From NCBI GenBank assembly GCA_964415355.1, contig CAYPYS010000006.1, positions 752 through 64,751 on the forward strand: a stretch of DNA of 64,000 nt. Direction: 5' to 3'. This document shows positions 1-64,000 of the stretch, piece after piece. Both the position numbers and the translations under genes were made by a program. The DNA is from an uncultured Planctomycetia bacterium. GTDB lineage: Bacteria > Omnitrophota > Gorgyraeia > Gorgyraeales > Gorgyraeaceae. Positions within the stretch are counted from its first letter, which is position 1; every line of letters begins with the position of its first letter. A model generated the notes under the pieces. The model ran no database searches. It worked only from the letters and a program-made list of their open reading frames with translations, and had not been told where the DNA came from.

Positions 1-776
1 CAAGGAATCGCAGAGTAAGATGGTATTCTGCAGAGCGTATCATGTCTGAGATAGAGATGCTGGTAAAAGAATTTGGAGTAAGAGAGATTTCTTTTTTCGA
101 TGATAATATGCTAGCTAACAAAAAACTTTTATCGCAGCTGTGCGAGCGCCTGATTGACGCTAGGCTGGACTTGACATGGAATTGTTACGGTAGCGCTAAT
201 TACGCGGACGAGAAGTTGTTTCGGTTAATGAGAAAGGCTGGGTGCTGGCAGATCTCGTGGGGAGTAGAACATGGAAGACAAGAAATATTAGATGTTTATA
301 GTAAGGGAATAAGGATCAGCAAAATGACTAATGCCCTTAGAGAGGCCAAGAGATCTGGTTTGCGAAACCGGGCATTTATGATGCATGGCAATTTTTTAGA
401 GACAAAAGAAACCGTAGAGGACAATATAAAATATCTTAATTCTTTACCCGTAGAAGATTTTCATGCTACATTTTTTACGCCGCTTCCTGGTACGATAGCG
501 TATGATGAAGTTGAAAAATACGGAAAATGGCTTAAGGATCCAGAAATATGGGAGAATTATGCCTGTTATACTACGTCGATATTCCTTCCGCGGGATATGG
601 AAGAAAAAGAGCTTGTCGAATCATTCAGCAGGATATACAGAAAATTTTATTTTAGACCGAGGGTCTTTTTGTATTTTGCTTTGAAGATGTTGCGTAATCC
701 CAATACGATGGCTCATATAACCAAGACAGCATTTCGTTTCATAAAGGTTTTTGGAAAGAAAAAGGCCAAACAATAA
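1..776 (+). CDS. B12-binding radical SAM protein, C-terminal part (5' end truncated by window edge)
   Basis: ORF is open to position 1. Its C-terminal FYFRPR motif is paralogous to the next two genes and to 27095..28585, whose intact sequences carry the CxxxCxxC radical SAM motif. Confidence 0.55.
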   Translation, partial: RNRRVRWYSAERIMSEIEMLVKEFGVREISFFDDNMLANKKLLSQLCERLIDARLDLTWNCYGSANYADEKLFRLMRKAGCWQISWGVEHGRQEILDVYSKGIRISKMTNALREAKRSGLRNRAFMMHGNFLETKETVEDNIKYLNSLPVEDFHATFFTPLPGTIAYDEVEKYGKWLKDPEIWENYACYTTSIFLPRDMEEKELVESFSRIYRKFYFRPRVFLYFALKMLRNPNTMAHITKTAFRFIKVFGKKKAKQ

Positions 777-777
777 T

Positions 778-2208
778 ATGAAAAAAATATCCAGGATTTT
801 ATTGATCAATCCGCCTCAGATCTCAGATGGAAAATTCCTTGACGGTTATCAAGGTACCAGGCCTGTGCTTCCACCGCTAGGGCTTGCTTATATAGCCTCG
901 TATCTAGAAAGACAAGGTTATAAGGTGGATATGTTTGATGGCATGGTAGAGTCGGCTTCTCCGCAAGAGATAGCCACTAGGACGCTTTCCTATGATATGG
1001 TAGGTATTACCTCTATAACATTTCAGGTAATTTTGACTTATAGAGTGCTTGAAGAGATAAGACGGCAGAATCCAACTATCCCTATTGTCGTAGGGGGTCC
1101 TCATGTTTCGTCTTTGCCTCTCGAGCCGATTGAAAAAGGGCTGGCGGATTTTGTAGTTATCGGAGAAGGCGAGATAGCGATGTCCCAGATAATAAAGGCG
1201 TATGAAAGCGGGGGAGATTTCTTCGCTATCCCGGGAGTAGCCTTTAAAAGAGATGGCAAGATTCATGTGCCTGATGACTCAGGCTTGGTCGATGATATAG
1301 ATTCTTTGCCTTTTCCTGCAAGGCACTTGCTTCCAATGGAAAGATATCGTACGAGTGCAGTGCGCACCAGGCGATTTCCTGCCATGTCAATGATAACCTC
1401 GCGTGGATGTCCCATGAAATGCACCTTTTGTTTTAACAATAAGCCTTATCGCAGGCGCGTAAGATTTGTCTCGGCACCTAAAATGATAGATGAGATGATG
1501 CAGCTTATAGATAAATACGGAGCGAAAGAAATACATTTTTGGGATGATAATTTTCTTATGAACAAGAATCGCATAAATGAATTTTTAAAAATTATGGAAT
1601 CACGCAAGTTATATATTCCCTTTGATTGCGAGGGTATAATAAATGCCTTTGATCCTGAAATATTGATGAGATTGAAAAAGGTAGGCTGTTACAGCGTTTC
1701 TTATGGCATAGAGTCTGGCAATCAAAGGATCCTTGATTTGATGGGGAAGCACACGACTATAAAGGAGATAAGAAGGGTAGTAAAAGAGACCAAGGCGCTG
1801 GGTCTTGATGTGAGAGGATATTTTTTATTTGGGCTTCCCACGGAGACAAGAGAAGAAATCCTCGATACTATAAGGTTTGCCAGATCGCTTAAGCTTACTG
1901 ATGCTACATTTTCTTTACTCATACCTTTGCCTGGAACCGAGATTTACGAAATGGTTAAGGACGAGTCGCAGTTTATGAAAGATTATTGGGATAAGCTTTT
2001 GCTTTCTGAGATAAGTTTTCCAAAGTCCCCTTTGGTATATTGTCCTGATGGAATAAAAGAGGAAGAGCTTTTGCATCTGCATCGATTGGCGTTCAAAAGT
2101 TTTTATTTCCAACCGCGCCAGTTATTAAATAAGATGTTCAGGTGTTTTAAGAGTTACGAAGTTTTTAAAGAGTCGCTTAAAGGGTTAAAATCTTTAGTTA
2201 AAGGATAG
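778..2208 (+). CDS. B12-binding domain / radical SAM protein
   Basis: N-terminal Rossmann-like B12-binding region (ILLINPP...LGLAYIASYL), CPMKCTFC = Cx3Cx2C radical SAM motif; ATG at 778 immediately after upstream stop. Confidence 0.7.
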   Translation: MKKISRILLINPPQISDGKFLDGYQGTRPVLPPLGLAYIASYLERQGYKVDMFDGMVESASPQEIATRTLSYDMVGITSITFQVILTYRVLEEIRRQNPTIPIVVGGPHVSSLPLEPIEKGLADFVVIGEGEIAMSQIIKAYESGGDFFAIPGVAFKRDGKIHVPDDSGLVDDIDSLPFPARHLLPMERYRTSAVRTRRFPAMSMITSRGCPMKCTFCFNNKPYRRRVRFVSAPKMIDEMMQLIDKYGAKEIHFWDDNFLMNKNRINEFLKIMESRKLYIPFDCEGIINAFDPEILMRLKKVGCYSVSYGIESGNQRILDLMGKHTTIKEIRRVVKETKALGLDVRGYFLFGLPTETREEILDTIRFARSLKLTDATFSLLIPLPGTEIYEMVKDESQFMKDYWDKLLLSEISFPKSPLVYCPDGIKEEELLHLHRLAFKSFYFQPRQLLNKMFRCFKSYEVFKESLKGLKSLVKG

Positions 2209-2227
2209 ATAGGTGGTATCAAGAATT

Positions 2228-3580
2228 ATGAGAGTAGCTATTATCAGACCTAGATATTATACGCATCTTGTCACGCCTCCTCTTGGTATGGGTTATGTCT
2301 GCGCTTATCTCAAACAAGCGGGTATAAAGGCAAGTATTATAGACGGCCTCAAAGAGGGGTTGGATAATGAGCAGCTTTTAAGGCGTTGCGAAGATGCGGA
2401 TATAGTAGCTATATTCTGCATGAGCGATTATATCTGGGATGTTATTGACATTAGTAAGAGATTAAAGGGTGCAGGGAAGACAGTCGTGATAGGTGGGCCT
2501 CATGCTACCATAATGCCTAAGGAGACTCTGGGACATACTGACGCAGACTATGCGATTGTTGGTGAAGGAGAAAAGAGCATGTTGGAGCTTGTGCATGCTA
2601 TAAGCAACAAGAAAGACCCTTCGACTATCCAAGGTATTTACTCGAAGGCAACGACAAGATTTTTACCCAGGGAGTTTTTTAATAACCTAGATGAAATACC
2701 TTTTCCTGCGTGGGAGGAGATTGACCCCAGGAGTTATCCGCCAGCTCCGCATGGTGCCGTAGTAAAAGCCTTCCCTGTTGCACCTATTACGTCTTCTCGC
2801 GGATGTCCTTTTTCATGTCATTTTTGCGCCAGCCCTAAGATATGGAAGCGTCAGATAAGGTATCGTTCTGCAAAGAATGTAGTGGATGAAATAGAATTAC
2901 TTGTAAAAAAATATCAGGTAAAAGAGATTCATTTTGAAGATGACAATCTTACCTTAAAGAGATCTCATGTTGAGGGCATATGTGAAGAGATTTTAAAGAG
3001 AAGGCTTAAGGTGTATTGGGCTACACCAAACGGTATACGCGTCGATGCGGTTTCAGAGGAACTTTTAAAGTTAATGAAGAGGAGCGGATGTTACAGTGTG
3101 GCCTTTGGCATAGAATCTGGTTCACAGAAAATACTAGACAATATAGATAAAAAGACAGACTTGAAGATGATGAATTCGGCCATACGAATGGCTCATAGAA
3201 CTGGTCTAATAACACAGGCCTTTATTATTTTTGGCCTTCCCGGAGAAACGCGAAAGACCATAGAAGACACAATAAAAATGGTTATGTCTTTGCCTCTGCA
3301 TAAGTCGCAATTTTTGCTCTTGGATCTCTTGCCCGGGTCTGTTCTATGGGATAGGTTTGGAAATGGCGATATAGAACTGTTCAAAAAAAGGAGTTATCAA
3401 GAGCCTGGATTTATACCTGAAGGCCTTACAGCGGATTATCTTATTAAGGCAAGGACCCAGGCATTCAGAAGGTTTCATTTAAGGCCAAGACAGTTTTGCA
3501 TGATCCTTAGAATGTTAAAGATGAAACAAATTGGGTATATTATGCAAAGGATGAAGGATTTTTATATATTCGGAAAATAA
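2228..3580 (+). CDS. B12-binding domain / radical SAM protein (paralog)
   Basis: VAIIRPRYY...PPLGMGYVCAYL B12-like N-terminus; CPFSCHFC Cx3Cx2C; C-terminal FHLRPRQ motif shared with neighbours. Confidence 0.7.
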   Translation: MRVAIIRPRYYTHLVTPPLGMGYVCAYLKQAGIKASIIDGLKEGLDNEQLLRRCEDADIVAIFCMSDYIWDVIDISKRLKGAGKTVVIGGPHATIMPKETLGHTDADYAIVGEGEKSMLELVHAISNKKDPSTIQGIYSKATTRFLPREFFNNLDEIPFPAWEEIDPRSYPPAPHGAVVKAFPVAPITSSRGCPFSCHFCASPKIWKRQIRYRSAKNVVDEIELLVKKYQVKEIHFEDDNLTLKRSHVEGICEEILKRRLKVYWATPNGIRVDAVSEELLKLMKRSGCYSVAFGIESGSQKILDNIDKKTDLKMMNSAIRMAHRTGLITQAFIIFGLPGETRKTIEDTIKMVMSLPLHKSQFLLLDLLPGSVLWDRFGNGDIELFKKRSYQEPGFIPEGLTADYLIKARTQAFRRFHLRPRQFCMILRMLKMKQIGYIMQRMKDFYIFGK

Positions 3581-3587
3581 CAAGGCC

Positions 3588-3628
3588 CTTAAGTTTACAT
3601 TTCAACGTTGTTGAAATGTAAACTTAAG
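3588..3628. repeat. 41-bp palindromic element (19-bp stem, GTT loop), copy 1
   Basis: cttaagtttacatttcaacgttgttgaaatgtaaacttaag read directly; perfect inverted repeat. Confidence 0.95.
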
Positions 3629-3641
3629 AAGATGAATTACG

Positions 3642-4844
3642 ATGAAGATAGCTTTAGTTGTAGATTGGCATTCGGAAAAGATGGGGTATTCTGATAATTT
3701 TTTACCTAAGGCCTTGGCTTCTTTGGGGCATGAGGTTCATCTGATAAGCTCTAATGGCCAGGTGTATTTTACCTCGTCTATTTACAAGGATGTCTTTGAA
3801 CCTTTTTTAGGGCCTCCGATCGTGGATTGCGGTGTGGAGGAACGCGATGGCTATACATTGCATCGTTTACCGCATGCTACTTTTAGAGGAAAAATGCGGA
3901 TAAAGGGCCTTGCGAAGAAATTACGCACGCTGCGACCAGATATAGTGCAAGCTGGCGAATTTACCTGTCTAACAACTTATGAGGCAGCATTTTTAAAGAA
4001 GATGCTAGGATATAAGTTTTTTGTAGAATGTCACGTGCACGCATCTGTTTTTCCTCCAGCTAATGGAATAGCAAGCGCAAAAGAGCGTTTTTATTGGAAT
4101 ATGTACGCCGCCACTATTGGCAAGATGGTAAACCATATGTCTGAGAGATGTTATCCCATAAGCACTGATGCTGCCGACATATTAGCTAAATTTTTTGGAA
4201 TTCAAAAAAATAAGATTGCTATAAGATCTTTAGGGGTAGATACGGATTTATTTAAACCTGTTTCTGATGAGGTTTCTAGGCAGAGACGTAGCAAGATTAG
4301 GAAAGAGCTTGGTTTTTCGGATTCGGATATTGTATGCGTATATACCGGGCGTTTCGAGTCATGCAAGAATCCTTTGTGTCTTGCGCATGCAATAAAAAAG
4401 CTTGCGGCTATAGGGGAGCCTTTTCGGGGTTTATTTATAGGATGTGGTAGCGAGGTTAACAGAGATAAGATATCGGATTCTTCATGCTGTATTACGCATC
4501 CTTTTGTTCCAGTGAAAGAATTACCCAAATTTTATCAGGCTGGCGATATAGCTGTTTGGCCTAAGCAAGAATCAACTAGCCAACTTGACGCAGCAGCATG
4601 TGGCTTACCCCTAATACTTAGCGATAAAGTAAAAGTAAAAGAACGCATAGAGGGCAATGGACTGACTTACAGGGAGGACGACATTGAGGATATGATTCGC
4701 CAATTGCTTGTTCTTCGTGATCCTGTATTACGTCAGAAAATGGGTGCTTGCGGTGCTGATAAAATGCGTAGGTCGTTTAGCTGGCATAACATTGCCAAAG
4801 AATACGCGACTGATTACGAAGATGCCTTGAGGAAAACAGGATGA
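3642..4844 (+). CDS. glycosyltransferase, GT4/GT1-like
   Basis: GT-B C-terminal region (GDIAVWPKQESTSQLDAAACGLPLILSD); weak N-terminal similarity. Confidence 0.5.
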   Translation: MKIALVVDWHSEKMGYSDNFLPKALASLGHEVHLISSNGQVYFTSSIYKDVFEPFLGPPIVDCGVEERDGYTLHRLPHATFRGKMRIKGLAKKLRTLRPDIVQAGEFTCLTTYEAAFLKKMLGYKFFVECHVHASVFPPANGIASAKERFYWNMYAATIGKMVNHMSERCYPISTDAADILAKFFGIQKNKIAIRSLGVDTDLFKPVSDEVSRQRRSKIRKELGFSDSDIVCVYTGRFESCKNPLCLAHAIKKLAAIGEPFRGLFIGCGSEVNRDKISDSSCCITHPFVPVKELPKFYQAGDIAVWPKQESTSQLDAAACGLPLILSDKVKVKERIEGNGLTYREDDIEDMIRQLLVLRDPVLRQKMGACGADKMRRSFSWHNIAKEYATDYEDALRKTG

Positions 4845-5929
4845 AAAAGAAGATTGTTATAGCAGGAGGGGCACGGCCGAATTTTATAAAAATAGTCCCG
4901 CTTATAAGAGAATTTAAAAGATATAAGAAGCATTTTGATGTTTTATTCGTGCACACCGGACAACATTATGATTTTACTATGTCAGAAATATTTTTTCAGG
5001 ACCTATGTATTCCTAAACCTGATGTTTTTTTGAACGCGGGATCTTCGTCTCATGCTATTCAGACGGCCAAGATTATGATGGGCTTCGAGAGGGTTCTTAT
5101 AAAAGAGAAACCTGATCTAATAGTCGTTGTCGGAGACGTTAATTCTACATTGGCGTGTTCTTTGGTTGCGTCAAAATTAAACATCAAGATAGCTCATGTA
5201 GAATCAGGGTTGAGGAGTTTTGATAAAACAATGCCCGAGGAGATCAATCGCATAGTTACAGATAGTCTCTCGGACTATTTATTCGTAACTGAAAAAAGCG
5301 GGATGGAAAATTTAAAGAAAGAAGGAATCGATAAAAAAAAGATATTTTTTGTAGGCAATGTAATGATAGATACATTACTGTTGAACATGCGCAAGATAGA
5401 CAAATCCGATATCCTTAAACAGTTTTCTTTAAGGCCTGATTCTTATGGCGTTTTGACTCTTCATAGACCCAGTAATGTTGACACAGAGGATTCATTTCTT
5501 GAGATATACGCTATTTTAAAATCTCTTTTAGGCAAAATAAGGATAATTTATCCTGTCCATCCACGTTCCATGCGAATGATGAGATCGTACGGTATTTTAG
5601 GCAAGTTCAAAAAGCTAAATAACCTTTGCATGACGAAGCCACTTGGTTACGTCGATTTTATTAAGTTGATAAAAAAATCCAGTTTTGTCCTTACTGATTC
5701 AGGAGGGATACAAGAAGAGGCTGCTTTTATGAGGACTTCCTGTCTTACGTTAAGGGAAAATACAGAACGGCCCGCTACTTTAAAAGGCACAAATTATTTA
5801 GTAGGTAGAAATAAAGATAAGATACTCAGACACGTGAAAAATATATTGAACGGCAAAATAAAAGATGGCAAAATCCCCGAATTATGGGATGGCAAGGCAG
5901 CACGCAGAATAGCCAAGATTCTAATATGA
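4841..5929 (+). CDS. wecB: UDP-N-acetylglucosamine 2-epimerase (non-hydrolysing)
   Basis: ARPNFIKIVPL...HTGQHYD...KPDLIVVVGDVNSTLA...AHVESGLRSFD motifs typical of WecB/MnaA. Confidence 0.8.
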   Translation: MKKKIVIAGGARPNFIKIVPLIREFKRYKKHFDVLFVHTGQHYDFTMSEIFFQDLCIPKPDVFLNAGSSSHAIQTAKIMMGFERVLIKEKPDLIVVVGDVNSTLACSLVASKLNIKIAHVESGLRSFDKTMPEEINRIVTDSLSDYLFVTEKSGMENLKKEGIDKKKIFFVGNVMIDTLLLNMRKIDKSDILKQFSLRPDSYGVLTLHRPSNVDTEDSFLEIYAILKSLLGKIRIIYPVHPRSMRMMRSYGILGKFKKLNNLCMTKPLGYVDFIKLIKKSSFVLTDSGGIQEEAAFMRTSCLTLRENTERPATLKGTNYLVGRNKDKILRHVKNILNGKIKDGKIPELWDGKAARRIAKILI

Positions 5930-6954
5930 TAGACACAGAAAAGACATTTCTAGAGATGACTAGTTCTTATGAAAATAGCAGATCAAAGGATATGACTTCC
6001 AAATATTGGACAGAGCTAAACAGGAAAAATATAGATCAATTGCAAAGAGAAGGATATTGCAATTTTAAACAAACCGTAGGTAAAAATTATTTTATATGGG
6101 CGACAAGAATACGAGACCCTAAGATTAGATACTTGATGAATAATCTGCCGCTTTCATGCGTGTCGTCGGCTTTTGCTAAGGCGCTTTTTTCAAAAAGACA
6201 TATATATTTTAGTTTAAAAGGTACAATCGTCTATAATTTTCTCAGTCTTTTGCTATGGGAATACACGATAAGAAAAATATCTTTTAACATGGTAGATTCC
6301 ATCGAAGAACCGCTGGAGGGTAACCCTCCTTGTGTCAGAGTAGGTCGTAGGATGATTTCCCAGGACTTGGCTTATTCCGTATTGGAGCTTAATGAAATGA
6401 TAAAAGGAGGCGTAGATTTTAATAGCATAAATACGGTAATGGAGTTAGGCGCAGGGTATGGCAGGACAGCGTATGTTTTTCTTAAGGCATTCCCGCATTT
6501 GAAATATATAGTAGCGGATATTCCCCCAGCGCTTTACATTTCCCAGAGGTACTTATCAGGTCAATTCCCGCATAGAAAGATATTTGAATTCAAAAATTTT
6601 AAAGATTATTCAGAAATCGCGGATGAGTTTGAAGAATCGCAGATAGCTTTTGTGTTACCGTCACAGTTGGAATTGTTGCCAACTAAGACAGTAGACATGT
6701 TTTTGGCTATAGATTCACTTCATGAAATGCTGCCAAAACATATAGAGTATTATTTTAATAATATAGATAGACTTACAAAAAAGTTTTTCTATTTTAAATG
6801 CTGGAAGATAACAGAGATGCTCTACGATGATATCGTGCTTAAGGAAACAGACTATCCTGTACGCGAGAACTGGTACAGGGTGTTTTGGAACGAATGCGAT
6901 GTGCTTACTTCATATTTTGAAGCGCTTTTCAGGATTGATAATGGAGGGAATTAA
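5926..6954 (+). CDS. putative SAM-dependent (sugar) methyltransferase-like protein
   Basis: LELGAGYGRTAYVF GxGxG-like motif; ATG at 5926 overlaps wecB stop (ATGA). Confidence 0.35.
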   Translation: MIDTEKTFLEMTSSYENSRSKDMTSKYWTELNRKNIDQLQREGYCNFKQTVGKNYFIWATRIRDPKIRYLMNNLPLSCVSSAFAKALFSKRHIYFSLKGTIVYNFLSLLLWEYTIRKISFNMVDSIEEPLEGNPPCVRVGRRMISQDLAYSVLELNEMIKGGVDFNSINTVMELGAGYGRTAYVFLKAFPHLKYIVADIPPALYISQRYLSGQFPHRKIFEFKNFKDYSEIADEFEESQIAFVLPSQLELLPTKTVDMFLAIDSLHEMLPKHIEYYFNNIDRLTKKFFYFKCWKITEMLYDDIVLKETDYPVRENWYRVFWNECDVLTSYFEALFRIDNGGN

Positions 6955-8171
6955 TGAAAGAATGCTTGGTTTGTAGAACGCTTATAGAGCCTTTTATGTC
7001 TTTCGGAAAGATGCCTATTGCGAACGGATTCTTGAAGAAAGACCAGTTTGGCGAGGAATACTTTTTTGAACTAAAGGTTGCTTCTTGTCCTGAGTGCGGC
7101 ATGTTTCAGCTTATAGAGCAACCTGACCGCACTAAAATGTTTAACGAAAACTACGCCTTTTTTTCAGGGACATCAAAAAATATGGCTGTTCATTTCCAGG
7201 AGTTTGCAAAACATCTGAAGGGCGATTATCTCTCTTCTAAAGATCCTTTTGTGGTAGAGGTAGGCAGTAATGATGGTATTATGCTGAAGAATTTTGTTGA
7301 TTCAGGAATACGTCACTTAGGGATTGAGCCGTCTGCTAATGTGGCCAAAGCAGCAACGGATAAAGGTATAAATACGATATGTAAGTTTTTTGACGAAGAA
7401 TGTGCCAAGGAGATCGTAGCTAAGCATGGTCAGGCAGATGCCTTTCTTGGTGCAAATGTCATGTGCCATATCCCCTATCTCCATTCTGTGATCAAAGGAG
7501 CCAAGATACTTATTAAGCCAAAAGGCGTGATGATATTTGAAGATCCTTATCTGGGAGATGTCATTGAGAAAACGACGTATGACCAGATTTACGATGAGCA
7601 CGTTTTTTTGTTTTCCGTTTCCTCTATTAAGAATCTTTTTGCGCGACATGATATGGAGCTGATAGACATAGAGCCACAAGAGACACATGGAGGATCGATG
7701 CGCTATATAATAGCGAACAAAGGAAAAAGGCCTGTGTCTGCTAGAGTCAATAGACAGCTGGAAGAAGAAAAGGCTTTGGGCTTGGATAGGGCAGAGACAT
7801 ATGATATGTTTCGCAAAAATTGTGAACGCTATCGCAATGAGCTTATGGGTCTTCTGCGTGACATAAAGAAAAAAGGAAAAAGGATCGTAGGCTATGCGGC
7901 TACATCAAAAAGCACTACTATAATGAATTATTGTGGTATCACTGAGGACCATATAGAGTTTATAAGCGATACTACGCCTTTGAAGCAGGGTAAATTCAGC
8001 CCGGGTGTCCATATACCCGTGCGACCATATGAAGATTTTAAGGCAGATTACCCGGATTATGCGCTTCTGTTTGCTTATAATCACGCTAAAGAGATTATGG
8101 CAAAAGAAAAGGATTTTATGGTCTCAGGCGGGAAGTGGATTACATATGTGCCAAAGGTGCAGATATTATAG
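6954..8171 (+). CDS. NDP-hexose C-methyltransferase-like protein (zinc ribbon + class I MTase + C-terminal domain; TylC3-type architecture)
   Basis: N-terminal CxxC...CxxC (CLVCRT...CPECG), central MTase fold (VVEVGSNDGIML), C-terminal extension; architecture recalled from the Methyltransf_13/14 family. Confidence 0.5.
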   Translation: MKECLVCRTLIEPFMSFGKMPIANGFLKKDQFGEEYFFELKVASCPECGMFQLIEQPDRTKMFNENYAFFSGTSKNMAVHFQEFAKHLKGDYLSSKDPFVVEVGSNDGIMLKNFVDSGIRHLGIEPSANVAKAATDKGINTICKFFDEECAKEIVAKHGQADAFLGANVMCHIPYLHSVIKGAKILIKPKGVMIFEDPYLGDVIEKTTYDQIYDEHVFLFSVSSIKNLFARHDMELIDIEPQETHGGSMRYIIANKGKRPVSARVNRQLEEEKALGLDRAETYDMFRKNCERYRNELMGLLRDIKKKGKRIVGYAATSKSTTIMNYCGITEDHIEFISDTTPLKQGKFSPGVHIPVRPYEDFKADYPDYALLFAYNHAKEIMAKEKDFMVSGGKWITYVPKVQIL

Positions 8172-8185
8172 ATTAAATGACAGTG

Positions 8186-8226
8186 CTTAAGTTTACATTT
8201 CAACAACGTTGAAATGTAAACTTAAG
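8186..8226. repeat. 41-bp palindromic element, copy 2 (opposite orientation, AAC loop)
   Basis: cttaagtttacatttcaacaacgttgaaatgtaaacttaag. Confidence 0.95.
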
Positions 8227-8249
8227 CGAGTTGGGAGGGATTTTAGCTG

Positions 8250-8696
8250 ATGATAGAAGGTGTTGAGGTTAAGGAGTCAGTTGTACATAGAGATGGTAGG
8301 GGTTTTTTCTGCGAGATAATAAGGCGCTCGGATGATTTTTTTCAGGGCAGGTTCGGTCAGCTTAGCCATTCAATGGCGCATAAGGGAGTATTTAAGGCTT
8401 GGCATATGCATAAGAAACAGACTGACTGGATGTATGTTGCTACAGGAGATATTAAGCTAGCCTTATACGATACACGGAAAGATTCCAAGACAAAAGGAAG
8501 ATTGCAGGAGATGCTAATTGGAGAGACGCATGGTCACAAGGTCATAAAAATCCCACCAGGCGTAGCTCATGGTTACAAAATAATAAATGGACCGATGCAC
8601 ATCGTGTATGTGACAGATAGGGAATATGACCCTGGGGATGAATTAAGGATATCGCATGATGACCCGGAAATTGGGTATGATTGGGTGTCTGATTAG
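8250..8696 (+). CDS. cupin-fold NDP-sugar 3,5-epimerase / 3,4-ketoisomerase (RmlC/FdtA-like)
   Basis: 148 aa; WHMHKKQTDWMYVATG cupin motif resembling dTDP-4-dehydrorhamnose epimerase-like proteins. Confidence 0.55.
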   Translation: MIEGVEVKESVVHRDGRGFFCEIIRRSDDFFQGRFGQLSHSMAHKGVFKAWHMHKKQTDWMYVATGDIKLALYDTRKDSKTKGRLQEMLIGETHGHKVIKIPPGVAHGYKIINGPMHIVYVTDREYDPGDELRISHDDPEIGYDWVSD

Positions 8697-8700
8697 ATCT

Positions 8701-9696
8701 ATGGCTAAAAAAAGTAATAATTATTATAAAAATAAAAACATACTTATTACGGGCGGAAGTGGATATCTAGGGAGTTCTCTTGTAAACGCGTTAAGCCTTA
8801 TTCCGTGCAGGATTACTGTTTTAGACCTGAAACCTGATGCCGTGCGCTCGGTTAAAGATCAGGCTGCAGATATAACATTCAAAGAAGGCGATATCAAGTG
8901 TGAAAAAATATGGTTTAAATACCTGAAAGACATTGATATTATTTTTCACTTTGCAGCCCAGACAAGTTCGCGTATCGCCAATGAAAATCCTATAAGCGAT
9001 CTTAGGAGCAATCTTTTGCCTGTAGTGAACCTTGTCGAGACATGTCATAAAAATGGATTTAAGCCTGATATAATATTTGCTGGCACTGTTACAGAAGCAG
9101 GCCTTACTAATAAGTTGCCAGTTAATGAGAATTTTAAAGATAGACCTATAACGGTATATGATATAAATAAACTCGCTGCCGAGAAGTATCTCCAGTATTA
9201 TGCTAATCAAATAGGAGGGAAGTCTGTGACACTAAGGCTAGCAAATCTGTATGGCCCAGGCACTGCTTGTGCTAGCGTAGATAGAGGCATACTTAACTTG
9301 ATGGTCAGAAAAGCGCTTAAAGGAGAAGGGCTGACTGTTTATGGGGACGGTGCTTTTATAAGAGATTATACGTATATAGATGATGTGGTAGTGGCATTTC
9401 TATTGGCAGGAATAAATATAAATGTTTTATCCGGAAGATATTGTGTTCTCGGTACTGGCGTTGGGCATTCTATCAAGGATATGGCAAATATGATCAAAGA
9501 AGAGGTTTTTGATATGACGAGAAAGGAAACCGTAATCAATTACGTTTCTCCAGACAAAGACCTTGCACCTATCGAAACCAGAAATTTTATAGCTGACACT
9601 ACTTCTTTTAAGGAAGCAACGGGGTGGGTTTCGAAAATAGATCTAAGAAGCGGTATTAGGCAGACGATAGATTATTTTTTAAAGGAGAAGATATAG
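8701..9696 (+). CDS. NAD-dependent epimerase/dehydratase (extended SDR)
   Basis: ILITGGSGYLGSSL Rossmann motif; YDINK YxxxK; ATG at 8701 directly after upstream stop. Confidence 0.65.
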   Translation: MAKKSNNYYKNKNILITGGSGYLGSSLVNALSLIPCRITVLDLKPDAVRSVKDQAADITFKEGDIKCEKIWFKYLKDIDIIFHFAAQTSSRIANENPISDLRSNLLPVVNLVETCHKNGFKPDIIFAGTVTEAGLTNKLPVNENFKDRPITVYDINKLAAEKYLQYYANQIGGKSVTLRLANLYGPGTACASVDRGILNLMVRKALKGEGLTVYGDGAFIRDYTYIDDVVVAFLLAGININVLSGRYCVLGTGVGHSIKDMANMIKEEVFDMTRKETVINYVSPDKDLAPIETRNFIADTTSFKEATGWVSKIDLRSGIRQTIDYFLKEKI

Positions 9697-10664
9697 TGGA
9701 TATATTAATATTAGGAGGCGCTGGGTTTTTAGGGAGTAATTTGGTCAGGAGGTGCCTAAAGGAGCCCGGGAATAGAGTAACTGTCGTGGACTCTTTGGAT
9801 CCCAGGCTAAAAAGCACGTCTGATAATTTGAGAGAAGTTTTACAGCAGATAGAATTTATCAAAGGTGACATGAGGGATTCTGTATTAATGGGAAGGATTG
9901 TAAAAGGCAAAGATGCTATTTTTAATTGCGCAGGCCAAACCTCCCATCCATTATCGTTGACAGATCCATTTTTTGATGTCGAGGTGAATTGCGCGGGCAA
10001 TCTCACGCTTTTAGAAGCCGTAAGGAAATACAATAAAGAAGTGCCCGTGGTCTATACATCAAGCAGTACTGTTATAGGAAAGACACAGGGAGAGGTTGTG
10101 GATGAGACGCATGGCGAATTTCCGCTGGATATCTATTCAGCCAATAAAGGCGTAGCAGAGAAATATTACCGTATTTATAACCGCGTTTATGATTTAAATA
10201 CGCTGTCGCTTCGCTTTGCCAATCTCTACGGCCCCTATGGGAAAGGTTATCCCGAATTTGGGTTTATAAATTATTTTATTGCGTTGGCAATGGCAGACAA
10301 GGATATAGAGATTTTTGGGGAGGGCAGTCAGAATCGAAATGTCATGTACGTCGAAGACGCTGTGGAGCTCATTTATAGATCTATATCGCATAAGGAGATC
10401 TTCGGCAATGTCTATTTTGCAGTGCACAGGGAACATTATTCTGTTTTGGATATCGCAAGGGAGATCGTCTCTGTCTTTAAGAAAGGGAATATTAGAAAAA
10501 TAGCATGGCCTGATGTACGCAAGAGAATAGAGATAGATAATGTAATAATTTCTGCGGAAAAGCTTTGTTATGATATGAAATTTGAACCGAGATATAATCT
10601 CAAAGAAGGGCTTCTTAAGACAAGAGAGATTTTAGAAAAAAATGCACTAATTGAATCTTCTTAA
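9696..10664 (+). CDS. NAD-dependent epimerase/dehydratase (extended SDR)
   Basis: ILILGGAGFLGSNL; YSANK; GTG start preceded by aaaggag RBS. Confidence 0.65.
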   Translation: MDILILGGAGFLGSNLVRRCLKEPGNRVTVVDSLDPRLKSTSDNLREVLQQIEFIKGDMRDSVLMGRIVKGKDAIFNCAGQTSHPLSLTDPFFDVEVNCAGNLTLLEAVRKYNKEVPVVYTSSSTVIGKTQGEVVDETHGEFPLDIYSANKGVAEKYYRIYNRVYDLNTLSLRFANLYGPYGKGYPEFGFINYFIALAMADKDIEIFGEGSQNRNVMYVEDAVELIYRSISHKEIFGNVYFAVHREHYSVLDIAREIVSVFKKGNIRKIAWPDVRKRIEIDNVIISAEKLCYDMKFEPRYNLKEGLLKTREILEKNALIESS

Positions 10665-10700
10665 GTTTACATTTCAACGTTGTTGAAATGTAAACTTAAG
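10660..10700. repeat. 41-bp palindromic element, copy 3
   Basis: perfect copy; its CTTAAG supplies the TAA stop of the upstream gene. Confidence 0.95.
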
Positions 10701-10727
10701 TCAGAAGCGTAACCAGGGAGGCATTTT

Positions 10728-11681
10728 ATGAATATCTGCGTAACAGGTGCCCTGGGCCATATAGGCTCAGCGCTTATCCGCAATATATCTACGCCATTAA
10801 TCAAGAAGGTATATTTAGTTGATAACTTTTTAACTCAGAGATATGCTTCTTTGTTTAATTTGCCCTACGGGATAAATTATTCCTTTCATGAACTGGATAT
10901 CCTTTCAGAGGACATGGGACCTATTATAGAGGATTCTGATGTCCTAATACATCTTGCAGCTGTTACGAATGCAGAAAAGAGTTTCCATGATTCTGAGCTA
11001 GTTGAAAAGATAAATAAAAAAGGATTGGAAAATGTTGCCAGTCTATGTTCGCAGCATGACTGCGCCTTGGTTTTTCCTTCTTCTACGAGCGTTTATGGTG
11101 TGCAGGAAGGAGTGGTGGATGAGAATTGCAAAGAGAAAGATCTTATGCCTCAAAGCCCATATGCGGAGTCGAAGATTTACGGGGAAAAGCTGTTAGCGCG
11201 ATTGTCCAAAGAAAAAGGCCTGAGATTCGTGATTTTTCGTCTTGCTACGATTTTTGGATATTCTATTGGGATGAGATTTCACACGGCAGTGAATAAATTT
11301 ATATGGCAGGCATCTTTAGGACAGGATATAACAGTGTGGAAAACAGCATTAAACCAGAAGAGGCCGTATTGTGATTTGCAAGATGCTGTTTCAGCATTTA
11401 ATCAAGTGGTCGAAAAAAATATGTTCGACAGAGAAATTTATAATGTAGTTACTATGAATTTGACAGTTGCTGATATAGTAGCCTCTATAAGGCAATATAT
11501 CCCAGAGCTTAAATTTAAATTCGTAGAGTCAGCGATTATGAATCAACTTTCGTATAATGTATCGAATGAGAAATCGATCAAAGCAGGGTTTAAGTACTCA
11601 GGTGATTTGGATGTTAGCATAAAAGAATCGCTTAAACAAATAAAGAACATCAACGCATCCAATCCCAAGATAGATTTATGA
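10728..11681 (+). CDS. NAD-dependent epimerase/dehydratase (SDR family)
   Basis: ICVTGALGHIGSAL; YAESK. Confidence 0.6.
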   Translation: MNICVTGALGHIGSALIRNISTPLIKKVYLVDNFLTQRYASLFNLPYGINYSFHELDILSEDMGPIIEDSDVLIHLAAVTNAEKSFHDSELVEKINKKGLENVASLCSQHDCALVFPSSTSVYGVQEGVVDENCKEKDLMPQSPYAESKIYGEKLLARLSKEKGLRFVIFRLATIFGYSIGMRFHTAVNKFIWQASLGQDITVWKTALNQKRPYCDLQDAVSAFNQVVEKNMFDREIYNVVTMNLTVADIVASIRQYIPELKFKFVESAIMNQLSYNVSNEKSIKAGFKYSGDLDVSIKESLKQIKNINASNPKIDL

Positions 11682-13651
11682 ACAAGAGTCCAAAAGTAGG
11701 CATAGTTATACCCAGTTACGAACGCCTGGAATACCTTAAAGAGGCTGTAGATAGCGCTATAAACCAGACCTATGGAAATCTCGAGATAGTCATAATAGAC
11801 GACAATTCTCCAGATCCGGCTATAAAAGAATATCTGAGTAAGATAGGAGATTCAAACGTCAGGTATTTTATCAATAAGACAAACATTGGCACTACAAGAA
11901 ATTATGATACAGGCGTAAGGCTTTTAGCCCGAGACGTCGAATGGTGCGTGATACTTGATAACGATGATTTTTTGGACAAAGATTTTGTCAAGGAAGCTGT
12001 GGAGTTGCATTTGAAATATCCTAAATCAAAGGTAGTGCATTGCCATCAAGTGTTTATAGATGTTGATAAGAGAAAAATACGAGAGGATTCTGGCTTTGCT
12101 TCTCTTGAGAAGGCAGAGGATTATTTGTTTTCAAGATGCATGGGCCGTCGCGATATAAGATCATCCAGCATCTTTTTTAATACAGAAGAATACAAGAAGG
12201 TGGGGGGGTACCCTATATTTTCCTCAGGCATGTGTACTGATACGGTATTTCCTTTTTCTCTTGCATTCGATAACATGCTGGCTTTTTCCGAAAAGGCATT
12301 GGTATATATAAGAATCCATGATGAGGCAGAATCTCTTACAGCTGACAATATAAAAGGCAAACTCGTGTCTATAAAACAGATGCAGGAATATTGCATGGAT
12401 GTGTATAAGACCAATAATATGGATAATTCTTTTGGAAATAAGGTGAGAACAAAAGTATATTTAAGACGTTACGGCATGTCTTTGACTTATGCCTTGCTTA
12501 TAAGAATGTACAAAGAAACATTGCTTAAAAAGGATAAGAATTCTGCCAAGGCCTATATAAAGGATGTTGTAAATTTCTGCAGAGAGAACGGATTGACTGT
12601 GTCGTCAAGGTTTTTGCTCTTATTCGGTTCCTTCAATTGTTTTAATTTAGATTTAAGCAAGGCAGGTTTTGGCAAGTTTGTCCGTATGCTGGAGGCCGGC
12701 AGAGGTTTCCTGTCAAATAGATATGCTAATCTTAGAAAATATTTGAGCAGAATACAACTTCTATCATTCGTAAAGAGACAATCGATGGTTATTTTAAACA
12801 CTTTAAAAGGCAGATTCGCTTTAGTTGATTTTAAATATTGTCCCTCTTGCGGATGTTATAGTTTATTTTATTGGTGGCGTTATTATGAAGAGATACTTAG
12901 AGAAAGTGTTCCCGAATGGGGAGTCAGCATAGATTATACCGAACAGATGATAAAAAGAGAAAATAAGCTTTGCGCCAATTGTGGTACTGTTTTTAGAATA
13001 CGAGCTCATGCCCAAACAATACTGAAGATATTTGGTTGGAGCAGATTGTCGGGTTTTGTGTCTTTTTTAAGGAATAATCCTTCTTTTGTGGTATACGAAT
13101 CCGCGAATTACAATGTCTTTCGCAATAGAGCATTAAAGCAGCTGGATAATTATATGGTTTCCGAATTTCACCCAGAGTATAGATTCGGACAAGATGCAAA
13201 TGGTGTGAGGAATGAAAATCTCGAGAGATTGACCTTCGAAGATAAACTATTTGATTTAATAATAACCAGTGATGTGCTCGAGCATGTTTCTGATCTGGAT
13301 AAGGCATTGTCTGAAATACACAGGGTTCTTAAGCCAGGTGGTTATCATATCTTTACAGTACCCGTAGATTCTTCTTTGATCAGAACAAGACAAAGGGCAT
13401 TGGTAGGTACGGATGGAAAACTGAATCATCTTTTACCTCCCGTGATACACGGAGACGATATCAGGGACGGTATACTGGCTTATAGAGATTTTGGTACTGA
13501 TATAAATAAAATAATGGAAACATATGGATTTACATGTGAAGAAAATAGATATTTTATAAACAAAAAACATATTGTCTCTATTTACATAGCACAGAAGATC
13601 AGCGCAGGTGTATTTTTACAGGCAGCTTCAAAAAGACGCTCGGCCAGGTAA
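11678..13651 (+). CDS. bifunctional GT2 glycosyltransferase / class I SAM-dependent methyltransferase
   Basis: N-terminus VGIVIPSYERLEYLKEAVDSAINQTY...IIDDNS (GT2); C-terminus DLIITSDVLEHVSDLDKALSEIHRVLKPGG (Methyltransf_11-like). Confidence 0.6.
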   Translation: MNKSPKVGIVIPSYERLEYLKEAVDSAINQTYGNLEIVIIDDNSPDPAIKEYLSKIGDSNVRYFINKTNIGTTRNYDTGVRLLARDVEWCVILDNDDFLDKDFVKEAVELHLKYPKSKVVHCHQVFIDVDKRKIREDSGFASLEKAEDYLFSRCMGRRDIRSSSIFFNTEEYKKVGGYPIFSSGMCTDTVFPFSLAFDNMLAFSEKALVYIRIHDEAESLTADNIKGKLVSIKQMQEYCMDVYKTNNMDNSFGNKVRTKVYLRRYGMSLTYALLIRMYKETLLKKDKNSAKAYIKDVVNFCRENGLTVSSRFLLLFGSFNCFNLDLSKAGFGKFVRMLEAGRGFLSNRYANLRKYLSRIQLLSFVKRQSMVILNTLKGRFALVDFKYCPSCGCYSLFYWWRYYEEILRESVPEWGVSIDYTEQMIKRENKLCANCGTVFRIRAHAQTILKIFGWSRLSGFVSFLRNNPSFVVYESANYNVFRNRALKQLDNYMVSEFHPEYRFGQDANGVRNENLERLTFEDKLFDLIITSDVLEHVSDLDKALSEIHRVLKPGGYHIFTVPVDSSLIRTRQRALVGTDGKLNHLLPPVIHGDDIRDGILAYRDFGTDINKIMETYGFTCEENRYFINKKHIVSIYIAQKISAGVFLQAASKRRSAR

Positions 13652-13685
13652 GTAGTTTAAAGATGTGGGCCTCGCTTCGTTTATT

Positions 13686-14711
13686 ATGAAGATTCTTTAC
13701 GATAATACTATTTTTAATCTACAGAGATACGGCGGCATATCAAGGTATTTTACCGAGATCATAAGACGCATAGAGGAAGACAAAGATGTAGGCGTAAGCC
13801 TATTTAAAGGTATGGATATCTTGCCTTATAGATTTTTGAATCTCAATAATCCATTTCTAAATCACAAGCTATCTAATCCCAAATGCGATATATATCATCC
13901 TACTTATTATTCATCCATGGTTAAAAGGAGAAAAGGTGTTAAGACGATAGTTACAGTCTACGATATGATACATGAATTATATTTATCTAAGATAGATGAC
14001 CTTAATAAAGACCTGGAGGTCAAAAGAAAGTCTATTCATAATGCAGATCATATAATTTGCATTTCGGAAAAGACAAAGCAGGACCTCCAGGAGATATATA
14101 AGATAAAGGACGATAGCGTATCAGTAGTTTACTTTGGATCGTATGTAGATAGCTTGAAGCAGGAAGGGGAGGGATTCAGACAGCCAGACAAACCATATAT
14201 ATTCTATGTAGGAAAGAGGTCGCACTATAAGAATTTTAGAGTACTGGTTCAGGCTTTTAACTCGTTGGGACTAAAGAAAAAATTTGATCTTATTTGTTCT
14301 GGAGGAGGGCCTTTTTCAAAGCAAGAATTATCAGAGTTTAGAAGAATGAAATTAGAAGACTCGATAAAATATGTTGCAGGCCCAAATGAATTTCTATATC
14401 TATATTACAAAAACGCAGTTTTTTTAGTATACCCCTCGCTTTATGAAGGATTTGGACTGCCTATCCTTGAAGCAATGGGTAATGATTGTGCTGTTATTGC
14501 CGCTAACGCAGGGTCTATTCCCGAAGTTGCAGGTGATTCAGCATTGCTTTTTTCTCCTGAGGACGTGGACGAGCTGTGTCATTGCATGAAAACATTCTTA
14601 AACAATGATTCTGTTAGGAATGATTATATAAAGAGAGGGAAAGAAAGGGTCAAATTATTTTCTTGGGATAAAACAGCGAAGGATACTCTCGAGGTATACA
14701 AGAAGTCTTAA
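13686..14711 (+). CDS. glycosyltransferase GT4 (paralog A)
   Basis: C-terminal YPSLYEGFGLPILEAMGNDCAVIA motif; start chosen by alignment with paralog (MKILYDNT); alternative GTG at 13665. Confidence 0.55.
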   Translation: MKILYDNTIFNLQRYGGISRYFTEIIRRIEEDKDVGVSLFKGMDILPYRFLNLNNPFLNHKLSNPKCDIYHPTYYSSMVKRRKGVKTIVTVYDMIHELYLSKIDDLNKDLEVKRKSIHNADHIICISEKTKQDLQEIYKIKDDSVSVVYFGSYVDSLKQEGEGFRQPDKPYIFYVGKRSHYKNFRVLVQAFNSLGLKKKFDLICSGGGPFSKQELSEFRRMKLEDSIKYVAGPNEFLYLYYKNAVFLVYPSLYEGFGLPILEAMGNDCAVIAANAGSIPEVAGDSALLFSPEDVDELCHCMKTFLNNDSVRNDYIKRGKERVKLFSWDKTAKDTLEVYKKS

Positions 14712-14747
14712 GTTTACATTTCAACGTTGTTGAAATGTAAACTTAAG
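14707..14747. repeat. 41-bp palindromic element, copy 4
   Basis: perfect copy between the two GT4 paralogs; provides TAA stop of upstream gene. Confidence 0.95.
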
Positions 14748-14758
14748 CTGTGAGATAT

Positions 14759-15778
14759 ATGAGGATACTTTACGATAATACAATATTTGCCCTGCAGAGA
14801 TACGGTGGCGTATCGCGTTATTTTAATGAGATCATCGATCATATGCAAAAGCGAAACGATATCGAAGCGCGCGTATTTAAAAGGGTAAACTGGAAATTCA
14901 CAAAGTTCAATGATCTGATAATGGATGCTATTCTTAGATCAAATAGATATGAGATATATCATCCTACTTACTATTGTTCTGCGGTTAAAAAGAGGAAAGG
15001 TATCAAGACTTTTGTCACGGTCTATGATATGATCCATGAAATCTATTCGGCGAGATTCCCGGAACTTGATGATGGGATTGAGATAAAGAGATCTTCTATT
15101 TTGAACGCGGAACATATAATTTGTATTTCTAATGCTACCAAGAAAGACTTGAAAGAAATATATAAAATAGAGGACAGGCGCATATCAGTTATTTATTTAG
15201 GGATTTCTTTGAATAATGCCGGTAAAGATTTTAATAAACTACCCAAACCTTATCTCTTGTATGTAGGGAGGAGATCTTCTTATAAGAATTTTAATGCCCT
15301 CCTAGAGGCTTTTCACGCGTTGGATCTCAAAAAAGATTTTGATCTTATATGCTTTGGAGGAGGCATGTTTTCGGAAGAAGAATTGACGAAATTTAAAAAG
15401 TTAGGACTCGAGGATTCTATAAAATACGCAGAAGGTGTTGACGAAGAATTAAGCGCTTATTATAAAAATGCTCACATCTTTATATGCCCATCTATTTACG
15501 AAGGCTTCGGGTTGCCTGTTTTAGAGGCTATGGGTAATGACTGCATGGTCATTGCTTCTAACGGAGGCTCTATCCCTGAGATAGCAGGTGATGCCGCGAT
15601 GTTTTTTTCTCCCGACAAGATCGATGAGTTATGTTCTTGCCTGAAGCAGGTTATAAATAATGATCGTCTTAGGCAGGAATATATAGATAGAGGCAGGAAA
15701 AGAGTTAAATTGTTCTCGTGGGCCAGAACAACCCAGGAGACATATGATATATATAAAAAGGTATTAGATGACAAATAA
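14759..15778 (+). CDS. glycosyltransferase GT4 (paralog B)
   Basis: MRILYDNTIFALQRYGG... CPSIYEGFGLPVLEAMGNDCMVIA; clear tandem duplicate of 13686..14711. Confidence 0.55.
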   Translation: MRILYDNTIFALQRYGGVSRYFNEIIDHMQKRNDIEARVFKRVNWKFTKFNDLIMDAILRSNRYEIYHPTYYCSAVKKRKGIKTFVTVYDMIHEIYSARFPELDDGIEIKRSSILNAEHIICISNATKKDLKEIYKIEDRRISVIYLGISLNNAGKDFNKLPKPYLLYVGRRSSYKNFNALLEAFHALDLKKDFDLICFGGGMFSEEELTKFKKLGLEDSIKYAEGVDEELSAYYKNAHIFICPSIYEGFGLPVLEAMGNDCMVIASNGGSIPEIAGDAAMFFSPDKIDELCSCLKQVINNDRLRQEYIDRGRKRVKLFSWARTTQETYDIYKKVLDDK

Positions 15779-16514
15779 ACCACTAATAAGCGTTGTAACT
15801 GCTTGCTTGAATTCAACGAATGTGCTTGAGCGAACGATTCAGAGCACCTTGAGTCAGGACTATTCCAATATAGAATATATTTTAGTGGACGGAGGCTCTG
15901 ATGATGGCACTGTGGATATTATTCGTAAATACGAAAACCGTATTTCTCGCTGGATAAGTGAAAAGGATAAAGGGATTTCAGATGCATTCAATAAAGGACT
16001 TTCTTTATCAAGAGGGGATTGGGTGGCATTTTTAAACGCAGGCGATGAATATCACGGACAGGACTCTATTTCGCGATTGATGTCTGCCTCAAACGGATAC
16101 GATATTGTATTCGGCGGATTGAAACATATCAAGATCAATAGGCCGCCTAGTTATTACGACCCTATGAAAGTCGATGGAGATGCTTACTGGCTTAGGAGGT
16201 CCATACCTCATCAATCTTCTATAGTGTCAAGAAAGGTGTTTGATAATATAGGAGATTTTGATATTAATTTGAAATACGCAATGGATTATGAACATTTTTT
16301 AAGGGCATATAGAAAAGGATACAGGTTTTTTGCGATTATGGATATTATTACAGACGTGAGAGTCGGAGGAGTCAGTAGCGTTTACTGGAAAGAACAACTC
16401 AAGGAATTCAAATTATCGCAAGAGAGGCATAATGTATTGCCTTTTCTTCGTGCCTTTTATTATTGGAAAAGATATTTAAAACAACTTTATTATAATAAGC
16501 TGGATTTGCTGTGA
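15768..16514 (+). CDS. glycosyltransferase GT2
   Basis: ISVVTACLNSTNVLERTIQS...YILVDGGSDDGT. Confidence 0.7.
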   Translation: MTNKPLISVVTACLNSTNVLERTIQSTLSQDYSNIEYILVDGGSDDGTVDIIRKYENRISRWISEKDKGISDAFNKGLSLSRGDWVAFLNAGDEYHGQDSISRLMSASNGYDIVFGGLKHIKINRPPSYYDPMKVDGDAYWLRRSIPHQSSIVSRKVFDNIGDFDINLKYAMDYEHFLRAYRKGYRFFAIMDIITDVRVGGVSSVYWKEQLKEFKLSQERHNVLPFLRAFYYWKRYLKQLYYNKLDLL

Positions 16515-17653
16515 AAGATATAAATATTCTTCATATAATAGAGAGTTTGGGGCCAGGAGGAGCAGAGCGCTTAATGACGTCTACTTTGCGCTACCTGGAT
16601 AGAGATAGGTTCAGGAGCGTTATTGCATATCTATATGATGAAGATCATTTTTCGGATGATCTTTTGGGAATGAGCTTCAATGTGTATAAGTTGCATGCGA
16701 AAAACATCTATCAGGCACCTAAGATAATAAAAAGCCTTTTAAAAATCATAAGAGATGAAAAGATCGACATGATACATACGCATTTATTTGGAGCCAGTAT
16801 CTACGGCAGATTATCCGGATGGCTATCCAGAGTTTCGAGCATAGTAACGACGTTGCATAATCCGGATTACAGCCCGTATTTTACATTTCGCAACAAGTTT
16901 TCGTTTGAAAGAAGAAGGTTTTTGGATAGGTTGAGTGGAAATTTATTCAATGATTCCTTTATTGCGGTCTCAGAGGCAGTAAAGGAATCTGCCGAGCGAT
17001 TTTTAGGTTTTAAGGATATAAAGGTGATGTATAATTCCATAGATCCTGATGAGTTCGAGCCTTTGAGTGATAAAGAAAGGAGCGAAGAGAGAAAAAGACT
17101 TGGTATTCCAGATGGCTGCATTGCATTGGTTATAGTGGGCAGACTAGATCCACAAAAGGGCCATACTTTTTTATTTCGAGCGCTTAATGATGATAGATTG
17201 AAAGGTCGGGATATAAAGTTGTTTGTGGCGGGCAAGGGACAACTTGAGAATGAACTCAGAAGAGAAGTCGAAGCGCTGGGATTGCAGGATAAAATAGTAT
17301 TCCTTGGGAGCACAAAAGATGTAAGAGGCACAATAGGTTGCTGTGACATATTTATATTACCTTCTGTATACGAGGGTTTTGGCATAGCTTTGCTTGAGGC
17401 AATGGCGTTAAAGATACCGTGTATTGCTTCATATGTAGATGGCGTTAAGGAGATTGTTGTAGACAAAAAAGAGGGATTGTTAGTTGAGCCTTGTTCTCCT
17501 CAATCTATAACAGAAGCAATAGTACATCTTATAGAAAATCCAGACAAGAGATCAAATATGGTTGAAGCAGGGTATTCAAAGGTCATAAAAGATTTTAATA
17601 TCAAGAAACAGGTTAGGTTGTTGGAAGACGTTTATTCGCATGTCTTAAGATAA
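16511..17653 (+). CDS. glycosyltransferase GT4
   Basis: PSVYEGFGIALLEAMALKIPCIAS; GTG start overlapping upstream stop. Confidence 0.7.
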   Translation: MKDINILHIIESLGPGGAERLMTSTLRYLDRDRFRSVIAYLYDEDHFSDDLLGMSFNVYKLHAKNIYQAPKIIKSLLKIIRDEKIDMIHTHLFGASIYGRLSGWLSRVSSIVTTLHNPDYSPYFTFRNKFSFERRRFLDRLSGNLFNDSFIAVSEAVKESAERFLGFKDIKVMYNSIDPDEFEPLSDKERSEERKRLGIPDGCIALVIVGRLDPQKGHTFLFRALNDDRLKGRDIKLFVAGKGQLENELRREVEALGLQDKIVFLGSTKDVRGTIGCCDIFILPSVYEGFGIALLEAMALKIPCIASYVDGVKEIVVDKKEGLLVEPCSPQSITEAIVHLIENPDKRSNMVEAGYSKVIKDFNIKKQVRLLEDVYSHVLR

Positions 17654-17656
17654 GTG

Positions 17657-17697
17657 CTTAAGTTTACATTTCAACAACGTTAAAGTGTAAACTTAAG
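17657..17697. repeat. 41-bp palindromic element, copy 5 (AAC-loop orientation, 2 arm changes)
   Basis: cttaagtttacatttcaacaacgttaaagtgtaaacttaag. Confidence 0.9.
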
Positions 17698-17708
17698 CAA
17701 GAGTATAT

Positions 17709-18641
17709 ATGTTACATGATAATATAAAGTGTCTGGTCTGTGATTCCAAGAATTCAAGAGAGTCTATTTATCCGGGTTATTTGTATAAAGATAAAAAATA
17801 TAAGAAGTATCAATGCAAGAGATGCTCTTTTATTTTTATTGATCCCATACCTGATAAAGGTGAAGTAAGAGAAATATATAATAACCATGCTTACTTTGAC
17901 GATTATTTTGTGCCAAATGCCAAAGGGTGTGGATATTTAGATTCTCAGGAGGCTGCTTTCGGCAATGCCGAAAAGACATTGGATAAAATAAAATTATATT
18001 CAACCGGGACTAGGTTGCTTGAGATAGGTTGTGCCGGAGGGTTTTTTCTTAGGGCAGCAAAGAAGTCTGGTTTTGAGGTTACCGGAATAGAAATCAATAA
18101 AGAAATGGTAGAGATCGCCCGTAAAGAATTAGGAGACAAGGTTATTCACGGCGATATCATGGATCTAGAACTCAGGGATGCAAGATTCGATATTGTTTGC
18201 ATGGGCGATGTCTTTGAGCATCTAATCGACATATCTAAAATCACAGGACGTATTAAGGATATTTTAACGGATAGAGGGATTTTATTAATAGAGGGCCCTG
18301 TAGCATATTATAAAACTTTATACAATTTTCTTCTGAAATTGAAATTTTTCTTAAAGAGAAGATGTTACAGTACGAATCCGCCTACACATCTTTGGGAATT
18401 TACGCCTGGGAATCTTAGATTATTTCTGGAGAGACATGGTTTTAAGGTGTTGTATATGGAGCTATGGGAAAGTTCTGCACCTGATAGAAAAGTATTTTTC
18501 AAACAAGACAAGCATGTTTTTTTGAAATCAATTGCCTGGTATATAAAGGCACTCTCTGGTTGTATATCAAATAGCTGGTTTGGCAGGATAATGGGACTAG
18601 GAGACAGGGTAATCATAATAGCATCAAAATCAACTTTTTAA
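17709..18641 (+). CDS. class I SAM-dependent methyltransferase with N-terminal zinc ribbon
   Basis: CLVCDS...CKRCSF; LLEIGCAGGFFL; FDIVCMGDVFEHL. Confidence 0.6.
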   Translation: MLHDNIKCLVCDSKNSRESIYPGYLYKDKKYKKYQCKRCSFIFIDPIPDKGEVREIYNNHAYFDDYFVPNAKGCGYLDSQEAAFGNAEKTLDKIKLYSTGTRLLEIGCAGGFFLRAAKKSGFEVTGIEINKEMVEIARKELGDKVIHGDIMDLELRDARFDIVCMGDVFEHLIDISKITGRIKDILTDRGILLIEGPVAYYKTLYNFLLKLKFFLKRRCYSTNPPTHLWEFTPGNLRLFLERHGFKVLYMELWESSAPDRKVFFKQDKHVFLKSIAWYIKALSGCISNSWFGRIMGLGDRVIIIASKSTF

Positions 18642-18677
18642 GTTTACATTTTAACGTTGTTGAAATGTAAACTTAAG
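18637..18677. repeat. 41-bp palindromic element, copy 6 (C>T variant)
   Basis: tttaagtttacattttaacgttgttgaaatgtaaacttaag. Confidence 0.9.
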
Positions 18678-18691
18678 GGGATATAGGGAAT

Positions 18692-20602
18692 ATGTGCGGG
18701 ATTGCAGGAGTCTTATATAGGGATAATAGGAAGGTAGATCAAGGGGTCCTCAAGCGGATGACTGACACCTTGATACACAGAGGTCCTGATGACGAGGGTT
18801 TTTATATTAACAGGTCTGGGAATCTAGGGCTGGGGTTTAGGAGGCTGAGTATCATAGATCTTGTCACTGGGCATCAACCTGTTCCGAACGAAGATAAAAC
18901 AATTTGGACGGTCTTAAACGGAGAGATATATAATTTTATAGAAATCAGAGAGCAGTTAGAGAAAAAAGGTCATATATTCAGCACAAAGGGCGATGCTGAA
19001 GTACTCGTGCATTTGTATGAGGATAAAGGCATTGATTGCCTGCATGATTTAAGAGGGATGTTTGCATTTTGTATATGGGATGATAGGAATAATTTGTTGT
19101 TTATGGCGAGGGATAGGGCAGGCAAAAAACCTCTTGCTTATCTGCAGAAAAACGGATGCATGATCTTTGCTTCAGAGATAAAGGCCATATTGCAACATCC
19201 TGATGTTAGTGCGGAACTTGACATGGGTTCGATGGATCACTATCTGACCTATGGATATTCTTTGCCTGGGAGCTCTATGTTTTCCGGGATAAAAAAGCTT
19301 CCACCCGCACATTATCTTATTTGTGACAAAAACGGAATAAAGATAAAGAGATATTGGGGGTTGAATTATGAAGATAAGTTAAGGTTAAAAGAAGAAGATT
19401 ATGCGGATCTGATTTTAAATAAATTAAGAGAGGCGACGAAGCTTAGGATGATAAGCGATGTTCCTCTTGGCGCATTGTTGAGCGGAGGAGTGGATTCGAG
19501 TGCAGTAGTAGCTTTGATGAGCGAGGTATCCAGTAGACCCGTAAAGACTTTTTCTATAGGATTCAACGAGAAGAACTATAGTGAGTTAGATTACGCAAGA
19601 TTGATCTCAAAGAGATTTAATACCGAACATTATGAATTTGTCGTAAAACCTGATGTCTTGGGTCTTCTTCCGAAGCTGGTGTGGCATTATAATGAGCCGT
19701 TCGGTGACTCTTCCTGTATACCTACGTATTATGTGGCAAATATGGCGAGAAGGCATGTTACTGTGGCGCTTAACGGAGACGGAGGAGATGAGTCATTCGC
19801 TGGATACGAAAGGTATATAGGCTTAAAATTTTCAGAACTCTTTAAAATTATACCAGCGCCGCTTTTGAAATTCTCATATTCTATGTTAACTGGCATAAAT
19901 CGCGTTGCGAATAAGAGCGAGACATCGAGGTTTTCAAAAATATGTATGTATATCAAGATACTCTCGGATTATAAAAAGAGATATATTTATCCTAGATTTA
20001 TATCTTATTTTACCCCGGAAGAAAAGGAGTTTTTATATAATGAAGAATTCAAGAGAAGGAATAATCTTGGCTACTCTTTTGATTTCTTGGCAGATGTAAT
20101 GGATGGTTTTCAAGGCAGGGATACAGTGAATAGGGCAATGGCTACTGATATACTTACGTATTTACCCGAAGACCTTCTGGTGAAGATGGATATAGCTGCA
20201 ATGGCCAATTCGTTAGAAGGGAGATCTCCTTTTCTTGATCATAAGGTTATGGAGGCAGCTTCGAGAATCCCATCGAACTTAAAACTTAGAGGCATCATGA
20301 CAAAATATATATTGAAAAAATCTTTACAACCCATAGTGCCCAAGCAAGTTCTTTATAGAAAAAAAATGGGGTTTGGCGTGCCTCTCCCGAGTTGGTTCAG
20401 AAATGATTTAAAAGGATTTATCCAGGATATCTTGCTTTCCGATGAATTCATAAAGAGGGGATTTTTTAATAAGGTATTTATTAAGAAAGTGCTTGATGAT
20501 CATATATCAGGCAGGCGGAATAATGCTAATAAGATATGGGCGTTATTGAATTTTGAGCTCTGGCACAGAATGTTTATTGATAAATCATGGACATATTCTT
20601 AG
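18692..20602 (+). CDS. asparagine synthetase B-family glutamine amidotransferase (probable sugar/uronate amidotransferase)
   Basis: N-terminal MCGIAG Ntn Cys; SGGVDSS PP-loop; 636 aa. Confidence 0.8.
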   Translation: MCGIAGVLYRDNRKVDQGVLKRMTDTLIHRGPDDEGFYINRSGNLGLGFRRLSIIDLVTGHQPVPNEDKTIWTVLNGEIYNFIEIREQLEKKGHIFSTKGDAEVLVHLYEDKGIDCLHDLRGMFAFCIWDDRNNLLFMARDRAGKKPLAYLQKNGCMIFASEIKAILQHPDVSAELDMGSMDHYLTYGYSLPGSSMFSGIKKLPPAHYLICDKNGIKIKRYWGLNYEDKLRLKEEDYADLILNKLREATKLRMISDVPLGALLSGGVDSSAVVALMSEVSSRPVKTFSIGFNEKNYSELDYARLISKRFNTEHYEFVVKPDVLGLLPKLVWHYNEPFGDSSCIPTYYVANMARRHVTVALNGDGGDESFAGYERYIGLKFSELFKIIPAPLLKFSYSMLTGINRVANKSETSRFSKICMYIKILSDYKKRYIYPRFISYFTPEEKEFLYNEEFKRRNNLGYSFDFLADVMDGFQGRDTVNRAMATDILTYLPEDLLVKMDIAAMANSLEGRSPFLDHKVMEAASRIPSNLKLRGIMTKYILKKSLQPIVPKQVLYRKKMGFGVPLPSWFRNDLKGFIQDILLSDEFIKRGFFNKVFIKKVLDDHISGRRNNANKIWALLNFELWHRMFIDKSWTYS

Positions 20603-20603
20603 T

Positions 20604-20644
20604 CTTAAGTTTACATTTTAACGTTGTTGAAATGTAAACTTAAA
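20604..20644. repeat. 41-bp palindromic element, copy 7
   Basis: cttaagtttacattttaacgttgttgaaatgtaaacttaa. Confidence 0.9.
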
Positions 20645-20653
20645 AGGGGAGTT

Positions 20654-21346
20654 ATGAAGCTGTCGATAATAATACCTGTTTTTAATGAGAAAGATACGAT
20701 TCTTCCGGTTCTTGATAAGATCCAAAAGGCCTATTCTGGAGAAAAAGAGATAATTATAATAGACGATTATTCTAGTGATGGCACAAGGGAGTTGCTGACC
20801 GAATATTGCAGCAGGCGCGATCATATACGTTTGAGTTTCAACGAAGCAAATTACGGAAAAGGCAGAAGCATACGAAATGGATTGTTGCATGCGACCGGTG
20901 ATTTCGTAGTAATACAGGATGCGGATTTAGAGCTCGATCCAAGTGAATACAATAAATTAATAGCTTTTGGCGTAGAAGAAAAAGGGTCTGATGTAGTATT
21001 TGGTTCGAGGTTTCTCGAGTCAAAAAAAGGAAATGTACCTATAAACAGAGTGGCTGCGAATAAGATACTCACTTCCATGATCAATATCTTGTATGGCAGC
21101 AGGTTAACGGATATCATGACCTGTTATAAATTGATAAAGAGAGACGTGTTTTTGTCGTTGGGCCTGAAATGCGATAGGTTTGATATAGAGGCAGAGATAA
21201 CGTGCAAACTCCTCAAAAAAGGCATTGGAATATCAGAGGTACCAATAGATTATAATCCAAGAAGTTGGGAACAAGGAAAGAAGATACGGGCCAAAGATTT
21301 TTTCAATGTAAGTAAAGCTATTTTTAAATACAGATTTTCAGATTAA
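20654..21346 (+). CDS. GT2 polyprenyl-phosphate sugar synthase-like (DPM1/ArnC-like, soluble)
   Basis: MKLSIIIPVFNEKDTI...IIDDYSSDGT...DADLELDP; ATG at 20654 with RBS aaaagggga; the track's upstream extension is repeat-encoded. Confidence 0.65.
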   Translation: MKLSIIIPVFNEKDTILPVLDKIQKAYSGEKEIIIIDDYSSDGTRELLTEYCSRRDHIRLSFNEANYGKGRSIRNGLLHATGDFVVIQDADLELDPSEYNKLIAFGVEEKGSDVVFGSRFLESKKGNVPINRVAANKILTSMINILYGSRLTDIMTCYKLIKRDVFLSLGLKCDRFDIEAEITCKLLKKGIGISEVPIDYNPRSWEQGKKIRAKDFFNVSKAIFKYRFSD

Positions 21347-21366
21347 AAGGATATAGAGTGTAAGTT

Positions 21367-22785
21367 ATGCTATTCAATTCTTTACAATTTGCCGGATTCT
21401 TCATTATAGTCTATTGCCTTTATTTAGCTATGAATCATAAATGGCAAAACAGAATGCTTCTTATAGCTAGTTTTATTTTTTATGGCGCATGGGATTGGAG
21501 ATTTCTATTTTTAATGTTCGTTACTATAATCACGGACTATTTCTGTGCACTCAAGATAGACGAATCAAAAGAAGATAAAACAAAAAAAAGATTTTTGTTT
21601 TTAGGGATATTCGTAAACCTGCTTATATTGAGTTTCTTTAAATATTTCAATTTCTTTGCCACGAGTCTCCAGGGGTTATTCGGCTATTTTGGTTTTTCTG
21701 CCAACCCGAAACTTCTCAATATAATACTTCCTGTCGGTATATCTTTTTATACATTTCAGGCGTTGAGCTATATCATAGATGTCTATAGAGGAGATATAAG
21801 ACCTACAAAGAGTCTTAGAGATTGCGCGCTTTTTATTTCTTATTTTCCACAGCTTGTAGCCGGGCCTATCATGAGGGCAAAAGACCTTCTTCCTCAGGTC
21901 ATTAGGCCGAGAAAATTATCACTCGAGAAATTTTATGAAGGATGCTACCTTATTTTCTGGGGCCTTTTTCTGAAGATCTTCGTTGCAGATAATCTGGCAA
22001 CTATAGTAAATCCAGTGTTTGCATCTCAGGGGCCTTACAATGCAGCGAGAGTGCTTATAGCGTTATATGCATTTGCATTTCAGATATACTGTGATTTTGC
22101 AGGGTATTCCAATATAGCCAGGGGCCTTGGTAAGTGCATGGGGTTTGATATTATGGTTAACTTTAATCTACCGTATTTTGCTACTAACCCCAGTGATTTT
22201 TGGAAAAGGTGGCACATAAGCTTATCAACTTGGCTTAGGGATTACTTGTATATACCTTTAGGAGGCAACAGGGTATCTGGATTTATTACTTATAGGAATC
22301 TGGCAATAACTATGCTCTTGGGTGGCCTTTGGCATGGAGCTGCATGGACATTTGTTATCTGGGGGGCTTATCATGGCTTGTTGCTTATCATACATAGATC
22401 GCTTAAACCAGTACTTGCAAAACTCCCTGTCCCCAGGAATCCCGTTTTGGAAAGGGCATGGTTTTTTCTGCGCGTTATTTTCTTTTTTCACTTTACCTGC
22501 CTGGGTTGGTTGATCTTCAGGGCTGAATCTGCAGGGCAGATATTTAGTATGCTCGGTAGCTTTGTTTCTGGTTTTAATCTTGGTTCGAATATGGGTCTTT
22601 TTAGCCTAGTCCGATTGATCTGGTTACTGACATTAGTACAATTTATCCAGTTTATAAGGAGGGATAAGATGGTTATATATAGATCAGGGGTAATAGTTAA
22701 AGCAGCATTTTATATAGTCTGTTTTTATTCTATGATAATATTTGGAGTAAATAGTGGAAAAGAATTTATCTACTTTCAATTTTAA
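21367..22785 (+). CDS. MBOAT-family membrane O-acyltransferase (AlgI/DltB-like)
   Basis: polytopic; FYTFQALSYIIDVYRG; WHISLSTWLRDYLYIPLGGNR; conserved His. Confidence 0.8.
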   Translation: MLFNSLQFAGFFIIVYCLYLAMNHKWQNRMLLIASFIFYGAWDWRFLFLMFVTIITDYFCALKIDESKEDKTKKRFLFLGIFVNLLILSFFKYFNFFATSLQGLFGYFGFSANPKLLNIILPVGISFYTFQALSYIIDVYRGDIRPTKSLRDCALFISYFPQLVAGPIMRAKDLLPQVIRPRKLSLEKFYEGCYLIFWGLFLKIFVADNLATIVNPVFASQGPYNAARVLIALYAFAFQIYCDFAGYSNIARGLGKCMGFDIMVNFNLPYFATNPSDFWKRWHISLSTWLRDYLYIPLGGNRVSGFITYRNLAITMLLGGLWHGAAWTFVIWGAYHGLLLIIHRSLKPVLAKLPVPRNPVLERAWFFLRVIFFFHFTCLGWLIFRAESAGQIFSMLGSFVSGFNLGSNMGLFSLVRLIWLLTLVQFIQFIRRDKMVIYRSGVIVKAAFYIVCFYSMIIFGVNSGKEFIYFQF

Positions 22786-23929
22786 GAGATTGCCAGGCGC
22801 ATTTCTTATTGCACTTTCGATTATAGTTATTGTTTATTTTGTCGAGATCTTTATATTGCCAATTAACTTTTTTACTTTTAGAACCTGGGAGGCCTTAATG
22901 GTAAAAGGCCTTCTTCCCGGAGAATTTTATCCTAATATGAAGATATCGATGATTGAAACAGGAGACTTGGGACATCATACTAAATTTGCTGTAGAGAAAG
23001 AAGTAGAGTGGGAGACTGATCGTTATGGATATAGGAAACACGATATAGGAACAATTAGACATCGAATAGTAATTCTTGGAGATTCTGCTGTAGCAGGAAC
23101 AGCGCTTACTCAAGAAGACATGCTTTCAGAGGTTTTGGAGCGAAGACTAAAGGTTAGCGTCTATCCCTTTACTCCTTCTAGGTATCCCCTAGTAGATAGT
23201 TTTTTAAATGAAAAGCGTTTTATTGATAATCCTCCAGATGTAGTCATTCTAGAGAGGATTGAAAAAAAGATACCGGAGTTGTCCGTTTTCAAACTGGATT
23301 TTGAGGCAGGGCACAGATATTCCTGGCTAGAGCGAGGCTGGAAAGATTTTCTAGGCAAACATCAAGATCTTGCAGTATTACTCGACAGGATCTACAAAAA
23401 TAATATGGGTAATTATTTTAAGAGCAGACTCGAAATTATGATCCAGCACCCTGTACAACTGGTTATCAAGCCGAGCCAGAGACATGATTCACCTAGTGCT
23501 GTACGTGGTACAGCAGATAATGGCATGCTCTTTTTGAAAGAGACGGTTGACAGTATGGCTACTGGAATAGATATCTTACCCGAAGACATAGATAGGATCG
23601 CAGAAACCATAGATTCTTATGACAAAGCGTTTAGAAAAATGGGTATTAATTTTGTTTTCATGCCTGTGCCGAACAAGGAGAGTGTTTATTACGAAGAGTT
23701 ACCTATCGAAGATAACAAAAAGCCGAGATTTCTCAAAGACTTGGTCTTGAAATTACGACACAGAGGAGTAGAGGTAATCGATGTGCAGCAGGCTCTTGAG
23801 GAAGCATCTCGAAAAAATAATATCTTGCTTTATCATACAGATGACACGCACTGGAATGCAGAAGGCATAAAGATAGTAGCTGATTTAATCGAGCAAAGGT
23901 TGTACCATATGGGATTTGACTCAAAATGA
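22754..23929 (+). CDS. membrane-anchored SGNH/AlgJ-AlgX-like O-acetylation partner protein
   Basis: single N-terminal TM helix; C-terminal HTDDTHWN motif as in AlgJ/AlgX-type proteins; position immediately after MBOAT. Confidence 0.45.
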   Translation: MEKNLSTFNFKRLPGAFLIALSIIVIVYFVEIFILPINFFTFRTWEALMVKGLLPGEFYPNMKISMIETGDLGHHTKFAVEKEVEWETDRYGYRKHDIGTIRHRIVILGDSAVAGTALTQEDMLSEVLERRLKVSVYPFTPSRYPLVDSFLNEKRFIDNPPDVVILERIEKKIPELSVFKLDFEAGHRYSWLERGWKDFLGKHQDLAVLLDRIYKNNMGNYFKSRLEIMIQHPVQLVIKPSQRHDSPSAVRGTADNGMLFLKETVDSMATGIDILPEDIDRIAETIDSYDKAFRKMGINFVFMPVPNKESVYYEELPIEDNKKPRFLKDLVLKLRHRGVEVIDVQQALEEASRKNNILLYHTDDTHWNAEGIKIVADLIEQRLYHMGFDSK

Positions 23930-25605
23930 CAAGAAGGGAGCACCTGGTGAACAAAAGGACATTTTTGATATGCTTTTTTATTGTGTTGATATTGGCCTCT
24001 TTTCTGAGATTTACCGGACTAAGAGATAGAGGTATATTTTTATGCGACGAAGGCGATTATCTTGCAGGGGGTCGCACGGTCGTAGCTGCACTTGATTTTG
24101 CTTTTAAAAGAATATTCAGTTCAGGAGAAACAGGTATTTCTTTTTCTGAATACCTATCTGAACATGGAGGAGGTTATGCCTCGGCAGTAAAACCTGGATA
24201 TTATCTTCTGGTCGCAATATCTTTTTTGGTAGGAGGCGTACATGATTATTCGGTTCTTTATCTTTCGGCTATATTGGGACTTTTGACTATATTGGTGACG
24301 TCTCTTATAGGGGGGCTTTTGTATAATAGGCGCGTTGCGCTTTATGCTGCTATACTTTTAAGCTTTTCGGTGTACCATATAAATTATTCCCGTTCGACTT
24401 TTTCTGTAGCTGCTGTCGCGTTTTTCCTGTATTTGGGCGTGTATTTCATATTGAAATACTTCAAGGATCTTAAGGCTTCGCATAAAGATAATCCTGTGAG
24501 TTTGATATTAGGCGGGTTTGCTCTGGGTTATTCGTTTTCGTGTCATTATAATTTGTTAGCAACTATAGGCATTATGTTTTTGATCTGCGGATTCTTTTTA
24601 TTTAAATATTCAAAATTAGGTCGCTTAAAACATCTTATCGTATCATTTATTACCCCTCTTGTTTTGCTGGAAATACCTTATTGGGCAGTGAAATATCTGA
24701 CTAGAGGGATGACTGGGGTCACGACAGGCAAGCCATATGCCATAAAGAGTTATTTTGAGCAACTCACTTTTATTTTCAATAAAACGTTTTTTTATACCAA
24801 TAGACCTCAGGCCCCGTTTTTTTCTTATACTGATTTATTGCTTAAGACAGAAGGCGCAGTGGTTGTTTTATTATTTTTGGTAAGTTGTATTTTTATTATT
24901 AAGCGGGATTGGTTTAGAAGAGAAACGGCAGGAGCAGTTTTTTTATTTACCATGGGCCCCCTTATGTTTGTCTTTTTTTCCATGCTTGGCGAAAAAGCAC
25001 CGCGTACCATATTATCTGTTATACCGGCTTTTTGTGTAATAGCGGCGTTATTCCTGGCCGATTTTGAAAAAAGAGTCATTAAGATATTTAAAAACAGATA
25101 TATTGGTTATGGGCTTTTGGTTTTGCCTGTATGGCTTTGTATTATTTTTAGCCAGTTTTTCAATTCCCTCGATTATATAAAATTCAGGTCTCCTTATGTA
25201 AAGGCAATAGAGTTCATAAAAAGACAAGGTGATTATAAACATTTTTCAACCAGTCCGCCTGTTTCAGTGTTTTATGCTGGACTTAAGAATGCAAGTCCTT
25301 ATTGGGATATGAAACTGGAAGAGGCAAAGAGATTATATAGTAAAGAGGGCTATAGGTTTCTTATATTAGAGGTAGGGGAAGAAGGGCAGAGATATAGACA
25401 TGAGCTAGTAGATGTAGTTCTTAGGTCTGGCGTAAGGCCTGCGTTTGAAATTTTCTATAATCCTTTGCCGCTTGCACTGGAAGATCTTTTTTTCTATACA
25501 TATAAAAAAGGAGAGCCGGTTATTATTTATCATAGATACGAGAAAGATAAGCCCGGAGTTTATCCGAGTGTAAGAGTGATAGACCTTAAAGATATATTCG
25601 GATAG
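23926..25605 (+). CDS. GT-C-fold membrane glycosyltransferase (ArnT/PMT-like)
   Basis: about 12 TM helices; DEGDY acidic motif in first loop (CDEGDYLAGG) typical of GT39/GT83. Confidence 0.45.
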   Translation: MTRREHLVNKRTFLICFFIVLILASFLRFTGLRDRGIFLCDEGDYLAGGRTVVAALDFAFKRIFSSGETGISFSEYLSEHGGGYASAVKPGYYLLVAISFLVGGVHDYSVLYLSAILGLLTILVTSLIGGLLYNRRVALYAAILLSFSVYHINYSRSTFSVAAVAFFLYLGVYFILKYFKDLKASHKDNPVSLILGGFALGYSFSCHYNLLATIGIMFLICGFFLFKYSKLGRLKHLIVSFITPLVLLEIPYWAVKYLTRGMTGVTTGKPYAIKSYFEQLTFIFNKTFFYTNRPQAPFFSYTDLLLKTEGAVVVLLFLVSCIFIIKRDWFRRETAGAVFLFTMGPLMFVFFSMLGEKAPRTILSVIPAFCVIAALFLADFEKRVIKIFKNRYIGYGLLVLPVWLCIIFSQFFNSLDYIKFRSPYVKAIEFIKRQGDYKHFSTSPPVSVFYAGLKNASPYWDMKLEEAKRLYSKEGYRFLILEVGEEGQRYRHELVDVVLRSGVRPAFEIFYNPLPLALEDLFFYTYKKGEPVIIYHRYEKDKPGVYPSVRVIDLKDIFG

Positions 25606-25613
25606 GAGTTTTT

Positions 25614-26309
25614 ATGCATGATTATGACGAGTCTTGGAGTCAATGGCTAGATTGCGAAAAATACGGACCTACGTTGCGTCATCAAAGAAGAAATATAGAA
25701 TTTCTTTTAAAGGATCTTGATTATAAGTCTATCTTGGATGTAGGTAGCGGTAGCGGCGATAATCTGTATCATATGCTGAATGCTAAGAAGGTCGAAGACG
25801 TATGTCTTATAGATGTTTCTTCCAAGGCTTTGGCTAGAGCAAGGACATTGGTACCTGGAGCCAGGCTTGTCCAGCTGGATATACAGAAAGAGAGCGTTGA
25901 TCGTAGGTTTGATATGGTTCTTTGTTGTGATGTATTGGAGCATATACCTAATGATGCAGCTGCATTAAAGAATATAAGAAATATGTCAGATAAATACTTT
26001 GTGCTTTCCACCCTTTCTGGAAAAATGCGCGAATCAGAAAAGCATGTTGGACATGTAAGAAATTACACGTTGGATGGTCTTTTGAGTAAATTAAAAGAAG
26101 CTCGCTTTAAGCCAGTGAAGGTGATAAGGTGGGGATTTCCTTTTTATTCGCCGTTATATCGCAATCTCTGGAATAGATTGCCTCAAGAAATAAATTATGG
26201 AAAATTTGGCTGGTTCAGAAGAGTATGCGCGCAGATGTTATATCTTTTATTTATATTGAATTCTAGGACAAAAGGAGACTACCTTTTTATTTTATGCGAA
26301 TCAGTCTAA
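25614..26309 (+). CDS. class I SAM-dependent methyltransferase
   Basis: ILDVGSGSGDN; VLCCDVLEHI. Confidence 0.65.
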   Translation: MHDYDESWSQWLDCEKYGPTLRHQRRNIEFLLKDLDYKSILDVGSGSGDNLYHMLNAKKVEDVCLIDVSSKALARARTLVPGARLVQLDIQKESVDRRFDMVLCCDVLEHIPNDAAALKNIRNMSDKYFVLSTLSGKMRESEKHVGHVRNYTLDGLLSKLKEARFKPVKVIRWGFPFYSPLYRNLWNRLPQEINYGKFGWFRRVCAQMLYLLFILNSRTKGDYLFILCESV

Positions 26310-26350
26310 GATAAGTTTACATTTTAACGTTGTTGAAATGTAAACTTAAG
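26310..26350. repeat. 41-bp palindromic element, copy 8
   Basis: gataagtttacattttaacgttgttgaaatgtaaacttaag. Confidence 0.9.
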
Positions 26351-26378
26351 CGAAAGAGGGATAGCAATAGGAGATGAT

Positions 26379-27074
26379 ATGAAACAAAGATGGCAGAAGA
26401 TGACGGATGGTCTCATTGGAAAAAGGGAATATTTTTTGATAGATACTACGATCTATAGTTTTTACAAGGAGATCACGCGTTATATAGATAAATACGTGAA
26501 AGGCGATGTCCTGGATGCAGGGGCAGGCAGGCTTGCTTTTAAGTATTTGTTAACAGGAAAAGCAAAGAGATATTATGCCATGGATAAATATATTGCCAGG
26601 CAGGGACTGGACATAGTAGGTGACTTGAACTCAAGCCCTTTTAAGAAGCATGCATTCGATACTATAACATGCCTTCAAGTGATAGAGCATGCTAAAGATC
26701 CGGTAAGTATTATAGAGAATCTGGCGGATTCATTGAAAGACAATGGCGTGCTTATAATTTCAGCACCGCATGTCTCATATTTACATAGCGAACCAGAGGA
26801 TTATTATAGATACACGAAGTATGGATTGCATCATATTGCTGAAAAAAACGGGCTTGAGGTACTGGGGATCAGCGTAGCAGGAAGCATATTCGGTTTTTTG
26901 TTTACTCCTATATCGGATTTTTTGCTCTCATATACATATAAGGTGCCGGTAATATTTAATTTAGTATTTTTTGTGAATAGCCTTTTTGTGCGCTCTATAT
27001 GTAAGCTGGACGAGTGGTTTTTTAGAAATTGCATCATGCCGACTAATTATATCATGGTGGCGAGAAAAAAATAA
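26379..27074 (+). CDS. class I SAM-dependent methyltransferase
   Basis: VLDAGAGRLAFKYL; ITCLQVIEHAKDP. Confidence 0.65.
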   Translation: MKQRWQKMTDGLIGKREYFLIDTTIYSFYKEITRYIDKYVKGDVLDAGAGRLAFKYLLTGKAKRYYAMDKYIARQGLDIVGDLNSSPFKKHAFDTITCLQVIEHAKDPVSIIENLADSLKDNGVLIISAPHVSYLHSEPEDYYRYTKYGLHHIAEKNGLEVLGISVAGSIFGFLFTPISDFLLSYTYKVPVIFNLVFFVNSLFVRSICKLDEWFFRNCIMPTNYIMVARKK

Positions 27075-27094
27075 CCTTAAGAAATTATCGTAGG

Positions 27095-28585
27095 ATGAAG
27101 ATTACACTTTTTTGCATAGGTTCGAATTTTACATGTATAGGCCCCAGGAGGATATCTTCTTATTTGAGGTCGAAGGGAATAAAGGTCAAGATAGTTTTTG
27201 TCCAAACAGATCGTAATCTTAAGATTTTACTTGAAGGAGATTGCAAGAAAGATTTGCTGGGCATGGTAAAGGATGATATAGCTGTGGGCATGTCTTTTAC
27301 TTCTAATTACCTAAATGTTGCCGAGACCTTGACCGCGTTAATAAAAAAGCATATGCCTATCCCGGTAATTTGGGGCGGGGTGCATGCGACTGTTTCTCCG
27401 GAGGAGTCACTTAATGTTTGCGATGCTGTTTGTCTGGGAGAAGGAGAAGATCCGATCTTAGAATTTCTTGAGGGTGGAGCCGATATAAAGGGTAATAACC
27501 GGATAGATAATATATGGCTGAGATCGGGTGATCAGATAATAAAGAATAAACAGAGGCCGCTAAGAGTCAATCTCGATCGATTACCTTATCAGGATTACGA
27601 CATCGAAAATCACTTTATTTTAGAAAATCAGCGTCTAAGACATCTCCAGCGTAACGACCTGAAGAGAAATTACGGTTTTTCTCTTACGCGAATGATGACA
27701 TTCGGCTGTCCCTTCAGTTGCACGTATTGCGTAAACAGCAGATATAAATCATTGGATAAGGGAAATTCAAGAATAAGGTCCTATTCAGTGGACTATTTTA
27801 TAGGAGAGACAAAGGATATTTTAAATAGATTACCTTTTATTAGCTACTTACTGTTTGACGACGATGCCTTTTTAAGCTTATCCTCAAATGCCATTGAAGA
27901 ATTTTGCCAGAAATACAAAAGAGAGATAGGGCTACCGTTTGGCATAGGTGGCATAAAAGCCGAGATGGTAAAAAAAGAAAAACTTGCACCGTTAGTGGAG
28001 GCGGGGTTGATAACAGTAAGGATGGGAATTCAAACTGCTAGCGAGAAAACAAACAGGAATATTTTTCACAGGCAGTTCTCTAGAGAAGAAAACTTGAAGG
28101 CTGTTCAGACATTCAAATCGTTAGGAAAAAAGATAAGGCCTCCTTTTTATGATCTTATTTTGGATAATCCATGGGAAGATACTGATGATAAATTGGAGAC
28201 CCTAGATTTTTTTAGGTCGCTTCCGCTACCCTATTTTTTAAATGTTTTTTCTTTAACTTTTTTTCCCGGGACAGAGTTGTATAAAAGGGCATTGACAGAG
28301 AGACTGATAGGCAATTATGACCCCTATAGGCATTATCATGATTTCAAGAAGACATATTTAAATCTCATGATATTATTTTCGAGTCTTTTCAAGCTACCAG
28401 ACAGTTTATATAAAAGGCTCGCCAGATCAAAAAGAATAAGGAATCAAATTAAGGAGTACCCATTTTTTTATTATATCTACAAGACCTTTGATTTATTATT
28501 TCGTTTAATGTCATATTATACTAACCGTAGATTCATTGCTGTACATATGTGCAAGAGGAGGACGTCCTATGAAACGCAATCCTGA
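27095..28585 (+). CDS. B12-binding domain / radical SAM protein (fourth copy)
   Basis: CPFSCTYC Cx3Cx2C; N-terminal B12-like domain; 496 aa. Confidence 0.7.
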   Translation: MKITLFCIGSNFTCIGPRRISSYLRSKGIKVKIVFVQTDRNLKILLEGDCKKDLLGMVKDDIAVGMSFTSNYLNVAETLTALIKKHMPIPVIWGGVHATVSPEESLNVCDAVCLGEGEDPILEFLEGGADIKGNNRIDNIWLRSGDQIIKNKQRPLRVNLDRLPYQDYDIENHFILENQRLRHLQRNDLKRNYGFSLTRMMTFGCPFSCTYCVNSRYKSLDKGNSRIRSYSVDYFIGETKDILNRLPFISYLLFDDDAFLSLSSNAIEEFCQKYKREIGLPFGIGGIKAEMVKKEKLAPLVEAGLITVRMGIQTASEKTNRNIFHRQFSREENLKAVQTFKSLGKKIRPPFYDLILDNPWEDTDDKLETLDFFRSLPLPYFLNVFSLTFFPGTELYKRALTERLIGNYDPYRHYHDFKKTYLNLMILFSSLFKLPDSLYKRLARSKRIRNQIKEYPFFYYIYKTFDLLFRLMSYYTNRRFIAVHMCKRRTSYETQS

Positions 28586-29756
28586 TTTTGAAAATAGAGA
28601 AATAGAGGTATCGGTTGTCATGCCTTGTCTCAATGAAGAAGACACTATTGGGATATGTATCGAGAAGACTAAAAAGGCATTTATCGAGCACAGTATAAAG
28701 GGCGAGATAATTGTTTCTGATAATGGCTCTAGCGATAGGTCTGTAGAGATATCCACGAGATCGGGTGCTAGGGTCGTACACCAGCCATTAAGAGGTTATG
28801 GAAATGCATATATAAAAGGGATAGAGAGCGCAAGAGGAAAATATATAATCATGGGTGATGCGGATAATACCTATGATTTTTCAGAGATCCATAAATTTAT
28901 AGAGCCCTTGAGAAAAGGTGCTGATATGGTTATGGGGTCGCGGTTGAAGGGGAAGATATATAAGGGAGCGATGCCTTTTTTGCATCGATATATAGGCAAT
29001 CCTATACTTTCGGGTATCCTTAATCTATTATTTAAGGCAAAGGTTTCTGATTCGCATTGCGGCATGAGGTCTTTTAAAAAAGAAGTATTTAATAAATTGC
29101 GATTAAAGACACCAGGGATGGAATTTGCATCCGAGATGGTAATAAAGGCTGCAAAGGCAAGGATAAAGATAGTGGATATCCCTATATCATATTATCCCAG
29201 AGAAGGCGAATCAAAGCTTAGGACATTCAAAGATGGTTGGCGTCATTTGAAATTTATGCTTTTATTAAGCCCAAAGTATTTATTCTTATTGCCTGGCTCA
29301 TTGATGTTTGCCTTTGGTTTTATTTCTCTTGTCATGCTCGTAAAAGGCCCGATTATAATACGGGGGCATAACTTTGATCTGCACATGATGATCCTTTCAA
29401 GTCTCCTTACTATATCAGGACTTCAGATGCTGTCGCTCGGTTTGTTCACCCAGATATATGCCCACGATCTATTCGATACCAAGAACAGATTTGTTGCGGT
29501 TTTGATAGAATATTTTTCCTTAGAAAGAGGTTTGTATACGGGTTTTTTCCTTCTGGTTATAGGGTTTATGTTCTGCCTGAAGGTTTATTATAATTATTTA
29601 AACGGTATAATAGGGAATTCTATTTATTACAATGCCAGGCTCGCAGTTTTTGGTACTACATTTATGATATCTGGTATTCAGATATTATCGTCATCGTTTT
29701 ATATAAGTTTTTTAGGCACAAGGAAAGAGCATGAAGATTTTAATAATATGCCATGA
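28569..29756 (+). CDS. GT2 polyprenyl-phosphate glycosyltransferase with C-terminal TM helices (GtrB/ArnC-like)
   Basis: VSVVMPCLNEEDTI...VSDNGSSD...GDADNTYD; 4 C-terminal TM segments; ATG 28569 with aggagga RBS. Confidence 0.7.
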   Translation: MKRNPDFENREIEVSVVMPCLNEEDTIGICIEKTKKAFIEHSIKGEIIVSDNGSSDRSVEISTRSGARVVHQPLRGYGNAYIKGIESARGKYIIMGDADNTYDFSEIHKFIEPLRKGADMVMGSRLKGKIYKGAMPFLHRYIGNPILSGILNLLFKAKVSDSHCGMRSFKKEVFNKLRLKTPGMEFASEMVIKAAKARIKIVDIPISYYPREGESKLRTFKDGWRHLKFMLLLSPKYLFLLPGSLMFAFGFISLVMLVKGPIIIRGHNFDLHMMILSSLLTISGLQMLSLGLFTQIYAHDLFDTKNRFVAVLIEYFSLERGLYTGFFLLVIGFMFCLKVYYNYLNGIIGNSIYYNARLAVFGTTFMISGIQILSSSFYISFLGTRKEHEDFNNMP

Positions 29757-30867
29757 GTTCCCTCCGGTAGGAGGAGGTGCAGCCAATGCTACGTTTTATT
29801 TGGCAAAGCACATGGCTGCCAGTCAGCATCAAGTAACAGTGCTTACGTCCAAGTTTAAAAAGGCACGTTATAAAGCACCTGGCTTTGATGTTGTGCGCCT
29901 TCCTGTTCTAAGGAGATATATAGATAGGGCAGCTCCTATAGAATTACTATCTTTTGCTTTATCAGGAATTTTCTATGCCTTGTTTAATATAAGAAAACAG
30001 AAATACGACACATGTCTAGCTATGCATGGTATTCCCAGTGGATGGGTCGCGCTGTTTATTTATAAGATATTCAAGATTCCCTATGTGGTTTCGTTGCGCG
30101 GAGCAGACGTCCCTGGTTTTTTACCTCAAGAGTACGACAGGTTGCATAAAAAAGTAAAAATATTGACTCGAGCGTATTGGAAAAATGCGAAGTCTATTAT
30201 TACCAATAGTCAAGGTTTAAAGGCACTGGCAGAGGTTATCGCCTGCAAGCTAGGAAAGGAAGTAAAGATTATACCAAATGGAGTTGATTGTCAGAAGTTT
30301 AATCCTGATTACTCACTAAGAGATACTAAAAATATAAGATTGCTTTATACCGGCAGGATTACCTTGCAGAAGGGACTAGGACCTTTTATAGAGGCCCTAA
30401 AGCAAGTAGTGGGTAGTATAAAAAATAATTTTAATATGAAGATCATAGGCAATGGTTATTTGAAAAATCATCTTAAGGAGATATCGTCCGAGCTTAGCAG
30501 TAGAGGGACAATAACGTTTTGTGATTGGATGGATAAGCAAAAATTAAGAGAAGAATATAAAAAGGCCCATATATTTGTTCTCCCTTCGCTTTATGAGGGC
30601 ATGTCAAATTCGCTTCTTGAGGCTATGTCTTGCGGATGCATGGCTATAGTAAGTGATATACCGGGTTCGAGGGAGTTAGTCAAAGGATGCAAAAATGGTT
30701 TTGTTTTTAATGTAGGCGATTCATCTAGCCTAAAGGATATATTGATAACGGCGTTAAGCAGAGATGTCGCTGCTATAGAAGAGATGGGCAGACAAAGCAG
30801 GGCAATAGCTCAGGGGTTTGACTGGAATAAGGTATCGGATTTATATATAAAAGAGTTCTATGCGTAA
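29731..30867 (+). CDS. glycosyltransferase GT4
   Basis: MKILIICHEFPPVGGGAANATF; PSLYEGMSNSLLEAMSCGC. Confidence 0.7.
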   Translation: MKILIICHEFPPVGGGAANATFYLAKHMAASQHQVTVLTSKFKKARYKAPGFDVVRLPVLRRYIDRAAPIELLSFALSGIFYALFNIRKQKYDTCLAMHGIPSGWVALFIYKIFKIPYVVSLRGADVPGFLPQEYDRLHKKVKILTRAYWKNAKSIITNSQGLKALAEVIACKLGKEVKIIPNGVDCQKFNPDYSLRDTKNIRLLYTGRITLQKGLGPFIEALKQVVGSIKNNFNMKIIGNGYLKNHLKEISSELSSRGTITFCDWMDKQKLREEYKKAHIFVLPSLYEGMSNSLLEAMSCGCMAIVSDIPGSRELVKGCKNGFVFNVGDSSSLKDILITALSRDVAAIEEMGRQSRAIAQGFDWNKVSDLYIKEFYA

Positions 30868-32203
30868 AGAATACCTGATAATTTTTATAGTAGCATTTTT
30901 AATAGCCAGTGTTTTTATATGTCTTGATACAGAAGGCAGAAAGATACAGGCGGATTCTGCTATTTACTATGGCATAGCGAGTAATATTGTAAATGGCCAT
31001 GGTTTTTCTGGCAGCACAGCCCCACCGTATTTACCTACGATGTCCCGCGAACCCGTATATCCTTTATTTTTGAGCAGCGTTTTTTATCTATTTGGAAGAA
31101 ATATCGCAGTAGTTCAATTCATGCAGGCCTTTATATATGCCTTGACCTGCGTACTTATACTTAAAATAGCTTCTATATTATCGATTAAAAACAGGATGAG
31201 GTTCAAACTCTCACTCGCAATAGCCCTTTTACCTGTTATACCGAGTTACGTACCATATTTATTGACAGAGATCTTGTTTACGTTTCTATTGGCGCTGTGT
31301 ATTTTTTGTCTGATAAATAGCATGAGGCAGGGTAAGTTGATATGGTATTTTTTTTCAGGTATCATGCTGGGTATTGCTGTATTATGTAAGGCTGTATTGA
31401 TTTTTTTATTCGCCTTTATATTGATCTCGATATTCGTGCATTTTTATAGAAGAGACAAAAAGATAATTAGCGCTAGGTTGGCGAAGGCCTGTATATTATT
31501 GTTATTTGGATGCGGTCTTGTAGTGACGCCATGGGTTATAAGGAACAAGTTATTGTTGGACAAGCCAGCCATTACATTAAGAGGTCATGACAGTGTCTAT
31601 ATAAGGGCTGCAAAAGTGGATTTAAATAAACATGAATTCAGGATGTATAGCGTCTATTGTCTTTCAGAATATATGGCCAGGAGACTGTATCCGGGTTATA
31701 ATCTTAGGTCTATAGCCGGAGGTTATTTTTATAGACCCTTGCTTCAAAAGATAGAAGAATATTCGGATAAAGGGCTTTCGTCGGAAGAGGTAGACAGCAT
31801 GCTTAAGAAAGAGGCCTTGGATTTAATCCGGAACCGGCCCGTGAAATTTATAGGTATGGGTTTTTTTGAACTAGTAAAATTGAATTCTTTTTTTCAGGTT
31901 TTGTTATTAAATCAAGAAAATATAAAGGTCCTTGTGCCTGACAGATATATTTTGCCTCTAGCAAGGGGATTTTTCAAATTTCTTGGATTTTTTATTGTTA
32001 TCATAGCTTTTATAGGCATGTTTTCTGCGTCTAGGCATGCGCCTGAATGGATGGTTTTGTTTTCTGTGGTCATGTATTTTAATATGGTACATTTTTTTCT
32101 AGATGCTACGGGTAGATACGCTGTGCCTATATTACCGTATTATTTGTTATTTTTTGCGTTGCAGGTAGATAAATGTACAAAAGGTCACTCTCGTGATATT
32201 TAA
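30860..32203 (+). CDS. GT-C-fold membrane glycosyltransferase (ArnT/PMT_2-like)
   Basis: polytopic; periplasmic loop DSAIYYGIA after first TM. Confidence 0.45.
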   Translation: MRKEYLIIFIVAFLIASVFICLDTEGRKIQADSAIYYGIASNIVNGHGFSGSTAPPYLPTMSREPVYPLFLSSVFYLFGRNIAVVQFMQAFIYALTCVLILKIASILSIKNRMRFKLSLAIALLPVIPSYVPYLLTEILFTFLLALCIFCLINSMRQGKLIWYFFSGIMLGIAVLCKAVLIFLFAFILISIFVHFYRRDKKIISARLAKACILLLFGCGLVVTPWVIRNKLLLDKPAITLRGHDSVYIRAAKVDLNKHEFRMYSVYCLSEYMARRLYPGYNLRSIAGGYFYRPLLQKIEEYSDKGLSSEEVDSMLKKEALDLIRNRPVKFIGMGFFELVKLNSFFQVLLLNQENIKVLVPDRYILPLARGFFKFLGFFIVIIAFIGMFSASRHAPEWMVLFSVVMYFNMVHFFLDATGRYAVPILPYYLLFFALQVDKCTKGHSRDI

Positions 32204-33542
32204 ATCAGAGATATTAAACAGATATAAGCCGTGGTTATCAATATCAATCGCAGTAGCGCTTGCAGTGTGTTTCCTGCCTTCCGAAGGCATCTTGTTTCCT
32301 TTTTTTGTTTTCTGCATGGGGCTGTTTATAGGCATATTTTTTATTAGGTTATTGCCGGAGGCCGACAGAGACTTTTTAGTTACATTGTTTCTGGCGGCAT
32401 TTTTACTGAGGATTGTAGCGGCTTTATTTTTTTATAATGCTATTTTCTTGCGTAATGGCACAGGTATGGTCGGGGATGCATGGCCATATAGTCAAAGCGG
32501 CTATGAGATTCTTAAAATGTGGATGATGGGGATCAGAGACCATAAAGTCATTTACGAAAATATGATGAAGGTAACTGCGAGCGGGACTCTGAGTAGTTAT
32601 GATTATTGGAATGCGGTTGTTTATTTTTTTACAGGCAAAAGCCCTCTTTCGGTGATATTTATTAATTGCCTGGCAGGTTCTTTGGCCGTTGTTTTTATAT
32701 ATTTTATCACAAAACAGATCAAGGATATAAGAGCAGCCAAGATAGCGGCTTTATTGACAGCCTTTTGGCCTTCGACATTTATGTGGTCTATACAAAATTT
32801 TAAAGAGCCCATAAGCATATTTTTGATAGTAGCTCTTGCATGGGCTATTTTAAGCCTAAGGGTACGTTTTAGATTTTATCTTATATTTCTAGTATTTATT
32901 TTAAGTGTAGCCCTTAAGGAGATGAGACTCGTCTCTTTTACCGTATTCTATATCTTGGTTATACCTGCTTCTTTGTTTTTATTAACATTGAGATCCAAAA
33001 AGCCTGAATTGATATTTCCGTTTCTATTGATTATCCTCGTTGCTTTTTTATCATTCGGAGCGATAAAGCTATACATAGCAAAATATATACCTTTTTTTCC
33101 TGCAAAAGGCAATGTTGAATTTTTAAAATGGGCACAGGCAATGAGGAGCGTCAGGGCTACTGGAGGAACGGCATTTCTTGTAAACTGGGATATATGTAAT
33201 CCTTTAGTCCTTATGCTTTTTATACCAGCTGCTTTATCTATTGCATGGTTGGCGCCTTTCCCCTGGCAATTGGGGAGCGTGCAGCAGATAATGGCTGTTC
33301 CTGAAATGATAATTTATTACATGCTTATTCCGTTTATGTTTTCGGGGTACAGGTTTGTTATGAAAAACAAACCCTTTGAGGGCGGTATAATTACAGTCTA
33401 TGTTTTTATCATGATGGTCATATTGGCTTTTATAGAGGGCAACATAGGTACTTTATTTAGACATAGGGCTATGGTCATGCCTTTTTTATTTATATTGATA
33501 GCAGTAGGATCAGACAGGCATAGGATTAGAATTACGATATAG
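32193..33542 (+). CDS. polytopic integral membrane protein (possible Wzy/ligase-like or GT-C; undetermined)
   Basis: about 12 predicted TM segments by hydrophobicity only. Confidence 0.3.
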   Translation: MIFKSEILNRYKPWLSISIAVALAVCFLPSEGILFPFFVFCMGLFIGIFFIRLLPEADRDFLVTLFLAAFLLRIVAALFFYNAIFLRNGTGMVGDAWPYSQSGYEILKMWMMGIRDHKVIYENMMKVTASGTLSSYDYWNAVVYFFTGKSPLSVIFINCLAGSLAVVFIYFITKQIKDIRAAKIAALLTAFWPSTFMWSIQNFKEPISIFLIVALAWAILSLRVRFRFYLIFLVFILSVALKEMRLVSFTVFYILVIPASLFLLTLRSKKPELIFPFLLIILVAFLSFGAIKLYIAKYIPFFPAKGNVEFLKWAQAMRSVRATGGTAFLVNWDICNPLVLMLFIPAALSIAWLAPFPWQLGSVQQIMAVPEMIIYYMLIPFMFSGYRFVMKNKPFEGGIITVYVFIMMVILAFIEGNIGTLFRHRAMVMPFLFILIAVGSDRHRIRITI

Positions 33543-33556
33543 CGATAGATAGGAAT

Positions 33557-34771
33557 ATGATAAAGAGTTTATTTATTTCTTATAACGGTGCATTGGAACC
33601 ATTAATGCAATCCCAGGCCATTCCTTATTTAAAGGGGCTTTCCGAGAAAGGGGTGGGATCTTTCCTGTTGACTTTTGAAAAGACAAAAGACAAAGAAAGA
33701 ATTCGGAATCTAAAAAGAGAGTTAGAGAGTTATAATATAGAATGGCACGCCTTTAGATATCACAAGAGACCTTCAGTGCCTGCTACTTTATTGGATATAT
33801 TTATAGGTATTGTGGCGGGGTTATGCCTAGTTATTTCTAAAAAGATAGATATCATACACGCGCGCGCCACTGTCCCGGCAGCCATGGCTTATGTGATAGC
33901 GAAGATCACTCGCAAGAAGTTCATTTTTGACGTGAGAGGGCTTATGGCAGAAGAATATGCGGACGGAGGCATATGGAGGCGAGAAAGCTTACGTCATAAG
34001 TGCACGCTATATTTTCAGAAGTTATTTTTGAAAAGCGCTGATGAACTCGTTGTTATTACCGAGAATATAAAAAATTTTTTATACGAGAGCGATTATCTCG
34101 ACAAAAAGAACAAAAAGATCAGCGTTGTATCATGCTGCGTAGATACAGGAAGATTCAGGAAGGCCTCTTCGCGTAATGAGGCCTTGAGGCAGAAATTTGG
34201 ACTTATGGGAAAATTCGTGTTTTTGTATATAGGGTCTGTCGGTACATGGTATATGTTAAGAGAGATGATGGATTTTTTTATTGCTACAAAAAGCGTTATA
34301 TCGAATTCCCATTTTTTAATATTGACTCATGTCGACAAAGACATGGCCAAGAGAGTGCGTGACGAAAAAGGTCTTTCTTCAAAAGACATTACCATTGACG
34401 AGGCAGGATTCAACGATATGCCTGAATATATAAACTTGGCAGATGTTGGCATCTTTTTTATAAAGCCTGTTTTTTCCAAAAGGTCGTCATGTCCCACTAA
34501 GTTTGCGGAATATTTATCATGCGGTTTGCCTCTTGTGATAAATTCCAAGATAGGGGATACTGACAATATAGTAAAAGAACGCAAACTAGGCGTTGTCATA
34601 GATGATTTTGATAAGGATTCTTATTTGTCGGGTTTACGAGAATTATCGGTTCTTATGAAAGAGAAAGAGTTATTGACTAAAAGGTCTCGAATGACAGCAG
34701 AAGAGTTATTTTCTTTAGAAAAGGGCGTTTCTGTGTATTTTGATATTTACAGGAGGTTAGGATGCAATTAA
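33557..34771 (+). CDS. glycosyltransferase, GT4-like
   Basis: GT-B-like; weak motif support. Confidence 0.45.
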   Translation: MIKSLFISYNGALEPLMQSQAIPYLKGLSEKGVGSFLLTFEKTKDKERIRNLKRELESYNIEWHAFRYHKRPSVPATLLDIFIGIVAGLCLVISKKIDIIHARATVPAAMAYVIAKITRKKFIFDVRGLMAEEYADGGIWRRESLRHKCTLYFQKLFLKSADELVVITENIKNFLYESDYLDKKNKKISVVSCCVDTGRFRKASSRNEALRQKFGLMGKFVFLYIGSVGTWYMLREMMDFFIATKSVISNSHFLILTHVDKDMAKRVRDEKGLSSKDITIDEAGFNDMPEYINLADVGIFFIKPVFSKRSSCPTKFAEYLSCGLPLVINSKIGDTDNIVKERKLGVVIDDFDKDSYLSGLRELSVLMKEKELLTKRSRMTAEELFSLEKGVSVYFDIYRRLGCN

Positions 34772-35640
34772 AGGCTTTGATTACTGGTGCAAATGGGATG
34801 TTGGCGGATGCGCTTATACCGCTTTTGAAGAAAAAAAGCTACATAATATATCCAACGGATATTGTCGGTAATGAGAATGTTATAAAAATGGATATAAGAA
34901 ACTCGGAGCAATTAATGGAGTTTGGCGCAAGGAATAAGCCGAATGTTATATTTCATCTCGCCGCTGAGACAGATGTAGACAAGTGTGAATTAAACGAGAA
35001 ACATGCGTATGAGACAAATGCCAAGGGCACAGAGAATGTAGCACTTGTTTGCAAGGCACTTGATATCCCGATGGTTTATATAAGTACAGGGGCTGTATTT
35101 GATGGTAAAAAAGAGGGAGGTTATACAGAGGAGGACGAACCTGGGAGCCCGGTGAATGTATATGGTAGAAGCAAATTAAAAGGAGAAGAGATAGTACGGT
35201 CACTATTGACTAAATATTATATTATAAGGGCTAGTTGGATGATAGGGGGATTTAATAAAGATAAGAAATTTGTCTGGAAGATAGTTCATCTTTTAAAGAG
35301 CAAAAAGGAAATAGAGGTCGTCATTGATAAAGCAGGTAGCCCTACTTTTACAAGCGACCTTGCAAAAGGCATGATTGATATTGTGTCTACCGGTAAGTAT
35401 GGCGTATATCATTGTGTCAATAAAGGTATATGCACGAGATTCGATATTGCCAAAAAAATAGCCGAGTATTTAGATAAAAAAGAGGTCATTCTGAAGCCAG
35501 TTACCTCAGAAAGATTTCCGTTGCCTGCGCCAAGGCCAAAGTCAGAAGCATTGATCAATCATAAGCTTTGCTTAATGGGAATAGACAATGCGAGGCCATG
35601 GGGAGATGCTTTAAGGGAGTATATAGAAGAGATAAAATAA
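34762..35640 (+). CDS. dTDP-4-dehydrorhamnose reductase-like (RmlD family)
   Basis: ITGANGMLA; STGAVFDG...YGRSKLKGE pattern characteristic of RmlD. Confidence 0.65.
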   Translation: MQLKALITGANGMLADALIPLLKKKSYIIYPTDIVGNENVIKMDIRNSEQLMEFGARNKPNVIFHLAAETDVDKCELNEKHAYETNAKGTENVALVCKALDIPMVYISTGAVFDGKKEGGYTEEDEPGSPVNVYGRSKLKGEEIVRSLLTKYYIIRASWMIGGFNKDKKFVWKIVHLLKSKKEIEVVIDKAGSPTFTSDLAKGMIDIVSTGKYGVYHCVNKGICTRFDIAKKIAEYLDKKEVILKPVTSERFPLPAPRPKSEALINHKLCLMGIDNARPWGDALREYIEEIK

Positions 35641-36716
35641 TGAGAATATTGTTTATAGAACCGTATCCAATCGAAGGGCCGAGTAGTCGTTATAGGATAG
35701 AGCAGTACATACCTTATTTTAAGCATAATGGGATAGAATGTGTTGTCAGGCCGTTTGTTTCTTCAAAGTTTTACAGGATTATTTATAAAAAAGGTTTTTA
35801 CTTTCAAAAGATGTTGTTTTTTTTACAGAGTACCCTTAGTAGATTTTTTGATATTTTTAGCGCGCTGAAATCAGATATTATTTTTATACACCTGGAGGCC
35901 TTTCCATTTGGACCTCCATTGTTTGAATGGGTTCTATCAAAGGCGGGCAAAAAGATTATATATGATCTTGATGATGCGATATATATGGGTATTACAAGCT
36001 CTGCCAATAGCTTTTTGAGGTATTTGAAATGTCCGTCAAAGATCAAAAAAATAATTAAAATGGCCGATCATGTCATAACTTGTAACGGATATCTGGCTGA
36101 CTATGCCAAGAAATATAATAAAAATATCACAGTTATACACACTTCCGTAGATACGGAAAAATTTAAACCAATAAATAAGGAGAAGAAAGAGGGCTTAATA
36201 ATAGGATGGATAGGGAGCCATAGTACTGCAAAATATTTGTCGGAATTAAAAGGCATCTTTGTCAGGCTCGTTTCAGGCAGATACCATTTTGTCCTAAAAA
36301 TCATAGGGGCAGGAGACGAATATGATTTTGATGTACCAGGGATAGAAATTATTAAACTCGGCTGGAATCTTAAAGACGAAATAGATCAATTTCAATCTCT
36401 TGATATAGGCGTGTATCCTTTGCCGGATAACGAATGGACTAGGGGCAAGACAGGCTTCAAAACCATTCAATATATGAGCGTAGGGGTTCCCTGCGTAGTG
36501 TCGGCAGTAGGAGCAAATAAGAGCATAGTGGAAGATGGTATAAATGGTTTTATAGCAGCCTCTAAAGAAGAATGGATAAAAAAGATATCGATGCTCATAG
36601 AGGATGTTGATTTACGGAAGCGAATAGGCTCTAATGGCAGGCAAACAGCCGAGGAGAATTTTTCTATAAAGGTAAATGCCCCGAAATATTTGCATGTAAT
36701 AAGAAGCCTGGCGTAG
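35640..36716 (+). CDS. glycosyltransferase GT4
   Basis: MRILFIEPYP...; GW.GS...; ATG overlaps upstream TAA (TAATG). Confidence 0.65.
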   Translation: MRILFIEPYPIEGPSSRYRIEQYIPYFKHNGIECVVRPFVSSKFYRIIYKKGFYFQKMLFFLQSTLSRFFDIFSALKSDIIFIHLEAFPFGPPLFEWVLSKAGKKIIYDLDDAIYMGITSSANSFLRYLKCPSKIKKIIKMADHVITCNGYLADYAKKYNKNITVIHTSVDTEKFKPINKEKKEGLIIGWIGSHSTAKYLSELKGIFVRLVSGRYHFVLKIIGAGDEYDFDVPGIEIIKLGWNLKDEIDQFQSLDIGVYPLPDNEWTRGKTGFKTIQYMSVGVPCVVSAVGANKSIVEDGINGFIAASKEEWIKKISMLIEDVDLRKRIGSNGRQTAEENFSIKVNAPKYLHVIRSLA

Positions 36717-36741
36717 TATTTTGTTGAGAGTAGTTATCGCG

Positions 36742-36782
36742 CTTAAGTTTACATTTCAACAACGTTAAAATGTAAACTTAAG
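36742..36782. repeat. 41-bp palindromic element, copy 9 (AAC orientation)
   Basis: cttaagtttacatttcaacaacgttaaaatgtaaacttaag. Confidence 0.9.
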
Positions 36783-36798
36783 TGAATGAAAGATTATT

Positions 36799-37602
36799 AT
36801 GTTGCCAAAAGTTTCAATTATAACGGTCTGCCTTAACAGTAGTAAATATTTGGAAGATGCAATAAGAAGCGTAACAAGGCAAAGCTACGAAAATATAGAA
36901 TATTTGGTCATAGACGGAGGTTCTACTGATGGGACAGAGGAAACCCTGGATAAATATAAAAGCAGAATAAATAAGATCGTTGCAGAAAAAGATGAGGGTA
37001 TTTTTGATGCAATGAATAAGGGCATTGGTTTTGCTTCAGGGGAGCTTATTTATTTTTTAAATTCAGATGATAAATTATATAGGGCTAATACAGTAGAGAA
37101 TATGGTAAGTTTTTTTATGAAAAATAAAGATGCAGATTTTATATATGGAAACATAGAGGTTTTTGATCCGGTTGATAATTTTTCATATATCGAGAGGTAT
37201 CCATATAAAATTACCAAAAATCTTTTTATAATTAAAACAATTGCACAGCCAGGAACTTTTTTTAAAGCAAGTTGCTTTAAAAAAAGTGGTTATTTTAATA
37301 TTAATTATAGATTTGCGGCTGACCACGACTGGTATTTAAAAGCCATATTTACTAAAGGATTAAAAGGTATCCATGTAGAGGATACCATTTCTGTTTTTAG
37401 GCTAGGGGGCAAAAGTACTCAAGCCAGAAATATGAGTTCATATTTTCGCGAAAGAGATTTGATACAAAAGAAATATTTCAACATCTTGGAATTATTATGT
37501 TCTAGGTTTTTGTTCGGAGTAAAAAAACTGTTAGGAAAGAGAAACAGTAAGTTTTTACATCGGTTAAAGATATGTTGTTTTGGGAGAAATGTTAAATGTT
37601 AG
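36799..37602 (+). CDS. glycosyltransferase GT2
   Basis: VSIITVCLNSSKYLEDAIRSV...YLVIDGGSTDGT. Confidence 0.7.
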   Translation: MLPKVSIITVCLNSSKYLEDAIRSVTRQSYENIEYLVIDGGSTDGTEETLDKYKSRINKIVAEKDEGIFDAMNKGIGFASGELIYFLNSDDKLYRANTVENMVSFFMKNKDADFIYGNIEVFDPVDNFSYIERYPYKITKNLFIIKTIAQPGTFFKASCFKKSGYFNINYRFAADHDWYLKAIFTKGLKGIHVEDTISVFRLGGKSTQARNMSSYFRERDLIQKKYFNILELLCSRFLFGVKKLLGKRNSKFLHRLKICCFGRNVKC

Positions 37603-38426
37603 ATTATAATGATAAAACAAAAAAAGCCTATGGATTTTTATGGAAAACTCATAAAAATGCCTTATTCATAAATACATGGCATTTTAATGAAGTACAGGAA
37701 AGCGTTTCTGAGCCTATAGTAAGGGGTGGCTTTGGTATAGACATTGGTTCCGGATGTGGTTACGATACATATATTATGGCTAAAACCAATCCTTCAGTAA
37801 AGATATATAGCATGGATATAAGTGATGGAGTATACAAGACGAAAGAATTTAGTCAAGGGTTGGAGAATGTATTTGTGATAAAAGGATCTGTTTTGGATCT
37901 TCCAATAAAAAATAATATATTTGATTTTGCATATTCTTTCGGAGTATTGCATCATGTCTCTGATTCTGAGCGTGGCCTCAAGGAAATAACAAGGACTCTT
38001 AAGAAAGGTGCTCCTGTTTTTTTGTATCTTTACGAAGATCATTCAGAAAATCGTATTAAATATTATACATTAAAGCTGGTTACTGTTTTAAGAAAATTTA
38101 CAGTAAAGATACCTCCTAAAATTTTGTATGGTATTTCATATTTGATTTCTCCTATTATGGTAATTTTGTTTTCTTATCCCGCCAGAATTTTTAATAGATT
38201 TAGAATTTTAAAACCATTATCTGAAAAAATGCCTTTTAATTTCGGAACCCATCTTTTTTCTCTGGTGGGTAGTCTGTACGATAGATTTAGCGTCCCCATA
38301 GAAAATCGTTTTAGTAGGCAGGAGGCTTTTGATTTACTTAGTAAGAATAAATTTACCAAAGTCAAAATTAATAGATTAAGAACAAAAGCAGGGTGGGTGG
38401 TTTGGGGGCATAAAGATAAATGCTAA
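37596..38426 (+). CDS. class I SAM-dependent methyltransferase
   Basis: GIDIGSGCGYDTYIM; FGVLHHVSD. Confidence 0.6.
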   Translation: MLDYNDKTKKAYGFLWKTHKNALFINTWHFNEVQESVSEPIVRGGFGIDIGSGCGYDTYIMAKTNPSVKIYSMDISDGVYKTKEFSQGLENVFVIKGSVLDLPIKNNIFDFAYSFGVLHHVSDSERGLKEITRTLKKGAPVFLYLYEDHSENRIKYYTLKLVTVLRKFTVKIPPKILYGISYLISPIMVILFSYPARIFNRFRILKPLSEKMPFNFGTHLFSLVGSLYDRFSVPIENRFSRQEAFDLLSKNKFTKVKINRLRTKAGWVVWGHKDKC

Positions 38427-40258
38427 AATACGAAAATATAATCTGCATATCTTCTATTGACTGGGATTTTATATGGCAGCAGCACCAGTCTATCATGTCC
38501 AGACTCGCGAAAAATGGCAATAAAGTGCTGTTTATCGAGAACACAGGCGTTAGGACGCCTACAATAAAAGATATAGGTAGGATAAGACGGCGTATAATCA
38601 ACTGGTTTAGTAGCAGTAAAGGATTTAGGAAAGAGGCTGAAAACCTCTATGTGTATTCTCCGTTGATATTGCCGTTTCCTTATTTGAGAATCGCACGATT
38701 AGTAAATAGATTTTTATTACTCAGCCCTATAAAAAGATGGATGAAGGCGGTTGATTTCCATGACCCAATCATATGGACATTTTTACCTACCCCTATTACT
38801 TTGGATTTTACGGAAAACATATTTCACAAGGCCCTTGTCTATTACTGTACGGATAAGTTTTCAGCCACTTCAAGATCAGCTAAAAAGATAACCAGGTATG
38901 AGGAAGAAGTTATGAGAAAGGCTGATGCAGTATTTGTAATGGCGAGAGGGATGGTGGATTATTGTGCCAAATTTAACAAAGATGTTATGTGTATACCTAT
39001 GGGCATTGATGTGGGGAGATTTACCGATGATAAGAATGTTGCTGAACCTCTAGAGATAAAGGGAGTCAGTAGGCCTGTGATCGGCTTCATAGGAGGAGTG
39101 AGGAATTCCATAGACAAAGAGCTTGTTGTGTATCTTGCAAAGAGATTCAGCGGCTATACATTTGTTTTCGTGGGACCTATACAGACGGATATATCTAGGT
39201 TAAAGAGGATTGGAAATGTAATATTTACAGGCTCAAAGGATCACGAGGAGCTTAAAAGATATATAAAATTTTTTGACGTATGCATGATACCATACAAGAT
39301 AGACGATTATACGAATAATATTTCACCTGCCAAGCTAAACGAATATCTTATCATGGGAAAACCTGTGGTCTCTACTAGGCTTGGAGAGGTAGAGCGTTTC
39401 AATAGAGAGAATGGCAACATCTTGTTTGTAGGGGGTAATATAGAAGAGTTCGGAGATCTTATAATACAGGCTGTAGAAAAGGATAGTGATATTTTAAGGA
39501 AAAAGAGAAAAGAAGTTGCTTGTAATAATAGTTGGGACAAGAAGACAGAGAAGATGTCCGATATTATAATGACCGTGATTAAAAGAAAAGAAGAAGCGAT
39601 GGAATTAAATTGGAAGACAGGCCTTATGAGGCTATACCGAGAAGCCAGAGGCAAAACAGCAAAAGCTGTTGTTGCTATTGCAGCGTTATGGTTGATAATT
39701 TTTTATTCTCCTTTATTGTGGTTCATTGCTGAGCCTTTAAGGATTTCGCAGGTGCCGCAGAAAACAGACGCTATAGTTGTGTTTGGGGGCGGGGTCGGTG
39801 AGACCGGAAGCCCAGGCAAGAGCACCATAGAGAGAGCAAGATATGCCGTGAGTTTGTATAAAAAGGGGTATGCCGACACAATAATATTCTCATCGGGTTA
39901 TACCTATATATATAACGACGCCGAAAACATGAGGCTTTTTGCTGTCTCTATGGGCGTGCCCAAAAGAGATATTATATTAGAACAGAATGCGGATAGCGCT
40001 TATGAAAATGTAAGATTTTCCAAGGATATAATAAAAAGAAATGACTGGGATTCCATATTACTGGTCAGCTCGCCTTACAATATGCGTCGTGCTTCGCTTG
40101 TTTTTAATAAATGGGATCCTGATATAAAAGTTACCTATACTCCTGTGCCTGATAGCCAGTTTTATGATAAAAGCAAAGGTGTGAGGCTGGAACAGATACG
40201 AGCAATCGCTCACGAGTATTTGGGGATAATATATTATTTAATAAAAGGGCATATCTAA
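38420..40258 (+). CDS. GT4-like glycosyltransferase fused to C-terminal DUF218 (ElyC/YdcF/SanA-like) domain
   Basis: N-terminal 400 aa GT-B-like; C-terminus TDAIVVFGGGVGETGSPG...IIFSSGYTY...LLVSSPYNMRRA matches DUF218 signature. Confidence 0.5.
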   Translation: MLKYENIICISSIDWDFIWQQHQSIMSRLAKNGNKVLFIENTGVRTPTIKDIGRIRRRIINWFSSSKGFRKEAENLYVYSPLILPFPYLRIARLVNRFLLLSPIKRWMKAVDFHDPIIWTFLPTPITLDFTENIFHKALVYYCTDKFSATSRSAKKITRYEEEVMRKADAVFVMARGMVDYCAKFNKDVMCIPMGIDVGRFTDDKNVAEPLEIKGVSRPVIGFIGGVRNSIDKELVVYLAKRFSGYTFVFVGPIQTDISRLKRIGNVIFTGSKDHEELKRYIKFFDVCMIPYKIDDYTNNISPAKLNEYLIMGKPVVSTRLGEVERFNRENGNILFVGGNIEEFGDLIIQAVEKDSDILRKKRKEVACNNSWDKKTEKMSDIIMTVIKRKEEAMELNWKTGLMRLYREARGKTAKAVVAIAALWLIIFYSPLLWFIAEPLRISQVPQKTDAIVVFGGGVGETGSPGKSTIERARYAVSLYKKGYADTIIFSSGYTYIYNDAENMRLFAVSMGVPKRDIILEQNADSAYENVRFSKDIIKRNDWDSILLVSSPYNMRRASLVFNKWDPDIKVTYTPVPDSQFYDKSKGVRLEQIRAIAHEYLGIIYYLIKGHI

Positions 40259-40292
40259 GTTTACATTTTAACGTTGTTGAAATGTAAACTTG
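40255..40292. repeat. 41-bp palindromic element, copy 10 (slightly truncated)
   Basis: ctaagtttacattttaacgttgttgaaatgtaaacttg; provides TAA stop of upstream gene. Confidence 0.85.
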
Positions 40293-40296
40293 TCTT

Positions 40297-41169
40297 ATGG
40301 CGAATTCGTGCAATATTTGCAATAGCAGTTCTTATGAAACTATTTTTATCAAAGATAGATATAATATAGTCAAATGTCTGTCCTGTGGCCTGGTCTATAT
40401 CGAAAATCCTTTAAAGGATGACGAATTGAAGAAGTTGTATTCTTTCGATTCGGATTATCACAAGTGTTTCAGTGACGCTAATTCTTATCAATGCAAGAGG
40501 CAGTCGAAATTGGCCTACAAAAAATACAAATATCTTAAGCGGCATAGTAAAAAAGGTCGAGTTTTAGATATAGGGTGTTCCGCTGGTTTTTTTCTTAAAA
40601 TCGCGAAAGATAATGGATGGGAGGCACGTGGCGTAGAGATATCGGGCGATACGTCACAAATTGCAAGGGATAGATATGGCTTGAACGTGTTGACAGGTGA
40701 TCTAGAGGTAGATAGTTTTTCTCCAGGTTCGTTTGATGCTGTCACGTTATGGGATACGTTAGAACATGTTAGGGATCCAAGAAAGACTATGTCTATAGTT
40801 AATAAGGTACTTAATGTCGGAGGGACAGTAATTATATCTACGCCGGATATAGAGGGGCTATTTCCTAGATGTGCTCGTAAGATATCTGGGGTGACAGGTG
40901 ACTGGATTCATCCCGAACCTCCTCATCACCTTTACCAGTTTTCAAAAAATACGCTGCGAATGTTATTAGAGCTGTCAGGCTTTGAATTGATAAGGATGTA
41001 TTATGAAAGGATACCTATTACATATACTTTCAAAAGTTTTAAGATCTTAAGAAAATCATTGCACAGCTTATTGCGCGCATCTATGATTGTGCCGTTGAGT
41101 TTCGTGGGTCCATGGATAAAGTCAGGCGATATTATAGTAGTCGTAGCTAGAAAGATAAGAGGTATATAA
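40297..41169 (+). CDS. class I SAM-dependent methyltransferase with N-terminal zinc ribbon
   Basis: CNICNS...CLSCGLVY; VLDIGCSAGFFL; AVTLWDTLEHV. Confidence 0.6.
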   Translation: MANSCNICNSSSYETIFIKDRYNIVKCLSCGLVYIENPLKDDELKKLYSFDSDYHKCFSDANSYQCKRQSKLAYKKYKYLKRHSKKGRVLDIGCSAGFFLKIAKDNGWEARGVEISGDTSQIARDRYGLNVLTGDLEVDSFSPGSFDAVTLWDTLEHVRDPRKTMSIVNKVLNVGGTVIISTPDIEGLFPRCARKISGVTGDWIHPEPPHHLYQFSKNTLRMLLELSGFELIRMYYERIPITYTFKSFKILRKSLHSLLRASMIVPLSFVGPWIKSGDIIVVVARKIRGI

Positions 41170-41173
41170 CGTT

Positions 41174-42139
41174 ATGGAATACGAGAGAGGCGGAAAACAA
41201 AAGGAATTTTACGATAAGGATGATGTTATATATAGATGCTGCCCTTTGTGCAACAGTAAGGATAATCGTAATATCTATACTGAAAGAGGACATATAGCTA
41301 TAGTTAGTTGCAAGAAATGTGGTCTTATTTATACAAACCCCACAGTAAGAAGTTCTGAGAAAAACTACTGGGGTGAAGAAAATAAATATTACGAAGAGGC
41401 TCGTTTGATATTTCATAACACGGGGAAACATCACAGGGATACTAATTATTTGGAAGATATAAGCATAATAGAGCGCTTAAAGTCAGTCGGGTATTTTCTG
41501 GATATAGGAACGAATATGGGCATGTTTTTAAGGCATACGCGTGCGAAAAAATGGATTGTTACAGGAATCGAACCTTCGCCGGCTTTGTCTGAAATGGCTC
41601 GTAAATACTTTGATTTAAATGTAAAGACATGTTATTTGAACGAAGCGGGTTTTAAAGACGAATCTTTTGATATAGTGACAATGACGGATGTTTTTGAGCA
41701 TATAGCAGAACCTAAAAAGATGTTGGTTGATATAAAAAGAGTTCTTAAGCACAATGGTATATTATTCATAAAAGTGCCGAATGGGAGATGTAATCTATTA
41801 AAATTATGGCTCGCTAAGATATTCGACAGGTTAAAAGATTATGATATTTTTGACTCTTATGAGCATCTTACACATTTTACCCATGATACATTAAAAAGGA
41901 TGCTAGAGGAATGTGGTTTTAAGATCAAGAAAATCTATATAGGAAAACCCATACAGTTACCTGTCTGGCATAAATATGTGGGGCATTATTATCAATATCC
42001 TAGTCCGTGGTTTTTAGATTGGAAGAATTATATATTGAGGCAGGTGTTTTACTGGATATCTAAGTTAGAGCGGTTGCTAAGGTTTGGTAATATAGGTTAT
42101 TTTGCACCTAATATCGTGATGATAGCTTCTAAAATATGA
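41174..42139 (+). CDS. class I SAM-dependent methyltransferase with zinc ribbon (paralog)
   Basis: CCPLCNS...CKKCGLIY; FLDIGTNMGMFL; IVTMTDVFEHI. Confidence 0.6.
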   Translation: MEYERGGKQKEFYDKDDVIYRCCPLCNSKDNRNIYTERGHIAIVSCKKCGLIYTNPTVRSSEKNYWGEENKYYEEARLIFHNTGKHHRDTNYLEDISIIERLKSVGYFLDIGTNMGMFLRHTRAKKWIVTGIEPSPALSEMARKYFDLNVKTCYLNEAGFKDESFDIVTMTDVFEHIAEPKKMLVDIKRVLKHNGILFIKVPNGRCNLLKLWLAKIFDRLKDYDIFDSYEHLTHFTHDTLKRMLEECGFKIKKIYIGKPIQLPVWHKYVGHYYQYPSPWFLDWKNYILRQVFYWISKLERLLRFGNIGYFAPNIVMIASKI

Positions 42140-43314
42140 AAATCCTTAGAATAATTACGAGGCTTAATATAGGCGGGCCGGCGAGGAATGCGGTGTTTCT
42201 TACAGAGGGAATACCTCGAACAATATTGGTTTGCGGGGAGGTCAGTGAAGATGAGGGGGATATGATGTATCTGGCAAGGGAGAAAGGGATCGAGCCGGTT
42301 ATTGTACCCGAACTTGGCAGAGAATTATCCATTGTCAATGACTGGAAAGCGTTTTGGAAAATATATAGAATTATTAGCAGGGAGAGGCCGAATGTTGTAC
42401 ATACTCATACGGCAAAGGCAGGTACGCTGGGAAGAGGAGCAGTAATTTTATATAGATTGCTTCGTCGCTTTGCTCCTCGCAATGACATGGTAGATTCCCG
42501 CTTTCGCGGGAATGACAGAACGGTTATTTTGGTACATACCTTCCATGGGCATGTGCTGCATAGTTATTTTGGAAAAATTAAAACATTTATTTTTATATGT
42601 ATAGAAAAGATCCTGGCTATATTCACTGATAGGATAATAGCAGTTAGTGAGTCTTTAAAAAAAGAGCTGGCAGGGAGATTCAGGATAGCTCCTGAAGAAA
42701 AATTTTCTGTTGTGGAGCTGGGGTTTGAATTAGAGAAATTATTGGCATTAGAACCAAGGCTTAAATCCGATCGCGTGAATATTGGTATCGTAGGGAGGTT
42801 GACAGCAGTGAAAAATCATAAGATGTTGTTTAAAGTAGCCTCAAGGCTTAAGGCTCAAGGCTTAAGGCCTGGAATTATTGTTATCGGAGACGGAGAATTA
42901 AGAGGCGAGTTAGAAGTATACGCGAGGGAGTTAGGTATAGGAGATACAGTGAAATTCCGGGGATGGGTCAAGGATGTCACAGAGATATACAGAGAGCTGG
43001 ATATCGTGGCATTGACGTCTCTGAACGAAGGCACACCTGTCTCTATAATAGAGGCCATGGCCGCAGCAAGGCCTGTTGTCGTTGCCAGGGTTGGCGGGGT
43101 TAGTGATATCGTTCAAAATAGAAAGACAGGATATCTGGTTGATGCTGGCAATGAGGAAGGTTTTACGGAAAAATTAACGGATTTAATCAAAAACAAAGAG
43201 AGGCGCGTAGAATTTGGAAGATATGGTAGAGAATCGGTAAAAGATAGATTTTCAAAAGATAGGTTGATAGAAGATATGAAAAAAGTGTATGGATTCCCGC
43301 TTTTGCGGGAATGA
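42136..43314 (+). CDS. glycosyltransferase GT4 carrying an in-frame 25-bp repeat insertion
   Basis: HTHTAKAG...VHTFHGH GT4 N-domain interrupted by DSRFRGND encoded by the GATTCCCGC repeat; C-terminus LLRE also repeat-encoded. Confidence 0.65.
   Translation: MKILRIITRLNIGGPARNAVFLTEGIPRTILVCGEVSEDEGDMMYLAREKGIEPVIVPELGRELSIVNDWKAFWKIYRIISRERPNVVHTHTAKAGTLGRGAVILYRLLRRFAPRNDMVDSRFRGNDRTVILVHTFHGHVLHSYFGKIKTFIFICIEKILAIFTDRIIAVSESLKKELAGRFRIAPEEKFSVVELGFELEKLLALEPRLKSDRVNIGIVGRLTAVKNHKMLFKVASRLKAQGLRPGIIVIGDGELRGELEVYARELGIGDTVKFRGWVKDVTEIYRELDIVALTSLNEGTPVSIIEAMAAARPVVVARVGGVSDIVQNRKTGYLVDAGNEEGFTEKLTDLIKNKERRVEFGRYGRESVKDRFSKDRLIEDMKKVYGFPLLRE
42493..42517. repeat. 25-bp palindromic element GATTCCCGCTTTCGCGGGAATGACA (REP2), copy inside the CDS
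   Basis: read directly; translates in frame as DSRFRGND. Confidence 0.9.
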
Positions 43315-43337
43315 CGATTATGAGAGTGGGAATGACA
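43292..43337. repeat. REP2 copy plus partial second copy
   Basis: gattcccgcttttgcgggaatgacg ... gggaatgaca. Confidence 0.85.
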
Positions 43338-43441
43338 GTAAAAGAAAATAGATACTCCTGTGTCTATATATAAGAGAGGGGGTGAATTAAAGAGGTTGAT
43401 TTTTAAAGTCAGATGGCAGTATAATGCACAGGAGGAGAGCT

Positions 43442-43858
43442 ATGAAAAAAGATACTGGGAAAAAGACAATGCTAAAAGAAATCAAAGGCTATATTGATTC
43501 ATCATTAAAAGAAATCAAAGGATATGTTGATTTATCATTAAAGGAAGTCAAGGGATATGTCGATTCATCATTAAAGGAAGTCAAAGAAGAATTACAAGAG
43601 ACCAAGAGATATACGGGAGTTTTGGTCGAAGGTCTGCGGTCAGAGGTCAAGCTGGTGTTTGAGCAATATGGTACTGTTATAAGAAAGCTCGAGGATCATG
43701 ACAGAAGGTTTGATGAGATTGATAGAAGGTTTGAGAATATAGATGTTAGATTTAACTGCGTTGATCTTGAGCTTAAAGGTATGAAGACGGCATTGTTTGA
43801 CAATAGCCATAGGCTTAATGACCATGAGGGCAGGATCAGGAACTTGGAAATGAATTAA
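43442..43858 (+). CDS. hypothetical coiled-coil protein with 3x tandem 10-aa repeat (SLKEIKGYVD)
   Basis: aggagga RBS then ATG; 30-nt tandem repeats at about 43490-43580; no recognisable family. Confidence 0.4.
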   Translation: MKKDTGKKTMLKEIKGYIDSSLKEIKGYVDLSLKEVKGYVDSSLKEVKEELQETKRYTGVLVEGLRSEVKLVFEQYGTVIRKLEDHDRRFDEIDRRFENIDVRFNCVDLELKGMKTALFDNSHRLNDHEGRIRNLEMN

Positions 43859-43860
43859 TG

Positions 43861-43885
43861 GATTCCCGCTTTCGCGGGAATGACA
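43861..43885. repeat. REP2 copy
   Basis: gattcccgctttcgcgggaatgaca. Confidence 0.9.
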
Positions 43886-43896
43886 AAGGGGTCATC

Positions 43897-44859
43897 GTGA
43901 GGGTATTAATTACAGGCGGGGCAGGGTTTATTGGGTCGCACCTGGCAGATGAGCTGATAAAGGCCGGGAATGAAGTTGTGGTGCTTGATAATCTCTCAAC
44001 AGGCAGCTTTGAAAACATCGAGCACCTGACCGGGAACAAAATGTTCAAGTTTGTAGAAGGCACTATTTTAAATGAGTCCCTTGTGGACAAACTGGTCGGA
44101 CAGTGCGATGCAGTATACCACCTGGCAGCGGCAGTAGGCGTGGACCTGATAGTGAAAAAGCCGCTCGAGTCGCTCGTCACGAATATAAAAGGGAGCGAGA
44201 TAGTGCTTGAGATGGTGCATCGCTATCATAAAAAAATCCTTATAACGTCTACGTCTGAGATATATGGCAAGAACGCGAACGGTCCTTTAAAAGAAGAAGA
44301 TGACAGGATCCTTGGTTCGCCTTTGAAGTCCAGGTGGGGATATTCTACTGCAAAGGCAGTGGACGAGATGCTCGCGTATATATACTGGAGAGAAAAAAAA
44401 GTGCCGAGCGTGATAGTGCGGCTTTTCAATACTGTGGGTCCAAGGCAAACCGGCGCTTACGGCATGGTAATCCCAAGATTCATAAGCCAGGCGCTCAAAG
44501 GTGAAGACATAACAGTATATGGCAGCGGAAAACAATCTAGATGTTTCTTGCATGTTAAAGATGTAGTTATTACGCTTATAAAATTGATGAATAGCCATGA
44601 TGCCGTGGGAAAGGTTTTTAATATAGGCAGCCAGGAAGAGATAACCATAGAGGGCCTTGCGAAAAAGGTAATCGACATTACAAAAAGCAGGTCAAGATTG
44701 GTTTACGTGCCTTATGACAAGGCCTATGAAGAAGGTTTTGAAGATATGCAGCGCAGGGTCCCTGATACCAGCAAGGCAAGAGATGCGGTAGGTTTTAAGC
44801 CTACAGTGGATCTCAATGGAATTATTAAGAACGTAGTCGAATATTATAAAAATAGATGA
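43897..44859 (+). CDS. NAD-dependent UDP-sugar epimerase/decarboxylase (extended SDR, UXS/GalE-like)
   Basis: VLITGGAGFIGSHL...VVLDNLSTG; YSTAK; GTG at 43897 after aaagggg RBS. The upstream ATG at 43858 would make the N-terminus repeat-encoded (MDSRFRGND). Confidence 0.7.
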   Translation: MRVLITGGAGFIGSHLADELIKAGNEVVVLDNLSTGSFENIEHLTGNKMFKFVEGTILNESLVDKLVGQCDAVYHLAAAVGVDLIVKKPLESLVTNIKGSEIVLEMVHRYHKKILITSTSEIYGKNANGPLKEEDDRILGSPLKSRWGYSTAKAVDEMLAYIYWREKKVPSVIVRLFNTVGPRQTGAYGMVIPRFISQALKGEDITVYGSGKQSRCFLHVKDVVITLIKLMNSHDAVGKVFNIGSQEEITIEGLAKKVIDITKSRSRLVYVPYDKAYEEGFEDMQRRVPDTSKARDAVGFKPTVDLNGIIKNVVEYYKNR

Positions 44860-46637
44860 TATTGAAAAGCTACCTCATACCGTTTTTTCTGTCATTCGCG
44901 ATTTCAATCCTGCTCACCCCTTTTATAAAAAAAATAGCTGTTATTAAAGGCTATGTGGCACACCCTAACGGAGACCGCTGGCACAAGAAAGAGACCGCGC
45001 TTTTTGGCGGCATAGCTATTTTTATCTCGTTTATTATTCCTTATGTTATTTTTGTAAAACCTGACATCGAGGCCATTGGTATTCTTTTATGCGGAACTAT
45101 TATTTTTGCCTTAGGTGTTTTTGACGATATAAAGCGCATAAAGCCATACACGAAGCTAATAGGGCAGATCGTCATAGCGTCTTTACTGGTCAGTTTTGGC
45201 GTGAGCATAAAAATCATTCCTTACAGGATAGTGAGCATGCCGCTTACGATACTATGGATGGTGGCGATCGTAAATTCCTTTAATCTACTCGATAATATGG
45301 ACGGGCTTTCAACCGGCATTGCGGCGATCGTGACCGGTATCCTGTTTCTGTGTGCGGTTTTTAACGGAAATATTTTATTGGCATCAACGGCATTGATACT
45401 GGCAGGGAGCCTTTTAGGTTTTCTCAGGTATAATTTTAATCCCGCGAAGATCTTTATGGGAGATTGCGGCAGCATGTTTATAGGCTTTATGCTGGGCGCG
45501 ATAACTCTGCAGGGCAGCTGGAAAGAATCAACGCATTTGGTGATGATATTAGCTATCCCTGTTTTGGTATTGGCCGTGCCTATATTTGATACGACATTTG
45601 TAACGCTTGCGAGAGGGATAAGCGCGCGCAAGATCTTTCAGGGAGGCAAGGATCATATATCTCACAGGATGGTGGTTCTTGGGCTCTCAGAGAAGAATAC
45701 GGTGCTTGTGTTGTATTTCATAGGTTTATTTTTCGGAGGCATAAGCGTGCTTTCGATGTTTGTCGCGCCGATAATAACGCTAATGCTTGTCCTGGTTGCG
45801 GCTGTGAGCCTTATATATTTCGCGACATTTTTAGGCAAGGTCAAGGTCTATAGCGACGACAAGGCAAAGACATTGAAGAAGAAAAACGGCAACGTGGTGC
45901 TGGGCGGCGCGTTGATGCATAAAAGAAGGATGTTGGAAGTAGCCATTGACTTTATATTGATATGCGTGGCGTATGTCTCAGCGTATCTTTTGAGATTCGA
46001 AGGCGTATTGTCTCATACAAATCAGGAGCTTATCGTAAGGTCTCTTCCTGTTATATTGATAATAAAATACATCGTGTTCTTTAAGTTCGGGCTTTACAGG
46101 GGTATATGGAGATACGTGAGCGTGCCTGACCTTATAGACATATTTAAGGCAGTATTGACGGCATCTTTGTTTTCGGCAGTGGCTGTGCTTTTTATGTGGA
46201 GGTTTCATGGTTTTTCAAGGGCAGTGTTTATTATTGACTGGCTTTTACTTTTTATGCTGATTTCAGGCGCAAGAATACTTGAGAGGATCTACAAGGAGAT
46301 ATTTGACCAGGTAAGATTGGGCGATAAAAAGGTCTTGATATACGGGGCTGGCGATGCAGGAGAAATCGTTTTAAGAGAGATAAGGAACAATAAGGCATTG
46401 GGTTATAAGCCGGTCGGGTTCCTGGATGACGACGAAGAGAAATTAGGGAGGCGCATACATAACGTATCGGTCTTAGGCTCAAAGACTGACATGGCGCGTT
46501 TGATAAAACAGAAAGAAGTGGGGGAGATCATAATAGCAATACCAGACCTTCCAAAAGATATCTTTGAAGACACTGTGAGTATCTGCAGAAGCTTAGACGT
46601 AAGCTGCAAAAAGATGCACGACATCCTGCCAAAATAA
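44856..46637 (+). CDS. WecA/MraY-family polyprenyl-phosphate HexNAc-1-phosphate transferase fused to PglF/WbaP-type N-terminal (4 TM + CoA_binding_3-like) module
   Basis: NSFNLLDNMDGLSTG and other PNPT motifs in residues 1-330; C-terminal 260 aa with 4 TM and IYGAGDAGEIVLREI...PVGFLDDDEEKLG...VLG. Confidence 0.7.
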   Translation: MILKSYLIPFFLSFAISILLTPFIKKIAVIKGYVAHPNGDRWHKKETALFGGIAIFISFIIPYVIFVKPDIEAIGILLCGTIIFALGVFDDIKRIKPYTKLIGQIVIASLLVSFGVSIKIIPYRIVSMPLTILWMVAIVNSFNLLDNMDGLSTGIAAIVTGILFLCAVFNGNILLASTALILAGSLLGFLRYNFNPAKIFMGDCGSMFIGFMLGAITLQGSWKESTHLVMILAIPVLVLAVPIFDTTFVTLARGISARKIFQGGKDHISHRMVVLGLSEKNTVLVLYFIGLFFGGISVLSMFVAPIITLMLVLVAAVSLIYFATFLGKVKVYSDDKAKTLKKKNGNVVLGGALMHKRRMLEVAIDFILICVAYVSAYLLRFEGVLSHTNQELIVRSLPVILIIKYIVFFKFGLYRGIWRYVSVPDLIDIFKAVLTASLFSAVAVLFMWRFHGFSRAVFIIDWLLLFMLISGARILERIYKEIFDQVRLGDKKVLIYGAGDAGEIVLREIRNNKALGYKPVGFLDDDEEKLGRRIHNVSVLGSKTDMARLIKQKEVGEIIIAIPDLPKDIFEDTVSICRSLDVSCKKMHDILPK

Positions 46638-47701
46638 TGAAAATAGGGATAGATATTCGTCCGACACTCAAGAAGACAACAGGCATAGGCAAGTATACCC
46701 TTCATCTGATCAATGCCCTTGCAGAAGTAGATCCCGAAAATAGATATTTTCTCTACAGCAGAAAAAAGATATTGGATTTTAAAAGGCGGTTGCCAAGGTT
46801 GCCCGGCGCTAATTTTTCGCATCGCGTGGATCATTTTAAAAAAGGCGTGAGTGCAGCGATGCCGGAGATAGATATTTTCCACACCTCTTCTTATGACCTG
46901 GATAGGCCGAAAAAGGCAAAATATATCGTCACTGTCCATGATGTAATTATAAAGGCATATCCGCACGGCCATAGCGAGAAGACTATAAGAGAAACAGATG
47001 AAAAATTAAAAAAGATTTTAGGCGAGGCAGATGTGTTGGTGGCGGATTCCCATAGCACCAAAGCGGATCTGATGAGGTTTTATGATGTGGCCGAGTCAAG
47101 GGTAGCGGTAATCTATCCCGGAGTTAATTTTACGGAATACGGAATACGGGATGCGGAATGCGAAGACTATATTCTCTTTGTCGGGACGCTTGAGCCGCGA
47201 AAGAATGTAGATGGAGTCATAAAGGCGTATAGCTGGCTGAGAAAAAACTCAGGCGTGAGGCATAAGCTTTATATAGCGGGCATGAAGGGATGGATGTACG
47301 AAAATATTTTTAAGGAATACGAGAAGAGCGAATTTAAAAAAGATATTATCTTTAAAGGTTATGTAAGCGAACGAGAACTGAGCGCGTTGTACCAGAATGC
47401 GTCTTTATTCGTGTATCCGTCCTTTTATGAAGGTTTCGGGTTTCCTGTGATAGAGGCGTTTAGCTATGGAGTACCTGTTGTTACTTCGAAGACTTCTTCT
47501 TGCGGAGAGGTAGCAGGCGATAACGCATTATTGGTAGACCCTTCTAATATAAAGGAGATTAGAGAAGCAATGGCAAGACTCATTGCCGATAAAAACTTAA
47601 GGGAGCAGCTGGCGAGGCGCGGCCGAGAGAGAGCGAAGCAATTCACCTGGCGCAACACCGCCTCCGCCTTAAGTATACATTTCAACAACGTTAAAGTGTA
47701 A
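46637..47701 (+). CDS. glycosyltransferase GT4
   Basis: YPSFYEGFGFPVIEAFSYGVPVV; last 10 codons lie inside a 41-bp element. Confidence 0.7.
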   Translation: MKIGIDIRPTLKKTTGIGKYTLHLINALAEVDPENRYFLYSRKKILDFKRRLPRLPGANFSHRVDHFKKGVSAAMPEIDIFHTSSYDLDRPKKAKYIVTVHDVIIKAYPHGHSEKTIRETDEKLKKILGEADVLVADSHSTKADLMRFYDVAESRVAVIYPGVNFTEYGIRDAECEDYILFVGTLEPRKNVDGVIKAYSWLRKNSGVRHKLYIAGMKGWMYENIFKEYEKSEFKKDIIFKGYVSERELSALYQNASLFVYPSFYEGFGFPVIEAFSYGVPVVTSKTSSCGEVAGDNALLVDPSNIKEIREAMARLIADKNLREQLARRGRERAKQFTWRNTASALSIHFNNVKV

Positions 47702-47707
47702 AGTTAG
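47668..47707. repeat. 41-bp palindromic element, copy 11 (subfamily 2, tatac/ctaac variant)
   Basis: cttaagtatacatttcaacaacgttaaagtgtaaagttag. Confidence 0.85.
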
Positions 47708-47709
47708 GG

Positions 47710-47734
47710 GATTCCCGCTTTCGCGGGAATGACA
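47710..47734. repeat. REP2 copy
   Basis: gattcccgctttcgcgggaatgaca. Confidence 0.9.
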
Positions 47735-47743
47735 TTTTTCGCT

Positions 47744-48253
47744 ATGATACATATTTACACGGGTAATGGAAAAGGGAAGACTAGTGCGGCGTTTGGGCTG
47801 GCAATGAGGGCAAGCGGCCAGGGGCTCAAGGTCATTATATTTCAGTTTCTAAAGCCAAAGGAGATTGTGTCAGGCGAAGAGATCTCAGCAAAAAAGCTAA
47901 AGGGTTTAAAAGTGGTAAGATTTGACCAGGCGCACCCTATATTTAAAAATAAAAGCGAAGGCGTAAATAAGACTATAGAAGAAGATTTCGAAAAAACAAA
48001 AAAGGCTGCTTTAAGCGGTAAATACGATATGGTGGTGCTTGATGAGATCATCAATGTCGTGGACCAGGGTTTTATAAAAAAAGATAGTTTTATTAGTTTG
48101 CTAGGATCCGTTCCAGGGAAGTTAGAGTTAATCCTTACGGGCAGAGGTGATACTTTAGGGATAGAGGAATATGCGGATTATGTGACCGTAATGACAGATA
48201 AAAAACATCCTTTTAAAAAGACAACAGACGCACGGAAGGGTATAGAGTATTAA
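47744..48253 (+). CDS. cobO: cob(I)yrinic acid a,c-diamide adenosyltransferase (CobA/CobO/BtuR type)
   Basis: MIHIYTGNGKGKTSAAFGLAMRASG P-loop and overall 170-aa size. Confidence 0.8.
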   Translation: MIHIYTGNGKGKTSAAFGLAMRASGQGLKVIIFQFLKPKEIVSGEEISAKKLKGLKVVRFDQAHPIFKNKSEGVNKTIEEDFEKTKKAALSGKYDMVVLDEIINVVDQGFIKKDSFISLLGSVPGKLELILTGRGDTLGIEEYADYVTVMTDKKHPFKKTTDARKGIEY

Positions 48254-48263
48254 GGTTTTTTTG

Positions 48264-48303
48264 CTTAAGTATACTTTTAACATTGTTGAAATGTATACTT
48301 AAG
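48264..48303. repeat. 41-bp palindromic element, copy 12 (compensatory tatac variant)
   Basis: cttaagtatacttttaacattgttgaaatgtatacttaag. Confidence 0.85.
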
Positions 48304-48313
48304 GATTTTTTAA

Positions 48314-48342
48314 TTGACATAGCTGTAAAATAGTTGTATAAA
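48314..48342 (+). promoter_or_regulatory. sigma70-like promoter TTGACA-17-TATAAA
   Basis: read directly; located immediately upstream of the riboswitch. Confidence 0.45.
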
Positions 48343-48359
48343 ATAAGAAACCGAATATA

Positions 48360-48560
48360 TATTATATTGTTTAAGGGAAGCTGGTGTGAGTCCAGCGCAG
48401 CCCCGCTGCTGTAATAGGGTACGAAATCTGCAAAAAGTCATTGTCCTGGAGATTTAGGACGAGAAGGCGCAGAGATTAGAGCGATCCTTAAGTCAGAAGA
48501 CCTTGCAATGTGATCTTTAAAAAGCTACGCAGGGTAGCTTTGAGGGCCAAGTAAATCAGG
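48360..48560 (+). promoter_or_regulatory. cobalamin (AdoCbl) riboswitch
   Basis: GGGAAGCTGGTGTGAGTCCAGCGCAGCCCCGCTGCTGTAATAGGG core and AGTCATTGTCCTGGAGA B12-box-like segment; upstream of btuF. Confidence 0.7.
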
Positions 48561-48565
48561 GTGCA

Positions 48566-48600
48566 ACCCCGACTAAAAAAGTCGGGGTTTTTTATTTTGT
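48566..48600 (+). terminator. riboswitch expression-platform intrinsic terminator
   Basis: ccccgactaaaaaagtcgggg hairpin followed by ttttttatttt. Confidence 0.65.
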
Positions 48601-48606
48601 GATAAT

Positions 48607-49452
48607 ATGAGAAGATTTTTTATTATTAAATTTTTAATAATGTTTTTTCTAGCTTTTAGCAGCTATTCCTTTTCTTCGGAAGGCAAAAGGTTGAGGGTAG
48701 TCTCGCTTGCGCCGTCTACTACTGAGATATTGTTCGCGCTGAGGCTGGATGAGGAGATCGTAGGTGTAAGTTCATTCTGTAATTATCCCTTAAAAGCTCA
48801 GGAAAAAGATAAGATAGGGACTTTTAGCCACCCAAACATTGAAAAGATCCTGTCTCTAAAACCAGATATTGTGTTTTGTACAGGGCTTGAGCAGGCGCCT
48901 GTGATCAGTAAGTTAAAACAATTAAATCTGGAGGTCTTTGTCAGTGATCCGCAGAACATAGAAGAACTTTTTGATTCGATCAGGGATATGGCCGTGCTTA
49001 CAAGTCGCAGCAAAGAAGGCAAAGAGTTGATTAATAAAATGAAAAAAGGTGTAGAAGAAATAAGGTCAAAAACAGAGTCTATTCCAAAAGAAGACAGGGC
49101 GAGCGTTTTTATAGAATTTTGGAATGATCCCTTGATGAGTGCGGGTGATAATTCTTTTATCGGCGAATTGATCGCATTGGCTGGAGGCATAAATATTGCC
49201 CATGACGTTAAGAGACCTTATAGTTATTTTAGCCCCGAAGAAGTAATAAAGCGCAATCCCGATCGCATCATTCTGGCTTATATGGTCAATGAAGACGCGG
49301 CAAAGACAATAAGAAAACGCCTGGGCTGGAAAGATATATCAGCGGTTAAAAATAATCGCGTATATAGCGATGTTGATCCTGATATGCTTTTGAGGCCTGG
49401 ACCGCGTTTAGTAGAAGCCCTAGGGGAGTTATATAAAAGGCTATACCCGTAG
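48607..49452 (+). CDS. btuF: periplasmic cobalamin-binding protein of ABC transporter (BtuF/TroA-like)
   Basis: signal peptide; RVVSLAPSTTEILFAL...IVGVSSFCNYP. Confidence 0.75.
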   Translation: MRRFFIIKFLIMFFLAFSSYSFSSEGKRLRVVSLAPSTTEILFALRLDEEIVGVSSFCNYPLKAQEKDKIGTFSHPNIEKILSLKPDIVFCTGLEQAPVISKLKQLNLEVFVSDPQNIEELFDSIRDMAVLTSRSKEGKELINKMKKGVEEIRSKTESIPKEDRASVFIEFWNDPLMSAGDNSFIGELIALAGGINIAHDVKRPYSYFSPEEVIKRNPDRIILAYMVNEDAAKTIRKRLGWKDISAVKNNRVYSDVDPDMLLRPGPRLVEALGELYKRLYP

Positions 49453-49476
49453 ATTCCCGCTTTCGCGGGAATGACA
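49452..49476. repeat. REP2 copy
   Basis: gattcccgctttcgcgggaatgaca. Confidence 0.9.
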
Positions 49477-49480
49477 TGTG

Positions 49481-49519
49481 TTTAAGTTTACTTTTAACAT
49501 TGTTGAAAGTAAACTTAAG
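49481..49519. repeat. 41-bp palindromic element, copy 13 (short variant)
   Basis: tttaagtttacttttaacattgttgaaagtaaacttaag. Confidence 0.85.
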
Positions 49520-49529
49520 GGAGAAAATT

Positions 49530-50480
49530 TTGAAGAAGAAAATAGTATTTTTATTTTTAATATTGTTAGGCGTTGCGTTATTAGCGGTTAGCAAGGGGTC
49601 TGTTAGCTTGACCCTTAGGGAATTATTGCTTCAGGAAAATAGAAATATATTGTATCTGCGGTTTGCGCGTATTTTAATGGCGGCCCTGGCAGGCGCAGGC
49701 CTTGCAGTCTCAGGCATAGCGCTCCAGGCTATTCTGAGGAATTCGCTTGCCGAACCTTATATCCTGGGAACGTCTAGCGGCGCTGGGTTAGGGGCTATCT
49801 TGGCTATAATTATAGGTATAGGTGCTTCATTTTTACCTGTAATAGCATTTATAGGGGCAATATTAGCCATTGTACTAGTATATAACCTGGCAAAAGAAGG
49901 GAACCGCGTCGGTGTACAATCGCTTATTTTATCAGGGGTCATCGTGTCTATAGCGTTTTCTGCCATAATAGTCTTTATGGTTTCTCTGTCGAGCAACGAG
50001 GCCCTTCACGGGATGATGTGGTGGTTATGGGGGAATTTGCAAGTGTACGATGTTAAGCACTTATTTATAGTAGGCGCTATAGTGATAGCAGGCATTATCA
50101 TGATATATATATTGGCGCAAGATTTGAATGCGATAAGCATAGGAGAAGAAGAGGCAATGCATTTAGGTATAAACGCAGAGACAGTAAAAAAGATATTGTT
50201 CGTTATTACATCCATGATCACGGCGAGTCTTGTCTCCATATGCGGTATAATCGGTTTTGTGGGGCTCATTGTCCCTCACATGATGCGGTTTATAATAGGC
50301 CCTAACCATAAGGCGCTTATTCCTGCTACTTGCGTTGCAGCCGCGATATTTATGATAACATGCGATCTGATCTCCCGAATACTTTTGTCTCCGCTGGAGA
50401 TCCCTATAGGAGTCATTACAGCTGTTATAGGCGCGCCTGTGTTTATTATTTTATTGAAGCAGAAACAGAGGATCAGGTAG
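49530..50480 (+). CDS. btuC: cobalamin/siderophore ABC transporter permease (FecCD family)
   Basis: FecCD-like polytopic sequence; TTG start after aaggga RBS; the track's longer N-terminus is repeat-encoded. Confidence 0.7.
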   Translation: MKKKIVFLFLILLGVALLAVSKGSVSLTLRELLLQENRNILYLRFARILMAALAGAGLAVSGIALQAILRNSLAEPYILGTSSGAGLGAILAIIIGIGASFLPVIAFIGAILAIVLVYNLAKEGNRVGVQSLILSGVIVSIAFSAIIVFMVSLSSNEALHGMMWWLWGNLQVYDVKHLFIVGAIVIAGIIMIYILAQDLNAISIGEEEAMHLGINAETVKKILFVITSMITASLVSICGIIGFVGLIVPHMMRFIIGPNHKALIPATCVAAAIFMITCDLISRILLSPLEIPIGVITAVIGAPVFIILLKQKQRIR

Positions 50481-51278
50481 ATGCAGTCATTGGTCAGAGT
50501 GGATAGGCTTTCAGGAGGCTATTATAAAAAACTTGTAATAAAAGATGCCCTTTTTGAGATAAAAAAAGGGGATTTTTTGGGGATCATAGGGCCCAATGGT
50601 TCAGGTAAATCAACCCTTTTAAAGTTAATGACAAGGGTCTTGTCTCCGCAGTCAGGCAGTATTTTTCTTGAAGAAAAAGATATAAGAGGCATGGGGCTAA
50701 AAGAATTTTGCAGAAAGGTAGCGTTTGTGCCCCAGGATACGCTGATTAATTTTTCATTCAGCGTTGAAGAGATAGTGCTTATGGGCAGGATCCCGCATCT
50801 CAAGAGGATGCAGTTTGAGACAAAGAAGGACTTTTCAATAGCTTGCAATGCGCTTAAGCTGACAGATACCTTATATATAAAGGAGAAGGAGATAAGCCAG
50901 CTTAGCGCTGGCGAGCGCCAGAGAGTCATAATCGCAAAGGCGCTTGCGCAGGAGCCAATGCTTTTATTTCTGGACGAACCTACTTCCCATCTGGACATAG
51001 GCCACCAGGTGCAGATATTGGATCTATTGAAGAGGCTGAATAGAGAGAGCGGGCTTACAGTGGTTATGGTGATGCACGACCTGAATCTTGCGAGCGAATA
51101 TTGCAATAGGATAATGTTGTTTGATGAAGGCCGCATTTTTAAAGAGGGGACTCCTGAGCAAGTCCTGACCTATCAGAACATAGAAGCAGTATACAAGACA
51201 GTCGTGGTAGTGAAGAAGAGCCCTGTTTCTTCCAAGCCGTACGTAATACTGGTGTCGGGGAATAAGAGCATAGCCTAA
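50481..51278 (+). CDS. btuD: ABC transporter ATP-binding protein (BtuD/FecE-like)
   Basis: GIIGPNGSGKST Walker A; LSAGERQRV signature; LLFLDEPTSHLD Walker B. Confidence 0.8.
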   Translation: MQSLVRVDRLSGGYYKKLVIKDALFEIKKGDFLGIIGPNGSGKSTLLKLMTRVLSPQSGSIFLEEKDIRGMGLKEFCRKVAFVPQDTLINFSFSVEEIVLMGRIPHLKRMQFETKKDFSIACNALKLTDTLYIKEKEISQLSAGERQRVIIAKALAQEPMLLFLDEPTSHLDIGHQVQILDLLKRLNRESGLTVVMVMHDLNLASEYCNRIMLFDEGRIFKEGTPEQVLTYQNIEAVYKTVVVVKKSPVSSKPYVILVSGNKSIA

Positions 51279-51420
51279 GTTTACGCTTTAACATTGTTGA
51301 AGTAAAACCAGAGACGTTTACCGAGCCAATCGGGAACCTGTCTCATGTTTAAGGACAGGTTCCCGATTGGCTCGGTAAACGTCTCTAAAATACTTTAACA
51401 TTGTTGAAATGTAAACTTAG
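51274..51420. repeat. composite element: two 41-bp-element cores flanking a 33-bp-arm perfect inverted repeat (13-nt loop)
   Basis: ctaagtttacgctttaacattgttgaagtaaaac | agagacgtttaccgagccaatcgggaacctgtc-tcatgtttaag-gacaggttcccgattggctcggtaaacgtctct | aaaatactttaacattgttgaaatgtaaacttag. Confidence 0.85.
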
Positions 51421-51430
51421 ACAAGGTGAG

Positions 51431-51979
51431 ATGGCGACGAGATTGATATTGATCAGACATGGTGAGACAGATTATAGCACAGAGAAGAGATATTGCGGGC
51501 TTACGGATGTATGTTTGAACAAGAGGGGCATTGAACAGGCAGAAGGACTTTGTCAAAAACTTGGCGAAGAAGACGTTGATAAAGTCTATAGCAGCGATTT
51601 GAGGCGTGCATCAGAATTTGCGAAGATAGTATTTAAGAATAAAGAAATAGAACCCGCGCCTGAATTCAGGGAAATAAATTTTGGGATTTTTGAAGGATTG
51701 ACATATGAAGAGATCATGGATAGATATGCCGAGATATATAAAAAGTGGTTAAACGAGCCATACGAGAGCGTTATCCCTGAAGGTGATAGCTTGGCCGATT
51801 TTAAAAATAGGGTACAAAAGGCATTAAAAAAAATTATCCAGCTTAATAGAGGCAAGACATTGGCAATAGTTACTCATGCCGGGCCTATAAAGATAATAAT
51901 GAGAAATGTCACAAAATCCAAAAACATATGGGATATAAACCCTGAATTAGGAGGCTTCTGGAGATGCGCGTATGAGTAA
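51431..51979 (+). CDS. cobC: histidine phosphatase family protein (alpha-ribazole phosphatase CobC-like)
   Basis: RLILIRHGETDY RHG motif; operon context with cobU/T/S. Confidence 0.7.
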   Translation: MATRLILIRHGETDYSTEKRYCGLTDVCLNKRGIEQAEGLCQKLGEEDVDKVYSSDLRRASEFAKIVFKNKEIEPAPEFREINFGIFEGLTYEEIMDRYAEIYKKWLNEPYESVIPEGDSLADFKNRVQKALKKIIQLNRGKTLAIVTHAGPIKIIMRNVTKSKNIWDINPELGGFWRCAYE

Positions 51980-52499
51980 AATCACATTTATTTTAGGCGG
52001 GGCAAGGAGCGGTAAAAGTAAGTTTGCGACAGAAGAGGCTAAGGGGATCGGGAAAAAGGTTGCATTCATCGCAACCTGTAAGCCAATGGACAAAGAAATG
52101 GAAGAGCGTATCTCTATTCATAAAAAGGCAAGGCCAGCTGAATGGCAGACTTTTGAAGAGCCGCGGGATATACCTTTATTATTGAAAAAAATGAGCCGGG
52201 GATTCGAGGTTATTATAGTAGACTGCCTGACTCTCCTCGTGTCCAATCTGTTATTAGACGGATTTAAAGAAAAAGATATCGAGGAGAATATTAACGAGAT
52301 ACTTTTTGTATTAAATAAGCTAAAGGCTCATGTGATAATCGTATCCAATGAAGTAGGATTAGGTATAGTCCCGGATAATAAACTTGCAAGAGAATTCAGG
52401 GATATTGCCGGCAGGGTGAATCAGCTAGTAGCAAAGGAAGCCAATAAAGTGTTTTTTATGACATCCGGCCTGGCTTTAAAGATAAAAGGAGAGAAGTAA
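51972..52499 (+). CDS. cobU: adenosylcobinamide kinase / adenosylcobinamide-phosphate guanylyltransferase
   Basis: [17 protein letters not shown]-loop; 175 aa. Confidence 0.85.
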
Positions 52500-53554
52500 T
52501 GAATAAAACAAAGAAAGCCATTGCAAAGATAGGAGAAGTCGATAAGGGCCTTATGGATAAGGCACAGGAGAGGCTCGATAATCTCACTAAGCCTCAGGGC
52601 AGCCTGGGTCGATTAGAGGAACTTGCAAAACTTATCGTCGGTATTACTGGAAAAGAAAATCCTATGCTTAAAAACAAGGTCATTTTTACTCTTGCGGGTG
52701 ACCATGGCGTGACAGAAGAAGGCGTGAGTGTTTTTCCAAAAGAGGTGACTCCTCAGATGGTCTATAATTTTTTAAGGGGCGGGGCGGGTATAAATGTATT
52801 GGCAAATCATGTTGGCGCGAAAGTCAGAGTAGTGGATGTCGGAGTGGATAGCGGCCTGGAGTTACATCCGGAATTAATTGTTAAAAAAATAGACTATGGC
52901 ACAAAGAATATGACAAAAGGTCCTGCAATGACAAAGGAACAAGCGACAAGGTCAATAGAGGCAGGGATAGAGGTGTTCGAAGAGGAATTCAATAAAGGTA
53001 TAGATATAGTCGGCACTGGTGATATGGGAATTGGAAATACTACGCCGAGTAGTGCCATAACAGCTGTTTTTACTGGTAAACCAGTCGAAGAGGTTACGGG
53101 AAGAGGCACTGGTGTCGATAACAGCGGTTTAAAAAACAAAATAGATATTATTAAAAGAGCTCTTAAAGTAAATAAGCCGGATCCAAAAGACGCAATAGAT
53201 GTGCTGTCAAAGGTAGGTGGTTTTGAAATAGGTGGGCTTGCCGGAATAATACTTGCAACTGCTTCGCGAAGGATCCCTGTTGTAATAGATGGTTTTATCT
53301 CAGGCGCCGCAGCGCTTATAGCGTATCATCTAGAGCCAAAGGTTAAGGATTACATGATCGCAGGGCATTGCTCAGTGGAGAGCGGACACAAGATTATCTT
53401 GCAGCATATAGGACTTGAACCCGTATTAGACCTAAATCTGAGGCTCGGTGAGGGGACAGGGGCTGCGCTCGCAATGAGCATAATAGACGCAGGCCTTAAG
53501 ATCATGACACAGATGGCGACATTTAAGGGCGCCGGAGTTTCGGAAAAATGCTAA
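52499..53554 (+). CDS. cobT: nicotinate-nucleotide--dimethylbenzimidazole phosphoribosyltransferase
   Basis: [14 protein letters not shown] and overall CobT similarity. Confidence 0.9.
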
Positions 53555-53559
53555 CGGCG

Positions 53560-53598
53560 CTAACTTTACACTTCAACAACGTTAAAGTGTAAAGTTAG
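53560..53598. repeat. 41-bp palindromic element, copy 15 (subfamily 2, ctaac termini)
   Basis: ctaactttacacttcaacaacgttaaagtgtaaagttag. Confidence 0.85.
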
Positions 53599-53606
53599 AG
53601 ATCAAT

Positions 53607-54356
53607 ATGAAAAACTTTTTATTGGCCTTACAATTTTTGACGATTATTCCTGTTAAAGTCAGGGGCGTTGAGGAGAAAGACATAGGGCGCTCGGTCGTGT
53701 ATTTTCCTCTGGTCGGGTTATTTTTGGGCCTTATTTTAACAGGCGCTAATAATCTTTTTTTGTTTCTGGGCTTCGGAGAAGTTTTTATAAATATTACCCT
53801 GGTTGTCTTGCTGATTGTCCTTACAGGCGGGATCCATATGGATGGTCTGGCTGATACTGCAGATGCCTTCCTGAGCAGAAAGAATAAAGATGAGATGCTG
53901 AGGATCATGCGTGATTCACGGATAGGCGCAATGGGCGTCTTGGCTCTTATTAGCGTTGTGCTTTTGAAAATAGTTTTTCTCTCGTGCGTAAATGTCCCTT
54001 TAAAACCCGCTTCACTTATTATTATGTGTGTTCTGAGCAGGTGGTGCTTGGTCTTTTCGCTATTTTTATTTCCGTATGCCAGGCAAGAAGGGAAAGCAAA
54101 ACTATACACAGAAAGCGCTAATTTTAGAGCACTTATTTTTTCTACGATAACTGTTTTATGCTGTGCATTTCTGTTTTTAAAAATACACGGGTTGCTGGTC
54201 TTATTGATAATAGCGATCTTAACTTACGCAATGGGACGTTTCATCGTAGGTAAGGTCGGTGGTATCACAGGAGATACGCTTGGCGCAGCAAATGAGATCA
54301 TAGAGGTGTCGGTGCTTTTTATTCTATGTTTATTGGGGAGGCTGATCTATGTATAA
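53607..54356 (+). CDS. cobS: adenosylcobinamide-GDP ribazoletransferase (cobalamin synthase)
   Basis: polytopic; MDGLADTADAF motif. Confidence 0.85.
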   Translation: MKNFLLALQFLTIIPVKVRGVEEKDIGRSVVYFPLVGLFLGLILTGANNLFLFLGFGEVFINITLVVLLIVLTGGIHMDGLADTADAFLSRKNKDEMLRIMRDSRIGAMGVLALISVVLLKIVFLSCVNVPLKPASLIIMCVLSRWCLVFSLFLFPYARQEGKAKLYTESANFRALIFSTITVLCCAFLFLKIHGLLVLLIIAILTYAMGRFIVGKVGGITGDTLGAANEIIEVSVLFILCLLGRLIYV

Positions 54357-55056
54357 TTCAGAGATAATATCATCCTGGAGCGGAGGAAAGGATAGCTGTC
54401 TTGCTTGTTATAAGGCAATCCAGGCAGGCTATAAAGTAAAACATCTTTTGAATTTTATCTCCAGGGAATCGGGTCGCGGGTGCTTTCATGGTATAGAAAA
54501 AAAACTCCTTAGGCTACAGGCAGAAGCAATAGGCATACCACTGACTCAAAAAGAAACAACAGCAGATATGAAAGAATACGAAAAAGAATTCAAGGAAGCT
54601 ATCTCAGAATTTAGAGATAAGGGCATAAATAAAATGGTCTTCGGCGACATCTATCTGGACGAGCATAAAGATTGGGTGGAGCGGGTCTGTGGAGATATAG
54701 GCATCGAGCCGCTCGAACCTTTATGGAATAAATCGCCCTTATCTCTTGTAGAGGAATTCGTGGACCTTGGCTTTAAATCGATTGTTGTCAGCTGCCACGC
54801 GGATAAATTCGAAAAGGATTTTGTGGGCAGAGTGATCGACAGGACGTTGATAGATGAATTAAAGGAAAAGAATATTTGCCCGTGCGGCGAAAACGGAGAA
54901 TTTCATACGTTTGTCGTTGACGGCCCAATGTTTAAAAAAAGAATAGATATAACAAAAAGTGAACCGGTTTTTAAAAAAGGTTTTTGGGAATATTATTTTT
55001 TGGACATCAAAGATTATGAGGTTAGAGAGAAGGGCCAGGTAGTCAAAACGAAATGA
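54349..55056 (+). CDS. PP-loop ATPase of the MJ0570/Dph6 (ATP_bind_4) family
   Basis: SSWSGGKDSCLACYKA PP-loop; GDI..DEHKDWVE; CGENGEFHTFVVDGP. Confidence 0.7.
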   Translation: MYNSEIISSWSGGKDSCLACYKAIQAGYKVKHLLNFISRESGRGCFHGIEKKLLRLQAEAIGIPLTQKETTADMKEYEKEFKEAISEFRDKGINKMVFGDIYLDEHKDWVERVCGDIGIEPLEPLWNKSPLSLVEEFVDLGFKSIVVSCHADKFEKDFVGRVIDRTLIDELKEKNICPCGENGEFHTFVVDGPMFKKRIDITKSEPVFKKGFWEYYFLDIKDYEVREKGQVVKTK

Positions 55057-56918
55057 GAATATATAGCGTAGCATTAAGCCTGATTTTCTTGTGTTTGCAT
55101 TGCTTGGTTTGCAATTTTGAAGTCGAGGCAAAAGAAGAGAATTCAGATTATTATAATATTGATTTAGAGAAGATTATCATTACCCCATCCAAGATAGAGC
55201 AGGGATATAAATACTCTACTCAAAACATAAGTATTGTCGGTAAGGAAGATATCGAAGCTAGTGCCGTTACTGAGGTAACAGAGATCCTGGACCTGTTGCC
55301 TTCAGTAGATATATTAGAGTACGGTTCTGCTGGTTCCACGAAGACTGTCCACACGAGAGGCGCTTCTTCTTCCCAGGTCCTGACCTTGATAGACGGAAGA
55401 CCTGTCAATACGCCCAGAGACGGAGTCACAGATTTTAATCAGATCCCTATTTCAAATATTGAAAGGATAGAGGTGCTGCGTGGGCCTGCCAGTAGTATGT
55501 ATGGGGCGAATGCCGTGGGAGGCGTTATAAATATAATAACAAAGAGCGGCGAAAAAAAGGCGCGCACTGAGATGCTGAATAAATTTGGCTCTTTCAATAC
55601 AAAGTTTTCCTCTTTTTCGCACGGCCGCAAGATAGATGAAATAGATTATTTTATATCCCATGATTACCTGGCTTCTCACGGCCACAGAGATAATGCTGAT
55701 TATTTAAGCAATAATGTGAATTGGAAATTCGGCTATGATCTGAATCCTGAGAATCATATGGGTCTTTCCGCAGGATATTATAATTCAGAGGCAGGTACGC
55801 CAGGGTTGCTCTCCAATACAGATCTTGATGACAGGCAGGAGAATTTTAAGAAATACATAGATTTTACTTATAACGGAAAGATGTTTGAAGGACAGGATAT
55901 TGTTTTGAAATTATTTCAGAATAGTGACAGGCTTGAATTTATAGAGACATTTGACCCTCTGGATAAAGATACTCACCATACCAAGATCTACGGATTGGAT
56001 ACCCAGATATCGCAGACTTTTTTCGATATATTTCGTACGGCATTAGGCTGCAGCTATCAAGAGCACAATCTAAATAGTTCAACCAGCAGCAAGCATACAT
56101 ATAATGCAAGGGCATTTAATTTTGAGACAGAGGTCGATATATTAGACAAAAGCACCTTGAAATTTGGCGCTCGCTGGGATGACTATTCAAATTTTGGAGA
56201 TAAGATAAGTCCGAGCGCAAGTTTTAATTTTTGGTTATTTGATAAAATAAAGGCCCATGCCTTGGCCGCCAAGTCTTTTAGGGCGCCTACCTTTAATGAC
56301 CTCTATTGGCCCAGGGAAGACTGGGGGATCTGGGGAGGAGTAGAGGGTAATTCCAGTCTTGGCCCTGAAAAGGCGGAGTCTTATGAGATTGGAATAAGCG
56401 GATATTTTTTAGAAAAGATAAAGACAGACATCACTTTGTTTAGAACAAACTTTGAGGATCTGATAGAATGGACCGTTGATGATGCCTGGTGGTGGCGGCC
56501 TCAAAATACGAGTTCTGCTGTAACAAAAGGCCTTGAGCTCGAGACAGAAGTCGTTCTAAAGGATAATCTCAAAGCCAATTTTAATTATACTTATCTGGAA
56601 TCCAAAAACAAGAACACGAGAAAATGGTTGATATATCGTCCGCGTCATTTATATAAGCTAAGATTGACATTTTCACCTTTTCCTAAATATGAACTTGGGG
56701 CGAACGCTATATTCAAGACGAAGAGGTTTGCTAATGCTGCGAATACGAGCATCCTCGATCATTATTTTATAGTAAATTCGAACCTGTCTTATAAAATAAA
56801 TGACAGCGTCAGTGTCTTATTAGAGGCTAAAAACATATTTGATAAATATTATGAGGAGGAAAGGGATTATTCAATGCCGGGCCGCGCCTTCTACACCGGC
56901 ATTAAATTGGGCTTCTAA
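55053..56918 (+). CDS. btuB: TonB-dependent outer-membrane receptor (vitamin B12/BtuB-like by context)
   Basis: signal peptide; plug VEVLRGPASSMYGANAVGGVINIITK; beta-barrel; C-terminal Phe. Confidence 0.8.
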   Translation: MRIYSVALSLIFLCLHCLVCNFEVEAKEENSDYYNIDLEKIIITPSKIEQGYKYSTQNISIVGKEDIEASAVTEVTEILDLLPSVDILEYGSAGSTKTVHTRGASSSQVLTLIDGRPVNTPRDGVTDFNQIPISNIERIEVLRGPASSMYGANAVGGVINIITKSGEKKARTEMLNKFGSFNTKFSSFSHGRKIDEIDYFISHDYLASHGHRDNADYLSNNVNWKFGYDLNPENHMGLSAGYYNSEAGTPGLLSNTDLDDRQENFKKYIDFTYNGKMFEGQDIVLKLFQNSDRLEFIETFDPLDKDTHHTKIYGLDTQISQTFFDIFRTALGCSYQEHNLNSSTSSKHTYNARAFNFETEVDILDKSTLKFGARWDDYSNFGDKISPSASFNFWLFDKIKAHALAAKSFRAPTFNDLYWPREDWGIWGGVEGNSSLGPEKAESYEIGISGYFLEKIKTDITLFRTNFEDLIEWTVDDAWWWRPQNTSSAVTKGLELETEVVLKDNLKANFNYTYLESKNKNTRKWLIYRPRHLYKLRLTFSPFPKYELGANAIFKTKRFANAANTSILDHYFIVNSNLSYKINDSVSVLLEAKNIFDKYYEEERDYSMPGRAFYTGIKLGF

Positions 56919-56953
56919 CTTTACATTTCAACAACGTTAAAGTGTAAAGTTAG
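56915..56953. repeat. 41-bp palindromic element, copy 16 (subfamily 2)
   Basis: ctaactttacatttcaacaacgttaaagtgtaaagttag; supplies TAA stop of btuB. Confidence 0.85.
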
Positions 56954-57001
56954 GCGCGATTGATTTGACAAAGCAAAGGGCAATTGTTATTATATAGACA
57001 A

Positions 57002-57661
57002 ATGTATGGCGGAAAGAGTTTTAAAATCGCGGTTTTGGTTTCTGTTTTAATCCATTCGGCGCTATTTTTTTCTATTCCTAATCTATCGTTTTTCCCCAGC
57101 AGAAGGTCTTTGGAGAATCTGAGAATCACGTATTATAAGATCAAACAGCAGCCAAAGTCAAAGACTATAGCCAGGAAAAAAGCAAAGCCAGTAGCGCAAA
57201 AACTTCCAGAGATAAAAAAAGATGAGATACTCAGGCCTCCGAGACCTGCCAGGAAAGAGGCAAAAAAGGTCAAGCGCGTGACTAGGCACGTCAAGCCTGT
57301 TGAAAAAAAGGAAGAGAAGAAGTTTGAGACAGTCATCAAAGAAGAAAAAGACGACGCCAGGAAAGCGGCATACATAAGTTATTATCGGGCAGTCAGAGAG
57401 AAAATAAAGCGATACGCTGACAGGAATTATCTAAGGAATCGCAGGCTGGGCGAAGGAGAGGTATTTTTATCTTTTGTCGTGGCTTCCAGCGGAGAGCTTC
57501 TGCATGTTAAGGTGGCTAGCGAAAGGTCTGTGGATGACCCTTTGCTAAGAAATATTGGTATAAATAGCATCAGAGATGCGAGCCCATTTTCTTCCTTCCC
57601 TAAAGGTATGAGTCAATACCAGATTACCTTTAATGTCATAATCGCATTCGAGCATAGGTAG
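57002..57661 (+). CDS. tonB: energy transducer TonB family protein
   Basis: N-terminal TM anchor, Lys/Pro-rich spacer, C-terminal TonB_C-like domain. Confidence 0.6.
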   Translation: MYGGKSFKIAVLVSVLIHSALFFSIPNLSFFPSRRSLENLRITYYKIKQQPKSKTIARKKAKPVAQKLPEIKKDEILRPPRPARKEAKKVKRVTRHVKPVEKKEEKKFETVIKEEKDDARKAAYISYYRAVREKIKRYADRNYLRNRRLGEGEVFLSFVVASSGELLHVKVASERSVDDPLLRNIGINSIRDASPFSSFPKGMSQYQITFNVIIAFEHR

Positions 57662-57670
57662 GCGCGCTTG

Positions 57671-57695
57671 GATTCCCGCTTGCGCGGGAATGACA
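57671..57695. repeat. REP2 copy (one substitution)
   Basis: gattcccgcttgcgcgggaatgaca. Confidence 0.85.
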
Positions 57696-57712
57696 AAAAG
57701 CGCAAAAAAAGC

Positions 57713-57741
57713 TTGACAAAATATCAGGTTTTGGTAAGATA
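57713..57741 (+). promoter_or_regulatory. sigma70-like promoter (TTGACA -35; TAAGAT -10) for groESL
   Basis: read directly. Confidence 0.45.
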
Positions 57742-57752
57742 GTAAAACATTT

Positions 57753-57780
57753 CTGGCACTCCTCTTGTGAGAGTGCTGAT
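57753..57780 (+). promoter_or_regulatory. CIRCE-like HrcA operator
   Basis: TGGCACTC-N9-GAGTGCTGA matches TTAGCACTC-N9-GAGTGCTAA consensus at 15/18 positions. Confidence 0.7.
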
Positions 57781-57817
57781 AACAAAAACCAATAACTATA
57801 ATCAAGGAGGTGTTGGT

Positions 57818-58105
57818 ATGGGAATACAGCCTTTAGGTGACAGGGTTCTAGTAAAAAGGCTAGAGGCAGAAGAGAAGACCAAAGGCGGCATTGTTCTGCC
57901 TGATACTGCAAAGGAGAAGCCGCAAAAAGGAGAGGTAGCAGCTGTTGGCAAGGGTAAGGTGCTTGAAAGCGGCAAGGTCGAGGCATTAGAGGTAAAGAAG
58001 GGTGACAAGATTCTTTTTGGTAAATACGCTGGCAATGAGATCACTTATAAGGATGAAGAGTATCTTATTATGCGAGAGGAAGATATTTTAGCGATATTAA
58101 AATAA
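57818..58105 (+). CDS. groES: co-chaperonin GroES
   Basis: [36 protein letters not shown]; aaggagg RBS. Confidence 0.95.
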
Positions 58106-59773
<1,668 letters not shown>

Positions 59774-59807
59774 TTTAAGCAGGTAAGAGACAAGTAATAG
59801 ACCCCGT

Positions 59808-59848
59808 TGGTAATAAACATTGCCAACGGGGTTTTTTTATTTTCACTC
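59808..59848 (+). terminator. Rho-independent terminator
   Basis: ccccgttggtaataaacattgccaacgggg followed by ttttttta. Confidence 0.75.
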
Positions 59849-59850
59849 CC

Positions 59851-59889
59851 CTAACTTTACACTTTAACGTTGTTGAAATGTAAACTTAG
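59851..59889. repeat. 41-bp palindromic element, copy 17 (subfamily 2, GTT loop; flanked by cccc/gggg and T-run)
   Basis: ctaactttacactttaacgttgttgaaatgtaaacttag. Confidence 0.85.
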
Positions 59890-59899
59890 GGGTTTTGTT

Positions 59900-59928
59900 T
59901 TGACAATAGTTATTGCCTATGATATATT
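59900..59928 (+). promoter_or_regulatory. sigma70-like promoter TTGACA-17-TATATT
   Basis: read directly; upstream of the moxR operon. Confidence 0.5.
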
Positions 59929-59976
59929 TAATGTAATTCATAGCCCCTATATTGAGTATATAAATGGAGGTCGCGC

Positions 59977-60915
59977 ATGCCAAGTCTACATGAGATCCCC
60001 CAGAAATTAATAGACAATATTTCCAAGGTAATAGTAGGGAAGCTCGAGGTCATACAGCTTGTCGTGGCAGGCTTGCTTAGCAACGGTCATGTTCTTTTAG
60101 AAGATGTGCCAGGTCTGGGCAAGACAATGCTTTCGCGCTCCCTTGCAAAATCCATAGCAGCAAATTTCAAAAGATTACAATTTACTCCTGATCTTTTGCC
60201 GTCTGATGTGACAGGCGTTTCTATATATAATCAAAAGAGTCAGGAGTTTGAGTTCAGGAAAGGACCTATATTCGCGAACATAGTGCTTGCTGATGAAATA
60301 AACCGCACGACGCCCAGGACGCAGTCAGCTCTTCTGGAGGCCATGCAGGAGTTCAAAGTGACTGTTGATGGCACGTTGAGAGAATTGCCTCGGCCATTTT
60401 TTGTCATAGCCACCCAGAATCCCATAGAATTTCACGGCACTTATCCTCTCCCTGAATCTCAAGTGGATAGATTTTTGATGCAGCTCGATGTAGGATATCC
60501 GTCTGACAAGGAAGAGACAGATATCCTGGCCAGGAATCTTAAGGAGTCTCCCCTGGAGAGATTGCAGAGCGTGGTTAAGATAGAAGAGATCGTCGAATTG
60601 CAGAATGTGGTGAGCGTGGTCCATGTCGAGAATAAAATATACGATTATATAGTCAAGATAGTTTCGACAACGAGAAATCTACCAGGCGATATTAAACTGG
60701 GCGCAAGTCCTCGCGCGTCTCTCGCGCTAATGCGCTCCGCAAGAGCCCTGGCGTTTCTTGACAAGAGAGATTATGTGATACCCGATGATGTAAAGAGATT
60801 GGCTTATCCTGTCTTAAGGCACAGACTTATATTGCAGCCGAGGTCCATAGTGCGCGGCCTTAATACCAGGGATATCGTGAATCATATATTGAAAAAAGTA
60901 ACCGCTCCGGTTTGA
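59977..60915 (+). CDS. moxR: MoxR-family AAA+ ATPase
   Basis: EDVPGLGKTMLSRSLA Walker A; LADEINRTTPRTQSALLEAM. Confidence 0.9.
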   Translation: MPSLHEIPQKLIDNISKVIVGKLEVIQLVVAGLLSNGHVLLEDVPGLGKTMLSRSLAKSIAANFKRLQFTPDLLPSDVTGVSIYNQKSQEFEFRKGPIFANIVLADEINRTTPRTQSALLEAMQEFKVTVDGTLRELPRPFFVIATQNPIEFHGTYPLPESQVDRFLMQLDVGYPSDKEETDILARNLKESPLERLQSVVKIEEIVELQNVVSVVHVENKIYDYIVKIVSTTRNLPGDIKLGASPRASLALMRSARALAFLDKRDYVIPDDVKRLAYPVLRHRLILQPRSIVRGLNTRDIVNHILKKVTAPV

Positions 60916-60919
60916 GCAT

Positions 60920-62149
60920 ATGTTTACCCCAAAAAGCATATTTCTGCTCATAGTAACCATCGCCCTCCTTGCCATTTCATGGAATACAGACATAACAATG
61001 GTGTACATTTTTTTTACAGTGACGCTTGTTATGTTTGTGCTTTCTTTTGTACACCTCCAGATCACTAAGCCTGATATAGTTATTTCTCGTGAATTATATG
61101 ACACTGCATATGAAGATGATATGCTGAGTGTAAATCTAGATGTGCATAATAAACGTGGTTTCGCTGTTCATTTTTTTGAGATCTGCGATTTTTTTCCAGG
61201 TGCTCCTTTGGATAAAAAAGAGGCGTCTTTATTTGTTTTAAAAATGGAGTCGAATGAGCGCAAAAAAATAAACTATATAACGACCTGTTACAAAAGAGGG
61301 CTCTGGAGGATCGGCCCTATATCAGTTATTTCACAGGACGCGCTCGGGTTTTTTAAGACAAAAAAGCTATTAAAGATTTATTCGGATATTCTGGTTTATC
61401 CGAGATTGTTCAGGGTATTTGCTTTTCCGCCGCTCGCGAGCGGCTCTGCGTCCTGGGTAGGCGTTGAGACATCTAAGATAAGCGGCGACAGTCATGAATT
61501 TTTTGGTATAAGGGAATACCAGCGCGGAGACATGATCAGTCGTATTCATTGGCCTTCGTCGGCAAAGCACAACAAGCTTATCGTGAAACAGTTTGAACGA
61601 AATGCTGTCCAGGAAGTGACGATAGCGTTTGATTTAAAGAAAGGCCATGACATTGGAACCGGCAGAGAGACGACGTTGGAATATGCAGTCAAGATAGCAG
61701 GGTCTATTGCGTCGTATCTTTTAAACGAAGGCGCGCTCGTGCAGATGGTCGGGTATGGCAAGGAGTCGTCGATCCTGCCTTTAGGAAAAGGTGAGTCGCA
61801 CAAGTATAAGATCCTGGAATATCTGGCAAAGATTCAGGCCGACGGCGATTTTAAACTCAGCCAGGCTCTGGATGAAGCGAGTTTTGTTGTTCCTCATCGC
61901 TCAACATTGGTGACTATTATACTGGATAATGATATAGATAGCCTGACCAGCCTTATTCAGTTTAAGGTCAAAGGTATAAAACTCATAATTATCGTGCTGG
62001 CTACTTCGACATTCGGTCCTATTGAAGAAAAGGATTTTATGGATGCGGAACGGGCCAGGAAATTTGACGAGGCCTTAGCCGGACTCGAGGCGTATGTATA
62101 CAAGATCTCCAAAGGAGAGGTCCTGGAGAAAAAGTTTGAGACACTGTAA
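60920..62149 (+). CDS. DUF58 (vWA-like, MoxR-associated) protein
   Basis: N-terminal TM helices; REYQRGDMISRIHWPSSAK DUF58 signature. Confidence 0.8.
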   Translation: MFTPKSIFLLIVTIALLAISWNTDITMVYIFFTVTLVMFVLSFVHLQITKPDIVISRELYDTAYEDDMLSVNLDVHNKRGFAVHFFEICDFFPGAPLDKKEASLFVLKMESNERKKINYITTCYKRGLWRIGPISVISQDALGFFKTKKLLKIYSDILVYPRLFRVFAFPPLASGSASWVGVETSKISGDSHEFFGIREYQRGDMISRIHWPSSAKHNKLIVKQFERNAVQEVTIAFDLKKGHDIGTGRETTLEYAVKIAGSIASYLLNEGALVQMVGYGKESSILPLGKGESHKYKILEYLAKIQADGDFKLSQALDEASFVVPHRSTLVTIILDNDIDSLTSLIQFKVKGIKLIIIVLATSTFGPIEEKDFMDAERARKFDEALAGLEAYVYKISKGEVLEKKFETL

Positions 62150-62152
62150 GTT

Positions 62153-62190
62153 CTAACTTTACATTTCAACAACGTTAAAGTGTAAAGTTA
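62153..62190. repeat. 41-bp palindromic element, copy 18 (subfamily 2)
   Basis: ctaactttacatttcaacaacgttaaagtgtaaagtta. Confidence 0.85.
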
Positions 62191-62202
62191 CGGATGTGAG
62201 AC

Positions 62203-63852
62203 ATGGATAGAGACGCATTATATTTTCATATTTCAAATCTTATCCTGGTTCTTCTAGCGCTGGTAAGCATAGGACCTGTTTTAAATCCTTTTATCGCAAT
62301 GATTCTGATTCCCGGCACTATCGTTGGTTTTATTGTAAGCTGGCAGATAAAGGAACGCAGGCCGCAGCAGATAGATACATTTATCGGGATGCTTTCTCTC
62401 GCCGCCATTATCATTATCTTTGGACGGTTATACGATACAGCTATCGTAGTCGATAATCTCCTGAAGATTTTTTCTTTGGCCTTAGCATGGCTTACATTTT
62501 TTCAAAGCTTCGGCCTTAAAACCGGCAAAAGCTATGCGATGATGCAATTTATATCAGTAAGTTTATTACTGTCGTCTGTTGGCCTGGCCCTCGAGCAAGA
62601 GGCGTTTTACATGGTGCTCCTTACCGTTTTTCTCTTTGTGTTTATTTTTACTATGCGGTTGAATTTGGTGTGCGATAAAAAACGCAAGGGTTCTCATATC
62701 ATAGGTTATCAGCGCGAGATAATGAGCCTGCCTCAGCAGATAAAAACAGTTTCTCTTATGTTTTCGTTTATCTTGATAGTCGCTTCTTTTGTGTATCCGC
62801 TTGTCCCTAGATTTGAAAATATTTCTTTCAGACAGATACCGTCTTCTCTCGTAGGATTTCCTGAGCAGGTGCCTTTGCTCAAGATGTTTGTTAGTGCGCC
62901 GAAAACCGTAGAGGATGACAAAAAGGCCAAAGAAGCGCAATTTGTTGATGACCAGAGCAGGATAAGAGAAATAAATGACAAGAAAACAAGGGATGGCGAT
63001 AACCAAAAAGATTCCGAAGGCAAAGTCGATGGTTCTATTATTACTAGATTCCCGTCAGAGGGCTTTGATGAGAGCATAGATATATTTCAGATAGAATCCC
63101 TTACTATAGATTCAGATAAAGAAGAGGTGGCAGCCGGAGGGCAATGCAATCTCAGCGCAGAAATAAAACTGATAGACGGCTCAGTTATTCCAGTGACCGA
63201 GATCGTTGACTGGAAGGTGACCGGTTCTAAAAAGGTTTCTGTGGATAGAGGTATTCTGGTCCCAAAGGAAAAAGGCCGCATAAGCATTTCAGCCTCATAT
63301 CTGGGTAGTTTTAGCAATGATGTAGACATAAAAGTAACAGAGGCCCTGGGGGCGCAGAGAAAAATAGATTGGATGCGTAGAACGTGGACGATTTTAGCAT
63401 GGTTGATTATATTTGCCTTGCTTGGCTTGTTTTTCTGGGCTTTTATAAGGAGCAGCAGATTAAGAGAGCTGGCGATCAAGGATCCGCGGGAGTTCATAAA
63501 AGAGATATATGTCACGCTGTGCAGGGGATTTAAGATCTATGGCATCCCCAGGCTGGATTGCTTTGCCCATAGAGAATTTTTTGAATTTTCTAAAAAACTT
63601 GTATATTCAAAGCCAGAGCCGTTGTGTATTATGACTGAGAATGTGCTGGAGGCGCGTTTTTCCGCTCATGATATTTCCGCAGAGCATTCGAAGAAAATAT
63701 TGGGATTATTCCATGATGTCAGGAGGATAGTTCTTGGCAGGCCCGGATTTAAAGAGAGCGGGAAGAAATTCTTATTCACCTTGCTCATGTTGGATGTCCT
63801 GATGCTGGGGCAATTTATTGCATGTCATTCCCGTGCAAACGGGAATCCATAA
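62203..63852 (+). CDS. membrane protein with bacterial Ig-like (Big_2) domain, MoxR-operon partner
   Basis: N-terminal TM helices; Big_2-like segment (IDGSVIPVTEIVDWKVTGSKKVSVD); last 10 codons lie in an inverted REP2 copy. Confidence 0.35.
   Translation: MDRDALYFHISNLILVLLALVSIGPVLNPFIAMILIPGTIVGFIVSWQIKERRPQQIDTFIGMLSLAAIIIIFGRLYDTAIVVDNLLKIFSLALAWLTFFQSFGLKTGKSYAMMQFISVSLLLSSVGLALEQEAFYMVLLTVFLFVFIFTMRLNLVCDKKRKGSHIIGYQREIMSLPQQIKTVSLMFSFILIVASFVYPLVPRFENISFRQIPSSLVGFPEQVPLLKMFVSAPKTVEDDKKAKEAQFVDDQSRIREINDKKTRDGDNQKDSEGKVDGSIITRFPSEGFDESIDIFQIESLTIDSDKEEVAAGGQCNLSAEIKLIDGSVIPVTEIVDWKVTGSKKVSVDRGILVPKEKGRISISASYLGSFSNDVDIKVTEALGAQRKIDWMRRTWTILAWLIIFALLGLFFWAFIRSSRLRELAIKDPREFIKEIYVTLCRGFKIYGIPRLDCFAHREFFEFSKKLVYSKPEPLCIMTENVLEARFSAHDISAEHSKKILGLFHDVRRIVLGRPGFKESGKKFLFTLLMLDVLMLGQFIACHSRANGNP
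63823..63847. repeat. REP2 copy, inverted orientation, variant
   Basis: tgtcattcccgtgcaaacgggaatc. Confidence 0.8.
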
Positions 63853-63865
63853 ATACCGTTATATA

Positions 63866-63890
63866 GATTCCCGCTTTCGCGGGAATGACA
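63866..63890. repeat. REP2 copy
   Basis: gattcccgctttcgcgggaatgaca. Confidence 0.9.
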
Positions 63891-64000
63891 AAGAAGCTCT
63901 TGACTTAAAGGCGATATTGCTGTATTATACAAAAATTAAATTAAAAAAACGGAGGTAGGTACAATGGGTATGTGGGTTGGAAGGGGAAGAAAGGCTCGCA

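Follow-up and report, generated by a model that had tools for sequence, protein, structure and literature searches.

The 64-kb stretch of DNA analysed here (the window), which comes from an uncultivated marine Omnitrophota genome recovered from marine water-column metagenomes, holds most of one locus for surface-glycan biosynthesis, which is longer than 55 kb. Five B12-type radical SAM enzymes (rSAMs) and one SPASM-like rSAM are probably sugar-tailoring enzymes integral to this locus. A first-pass annotation had described four B12-binding rSAM genes, three of them in tandem, inside a glycan cluster. Its observations were confirmed in part, with the first gene and the gene count needing correction, and its interpretation likewise found partial support. 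The rSAM genes in the window are:

1..776 (reading frame 3-776), + strand: rSAM1, a 3′ fragment (257 codons) of a 490-aa B12-binding-domain rSAM gene
778..2208, + strand: rSAM2, 476 aa; PF02310 2.1e-22, PF04055 9.7e-27; CPMKCTFC
2213..3580, + strand: rSAM3, 455 aa; PF02310 7.5e-19, PF04055 1.1e-23; CPFSCHFC
27095..28585, + strand: rSAM4, 496 aa; PF02310 3.2e-12, PF04055 2e-11; CPFSCTYC

Profile matches to PF02310 and PF04055 show that rSAM2, rSAM3 and rSAM4 are complete as described, each with a B12-binding domain and a Cx3Cx2C motif. The same two features had been assigned to the gene at 1-776, but the window holds only the C-terminal 257 codons of rSAM1, in which neither the B12 domain nor the cysteine motif is visible and PF04055 matches (6.1e-12) at profile positions 22-165 only. 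Both features are present in the full 490-aa copy (L001:544-2016, equivalent to L008:8554-10026; PF02310 4.8e-21, PF04055 6.8e-21, motif CPMKCTFC), which lies on contigs L001 and L008 that are 100% identical to window positions 1-2950 and 1-8707, respectively. The ATG of rSAM2 falls one base past the rSAM1 stop codon (an alternative TTG start is at 751), and the gaps are 1 nt between rSAM1 and rSAM2 and 4 nt between rSAM2 and rSAM3. Mutual identity among rSAM1, rSAM2 and rSAM3 is 30-33%, and rSAM4 is 24-26% identical to each; judged by their sequences, the paralogues are old.

The count of four proved too low, as a fifth B12-type enzyme of the same locus (rSAM0) and a sixth, SPASM-like rSAM are encoded just upstream of the window. 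The tandem genes are indeed adjacent, but the trio is not free-standing: the window truncates a larger conserved cassette, which begins roughly 6 kb before the first window position and has rSAM1-3 as its 3′ end. Its order is a UDP-galactopyranose-mutase-like flavoenzyme, rSAM0, two small paralogous membrane proteins, the SPASM-like rSAM, rSAM1, rSAM2 and rSAM3, and seven distinct lineages share it at 42-77% identity (L008, which is the window genome, and L010-L017, with L011, L012 and L014 counted as one population). Orthologues in the cassette are 65-77% identical for rSAM2 and 68-72% for rSAM3 (54% in L016/L017). In L010 the cassette is followed, as in the window, by the part with a C-methyltransferase, RmlC and an SDR. 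The flavoenzyme aligns along its whole length to UDP-galactopyranose mutase of Trypanosoma cruzi (E 9e-29), with the GGH loop and the GRxGxxRY..NxDHS motif retained; a phytoene-desaturase-like assignment was rejected, the match to CrtI being limited to the Rossmann N-terminus. The small proteins (173-187 aa) have about three N-terminal hydrophobic segments, which on visual inspection look like transmembrane helices, and end in a domain resembling a winged helix.

The class-B-type architecture proposed for these enzymes was borne out. PF02310, PF04055 and Cx3Cx2C occur in all five B12-type rSAMs, and the cobalamin-contact motifs are kept. Three such motifs, GG, GxSxL-like and GE, are described for OxsB, TsrM and TokK (PMC9204698), and all three can be read in each of the five sequences. 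In rSAM2 the motifs GITSI, GGPH and GEGE occupy invariant or near-invariant columns across 20 orthologues, and in rSAM3, which also has GGPH and GEGE, CMSDYIW resembles the TokK cobalamin motif AxSxYxW. AlphaFold2 models of rSAM2 and rSAM4 (pLDDT 89.4 and 88.5) have only class-B-type folds as their top structural matches, the best solved ones being AprD4 for rSAM2 (TM 0.72-0.77) and MgmA, TsrM and AprD4 for rSAM4. By sequence, the best solved match of rSAM3 is MgmA/QCMT (9ccb, 9.6e-20). A BchE-like identity, raised in the first-pass annotation as what would refute its reading, is not borne out: no rSAM reaches the cut-off for BchE or another characterised family. Since none of the five reaches a curated NCBIfam cut-off, substrate and reaction are read from context only.

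That context is a glycan cluster, as had been claimed, with glycosyltransferases, sugar-nucleotide enzymes and methyltransferases assigned by Pfam and NCBIfam:

3642..11681, + strand: sugar-nucleotide block with GT4, UDP-GlcNAc 2-epimerase, NanM-type O-methyltransferase, RmlC-like and three SDR genes (Pfam and NCBIfam)
6954-8171, + strand: TylCIII-type C-methyltransferase, inside the sugar-nucleotide block (Pfam/NCBIfam)
11678..23929, + strand: GT2-methyltransferase fusion, three GT4, one GT2, a methyltransferase and an AsnB-type amidotransferase
within 11678..23929, + strand: MBOAT and AlgX-like O-acylation pair
20624-21346, + strand: small Dpm1/AglJ-like GT2 (GT2_20624)
23926..27074, + strand: GT-C (PMT_2) and two class I methyltransferases, immediately before rSAM4
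28569..29756, + strand: GT2 of Dpm1/AglJ/GtrB type, a probable polyprenyl-phosphate glycosyltransferase; NCBIfam top matches AglJ, dolichyl-phosphate hexose transferase, PpgS and ArnC, all below cut-offs
29731..47701, + strand: GT4 genes, RmlD, GT2, three methyltransferases, a GT4-DUF218 fusion, SDR and a final GT4
30860-33542, + strand: two further GT-C (PMT_2) genes
44856-46637, + strand: WecA-like initiating transferase

In all, the window has about 19 glycosyltransferase genes (GT4/GT1-type, GT2 and PMT_2-type GT-C), together with the UDP-GlcNAc 2-epimerase, RmlC- and RmlD-like enzymes, SDR, the TylCIII-type C-methyltransferase, the NanM-type O-methyltransferase, seven class I methyltransferases, AsnB and the MBOAT/AlgX pair.

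Within this locus rSAM4 and its GT2 sit between methyltransferases and GT-C transferases. Read from the sequence, the GT2 starts inside rSAM4, its ATG being 17 nt ahead of the stop codon and following an AGGAGG; the two genes overlap and are probably translationally coupled. The block around them is syntenic on contig L096, whose closest named relatives are Omnitrophota (PMT_2, methyltransferase, methyltransferase, rSAM4, GT2, GT4), and the L096 orthologue of the GT2 carries PF26629 (GT2_TM_C). Orthologues of rSAM4 reach 80% identity, with 65% in Omnitrophica and 53% in Fibrobacter. The small transferase GT2_20624 shares 41-48% identity with GT2s whose genes immediately precede a B12-type rSAM gene, chiefly in loci of Patescibacteria.

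The association was followed in 75 genome loci spanning many phyla, most of them uncultivated. B12-type rSAM and GT2 genes are adjacent in 31 pairs, compared with 16.2±3.3 by within-locus shuffling (maximum 30 in 5000 shuffles); 28 of these pairs are co-directional and 20 have the GT2 upstream. Among 66 otherwise unlabelled co-directional neighbours the commonest are PMT_2 (8) and TMEM260-like (7), both GT-C types. On metagenome contigs L098 and L100, NDP-heptose genes of GmhA, HddA, HddC and GmhB type, a GT2 and PMT_2 genes alternate with the rSAM homologues. The context is not glycan for rSAM4 homologues at 47-53% identity in L097 and L099, nor for the Leptospirales and Spirochaetota homologues. 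Because the arrangements recur elsewhere and GT2 adjacency is significant across phyla, the link between rSAMs and glycan genes is not chance co-location. The description of such a locus as unusual holds for studied organisms only, since a glycan-class gene directly adjoins the rSAM in 34 of 74 loci, making the association common in uncultivated phyla.

Genes for cobalamin supply are present on the same strand as the glycan locus (47729-56918), 19 kb after rSAM4, much as had been reported:

47729..48253, + strand: ATP:corrinoid adenosyltransferase BtuR/CobO (PF02572 2.3e-49), before the riboswitch
48350..48524, + strand: cobalamin riboswitch aptamer (Rfam RF00174, 88.7 bits against a gathering score of 31.5)
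48565-48589, + strand: terminator-like hairpin with T tract, following the aptamer
48607..56918, + strand: cobalamin import and nucleotide-loop salvage operon (including BtuF, BtuC, BtuD, CobC, CobU, CobT and CobS), also encoding a PF01902 protein and a TonB-dependent receptor

However, this operon is a separate unit under its own riboswitch, and it therefore points to available cobalamin but not to co-regulation with the glycan locus.

The five B12-type enzymes are quite probably glycan-tailoring class-B-type rSAMs, and the best reading is that they would modify nucleotide- or polyprenyl-phosphate-linked sugars by radical chemistry. SAM would be cleaved reductively at the [4Fe-4S] cluster of each enzyme, and the 5′-deoxyadenosyl radical would take a hydrogen from an unactivated carbon of the sugar. 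In the likeliest version, which we put forward tentatively at somewhat below even chances, a methyl group from methylcobalamin would then yield a C-methyl (branched) sugar. According to a 2026 review, C-methyltransferases are present in all sequence-similarity groups in which any member has been characterised, and no structural feature tells methylating from non-methylating members (PMC12931638). A branched sugar could also arise without the rSAMs, because the locus already has the TylCIII-type C-methyltransferase. For the cassette, the substrate would be a nucleotide sugar, a furanose produced by the mutase. For rSAM4 and the widespread GT2/rSAM pairs, it would be a polyprenyl-phosphate sugar that the neighbouring GT2 supplies, an idea that rests on rSAM4 and distant homologues because the conserved cassette itself has no GT2. 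On the outer side of the membrane, GT-C enzymes may then attach this sugar to the surface glycan, in the manner of the Arn and Gtr systems. Since separate orthologues are kept at 65-77% identity, each paralogue probably acts at a different step or carbon.

Alternatively, and less probably, the rSAMs might tailor sugars without methylating them, through AprD4-like 1,2-diol dehydration, HpnJ/OxsB-like ring contraction, carbocycle formation or epimerisation, with cobalamin as a redox or radical partner or unused. The C-methylation suggested earlier is weakened by the closest matches: among solved structures rSAM2 matches AprD4 best, in sequence profile (2.7e-36) as well as in fold, and in NCBIfam rSAM1, rSAM2 (near full-length) and rSAM4 all match HpnJ most closely. 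SDR genes come after the rSAM gene in L098 and L100, comparable to AprD3, the partner of AprD4, and the cassette begins with a mutase-family gene whose known relatives catalyse ring contraction. HpnJ is a putative ring-contraction enzyme with lipid-linked glucosamine, installed by the GT2 HpnI, as its proposed substrate (PMC13459092), a pair that mirrors the GT2/rSAM pairing here. Nevertheless, the scores for AprD4 (99.6 against 500) and HpnJ (196.7 against 577.6) are far under their cut-offs. AprD4 is a sugar diol dehydratase that does not bind cobalamin (PMC12931638), and it aligns to the rSAM2 profile only in the radical SAM core, whereas the N-terminal domain, with its contact motifs kept, aligns to the true cobalamin binders OxsB, TokK, CysS and QCMT. 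Moreover, characterised class-B members are mostly methylases (PMC12931638).

It is unlikely that the tandem cassette instead modifies a lipid, such as a polyprenol carrier, a ladderane- or hopanoid-like lipid or a lipid A acyl chain. In favour of a lipid substrate are partial matches to HpnJ, HpnR and, for rSAM3, the ladderane-associated TIGR04072 (173.8 bits), as well as the amphipathic, basic, aromatic-rich C-terminal tails of all five rSAMs, which would suit work at a membrane surface. The SPASM-like rSAM carries DUF3463, which is presumably also present in HpnH. Ladderane-type clusters are reported from Cariaco Basin Omnitrophota genomes (PMC9902471), and characterised lipid-modifying rSAMs such as GrsA/B and Gmm are B12-domain enzymes (PMC13459092). 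However, every family score is under its cut-off, the flavoenzyme is mutase-like rather than phytoene-desaturase-like, and across phyla the neighbours are sugar enzymes. The 64-kb window has no gene for ACP, FabF, FabZ, squalene-hopene cyclase or another lipid function, and the 9 kb upstream yielded none, with TM722, sm173 and sm187 there matching no family. Very unlikely is a RiPP-like maturation system, in which the B12-type rSAMs C-methylate and the SPASM rSAM cross-links a protein substrate, possibly the two small conserved membrane proteins of unknown function that adjoin it: the partial matches to ApyD (161.8 bits) and TIGR03975 (108 bits) are far under cut-offs of 750 and 282, the small proteins are unlike leader-core precursors, protease and exporter are absent, and the mutase-like enzyme and glycan neighbours would be left unexplained.

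Radical tailoring of surface sugars thus remains our preferred reading. The literature searched describes no enzymes of this type in surface polysaccharide synthesis, in agreement with the first-pass annotation. Given that the arrangements are conserved in other genomes, these rSAMs probably make sugar modifications that have yet to be described.

The first-pass annotation had described four B12-binding radical SAM genes with Cx3Cx2C motifs at this locus, and profile searches supported the description for the three that lie complete in the window (rSAM2 to rSAM4). It did not hold for the first gene, rSAM1, as it stands there: cut by the window edge, this gene retains 257 codons corresponding to the C-terminal part of the radical SAM core, a fragment in which neither a B12 domain nor the motif is visible. 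The full-length gene was recovered from two public contigs of marine water-column metagenomes, L001 and L008, which match the window at 100% identity over 2950 bp and 8707 bp, respectively; it confirmed the B12 domain and the motif in rSAM1 as well. A fifth gene of the same type, rSAM0, lies just upstream of the window on L008. The five genes are:

Upstream of the window, on L008: rSAM0, 505 aa, motif CPYNCTNC
Across the window edge, full length from the identical contigs: rSAM1, 490 aa, PF02310 (4.8e-21) and PF04055 (6.8e-21), motif CPMKCTFC
778-2208, + strand: rSAM2, PF02310 and PF04055, motif CPMKCTFC, complete
2213-3580, + strand: rSAM3, PF02310 and PF04055, motif CPFSCHFC, complete
27095-28585, + strand: rSAM4, PF02310 and PF04055, motif CPFSCTYC, complete

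The Cx3Cx2C cysteines, whose absence on careful alignment had been raised as a concern, can be read inside the PF04055 core of all five proteins (E-values 2e-11 to 1e-26; rSAM1 from the identical contigs), and each carries an N-terminal PF02310 domain (E-values 3e-12 to 2e-22; every score exceeds the gathering threshold, 32.1 bits). Identity among rSAM1, rSAM2 and rSAM3 is 30-33%, and falls to 24-26% between any of these and rSAM4; the four are old paralogues. The first three are tightly packed, with gaps of 1 nt between rSAM1 and rSAM2 and 4 nt between rSAM2 and rSAM3. A TTG start for rSAM2 at 751 was considered and rejected, as a look-up of the exact product was empty and databases call the ATG at 778.

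None of the five proteins reached any curated cut-off among the NCBIfam models, the most relevant of which are listed here.

Best scores of the five proteins against curated NCBIfam models (bits)
HpnJ, TIGR03471: best 196.7 (rSAM2), cut-off 577.6
Ladderane-associated lipid radical SAM, TIGR04072: best 173.8 (rSAM3), cut-off 360
BchE, TIGR02026: best 172.9 (rSAM3), cut-off 481.35
PhpK, TIGR04479: best 139, cut-off 600
QCMT, TIGR04014: best 123, cut-off 360
AprD4, NF033070: best 99.6, cut-off 500
'B12_rSAM_oligo', TIGR04295, an uncharacterised family: best 92, cut-off 400
HpnR, TIGR04367: best 84, cut-off 650
TsrM, TIGR04428: best 75, cut-off 500
KedN5-type, NF033712: best 69.6, cut-off 700

For three of the five enzymes HpnJ heads the NCBIfam matches, yet they score at about one third of its cut-off. 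A BchE-like identity, which had been named as the alternative to B12-binding radical SAM enzymes, finds no support, since no protein reaches the TIGR02026 cut-off; the JGI homologues that are named 'BchE' received this label by automatic annotation.

The cobalamin contacts of OxsB, TsrM and TokK involve a GG motif, a GxSxL-like motif (AxSxYxW in TokK) and a GE sequence (PMC9204698). Matching positions by eye rather than by structural superposition, we read GGPH or GG(I/V)H together with GEGE in all five proteins, and a GxSxL-like motif as GITSI in rSAM2, CMSDYIW in rSAM3, GMTAS in rSAM1, AITFT in rSAM0 and GMSFT in rSAM4, the rSAM3 version being close to that of TokK. Among rSAM2 orthologues (alignments A1 and A5) these contact motifs fall in invariant or near-invariant columns. 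AlphaFold2 models (pLDDT 89.4 for rSAM2 and 88.5 for rSAM4) have an alternating strand-helix pattern at the N terminus. When solved structures were ranked by Foldseek, rSAM2 was nearest to AprD4 (TM 0.72-0.77), followed by MgmA, TsrM, OxsB, TokK and CysS, and rSAM4 to MgmA, followed by TsrM, AprD4 and OxsB; by sequence, the closest solved proteins are AprD4 and MgmA/QCMT. Alignment of the family profile to AprD4 is confined to the radical SAM core, and the N-terminal domain of the profile aligns to OxsB, TokK, CysS and QCMT. Because AprD4, the closest fold, binds no cobalamin (PMC12931638), a B12-type architecture alone is no proof of cobalamin use. Nevertheless, cobalamin binding by the five proteins is likely, because the N-terminal domain of the family profile aligns to cobalamin enzymes and the contact motifs are readable in all of them. 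The C-terminal tails of all five are basic, aromatic-rich and amphipathic, which would suit work at a membrane surface and is weak evidence for it.

The tandem trio rSAM1 to rSAM3 is the end of a larger cassette. L008 reaches 9250 bp upstream of the window, and the genes in this region, in 5' to 3' order, are:

722-aa polytopic membrane protein
L008:3305-4750: 481-aa flavoenzyme, a UDP-galactopyranose mutase relative, which opens the cassette
rSAM0
L008:6310-7398: two small membrane proteins, 173 and 187 aa
SPASM-like radical SAM protein, 374 aa, with a DUF3463 tail, SPASM-like cysteines and motif CNMRCRMC
rSAM1, which the SPASM-like gene overlaps by 19 nt

The 722-aa protein has no family match, and its profile-profile probability against PMT_2 GT-C proteins is 19%. 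The flavoenzyme matches the Trypanosoma cruzi mutase 4dsg over residues 9-456 of 481 (E 9.3e-29) and the Aspergillus mutase (1e-24), and its flavin-loop GGH and C-terminal GRxGxxRY..NxDHS motif align to mutases. It lies below the model cut-offs (41.7 against 303.75 for the bacterial TIGR00031; 382.2 against 389 for PRK07208), and it belongs to the UDP-galactopyranose mutase family at family level. We rejected a phytoene-desaturase-like identity, which would have led to a ladderane-type lipid cluster, as CrtI matches the Rossmann N terminus only and the whole protein matches mutases. With 33% identity (E 5e-20), the two small membrane proteins are paralogues of each other, and no Pfam or NCBIfam family matches them. 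Inspection by eye gives each of them some three hydrophobic, likely transmembrane, segments at the N terminus and a winged-helix-like C-terminal domain, and they share a conserved DRSxSA motif. DUF3463, the domain at the tail of the SPASM-like protein, also occurs in HpnH.

Genes for the mutase-like enzyme, rSAM0, rSAM2, rSAM3, the small proteins and the SPASM-like protein recur at 42-77% identity in six further loci (L010-L015), with the gene order partly permuted among loci. Another locus, L016, lacks the small proteins, and L017 carries only the first four genes of this set (mutase-like enzyme, rSAM0, rSAM2 and rSAM3) before it ends at a contig edge. Counting the window genome, there are seven distinct cassette lineages (L011, L012 and L014 are one population), five of which keep the small proteins; the carriers belong to Omnitrophota, apart from one genome with the label Nitrospinota and another with the label Planctomycetales. 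An rSAM1 orthologue was found among the cassette loci in L010 only. That each paralogue keeps its own orthologues argues for different jobs. In L010 the cassette is followed, as in the window, by C-methyltransferase, RmlC and SDR genes, and the flanks of L011-L013 hold three further B12-type radical SAM genes, a GDSL hydrolase, a PMT-type GT-C, a carbamoyltransferase and more SPASM radical SAM genes. Within L011/L012 (65% rSAM2 orthologue), 21 kb contain six B12-type and four other radical SAM genes, two of the latter with SPASM, besides the carbamoyltransferase, GDSL hydrolase and PMT-type transferase.

Downstream of the trio, domain matches at 3642-47701 bear out the glycan setting of glycosyltransferases, sugar-nucleotide enzymes and methyltransferases that was first proposed. 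This is one glycan locus, with about 19 glycosyltransferase genes (GT4/GT1-type, GT2 and three PMT_2-type GT-C), sugar enzymes (UDP-GlcNAc 2-epimerase, RmlC-like, RmlD-like, SDR enzymes and an AsnB-type amidotransferase), methyltransferases (a NanM-type O-, a TylCIII-type C- with PF08421/PF08484, and seven of class I), an MBOAT/AlgX O-acylation pair and a WecA-like initiating transferase. Several of its genes are fusions: a GT2 glycosyltransferase with a class I methyltransferase (11678-13651), a GT4 glycosyltransferase with DUF218 (38420-40258), and a WecA/MraY-type phosphoglycosyl transferase (PF00953) with a CoA_binding_3 region (44856-46637) that resembles the N-terminal part of WcaJ/WbaP, the WcaJ catalytic domain being absent. 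Two ORFs, at 43424-43858 (144 aa) and 56984-57661 (225 aa), have no Pfam or NCBIfam match. All long ORFs of the 64-kb window lie on the + strand, and from position 1 to 64000 the GC skew stays positive (0.10-0.37), consistent with one long co-directional leading-strand stretch. Near its end, downstream of groES-groEL, is an operon (59977-63852) that encodes a MoxR AAA ATPase, a DUF58 protein and a TgpA_N-like membrane protein. The best named matches of GroEL, at 86-89% identity, are without exception proteins of Candidatus Omnitrophota, which places the organism in that phylum.

Within the glycan locus, rSAM4 is paired with a GT2 gene (GT2_28536, 28569-29756) whose ATG at 28569, with AGGAGG ahead of it, precedes the stop codon of rSAM4 by 17 nt. 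Models of polyprenyl-phosphate sugar synthases take the first four places among the NCBIfam matches of this GT2, namely AglJ (162 bits, cut-off 325), DolP-hexose transferase, PpgS and ArnC, and each match is below cut-off. A locus with a 64% rSAM4 orthologue (L096) keeps the window order of PMT_2, two methyltransferases, rSAM4, GT2 and GT4, and its GT2 orthologue carries PF26629 (GT2_TM_C). After GT4 it has an inserted GDSL-type hydrolase, one PMT_2 gene where the window has two, and then a GT2 and two more B12-type radical SAM genes.

To survey relatives more widely we scanned one genome per species, which gave 80 loci with rSAM2 relatives at 28-71% identity, and called and labelled ORFs by the window's proteins. 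The loci come from Omnitrophota, Patescibacteria, DPANN archaea, Planctomycetota, Elusimicrobiota, Spirochaetota and others, and the cultured carriers are Magnetospirillum sp. LM-5 and Paramagnetospirillum caucaseum SO-1. A glycan-class gene directly adjoins a B12-type radical SAM gene in 34 of 74 loci and lies at most three genes away in 44. The 75 loci outside the cassette group contain 31 adjacent radical SAM/GT2 pairs (28 co-directional, 20 with GT2 upstream), whereas shuffling the gene order within loci 5000 times gave 16.2±3.3 and never more than 30; this adjacency is thus significant. The upstream GT2 genes mostly encode 230-250 aa, and in a dozen loci, mostly from Patescibacteria, they are 41-48% identical to the window GT2 at 20624-21346. 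For 66 co-directional neighbours that had no other label, Pfam most often gave the GT-C types PMT_2 (8) and TMEM260-like (7), followed by GT1, methyltransferases, DegT aminotransferases and Wzx. Relatives of 42-44% identity in L098 and L100 lie interspersed among the genes of an NDP-heptose pathway, namely SIS (GmhA-type), GHMP-kinase, nucleotidyltransferase, HAD-phosphatase and transaldolase genes; these loci also have a GT2, up to three PMT_2 genes and a SPASM radical SAM gene. Relatives in L097, L099 and the Leptospirales and Spirochaetota loci have no glycan link. A metagenome scan with rSAM4 alone gave three weak loci only, and the contexts of its homologues were taken from protein look-ups.

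Two other arrangements were encountered among the relatives. A Deltaproteobacteria bin23 chromosome (CP070770.1, L045) has ten B12-type radical SAM ORFs almost in a row and no recognisable glycan genes, a different kind of radical SAM-rich locus. Two rSAM2 homologues (P0114 and P0118, 697-704 aa) are fusions of a B12-type radical SAM protein to a class I SAM methyltransferase domain, which suggests a functional coupling of radical and conventional methylation.

Cobalamin import and salvage genes lie downstream on the same strand, as the first-pass annotation had indicated:

47729-56918, + strand: cobalamin genes, namely BtuR, BtuFCD, CobC, CobU, CobT, CobS and a TonB-dependent receptor
48350-48524: cobalamin riboswitch aptamer (RF00174, 88.7 bits)

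A terminator-like hairpin follows the aptamer directly upstream of btuF (48350-48589 overall). Because riboswitch and hairpin precede btuF, the riboswitch-led cobalamin genes are a separately controlled unit, and we set aside a functional coupling of this operon to the glycan locus. BtuR/CobO (47729-48253) lies ahead of the riboswitch and outside its control, directly after the last glycosyltransferase gene. A scan for promoters and terminators found sites no more often than in shuffles and is therefore silent on operon limits. The gene content shows that the organism takes up corrinoids and completes them, but no more than that. A PF01902 gene (diphthamide-synthase-like ATP pyrophosphatase; 54349-55056) lies within this salvage operon, between cobS and the TonB-dependent receptor gene.

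Sugar substrates with unactivated carbons have precedents among related enzymes of antibiotic pathways. GenK, GenD1/GntE, MoeK5 and Fms7 (PMC12931638) share with the window proteins an N-terminal cobalamin Rossmann domain, a Cx3Cx2C radical SAM core and a setting of glycosyltransferases and sugar-nucleotide enzymes. In contrast to these sugar C-methyltransferases, the window proteins lack a family-level match (KedN5-type, TsrM and PhpK models), number up to five paralogues per locus, and are found in a cell-surface glycan locus of an uncultivated bacterium, not in a secondary-metabolite cluster. The closest solved structure, AprD4 (PDB 6FD2), a 1,2-diol dehydratase of apramycin biosynthesis, resembles rSAM2 in size, domain order and radical SAM core and also acts on a sugar, but it has no cobalamin (PMC12931638), its N-terminal domain does not align, and the score against NF033070 is far below cut-off. 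A radical SAM gene in the Campylobacter jejuni HS:19 capsule cluster (PMC8743553) was considered as a precedent and rejected, as cobalamin is never mentioned in that paper.

In Arn/Gtr three-component systems, a GT2 polyprenyl-phosphate sugar synthase is combined with tailoring and flipping steps and a GT-C transferase. The same gene logic recurs at rSAM4 and at many distant homologues, with a small Dpm1/ArnC/GtrB-like GT2, a tailoring enzyme and a PMT_2-type GT-C, except that a B12-type radical SAM enzyme takes the place of the deformylase and no flippase was identified here.

It is possible, although we hold this with low confidence, that these class-B radical SAM enzymes act on polyprenyl-phosphate-linked or furanose nucleotide sugars, a substrate class new for them, and that the products are C-alkylated, deoxygenated or ring-contracted (carbocyclic) sugars placed on the cell surface by GT-C enzymes. 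In what is the most likely mode of action of the enzymes, the 5′-deoxyadenosyl radical would take a hydrogen from an unactivated sugar carbon, and methylcobalamin would then most probably give a methyl group. Methyl transfer is the most probable outcome because all sequence-similarity groups with at least one characterised member include C-methyltransferases (PMC12931638). The substrate of the cassette would most simply be a furanose nucleotide sugar from the mutase-like enzyme, and that of rSAM4 and the GT2/radical SAM pairs a polyprenyl-phosphate sugar from the adjacent GT2. The GT-C enzymes would transfer the modified sugar outside the membrane, as happens in Arn/Gtr systems.

The main rival to methyl transfer is other chemistry on the same sugar substrate, either AprD4-like dehydration or HpnJ- or OxsB-like ring contraction. 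According to a recent review, no feature sets the non-methylating members apart from methylases (PMC12931638). Moreover, the nearest known analogue of the GT2/radical SAM pair is the hopanoid branch in which HpnI, a GT2, puts a sugar on a membrane lipid and HpnJ, a radical SAM enzyme with a B12 domain, remodels the lipid-linked glucosamine after HpnK (PMC13459092). Unlike that branch, the window and upstream stretch contain no squalene-hopene cyclase, HpnG, HpnI or HpnK, and the GT2 is Dpm1/AglJ-like rather than HpnI.

Lipid substrates are less likely. The proposed ladderane clusters, which combine a TIGR04072 B12-type radical SAM enzyme with a phytoene-desaturase-like enzyme and FabF/FabZ/ACP, likewise place several B12-type radical SAM genes beside an FAD enzyme of the amine-oxidase fold. 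However, the flavoenzyme here is a mutase relative and not desaturase-like, hopanoid genes were not found, and fatty-acid synthesis genes (FabF, FabZ, ACP) are absent from the window. Ladderane-type cluster calls have been reported in Omnitrophota from the Cariaco Basin (PMC9902471), and loci of the present type may be behind such calls by genome-mining tools. Peptide substrates are also less likely, as the small proteins of the cassette are unlike peptide precursors.

The 83,589 members of the class-B family fall into more than 100 groups, and the majority of these, including the largest, are unexplored (PMC12931638). The words sugar, glycan and polysaccharide are absent from this 2026 review, and full-text literature searches found no class-B radical SAM enzyme assigned to the synthesis of O-antigen, capsule or other surface polysaccharides, nor any description of an Arn/Gtr-like system with a B12-type radical SAM enzyme for tailoring. 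Our findings thus concern a known superfamily in an undescribed, conserved and widespread genomic setting, which points to new sugar chemistry. These loci offer a concrete and testable setting for unexplored class-B space, with conserved cassettes and defined partner enzymes (the mutase-like flavoenzyme, the Dpm1-like GT2 and the GT-C transferases), and two culturable organisms of the Magnetospirillum group carry a distant homologue. If the proposal is correct, the GT2/B12-type radical SAM/GT-C triad and the mutase/four-radical-SAM cassette would represent an undescribed system of glycan tailoring that is widespread, with carriers among Omnitrophota, Patescibacteria, DPANN archaea and further lineages that are mostly uncultivated, and would bring new reactions to glycan chemistry. 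Modification of lipid- or nucleotide-linked sugars would give anaerobes a route to branched or rearranged surface sugars without oxygen, and would link vitamin B12 availability to the cell envelope in microbes that are very small and often depend on a host.

Follow-up and report, generated by a model that had tools for sequence, protein, structure and literature searches.

The 41-bp hairpin that recurs throughout the window (the whole 64,000-nt stretch of DNA analysed here) is probably a REP-type (repetitive extragenic palindrome) element of an uncultured Candidatus Omnitrophota lineage that is mobile but non-autonomous; its own partner enzyme is probably a RAYT-like Y1/HUH tyrosine transposase, present as a single-copy gene elsewhere in the genome, beside thrC. 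Together they are a new REP/RAYT-type system, without the GTAG tag. The first-pass annotation had called the element "REP-like", a description supported by its REP-type placement and by the RAYT-like enzyme, and the search it proposed for a RAYT-like (IS200/IS605) transposase was positive, yielding a Y1 gene with inverted element flanks in related Omnitrophota genomes.

A covariance model (R1) built on 40 distinct variants of the element identifies, at E≤1, 19 places in the window with no further hits; they are exactly those listed in the first-pass annotation (Table 1). Seventeen of these copies are intact and two are degenerate. The exact 41-mer gives 13 strand-matches in the window and the 19-nt arm gives 26, with none of either in shuffled sequences; four copies are perfect 41-mers, and the remaining copies have one to six differing positions, mostly compensated or wobble changes. 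Both orientations occur, as reported earlier, with the RTT loop on the plus strand in 12 copies and on the minus strand in seven. The earlier statement that copies are always 3–30 nt from the next start codon holds for most of them and fails at 48264, 56914 and 59850, where a strong sigma-70-like promoter, or a promoter plus cobalamin riboswitch, comes next. The called FecCD ORF runs straight through the copy at 49481, and the 51274/51384 pair and the 71-bp palindrome between them fold together as one 148-nt hairpin.

Table 1. Copies of the 41-bp hairpin element, and an associated palindrome, in the window
Position	Strand	Description	Model score (bits)
3588..3628	+	Perfect 41-bp copy, loop GTT; 7 nt past stop of ORF 2213-3580	67
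8186..8226	-	Perfect copy, inverted; loop AAC on + strand	
10660..10700	+	Perfect copy; foot TAA is stop codon of ORF 9696-10664	
14707..14747	+	Perfect copy amid two tandem paralogous GT4 genes; foot TAA is stop of ORF 13665-14711	
17657..17697	-	One wobble and one mismatch; 3 nt past upstream stop	
18637..18677	+	T.G wobble; foot TAA is stop of ORF 17709-18641	
20604..20644	+	1 nt past stop of Asn-synthase-like ORF 18692-20602	
26310..26350	+	Directly against stop of ORF 25614-26309	
36742..36782	-	Highest model score in window	68.2
40254..40294	+	Outer foot degenerate; foot TAA is stop of ORF 38420-40258; next ATG 2 nt downstream	
47668..47708	-	GTATAC-foot copy in GT4 gene/cobO gap; stop codon of upstream ORF deep in 3' arm	
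48264..48303	+	GTATAC-foot copy, loop ATT, after cobO; then T-run, promoter-like TTGACA-N17-TATAAA, cobalamin riboswitch	
49481..49519	+	Degenerate, 1-nt deletion, in btuF/fecCD gap; copy of second repeat family just before	
51274..51312	+	Degenerate; foot TAA is stop of ABC ATPase ORF; left half of composite 148-nt hairpin	
51313..51383	.	Perfect 71-bp palindrome, unrelated, flanked by two degenerate copies	
51384..51421	+	Degenerate; right half of composite hairpin	
53559..53599	-	CTAAC/GTTAG-foot copy in cobT/cobS gap; cobT/cobS overlap without element in relative L059	
56914..56954	-	Foot TAA is stop of TonB-dependent receptor gene; then 11/12 promoter match at 56965-56993	
59850..59890	+	Wedged between groEL intrinsic terminator (59799-59834) and MoxR promoter (59900-59928)	
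62152..62192	-	DUF58/TgpA_N gap; genes abut or overlap without copy in L058, L059, L061, L064, L065	

Each window copy consists of a 19-bp stem and a 3-nt loop, with a folding energy of −18.8 to −23.5 kcal/mol (z of −5.5 to −9.8), and the palindromic symmetry stops abruptly at position 20 from the centre. Pairing is found in 96.1% of cells and 7 of the 19 pairs change on both sides, a level reached by 0 of 500 shuffles; slid registers give pairing of only 20–52%. Wobbles follow the pattern T-A / T.G / C-G, with C.A almost absent, and the sole conserved unpaired bases of the element are those of the RTT loop. The outer feet, (C)TTAAGTTTACA, are kept across genomes and the inner part varies from genome to genome; the feet covary as inverted repeats, as in the AACAAC/GTTGTT of UBA10183, and this form or TATAAC/GTTATA, both without TTAA, constitutes the foot in other genomes. 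The 3' foot TTAAG often runs on into GAGG to give a TAAGGAGG-like ribosome-binding site. Compensated subfamilies (TTCACAC/GTGTGAA, AACTTT/AAAGTT and GTATAC) and an asymmetric 59-bp variant with nine copies are scattered over contigs, and solo arms are part of longer variants, not of an IS. Two other kinds of repeat occur alongside the 41-bp element: GTAG-type palindromes and a second family of hairpins.

The element is genome-wide rather than specific to the glycan cluster, and it occupies about one third of gene gaps. The copies in the window are likewise extragenic and lie among glycan, cobalamin, TonB, GroEL and MoxR genes, near-identical copies being concentrated in the low-GC glycan region; 17 of 53 co-directional junctions are occupied, and the density of ~1 per 3.4 kb is several-fold higher than that of REPs in E. 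coli. The Omnitrophota MAG CAYULJ01 carries the element at ~114 places in 343 kb, with smpB, rpmB, rpsG, tmk, coaX and mnmA as neighbours, and two further MAGs also carry it. Copies are found inside essential ribosomal-protein operons. At the MAG loci, occupied junctions number 77 of 226 co-directional, 9 of 26 convergent and 0 of 10 divergent. The foot TAA serves as the stop codon of 49 long ORFs, and 26 more end ≤5 nt upstream of the element. Orientation is biased 61:36 overall (p=0.014) and 41:18 among wobble copies towards the strand that gives G.U in the mRNA, where G.U is the only common non-Watson-Crick pair. Genome-specific variants fill the junctions after cobO, the groEL terminator and dnaE in different species; such filling of the same junctions in several species may also reflect selection for a host function, and counts against the REP/RAYT reading.

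One exact 41-mer is present 29 times, on 24 loci, and another 24 times, on 22 loci. Full 41-nt identity among dozens of copies, together with the dispersal of asymmetric subfamilies, is the mark of copying rather than independent selection. In relatives with conserved synteny, cobT/cobS and DUF58/TgpA abut or overlap where the window has a copy, and elsewhere a terminator is directly followed by a promoter at the site of a window copy; since these syntenic relatives are without the element where the window has one, the copies were inserted, and no target-site duplication is present at them. Other metagenome contigs of the window strain are all collinear at 99.1–100% identity. They show no module differences, and no presence/absence polymorphism was found across the 12 other same-strain contigs, a point against the REP/RAYT reading as far as current activity is concerned.

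A Y1/HUH transposase gene adjoins thrC in four genomes and is single-copy in the 734 kb searched; none is located within the window. Its position is invariably downstream of thrC; identity is 82% for thrC where it is 51% for the transposases. The gene at L040:1560-2351 has a Pfam Y1_Tnp match of 35.5 bits (cut-off 23), an HUH motif (NHIHLL) and a tyrosine motif (SLYIHHNPV), and its sole NCBIfam match is the REP-associated tyrosine transposase model. The top PDB match of an AlphaFold model of the enzyme (pLDDT 79.6) is 4er8, the E. coli RAYT bound to a REP hairpin (TM 0.76, rmsd 2.3 Å), compared to 0.57–0.69 at ~5.7 Å for IS608 TnpA. In L040, L155 and L072 the gene is situated between two copies of the variant particular to that genome: upstream an inverted one, and downstream a canonical one that overlaps the stop codon. 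L072 has three copies in 20.8 kb, two of which flank the transposase gene; in L040 the flanking copies are the two commonest 41-mers of the MAG, and no 16-mers are more frequent in the MAG loci than those of the flanks (104 occurrences). Because about one third of junctions hold a copy, the chance of one gene being doubly flanked in the MAG alone is ~0.1. The RAYT-like gene with inverted master copies on both sides, in several genomes, is the cognate enzyme. A further gene, P0123/P0241, derives from the same SUTE22/SCRA20 sample series as the window, and on the upstream side, the one seen, its copy has the window-type AAC/GTT loop; it is assigned to the window organism by shared samples and loop variant, not by a shared contig. 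The full-length protein of this type ends in LLKYTF and a stop, and therefore the gene reads into the CTTAAGTATACATTTTAA foot. Several points count against the REP/RAYT reading: the window itself has no transposase, P0123/P0241 is tied to the window organism without a shared contig, double flanking has the chance probability given above, the enzyme scores 53–64 bits, below the NCBIfam RAYT cut-off of 80, and has an extra C-terminal HTH domain of resolvase type, and the element is a single long perfect hairpin, neither a short imperfect one nor a REP doublet.

By analogy with the biochemistry of IS200/IS605 and RAYT enzymes, from which we infer single-stranded-DNA recognition, cleavage chemistry, current activity and all RNA-level effects, the enzyme would recognise the single-stranded-DNA hairpin of one strand via the conserved feet and the asymmetric RTT-G loop. 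The catalytic tyrosine would then cleave, and new copies would be seeded in either orientation with no target duplication. Copies would persist only at harmless sites, from a stop codon to the next ribosome-binding site or promoter or in convergent gaps, and would appear to "punctuate" operons because only such sites keep them. A transcribed copy would form a stable 19-bp RNA stem at or just past the stop codon, which, like E. coli REPs, probably has a local and secondary influence on read-through, processing or the stability of 3' ends; RNase III processing or attenuation is plausible as a side effect of this stem. Unconditional termination at the copies is unlikely because canonical intrinsic terminators are present separately in the same region and copies lie inside essential operons.

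We consider it unlikely that the hairpins are primarily host RNA elements that punctuate operons, whether as sites of processing by RNase III or otherwise, as stabilisers of 3' ends, as partial attenuators or in translational coupling, and that they are kept by selection on such a function and not by mobility. Stable stems (−19 to −23.5 kcal/mol) at or a few nt from stop codons, the empty divergent promoter regions, the mild orientation bias, the frequent ribosome-binding site formed by the TTAAG foot and GAGG, and the shared junctions with genome-specific variants are all consistent with such a role, and E. coli REPs have been reported to be local terminators and stabilisers (bioRxiv 10.64898/2026.03.23.713779). 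However, ~37% of copies are oppositely oriented, with the conserved asymmetric loop and wobble wrong for mRNA, the same junctions are empty in close relatives, and the identical copies, the dispersed asymmetric subfamilies, the separate terminators and the placement within ribosomal-protein operons also argue against it. A special link to a giant polycistronic glycan mRNA, proposed in the first-pass annotation, is not supported, given the genome-wide distribution and mixed orientation. A host RNA role is compatible with the REP/RAYT explanation as an exaptation on top of it, not as its replacement.

The remaining alternatives are far less probable. A minimal MITE, two terminal inverted repeats moved by a DDE transposase (e.g. 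of the IS630/Tc1 or IS5 type, targeting TA or TTAA), could explain why the outer feet are kept while the inner part differs, and the TA and TTAA of the foot could hide a fixed target duplication; we regard it as very improbable, as no variable target-site duplication is present, covariation in the foot is that of an inverted and not a direct repeat, in other genomes without TTAA, neither a full-length IS with these ends nor a DDE transposase was seen, the solo arms belong to longer variants, and a cognate Y1 enzyme was found instead. Recombination sites of the integron attC or Xer/dif type bounding exchangeable glycosyltransferase cassettes are already largely refuted and scarcely credible. 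Palindromes right after stop codons do separate co-directional genes, the inner stem YTTYAAC...GTTRAAR loosely resembles integron core/inverse-core sites (6/7 positions), and near-identical copies cluster in the low-GC glycan region, but the AAC/GTT boxes are at the hairpin apex and not at the base as in attC, orientation is mixed (12 vs 7 in the window), housekeeping genes are flanked genome-wide, no integrase or Xer-type gene was found among the scanned window ORFs, the called genes of related contigs or 20 scanned MAG ORFs, and the same-strain contigs that other samples yielded are all collinear and do not differ in their modules; for the suggested cassette exchange, neither an integrase nor cassette variation was seen. 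It is equally hard to credit the palindromes as double-stranded-DNA sites bound by an abundant protein dimer, for instance a nucleoid-associated protein or global regulator. Symmetric half-sites TAAGTTTACA are kept at a fixed 19-bp spacing across genomes, even in L061, where the inner part is not self-complementary, but compensatory changes preserve pairing and not a fixed half-site sequence, the asymmetric loop is conserved, the wobble pattern with almost no C.A points to a single-stranded hairpin, and promoter-containing divergent regions are without elements.

Among known systems, integron attC sites and MITEs such as Correia elements share the form of short intergenic palindromes, and attC sites also fold as single-stranded hairpins right after cassette ORFs; the 41-bp element differs from both in its mixed orientation, the lack of an integrase, target duplication or autonomous parent IS, and the housekeeping genes it flanks. 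Like the TnpA of the IS200/IS605 family (IS608, ISDra2), the enzyme is predicted from its Pfam Y1_Tnp match to use Y1/HUH chemistry, its hairpins may likewise be recognised on one strand, and there is no target-site duplication. Unlike in that family, the enzyme gene has not multiplied along with its ends and the flanking hairpins are inverted instead of being in the same orientation; the modelled structure is less similar to IS608 TnpA than to RAYT. The GTAG and CGTC superfamilies of REPs (Di Nocera et al. 2013, PMC3733652) resemble the element in size (20–40 bp), in placement downstream of coding regions between unidirectional or convergent ORFs, and in that several REP types can coexist in one genome, but the element has neither unpaired tag, which counts against the REP/RAYT reading.

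Compared to REP/BIME and RayT (YafM) of E. coli (Nunvar et al. 2010, PMC2817692; structure 4ER8), the system shares a high-copy extragenic palindrome near stop codons in co-directional and convergent gaps, and a single-copy Y1/HUH gene with two inverted flanking copies, which belong to two abundant variants distinct from each other, as the Y and Z2 units do around yafM; the predicted fold of the enzyme also best matches 4er8. It differs in having no unpaired GTAG head, in a near-perfect 19-bp helix with a 3-nt loop instead of a shorter imperfect palindrome, in mostly solitary copies instead of BIME clusters, and in an enzyme ~100 residues longer, with the C-terminal resolvase-type HTH and a score below the NCBIfam RAYT cut-off. 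REPINs of Pseudomonas are doublets of two REPs, each a small hairpin, with a spacer between (Bertels and Rainey 2011, PMC3116915; Bertels et al. 2017, PMC5581495), whereas the element is a single hairpin, neither of its two 19-nt arms being palindromic by itself. As in the REPIN-RAYT system, the RAYT is single-copy at a conserved chromosomal locus, the 16-mers flanking it are the most abundant in the genome (here, in the MAG loci), and each genome holds its own population of sequence variants, with compensated subfamilies.

The 41-bp hairpin-forming repeat of the window, hereafter the element, is a real and well-defined repeat and represents a new family of the REP/RAYT type (repetitive extragenic palindrome and REP-associated tyrosine transposase) with unusual traits. 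A covariance model built on 40 distinct variants returned, at a window threshold of E<=1, exactly the 19 places that the first-pass annotation had listed by coordinate and none besides; four of these copies are perfect and the remainder differ by 1–6 changes. The 41-mer CTTAAGTTTACATTTCAAC-GTT-GTTGAAATGTAAACTTAAG gave 13 strand-matches in the window at up to 3 mismatches (0 in shuffles), and its 19-nt arm gave 26 (0 in every shuffle). In a looser arm search with the flanks listed, each arm in the window had its partner 3 nt away, the sole exception being the composite at 51274-51421. Self-complementarity is 97–100% at positions 2–18 from the centre and ~80% at positions 19–20, and because it falls to background at position 21 the repeat unit was taken as a 19-bp stem with a 3-nt loop, a single hairpin whose arms are not themselves self-complementary. 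Folding energies of the element copies as RNA range from −18.8 to −23.5 kcal/mol (z −5.5 to −9.8). Over the distinct variants 96.1% of cells are paired, and both sides have changed in 7 of the 19 pairs (G-C/C-G, U-A/C-G, U-A/A-U), a pairing not approached by any shuffle or slid register. At position 5 from the centre, on the strand carrying the RTT loop, T-A, T.G and C-G alone occur, and the opposite mismatch is almost absent. At the gathering score Rfam holds no family for the element, its sole match in the window being a cobalamin riboswitch, and a scan of viral contigs for the element gave 0 matches. The composite, 148 nt long, consists of a perfect 71-bp palindrome, with 30-bp arms and an 11-nt loop, between two degenerate element copies in direct orientation; it folds as one hairpin (−57.8 kcal/mol), and the palindrome is unrelated to the element and has no second copy in any sequence compared.

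The best matches of the window GroEL are 78–95% identical and belong to Candidatus Omnitrophota/Omnitrophica wherever the source names an organism; identity to the GroEL of Ca. Gorgyraea atricola is 86%. The window strain also occurs in JGI and ENA metagenomes, at 99.1–100% identity. All long window ORFs lie on the + strand, and GC skew is strongly positive. The first 42 kb form a glycan cluster (GT2/GT4 glycosyltransferases, epimerases, MBOAT, methyltransferases), and the rest carries cobO, btuF-fecCD-ABC, cobCUTS, a TonB-dependent receptor, groES/EL, MoxR-DUF58 and the cobalamin riboswitch; eight element copies fall in this non-glycan part. When one genome was scanned per species, the element, with loop ATT and ACAC replacing ACAT, was found in three MAGs: CAYULJ01 (deposited as 'Planctomycetia'), Omnitrophota UBA10183 and a third. 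The fetched contig stretches of CAYULJ01 (MAG loci) hold ~114 element places in 343 kb by the covariance model, a density biased upward by the fetching of these loci for the element. Genes flanked there include smpB, rpmB (L28), rpsG (S7), tmk, rpiB, uppP, coaX and mnmA. The element is accordingly extragenic and spread through the genome, with no restriction to glycan operons; an initial pass over gene contexts scored 1 of 127 copies within an ORF. G+C content is 34–41% over window positions 1-42000, the glycan cluster, and 40–47% over 42000-64000. Copies in the low-GC part are near-identical with CTTAAG feet, and copies after 42000 have diverged further, with CTAAC/GTTAG and GTATAC feet, a contrast that suggests younger insertions in the glycan region or its recent acquisition. 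Two tandem paralogous GT4 genes of that region (79–81% DNA identity over aligned stretches) have only a perfect element copy between them. Elsewhere in the window, a 144-aa ORF with no Pfam match on record contains 3.5 tandem 33-bp repeats encoding an 11-residue motif of the KEIKGYIDSSL type.

With plain longest-ORF gene calls in the fetched loci, the element occupies 77 of 226 co-directional, 9 of 26 convergent and 0 of 10 divergent junctions of the MAG loci; in the window it occupies 17 of 53 co-directional junctions. Forty-nine long ORFs end at the TAA within the CTTAAG foot, the stops of 22 lie deeper inside the element, and 26 further ORFs stop 0–5 nt upstream of it; six window copies supply a stop codon from the foot (Table). 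The foot TTAAG frequently runs on into GAGG, and a ribosome binding site and start codon generally follow ~2–30 nt downstream, much as the first-pass annotation had described; its claim that this is always so fails at three copies. After copy 48264 come a promoter-like TTGACA-N17-TATAAA and the riboswitch, and after copy 56914 a sigma-70-like promoter among the region's best; copy 59850 separates the genuine intrinsic terminator of groEL from the sigma-70-like MoxR promoter. Both orientations occur, as had been reported (12:7 in the window by the asymmetric loop). Relative to transcription the ratio is 61:36, and wobble copies show a mild sense bias of 41:18. The riboswitch and its downstream intrinsic terminator precede the btuF-fecCD-ABC and cobCUTS salvage genes, with copy 48264 and the promoter-like site directly upstream. 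The element can distort gene calls: the FecCD permease ORF as called (ATG 49476) runs through an element copy, and a start downstream of that copy, behind the ribosome binding site AAGGGAG, seems the more likely one.

In the MAG, one exact 41-mer is present 29 times and another 24 times, on 24 and 22 separate loci respectively. Doubly compensated subfamilies (GTTCACAC/GTGTGAAC, AACTTT/AAAGTT and GTATAC) are dispersed across contigs, and a 59-bp asymmetric variant is present as nine near-identical copies spread across CAYULJ01; independent evolution in place would not give such dispersed subfamilies. In the 59-bp form, the left inner arm of the element is replaced by TACCACTTCGTGGCACAGGCTTYCCC with a CCAC-TTCG-GTGG mini-hairpin. 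No target-site duplication was found at any element boundary, with nothing above the shuffled control, and the two feet change in step with each other, as inverted repeats (AACAAC/GTTGTT in UBA10183, TATAAC/GTTATA in locus L024, CTAAC/GTTAG in the window).

Seven relatives found via GroEL homologues (GroEL 83–90% identical) keep the gene order cobO...TonB receptor-groES-groEL-moxR-DUF58-tgpA-guaB-dnaE-hupB-hisS. In L059, the sole fetched relative with both genes, cobT and cobS overlap; DUF58 and tgpA abut or overlap in L058, L059, L061, L064 and L065; and the groEL terminator directly adjoins the MoxR promoter in L058 and L060. The window has an element copy between the partners in each of these three cases. 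Members of a wider family occur at 1 to 6 copies per 12–21 kb in L058, L061, L063, L064 and L065, and none reached the covariance-model threshold in L059 or L060; the feet, (C)TTAA[G/C]TT[T/C]ACA, and a central ATTG are kept, and the apex differs and is at times non-complementary. The junctions after cobO and after the groEL terminator are occupied in both the window and L061, and those after tgpA and dnaE in both L058 and L061, each with a genome-specific variant. A tblastn search of window proteins against the MAG loci for orthologous junctions gave a single weak match. The MoxR 5' leaders of L060 and L058 carry short tandem repeats of the GTTGCGTAAAG and GGGTTATTG types that include reverse complements and are absent from the window.

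The first-pass annotation had proposed a search for a RAYT-like transposase, and one was found. Among 20 single genes bracketed by two element copies, 19 are housekeeping genes; the exception, L040:1560-2351, encodes a 263-aa protein matching Pfam Y1_Tnp at 35.5 bits (cut-off 23), with a C-terminal HTH. Its HUH motif reads NHIHLL and its tyrosine motif SLYIHHNPV, and NHxH and Y-I-H-x-N-P are invariant across 14 homologues. Its sole NCBIfam match is NF047646, 'REP-associated tyrosine transposase', over profile positions 6–146 of 146 and at 53–64 bits, under the curated cut-off of 80. A PDB sequence-profile search matched HTH domains alone, and the likeness to RAYTs emerged from the fold search: for the AlphaFold model (pLDDT 79.6), the best PDB match by Foldseek is 4er8_A, the E. 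coli RAYT with REP hairpin (TM 0.76, rmsd 2.3 Å, 148 columns), ahead of the IS608, IS200 and ISDra2 TnpA structures (TM 0.57–0.69, rmsd about 5.7–6.4 Å). A phmmer search of 2,723 six-frame ORFs with E. coli RayT gave no match, a false negative in view of the later Pfam identification. The 174-aa ORF 47729-48253, between two inverted element copies in the window, was also considered as a RAYT and rejected, being the corrinoid adenosyltransferase CobO.

The L040 gene is preceded by an inverted element copy, 20 nt ahead of its start, and followed by a canonical copy overlapping its stop codon. These are the two commonest 41-mers of CAYULJ01, and their 16-mers are the top 16-mers, with 104 occurrences in 326.5 kb of MAG loci fetched because they contain the element. 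The same two-sided arrangement recurs at L155, whose protein P0122 is 75% identical and whose copies are a GTATAC-foot variant, and at L072, whose protein P0188 is 51% identical and lies between two inverted copies of a 13-nt-apex variant; L072 holds only three element-variant copies in 20.8 kb. Protein P0123 (L156/L157) comes from the SUTE22/SCRA20 sample series, in which the window strain also occurs, and L156/L157, which cover the upstream flank only, have there an inverted copy with the window-type AAC/GTT loop. P0241, a full-length member of this cluster (263 aa) on 11 contigs across NCBI, JGI and ENA, ends in ...LLKYTF*, so that its gene would read into a CTTAAGTATACATTTTAA foot, as judged from the protein. 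Given the shared samples and loop variant, P0123/P0241 are probably the products of the window organism's gene. L156 and L157 are independent assemblies that stop at one and the same nucleotide, beyond a divergent tail, ...KKIVCARFAG*, with a CCCG-TTTTG-CGGG hairpin, unlike P0241, which carries on into the HTH domain; the tail reflects either chimeric assembly at a repeat or an allele disrupted in some of the population. At all four loci (four genomes) the enzyme gene lies directly downstream of thrC, and between L072 and L040 ThrC is 82% identical, against 51% for the transposases. Searching 734 kb with a profile gave a single enzyme copy per organism, and 0 in the window. Homologues abound in Omnitrophota: 1,220 proteins reach E<=1e-5, many annotated 'transposase [Candidatus Omnitrophica bacterium]' and many on contigs of about 950–1000 bp with nothing else, a pattern expected if assemblies break at the high-copy repeats on either side. 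Among the matches listed in a metagenome scan with the RAYT profile, most are distant homologues; hairpins with TTTAC-type feet adjoin more distant homologues too, and related flanking hairpins appear only at L076, L078 and L079.

Other readings of the element were weighed against these data. The suggestion that the hairpins segment a giant glycan mRNA is not supported by a genome-wide element of mixed orientation. Nor is the exchange of glycosyltransferase cassettes, also suggested: no recombinase was seen and no integrase is among the called genes, and 12 same-strain contigs, 99.1–100% identical and collinear, show no insertion polymorphism, module exchange or strain-level module variation. 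CRISPR, MITE and integron were set aside here as in the first-pass annotation, the element failing a defining feature of each: a DDE-dependent MITE is rejected by the lack of duplication, the inverted-repeat covariation of the feet and the failure to find a parent IS, and an attC array by the 12:7 orientation, by AAC/GTT boxes at the apex and not the stem base, and by the housekeeping genes flanked. As an intrinsic terminator of the organism the element was rejected on its stems of 21–32% G+C without a T-run and on a terminator scan of window 44–64 kb, which called the genuine terminators at 48565-48589 and 59799-59834 and no element copy. A DNA uptake sequence was rejected on its extragenic placement and on arms not found single, and a promoter on TTTACA-N17-TGTAAA, which is without key −10 bases. 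Strand-specific wobble, the conserved asymmetric loop and the presence of both orientations fit a copying machinery better than an orientation-tied RNA function. By analogy with IS200/IS605 and RAYT biochemistry, the enzyme would recognise the hairpin that one strand forms when single-stranded and its catalytic tyrosine would cleave the element, with insertion then occurring without duplication; for binding and cleavage of single-stranded DNA the strand-specific wobble gives indirect support.

Plausible effects of the element at the RNA level would be 3'-end protection, partial termination or processing of the 19-bp duplex. Liang, Rudd and Deutscher reportedly described in Mol Cell in 2015 that REPs no further than about 15 nt from a stop codon stall terminating ribosomes. 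The sense bias of wobble copies and the recurrent use of certain junctions are compatible with a degree of co-option by the host. That the element has gone beyond a tolerated selfish repeat to become genome-wide operon punctuation in small-celled Omnitrophota, with a domesticated RAYT, is unlikely. If it were so, a hairpin overlapping the stop and abutting the next ribosome binding site at about a third of junctions, ribosomal-protein operons included, would couple upstream translation termination, mRNA processing or stability and downstream initiation by means of a single sequence, which the domesticated RAYT would keep renewed and homogeneous. Such a role would account for orthologous junctions that remain occupied even as the sequence undergoes concerted evolution in each genome. 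REPs of E. coli serve as terminators and stabilisers, depending on context (bioRxiv 10.64898/2026.03.23.713779).

Other repeats accompany the element. GTAG-type palindromes (CCACAnnGTAGGGGAnC...GnTCCCCTACnnTGTGG), which are classical tagged REPs, occur in the relatives and the MAG, at times nested in or fused to the element, so that these genomes harbour several REP families side by side. A second family, GATTCCCGCTTTCGCGGGAATGACA, forms a G+C-rich stem of 8 bp with a 4-nt loop; of the eight window copies, seven are on the + strand, and two or three lie within or at the ends of called ORFs. It often adjoins the element or just precedes promoters (57713, 63900), and is also found beside the element in CAYULJ01.

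Coordinates of the element, the enzyme genes and accompanying features; a minus sign in brackets marks the minus strand
Feature	Sequence	Coordinates	Remarks
Element copies with stop codon in foot	window	10660, 14707, 18637, 40254, 51274, 56914	start coordinates
Palindrome of composite	window	51313-51383	
Paralogous GT4 genes	window	13665-14711, 14750-15778	
ORF with tandem repeats	window	43424-43858	repeats 43473-43586
Cobalamin riboswitch	window	48350-48524	Rfam RF00174, 88.7 bits
Intrinsic terminator	window	48565-48589	downstream of riboswitch
Element copy in FecCD ORF	window	49481-49519	
GroEL gene	window	58130-59773	
Intrinsic terminator	window	59799-59834	
Element upstream of enzyme gene	L040	1499-1539	inverted
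Element downstream of enzyme gene	L040	2334-2374	canonical
Element upstream of enzyme gene	L156	213-253	inverted
59-bp variant	L004	2621-2690	
59-bp variant	L010	137-205	
59-bp variant	L016	449-517	
59-bp variant	L026	1229-1297, about 543(-)	
59-bp variant	L029	2852-2920	
59-bp variant	L044		
59-bp variant	L049	4414-4482	
59-bp variant	L022	about 1983	
GTAG-type palindrome	L059	9514-9555, 15960-15987	
GTAG-type palindrome	L060	11658-11691	
GTAG-type palindrome	L049	about 780-830	
GTAG-type palindrome	L033	about 600-660	
GTAG-type palindrome	L017	about 1-45	
Second family	window	42493-42518, 43292-43317, 43861-43886, 47710-47735, 49452-49477, 57671-57696, 63822-63847(-), 63866-63891	
Second family	L009	about 3361	CAYULJ01
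Second family	L039	about 2715	CAYULJ01
MoxR 5' leader repeats	L060	about 11830-11930	
MoxR 5' leader repeats	L058	about 2250-2340	

What is known of REP/RAYT systems comes mostly from Proteobacteria, and debate about their function continues. The present data document, for the uncultured phylum Omnitrophota, a REP family that is dense and untagged, together with a cognate enzyme that is unusually long, HTH-bearing and at a conserved locus; searches of the literature on Omnitrophota palindromes or repeats and on the element sequence found no earlier description. Co-evolution of repeat and enzyme is easily traced here through the conserved foot, the conserved asymmetric loop, the variable apex and the genome-specific variants. 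There are practical consequences as well, in that the element breaks short-read assemblies, leaving many ~950–1000 bp contigs with the transposase gene alone, yields spurious ORF extensions and start-site calls, and could lead annotators to misread parts of glycan clusters as 'cassettes'.

REP/RAYT systems combine a short extragenic palindrome at high genome-wide copy number with an enzyme having the HUH motif, the tyrosine and the RAYT fold (Nunvar 2010; Bertels 2017), and RAYTs are single-copy, vertically transmitted genes with highly abundant flanking 16-mers (PMC5581495). Here, a high-copy extragenic palindrome is spread across unrelated operons of the window and the second MAG, the enzyme has the HUH motif, catalytic tyrosine and RAYT-type fold, and its flanking 16-mers are among the most frequent in loci selected for the element. 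On these features of palindrome, enzyme and flanks, the element was assigned to the REP-type repeats, with the RAYT-like enzyme as its cognate. The GTAG/CGTC-tagged superfamilies (Di Nocera 2013) have an unpaired tag at one end of the palindrome, whereas the element consensus contains neither GTAG nor CGTC and bases outside its stem are not conserved. Nor is it a REPIN doublet (Bertels and Rainey 2011), being a single hairpin with non-palindromic arms; in the composite, the two copies are in direct orientation. Described REP families are short and imperfect or form REPIN doublets, whereas the element is one long, near-perfect hairpin, usually solitary and very dense, at about one third of junctions, and its enzyme has an added C-terminal HTH domain.

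What the first reader, a model, noticed from the sequence alone, without database searches (positions are those of the whole stretch)
4841..11681. Candidate branched/C-methyl amino-sugar module
The module is wecB (UDP-GlcNAc 2-epimerase), a putative methyltransferase, a TylC3-architecture C-methyltransferase-like protein (zinc ribbon + MTase + C-terminal domain), an RmlC/FdtA-like cupin and three consecutive SDR epimerase/dehydratases. It is delimited by hairpin elements at 3588, 8186 and 10660. Together with RmlD at 34762, this is the toolkit for a modified deoxy, branched or ManNAc-derived sugar. No sugar nucleotidyltransferase is present.
Basis: partly seen in the sequence, partly recalled or inferred. 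Interest (0 to 1): 0.6.

Follow-up and report, generated by a model that had tools for sequence, protein, structure and literature searches.

The report
C-methyl branched-sugar gene cassette
The genes are real and form a widely shared, biochemically uncharacterised cassette that most likely adds a methyl branch to carbon 3 of an activated sugar for a cell-surface glycan. It carries no aminotransferase, so it is not an amino-sugar pathway in its own right.

Summary
The refutation test failed: the 6954-8171 protein has PF08421, a class I methyltransferase domain and PF08484. It scores 427 bits against the solved sugar 3-C-methyltransferase 5t64 (KijD1, from memory).

The functional unit differs from the one proposed. 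The conserved block is C-methyltransferase, short RmlC-like cupin and three NAD-type SDRs (6954-11681). In close relatives a GT2-methyltransferase fusion follows it (11678-13651 here). This block recurs across many bacterial phyla and one archaeon.

About 73% of related loci carry a DegT aminotransferase between the methyltransferase and the cupin. Here it is missing, and no DegT homologue exists anywhere in the window. WecB is a local addition; a NanM-type O-methyltransferase recurs in a few related loci.

None of the three SDRs has the acid/base pair of a 4,6-dehydratase. No nucleotidyltransferase is encoded. Where one lies beside the cassette elsewhere, it is RmlA, once followed directly by RmlB.

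Best reading (confidence 0.5): dTDP-4-keto-6-deoxyglucose made elsewhere is methylated at C3, epimerised, reduced, O-methylated and transferred.

The "delimiting" hairpins are a 41-bp palindromic repeat scattered through the window, inserted relative to close relatives. The source is probably a Candidatus Omnitrophota bacterium. Moderate interest.

The parts
3642..4844 (+). GT4-family glycosyltransferase. Its stop overlaps the wecB start by 4 nt. Local partner of WecB and a possible ManNAc transferase; not part of the conserved cassette.
   Evidence: PF13692, PF13439 and PF00534; coordinates.
4841..5929 (+). Non-hydrolysing UDP-GlcNAc 2-epimerase (WecB). A lineage-specific addition to the cassette.
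   Evidence: TIGR00236 324.4 bits against a cut-off of 210. Best solved relative 4neq, 313 bits. No WecB within 10 kb of the cassette in the 80 related genome loci, and none called in L081-L085.
5926..6954 (+). NanM-type sugar O-methyltransferase. The ORF is listed from 5884; the likely start is the ATG at 5926, which overlaps the wecB stop. Its own stop overlaps the C-methyltransferase start by 1 nt.
   Evidence: TIGR04371 125.5 bits against a cut-off of 44; translation; junction sequence. Homologues sit in or beside the cassette in L046, L025, L080 and L028.
6954..8171 (+). NDP-4-ketosugar C-3 methyltransferase of the TcaB9/KijD1/TylC3 architecture: 4-Cys zinc domain, class I SAM methyltransferase domain and C-terminal domain.
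   Evidence: PF08421 57.7, PF13489 53.3 and PF08484 187.6 bits. 5t64 427 bits, 3ndi 405 bits, 4rv9 263 bits. Four Cys and the YDEH motif are aligned.
8186..8226 (.). 41-bp perfect palindrome, one copy of a dispersed repeat, with its loop in the opposite orientation to the copies at 3588 and 10660. It lies between the C-methyltransferase and the cupin. It is an insertion relative to close relatives and is not part of the pathway.
   Evidence: RNA hairpin -30.5 kcal/mol, z -7.1.
8250..8696 (+). Short (148 aa) RmlC-family cupin, the predicted epimerase of the 4-keto intermediate. Once C3 carries the methyl group, only C5 remains exchangeable.
   Evidence: PF00908 86.1 bits. TIGR01221 68 bits, below its cut-off of 155.75. 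Best solved relatives are RmlC enzymes at about 59 bits. H52, H54, H107, Y120, Y126 and E131 are at least 98% conserved across 45 sequences.
8701..9696 (+). SDR1, an extended NAD-type SDR nearest to GalE-type 4-epimerases. An optional member of the cassette. The ORF is listed from 8656; the start is probably the ATG at 8701.
   Evidence: PF01370 154.6 bits. 4zrm 136 bits. Motifs GTVTEAG and YDINK. Absent in roughly a quarter to a third of related cassettes.
9696..10664 (+). SDR2, an extended NAD-type SDR. It resembles the dTDP-glucose dehydratase family overall but lacks the Asp-Glu pair. Its nearest solved relatives tie between CDP-tyvelose 2-epimerase and an archaeal protein deposited as a hypothetical dTDP-glucose 4,6-dehydratase. 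Predicted epimerase or oxidoreductase.
   Evidence: TIGR01181 147 bits, below its cut-off of 365. 1orr 107.4 and 2hun 106.8 bits. Motifs SSSTVIG and YSANK; family consensus GTSTQIG.
10660..10700 (.). 41-bp palindrome copy. Its CTTAAG end supplies the TAA stop codon of SDR2. An insertion relative to close relatives.
10728..11681 (+). SDR3, an extended NAD-type SDR and the most constant SDR of the cassette. Predicted C4 oxidoreductase (4-ketoreductase in the favoured model).
   Evidence: PF01370 127.5 and PF04321 59.7 bits. The best solved relative by a clear margin is 6vo6, 90.7 bits over the full length. STSVYG and YAESK are conserved.
11678..13651 (+). GT2 glycosyltransferase fused to a class I methyltransferase. 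Candidate transferase, and further methylase, for the cassette's sugar.
   Evidence: PF00535 79.9 and PF08241 54.1 bits. 59% identical fusion directly after SDR3 in L083 and L084. A plain GT2 follows SDR3 in L085; a GT2 gene family (cluster 5) lies at a median of about 6.2 kb from the C-methyltransferase start in 20 of 80 loci.
34762..35640 (+). Orphan RmlD (dTDP-4-dehydrorhamnose reductase). It shows that the cluster uses dTDP-sugars whose RmlA and RmlB are encoded outside the window. A direct link to the cassette is not shown.
   Evidence: TIGR01214 242.4 bits against a cut-off of 224. No RmlA, RmlB or RmlC in the window.

Best explanation
Genes 6954-13651 form a sugar-nucleotide tailoring cassette that makes a 3-C-methyl branched hexose for the large surface-glycan cluster filling the first 47 kb of the window.

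**Proposed route**
1. A 4-keto sugar nucleotide is supplied by RmlA and RmlB encoded outside the window. It is most likely dTDP-4-keto-6-deoxy-D-glucose.
2. The C-methyltransferase (6954-8171) transfers a methyl group from SAM to C3 through the enolate next to the 4-keto group.
3. The short RmlC-like cupin (8250-8696) epimerises the carbon still exchangeable next to the keto group, C5.
4. SDR3 (10728-11681) reduces the 4-keto group.
5. SDR2 and the optional SDR1 adjust stereochemistry as epimerases that oxidise the sugar transiently.
6. The NanM-type O-methyltransferase (5926-6954) O-methylates the sugar.
7. The GT2-methyltransferase fusion (11678-13651) adds it to the glycan.

WecB and the GT4 that overlaps it supply and transfer ManNAc as a separate step.

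**Shown versus inferred**
- Shown here: domain identities, conserved catalytic motifs, conserved gene order, and the absence of an aminotransferase, a nucleotidyltransferase and a canonical dehydratase.
- Inferred: the nucleotide carrier, the order of steps, which SDR performs which step, and the stereochemistry of the product.
For: **C-methyltransferase**
- All three diagnostic domains are present.
- 427, 405 and 263 bits to the solved sugar 3-C-methyltransferases 5t64, 3ndi and 4rv9, over the full length. The four zinc Cys and the YDEH motif are aligned.

**Conserved gene order**
- The order methyltransferase, (aminotransferase), cupin, SDR1, SDR2, SDR3 recurs in the 80 loci kept from 556 relatives, spanning many bacterial phyla and one archaeon.
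- The same aminotransferase-less five-gene order, followed by the same GT2-methyltransferase fusion, occurs in relatives at 80-82% identity.

**Cupin and SDRs**
- The cupin keeps the RmlC-type His and Tyr.
- All three SDRs keep Ser/Thr, Tyr-x3-Lys and an Asp at the end of beta-strand 2.

**dTDP carrier**
- The only clear nucleotidyltransferases near the cassette are RmlA: L005 473 bits against a cut-off of 320, and L042 476 bits against 361.
- In L005 the RmlA is followed directly by a true RmlB (451 bits against a cut-off of 365) abutting the C-methyltransferase.
- The window's own RmlD, without RmlA, RmlB or RmlC, shows the cluster already depends on dTDP-sugar genes elsewhere.

**O-methyltransferase**
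- It recurs inside or beside the cassette in other phyla. Here its stop overlaps the C-methyltransferase start by 1 nt.
Against: - No RmlA or RmlB is in the window, and only 2 of 80 related loci have an RmlA nearby. The carrier therefore rests on thin evidence.
- One ketoreductase would be enough, yet three NAD-type SDRs are kept. Their roles are assigned only from distant solved relatives (91-136 bits).
- The C-methyltransferase is closer to enzymes that methylate 3-amino sugars, by their known substrates (TcaB9, KijD1), than to the D-mycarose 3-C-methyltransferase 4rv9. Most related cassettes carry a 3-aminotransferase. Activity on a 3-hydroxy substrate is therefore assumed.
- The cupin lacks the equivalent of RmlC Lys73 and ends before the Asp of the His-Asp dyad.
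- Nothing was tested biochemically.
Confidence: 0.5

Rival explanations
1. The cassette is self-sufficient. One of its SDRs is dehydratase-like or resembles 6vo6 (Cj1427, from memory) but has no dehydration residues. It oxidises C4 of a housekeeping sugar nucleotide such as UDP-Glc, UDP-GlcNAc or GDP-Man without removing the 6-hydroxyl. The C-methyltransferase and cupin act on that free 4-keto intermediate, and another SDR reduces it. The product is a 3-C-methyl hexose that is not 6-deoxy.
For: - 75 of 80 related loci have no nucleotidyltransferase motif within 10 kb, and 75 of 80 have no canonical dehydratase motif. SDR2 and SDR3 are nonetheless retained in nearly all.
- SDR3's best solved relative, by a clear margin, is 6vo6. 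From memory this is Cj1427; its molecule name matches the Cj1427c annotation.
- Cj1427 is a C4-dehydrogenase that feeds a cupin epimerase and a C4-reductase without dehydration (PMC10680097).
- SDR2 matches the dehydratase family overall (147 bits) but has Ser-Thr in place of Asp-Glu.
Against: - SDR3 is only distantly related to 6vo6 (90.7 bits). That level of similarity cannot separate an oxidase from a reductase.
- In L005 the cassette keeps SDR2 and SDR3 even though RmlA and RmlB sit directly upstream.
- From established knowledge, all characterised enzymes of this methyltransferase family use 4-keto-6-deoxy sugars made by canonical dehydratases.
Confidence: 0.22
2. WecB belongs to the same pathway, and the cassette acts on UDP-GlcNAc or UDP-ManNAc. 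The product would be a C-methylated, O-methylated 2-acetamido sugar.
For: - GT4, wecB, the O-methyltransferase and the C-methyltransferase overlap by 4, 4 and 1 nt, which suggests translational coupling.
- UDP-GlcNAc needs no dedicated nucleotidyltransferase.
- WecB-family enzymes also act late in 2-acetamido-6-deoxy sugar pathways. CapG matches at 192 bits and the WbpI type at 268 bits.
Against: - WecB is absent from all 80 related genome loci and is not among the genes called in L081-L085.
- Its best match is a plain UDP-GlcNAc 2-epimerase (4neq, 313 bits).
- No UDP-GlcNAc-type 4,6-dehydratase is present; PF02719 hits are weak.
Confidence: 0.12
3. The genes sit together in a large glycan cluster but do not act on one sugar. 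The SDRs and the cupin would serve other sugars, such as a rhamnose-like pathway with RmlD.
For: - The cluster holds more than 15 glycosyltransferases and more than 8 methyltransferases, so many sugars are handled.
- The SDRs are generic by profile score.
Against: The five genes stay together, in the same order, across dozens of unrelated genomes whose flanking genes differ completely.
Confidence: 0.06

Closest known systems
TcaB9 (3ndi) and KijD1 (5t64), dTDP-sugar C-3 methyltransferases of the D-tetronitrose and D-kijanose pathways
   Same: Same three-domain architecture with 405-427 bits over the full length. Four zinc Cys and the YDEH active-site motif are conserved.
   Different: From established knowledge, those enzymes methylate a dTDP-3-amino-2,3,6-trideoxy-4-keto sugar in actinomycete antibiotic clusters that include a 2,3-dehydratase and a 3-aminotransferase. 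Here neither of those two enzymes is present, and the context is a cell-surface glycan cluster of an uncultivated Gram-negative lineage.
EvaB-EvaE pathway for L-epivancosamine (aminotransferase, C-methyltransferase, 5-epimerase cupin, 4-ketoreductase)
   Same: The wider cassette family (methyltransferase, 3-aminotransferase-like DegT enzyme, RmlC-like cupin, SDR) mirrors EvaC, EvaB, EvaD and EvaE. JGI annotates homologues as "methylation protein EvaC".
   Different: There is no EvaA-type 2,3-dehydratase. There are three extended SDRs instead of one reductase. The window's version has lost the aminotransferase.
3-C-methyl-6-deoxyhexose pathways: L-nogalose and L-mycarose (antibiotics), virenose (Coxiella LPS), vinelose (Azotobacter CDP-sugar)
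   Same: Predicted chemistry is the same: C3 methylation of an NDP-4-keto-6-deoxyhexose with a 3-hydroxyl, then epimerisation, 4-reduction and O-methylation. The virenose pathway as proposed is described in PMC3539893.
   Different: The mycarose enzyme 4rv9 is the more distant relative at 263 bits. The virenose proposal uses Gmd and GMER on GDP-sugars. Vinelose is CDP-linked (own knowledge). The product and carrier here are unknown.
Campylobacter jejuni heptose modification (Cj1427 C4-dehydrogenase, Cj1430 cupin epimerase, Cj1428 C4-reductase)
   Same: The logic is a cupin plus several SDRs acting on a 4-keto intermediate. SDR3's nearest solved relative is 6vo6, which from memory is Cj1427.
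   Different: Those are GDP-heptose substrates with no C-methylation, and the similarity is only 90.7 bits.

Membership tests
TylC3/TcaB9-type NDP-hexose C-3 methyltransferase | N-terminal four-Cys zinc-binding domain (PF08421) | tested here: met
   57.7 bits against a cut-off of 31.3. Cys4, Cys7, Cys45 and Cys48 align with the Cys pairs of 5t64.
TylC3/TcaB9-type NDP-hexose C-3 methyltransferase | Central class I SAM methyltransferase domain and C-terminal PF08484 domain | tested here: met
   PF13489 53.3 bits and PF08484 187.6 bits against a cut-off of 23.5.
TylC3/TcaB9-type NDP-hexose C-3 methyltransferase | Full-length similarity to solved members, with the Tyr-Asp-Glu-His active-site motif | tested here: met
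   427, 405 and 263 bits. YDEH aligns with YDEH of 5t64. The catalytic role of the His is from my own knowledge of TcaB9.
TylC3/TcaB9-type NDP-hexose C-3 methyltransferase | SAM-dependent methylation at C3 of an NDP-4-ketosugar | not testable with these tools
   Needs an enzyme assay.
RmlC (dTDP-4-dehydrorhamnose 3,5-epimerase) | PF00908 fold family | tested here: met
   86.1 bits against a cut-off of 27.
RmlC (dTDP-4-dehydrorhamnose 3,5-epimerase) | Equivalog-level score (TIGR01221) | tested here: not met
   68.3 bits against a cut-off of 155.75.
RmlC (dTDP-4-dehydrorhamnose 3,5-epimerase) | Catalytic His base and Tyr acid | tested here: met
   H52 aligns with the RGLH His, and Y120 with the conserved Tyr of 7pvi. 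H52 is 98% and Y120 100% conserved across 45 sequences.
RmlC (dTDP-4-dehydrorhamnose 3,5-epimerase) | Lys that stabilises the enolate, and the C-terminal Asp of the His-Asp dyad | tested here: not met
   The Lys position is Asp59. The 148-aa protein ends at the equivalent of about residue 158 of 183-aa RmlC enzymes. Residue roles are from my own knowledge.
FdtA/QdtA 3,4-ketoisomerase | PF05523 profile match | tested here: not met
   No PF05523 hit at E <= 0.001. A conserved His-x-His (H52, H54) is reminiscent of the family but not diagnostic.
NDP-hexose 4,6-dehydratase (RmlB, Gmd, CDP-Glc type) | Equivalog score and the acid/base pair after the catalytic Thr (TDE, TSE or SDK) | tested here: not met
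   TIGR01181 gives 94.8, 147.2 and 69.9 bits for SDR1, SDR2 and SDR3 against a cut-off of 365. The motifs are GTVTEAG, SSSTVIG and STSVYG, in the window and across the families. No such motif occurs anywhere in the window.
Non-hydrolysing UDP-GlcNAc 2-epimerase (WecB) | Equivalog score TIGR00236 | tested here: met
   324.4 bits against a cut-off of 210.15; 4neq 313 bits.
Transaminated amino-sugar pathway | DegT/DnrJ/EryC1 sugar aminotransferase | tested here: not met
   No Pfam PF01041 hit in any ORF of the window. tblastn with the cassette's usual aminotransferase finds nothing in 64 kb.
RmlD (dTDP-4-dehydrorhamnose reductase), gene 34762-35640 | Equivalog score TIGR01214 | tested here: met
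   242.4 bits against a cut-off of 224.05. A functional link to the cassette was not tested.
NanM-type sugar O-methyltransferase | TIGR04371 subfamily score | tested here: met
   125.5 bits against a cut-off of 44.

The most novel reading that the evidence does not exclude
The five-gene core would be a self-contained, horizontally mobile pathway found in many bacterial phyla and at least one archaeon. It would make a so far undescribed 3-C-methyl hexose directly from a housekeeping sugar nucleotide. Instead of a 4,6-dehydratase, it would use a dehydratase-like SDR that has lost its dehydration residues and acts as a C4 oxidase. C-methyl branched sugars would then be a common, overlooked component of environmental microbial surfaces. 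In most lineages they would be 3-amino-3-C-methyl sugars.
Probability: 0.2. Interest if true: 0.6.

Novelty: new variant of a known kind. Interest (0 to 1): 0.38.

Why it matters
C-methyl branched sugars are known mainly from actinomycete antibiotics and a few lipopolysaccharides, such as Coxiella virenose. This cassette puts a close relative of the antibiotic-pathway C-3 methyltransferases into surface-glycan clusters. The genome scan found 556 relatives among representative genomes of 185,579 species.

Its gene set has apparently not been characterised. It includes three SDRs without dehydratase residues and a truncated RmlC-like cupin. Working out its product would name a widespread unknown sugar. 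It would also assign functions to three large SDR subfamilies that are currently annotated only as "NAD-dependent epimerase/dehydratase".

For this window alone the finding is a sensible annotation rather than a surprise.

Tried and rejected
1. **Hairpins as terminators or module boundaries: rejected.** They are copies of one 41-bp palindrome at ten or more sites. They have no T-tract on the coding strand and are absent from the same junctions in close relatives.
2. **One of the SDRs as the 4,6-dehydratase: rejected.** Motif and equivalog scores rule it out.
3. **Cupin as an FdtA-type 3,4-ketoisomerase: no profile support**. The idea remains tempting for the aminotransferase-containing cassettes.
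4. **GDP-mannose as precursor through a neighbouring Gmd: not supported.** Gmd occurs in 8 loci, but at variable distance, side and strand.
5. **Extending the window upstream to look for rmlA and rmlB: failed.** An exact search of the JGI metagenome contigs with the first 50 bases gave no match. The palindrome also gave none.
6. **Looking for cultured, annotated carriers of the cassette: unhelpful.** In the plasmid collection, only relatives below 47% identity were found, in other contexts.
7. **Literature search: nothing on this cassette.** Searches for the Pfam identifiers, 3-C-methyl O-antigens, TcaB9/KijD1 and Omnitrophota glycosylation turned up nothing relevant.
8. **The structural paper on Cj1427 (PMC7509852) is not held**. 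Equating 6vo6 with Cj1427 therefore rests on memory and on the matching molecule name.
9. **An early guess of an anammox origin: dropped.** It was based on G+C content and heavy methylation. The GroEL hits pointed to Omnitrophota instead.

Full report
**1. What is in the sequence**

The region lies in a run of same-strand genes that fills the window. Positions 1 to about 47,700 form a very large glycan cluster. It holds more than 15 glycosyltransferases, more than 8 SAM methyltransferases and three B12-binding radical SAM enzymes. It also holds an MBOAT/AlgX-like pair, an asparagine-synthase-like amidotransferase, three PMT_2/ArnT-like transferases and a WecA-family initiating enzyme. A cobalamin salvage and transport block follows, with a cobalamin riboswitch at 48350-48524. 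GroEL and a MoxR/DUF58 pair come after that.

The best named GroEL relatives are Candidatus Omnitrophota, at 84-89% identity. The genome scan found no C-methyltransferase relative above 75% identity. The source species is therefore probably not in that collection.

**2. Checking the observation**

| Gene | Coordinates | Key evidence |
|---|---|---|
| WecB | 4841-5929 | TIGR00236 324 bits (cut-off 210) |
| O-methyltransferase, NanM type | 5884-6954 | TIGR04371 125.5 bits (cut-off 44) |
| C-methyltransferase | 6954-8171 | PF08421 57.7, PF13489 53.3, PF08484 187.6 bits |
| Cupin | 8250-8696 | PF00908 86 bits |
| Three extended SDRs | 8656-11681 | PF01370 127-155 bits |
| RmlD | 34762-35640 | TIGR01214 242 bits (cut-off 224) |

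- The C-methyltransferase aligns end to end with solved sugar 3-C-methyltransferases. It scores 427 bits to 5t64 (KijD1, from memory), 405 bits to TcaB9 (3ndi) and 263 bits to the D-mycarose 3-C-methyltransferase 4rv9 (MtmC, from memory).
- The four zinc cysteines and the Tyr-Asp-Glu-His motif are conserved in that alignment.
- No nucleotidyltransferase exists in the window by profile or by motif in six frames.
- Likely true starts are the ATG at 5926 for the O-methyltransferase and the ATG at 8701 for SDR1.
- GT4, wecB, the O-methyltransferase and the C-methyltransferase overlap by 4, 4 and 1 nt.

**3. The hairpins**

The elements at 3588, 8186 and 10660 are perfect 41-bp palindromes: CTTAAGTTTACATTTCAAC, a 3-nt loop, then the reverse complement.

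- They are not boundaries of this module. Two of the three lie inside it.
- The same element occurs at seven more full sites and several half-sites. There are 26 half-site matches against 0.05 expected.
- Both loop orientations occur: GTT at 3588 and 10660, AAC at 8186.
- In close relatives the junction between the C-methyltransferase and the cupin is 27 nt, against 78 nt here. The SDR2-SDR3 junction there is an overlap or up to 14 nt, against 63 nt here. The element is absent from those loci. The copies in the window are therefore insertions into an operon.
- As RNA they would fold strongly, at -23 to -30 kcal/mol with z scores of -5.8 to -7.1. They have no T-tract on the coding strand.

**4. 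The real unit**

A scan of representative genomes with the C-methyltransferase found 556 relatives. The 80 loci kept come from many bacterial phyla and from Candidatus Methanoperedens. Local tblastn and clustering of their ORFs show one recurring order: C-methyltransferase, DegT aminotransferase, 150-aa cupin, SDR1, SDR2, SDR3.

Of 65 loci with at least 6 kb downstream, the compositions are as follows:

| Composition | Loci |
|---|---|
| All six genes | 25 |
| All but SDR1 | 10 |
| All but the aminotransferase | 9 |

- The window belongs to the last class. In this count the class includes the window itself and its close relatives L081 and L083-L085.
- Loci without the aminotransferase are scattered over the C-methyltransferase tree.
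- The window's nearest relatives (80-82% identity; L081, L083, L084, L085) have the same five genes without the aminotransferase. In L083 and L084 these are followed by a GT2-methyltransferase fusion 59% identical to 11678-13651. In L085 a plain GT2 follows.
- Genes upstream of the cassette differ completely in those relatives.
- WecB was never found within 10 kb in the 80 genome loci, and none is called in L081-L085.
- A NanM-type O-methyltransferase recurs inside or beside the cassette in L046, L025, L080 and L028, and more weakly in five other loci.
- The unit is therefore 6954-13651. The O-methyltransferase is a recurrent accessory, and WecB with its GT4 is a local neighbour.

**5. What the missing aminotransferase implies**

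The aminotransferase of the wider family is closest to solved sugar aminotransferases. The scores are 2oga 365, QdtB (3frk) 343, 5u1z 307 and WbpE 280 bits. Perosamine synthetase scores 238 and ArnB 216.

From memory, 2oga is DesV and 5u1z is KijD2, and all four of the first group act at C3. With a TcaB9/KijD1-like methyltransferase, the full cassette looks like a route to a 3-amino-3-C-methyl sugar. That parallels EvaB-EvaE but without a 2,3-dehydratase.

The window has no DegT homologue anywhere. Its product should therefore carry a hydroxyl at the branched carbon. "Amino-sugar" holds only if WecB's substrate is counted.

**6. The SDRs and the cupin**

None of the three SDRs reaches any equivalog cut-off.

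| SDR | Motif after the beta-strand | Family consensus |
|---|---|---|
| SDR1 | GTVTEAG | variable |
| SDR2 | SSSTVIG | GTSTQIG |
| SDR3 | STSVYG | STTSVYG |

- In none of them does an acid/base pair sit where 4,6-dehydratases have TDE, TSE or SDK.
- All three keep Tyr-x3-Lys and an Asp at the end of beta-strand 2. From established knowledge of extended SDRs, that points to NAD(H).
- Nearest solved relatives are as follows. SDR1 is closest to GalE-type 4-epimerases (4zrm, 136 bits).
- SDR2 ties between CDP-tyvelose 2-epimerase (1orr, 107.4 bits) and an archaeal protein deposited as a hypothetical dTDP-glucose 4,6-dehydratase (2hun, 106.8 bits).
- SDR3 is closest to 6vo6 (90.7 bits, next best 54.8).
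- From memory, 6vo6 is Cj1427, the C4-dehydrogenase of the Campylobacter heptose pathway. That pathway's logic is described in PMC10680097.
- The cupin belongs to the RmlC family and keeps the His and Tyr. It has Asp at the Lys73 position and ends before the C-terminal Asp. It also fails the RmlC equivalog cut-off. It has no FdtA profile match.

**7. Where the keto-sugar comes from**

Only 5 of 80 loci have a nucleotidyltransferase-like motif, and only 5 have a canonical dehydratase motif, within 10 kb. Profile scoring of these shows the following:

- L005 (Methanoperedens) has RmlA (473 bits, cut-off 320) followed by a true RmlB (451 bits, cut-off 365). Both sit directly upstream of the C-methyltransferase.
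- L042 has RmlA (476 bits, cut-off 361).
- One other is HddC- or ManC-like, and one is an acetyltransferase and so a false positive.

The window's own RmlD, without RmlA, RmlB or RmlC, shows this cluster already relies on dTDP-sugar genes elsewhere. I therefore favour dTDP-4-keto-6-deoxy-D-glucose as the substrate (confidence 0.5).

The main rival (0.22) is that a dehydratase-like SDR lacking dehydration residues, or a 6vo6-like SDR, oxidises a pool sugar nucleotide within the cassette. That would explain why SDR2 and SDR3 travel with the methyltransferase while RmlA and RmlB do not.

**8. Proposed mechanism**

1. *Inferred:* RmlA and RmlB, encoded elsewhere, give dTDP-4-keto-6-deoxyglucose.
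2. *Strongly supported by homology:* the C-methyltransferase methylates C3.
3. *Inferred:* the cupin epimerises C5. C3 can no longer exchange once it is quaternary.
4. *Inferred:* SDR3 reduces C4.
5. *Weakly inferred:* SDR2 and SDR1 act as 2- and 4-epimerases that oxidise the sugar transiently.
6. *Inferred from recurrent association:* the NanM-type enzyme O-methylates the sugar.
7. *Inferred from conserved adjacency:* the GT2-methyltransferase fusion transfers it.

The product class would be a 6-deoxy-3-C-methyl-O-methyl hexose, as in nogalose, vinelose or virenose. The stereochemistry is unknown.

**9. Comparison with known systems, and verdict**

The C-methyltransferase passes every sequence-level test for membership of its family. 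The cupin is RmlC-like but is not an RmlC equivalog. The SDRs are not dehydratases. The module is not a transaminated amino-sugar pathway.

Searches of the held literature found no paper on this cassette. It is best described as a new variant of a known kind of pathway. The genes are real and the cassette is coherent and widespread but uncharacterised. Within this window the finding amounts to a sound annotation with corrected boundaries and a corrected reading of the hairpins. Interest 0.38.

Noticed in passing
window 3588, 8186, 10660, 14707, 17657, 18637, 20604, 26310, 36742, 40254 (full copies); 47668, 48285, 51403, 56914, 59872, 62152 (half-sites): A 41-bp perfect palindrome family (19-bp arms, 3-nt loop, both orientations) sits in intergenic gaps of one long operon-like gene run. 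It is absent from the same junctions in relatives at 80-82% identity, so the copies are insertions. An exact-match search of the JGI metagenome contigs found none. At 10660, 14707, 18637, 40254 and 56914 its (C/T)TAA(G/C) end supplies the TAA stop codon of the upstream gene. It looks like a REP- or MITE-like mobile element.
   Followed up: partly
window 751-2208, 2213-3580, 27095-28585; also 42-776; 47729-56918; 48350-48524: Three B12-binding radical SAM enzymes and a further radical SAM fragment lie inside the glycan cluster. Directly beside the cluster is a cobalamin salvage and uptake block (BtuR, BtuF/C/D-like, CobC/U/T/S, TonB-dependent receptor) with a cobalamin riboswitch scoring 88.7 bits. 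This suggests cobalamin-dependent radical methylation of the glycan in addition to the SAM-dependent C-methylation.
   Followed up: no
window 44856-46637: An unusual 593-aa fusion. The N-terminus is a WecA/MraY-family phosphotransferase (PF00953). The C-terminus resembles the N-terminal, non-catalytic half of WbaP/WcaJ-type enzymes (CoA_binding_3; TIGR03023 positions 2-229 of 453), with no Bac_transf catalytic domain reported.
   Followed up: no
L005 12784-17239 and L064 12789-15448 (related loci): A larger variant of the cassette carries a second DegT aminotransferase, a PglD-like hexapeptide acetyltransferase and a conserved 270-aa protein with no Pfam match (cluster 6, found in 17 loci). 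This points to diamino or N-acetylated C-methyl sugars in other lineages.
   Followed up: partly
window 11678-13651: The GT2-methyltransferase fusion has a Cys-rich linker (CPSCGC ... CANCG) conserved at 59% overall identity in relatives. It may be a zinc ribbon joining the two catalytic domains.
   Followed up: no
window 34762-35640: RmlD reaches its equivalog cut-off but has no RmlA, RmlB or RmlC in 64 kb. The gene called next (35568-36716) overlaps its end by about 70 nt.
   Followed up: no
window 8250-8696: The cupin also scores above the gathering cut-off for PF14667 (Polysacc_synt_C; 32.3 bits against 28.7). That domain is normally found at the C-terminus of membrane flippases. The same hit is recorded for its orthologues in L081-L085. 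It looks like a profile cross-match and was not explained.
   Followed up: no
window 18692-23929: An asparagine-synthase-like amidotransferase (636 aa), an MBOAT and an AlgX-like SGNH protein lie in the same cluster. They suggest amidation and O-acetylation of the glycan.
   Followed up: no
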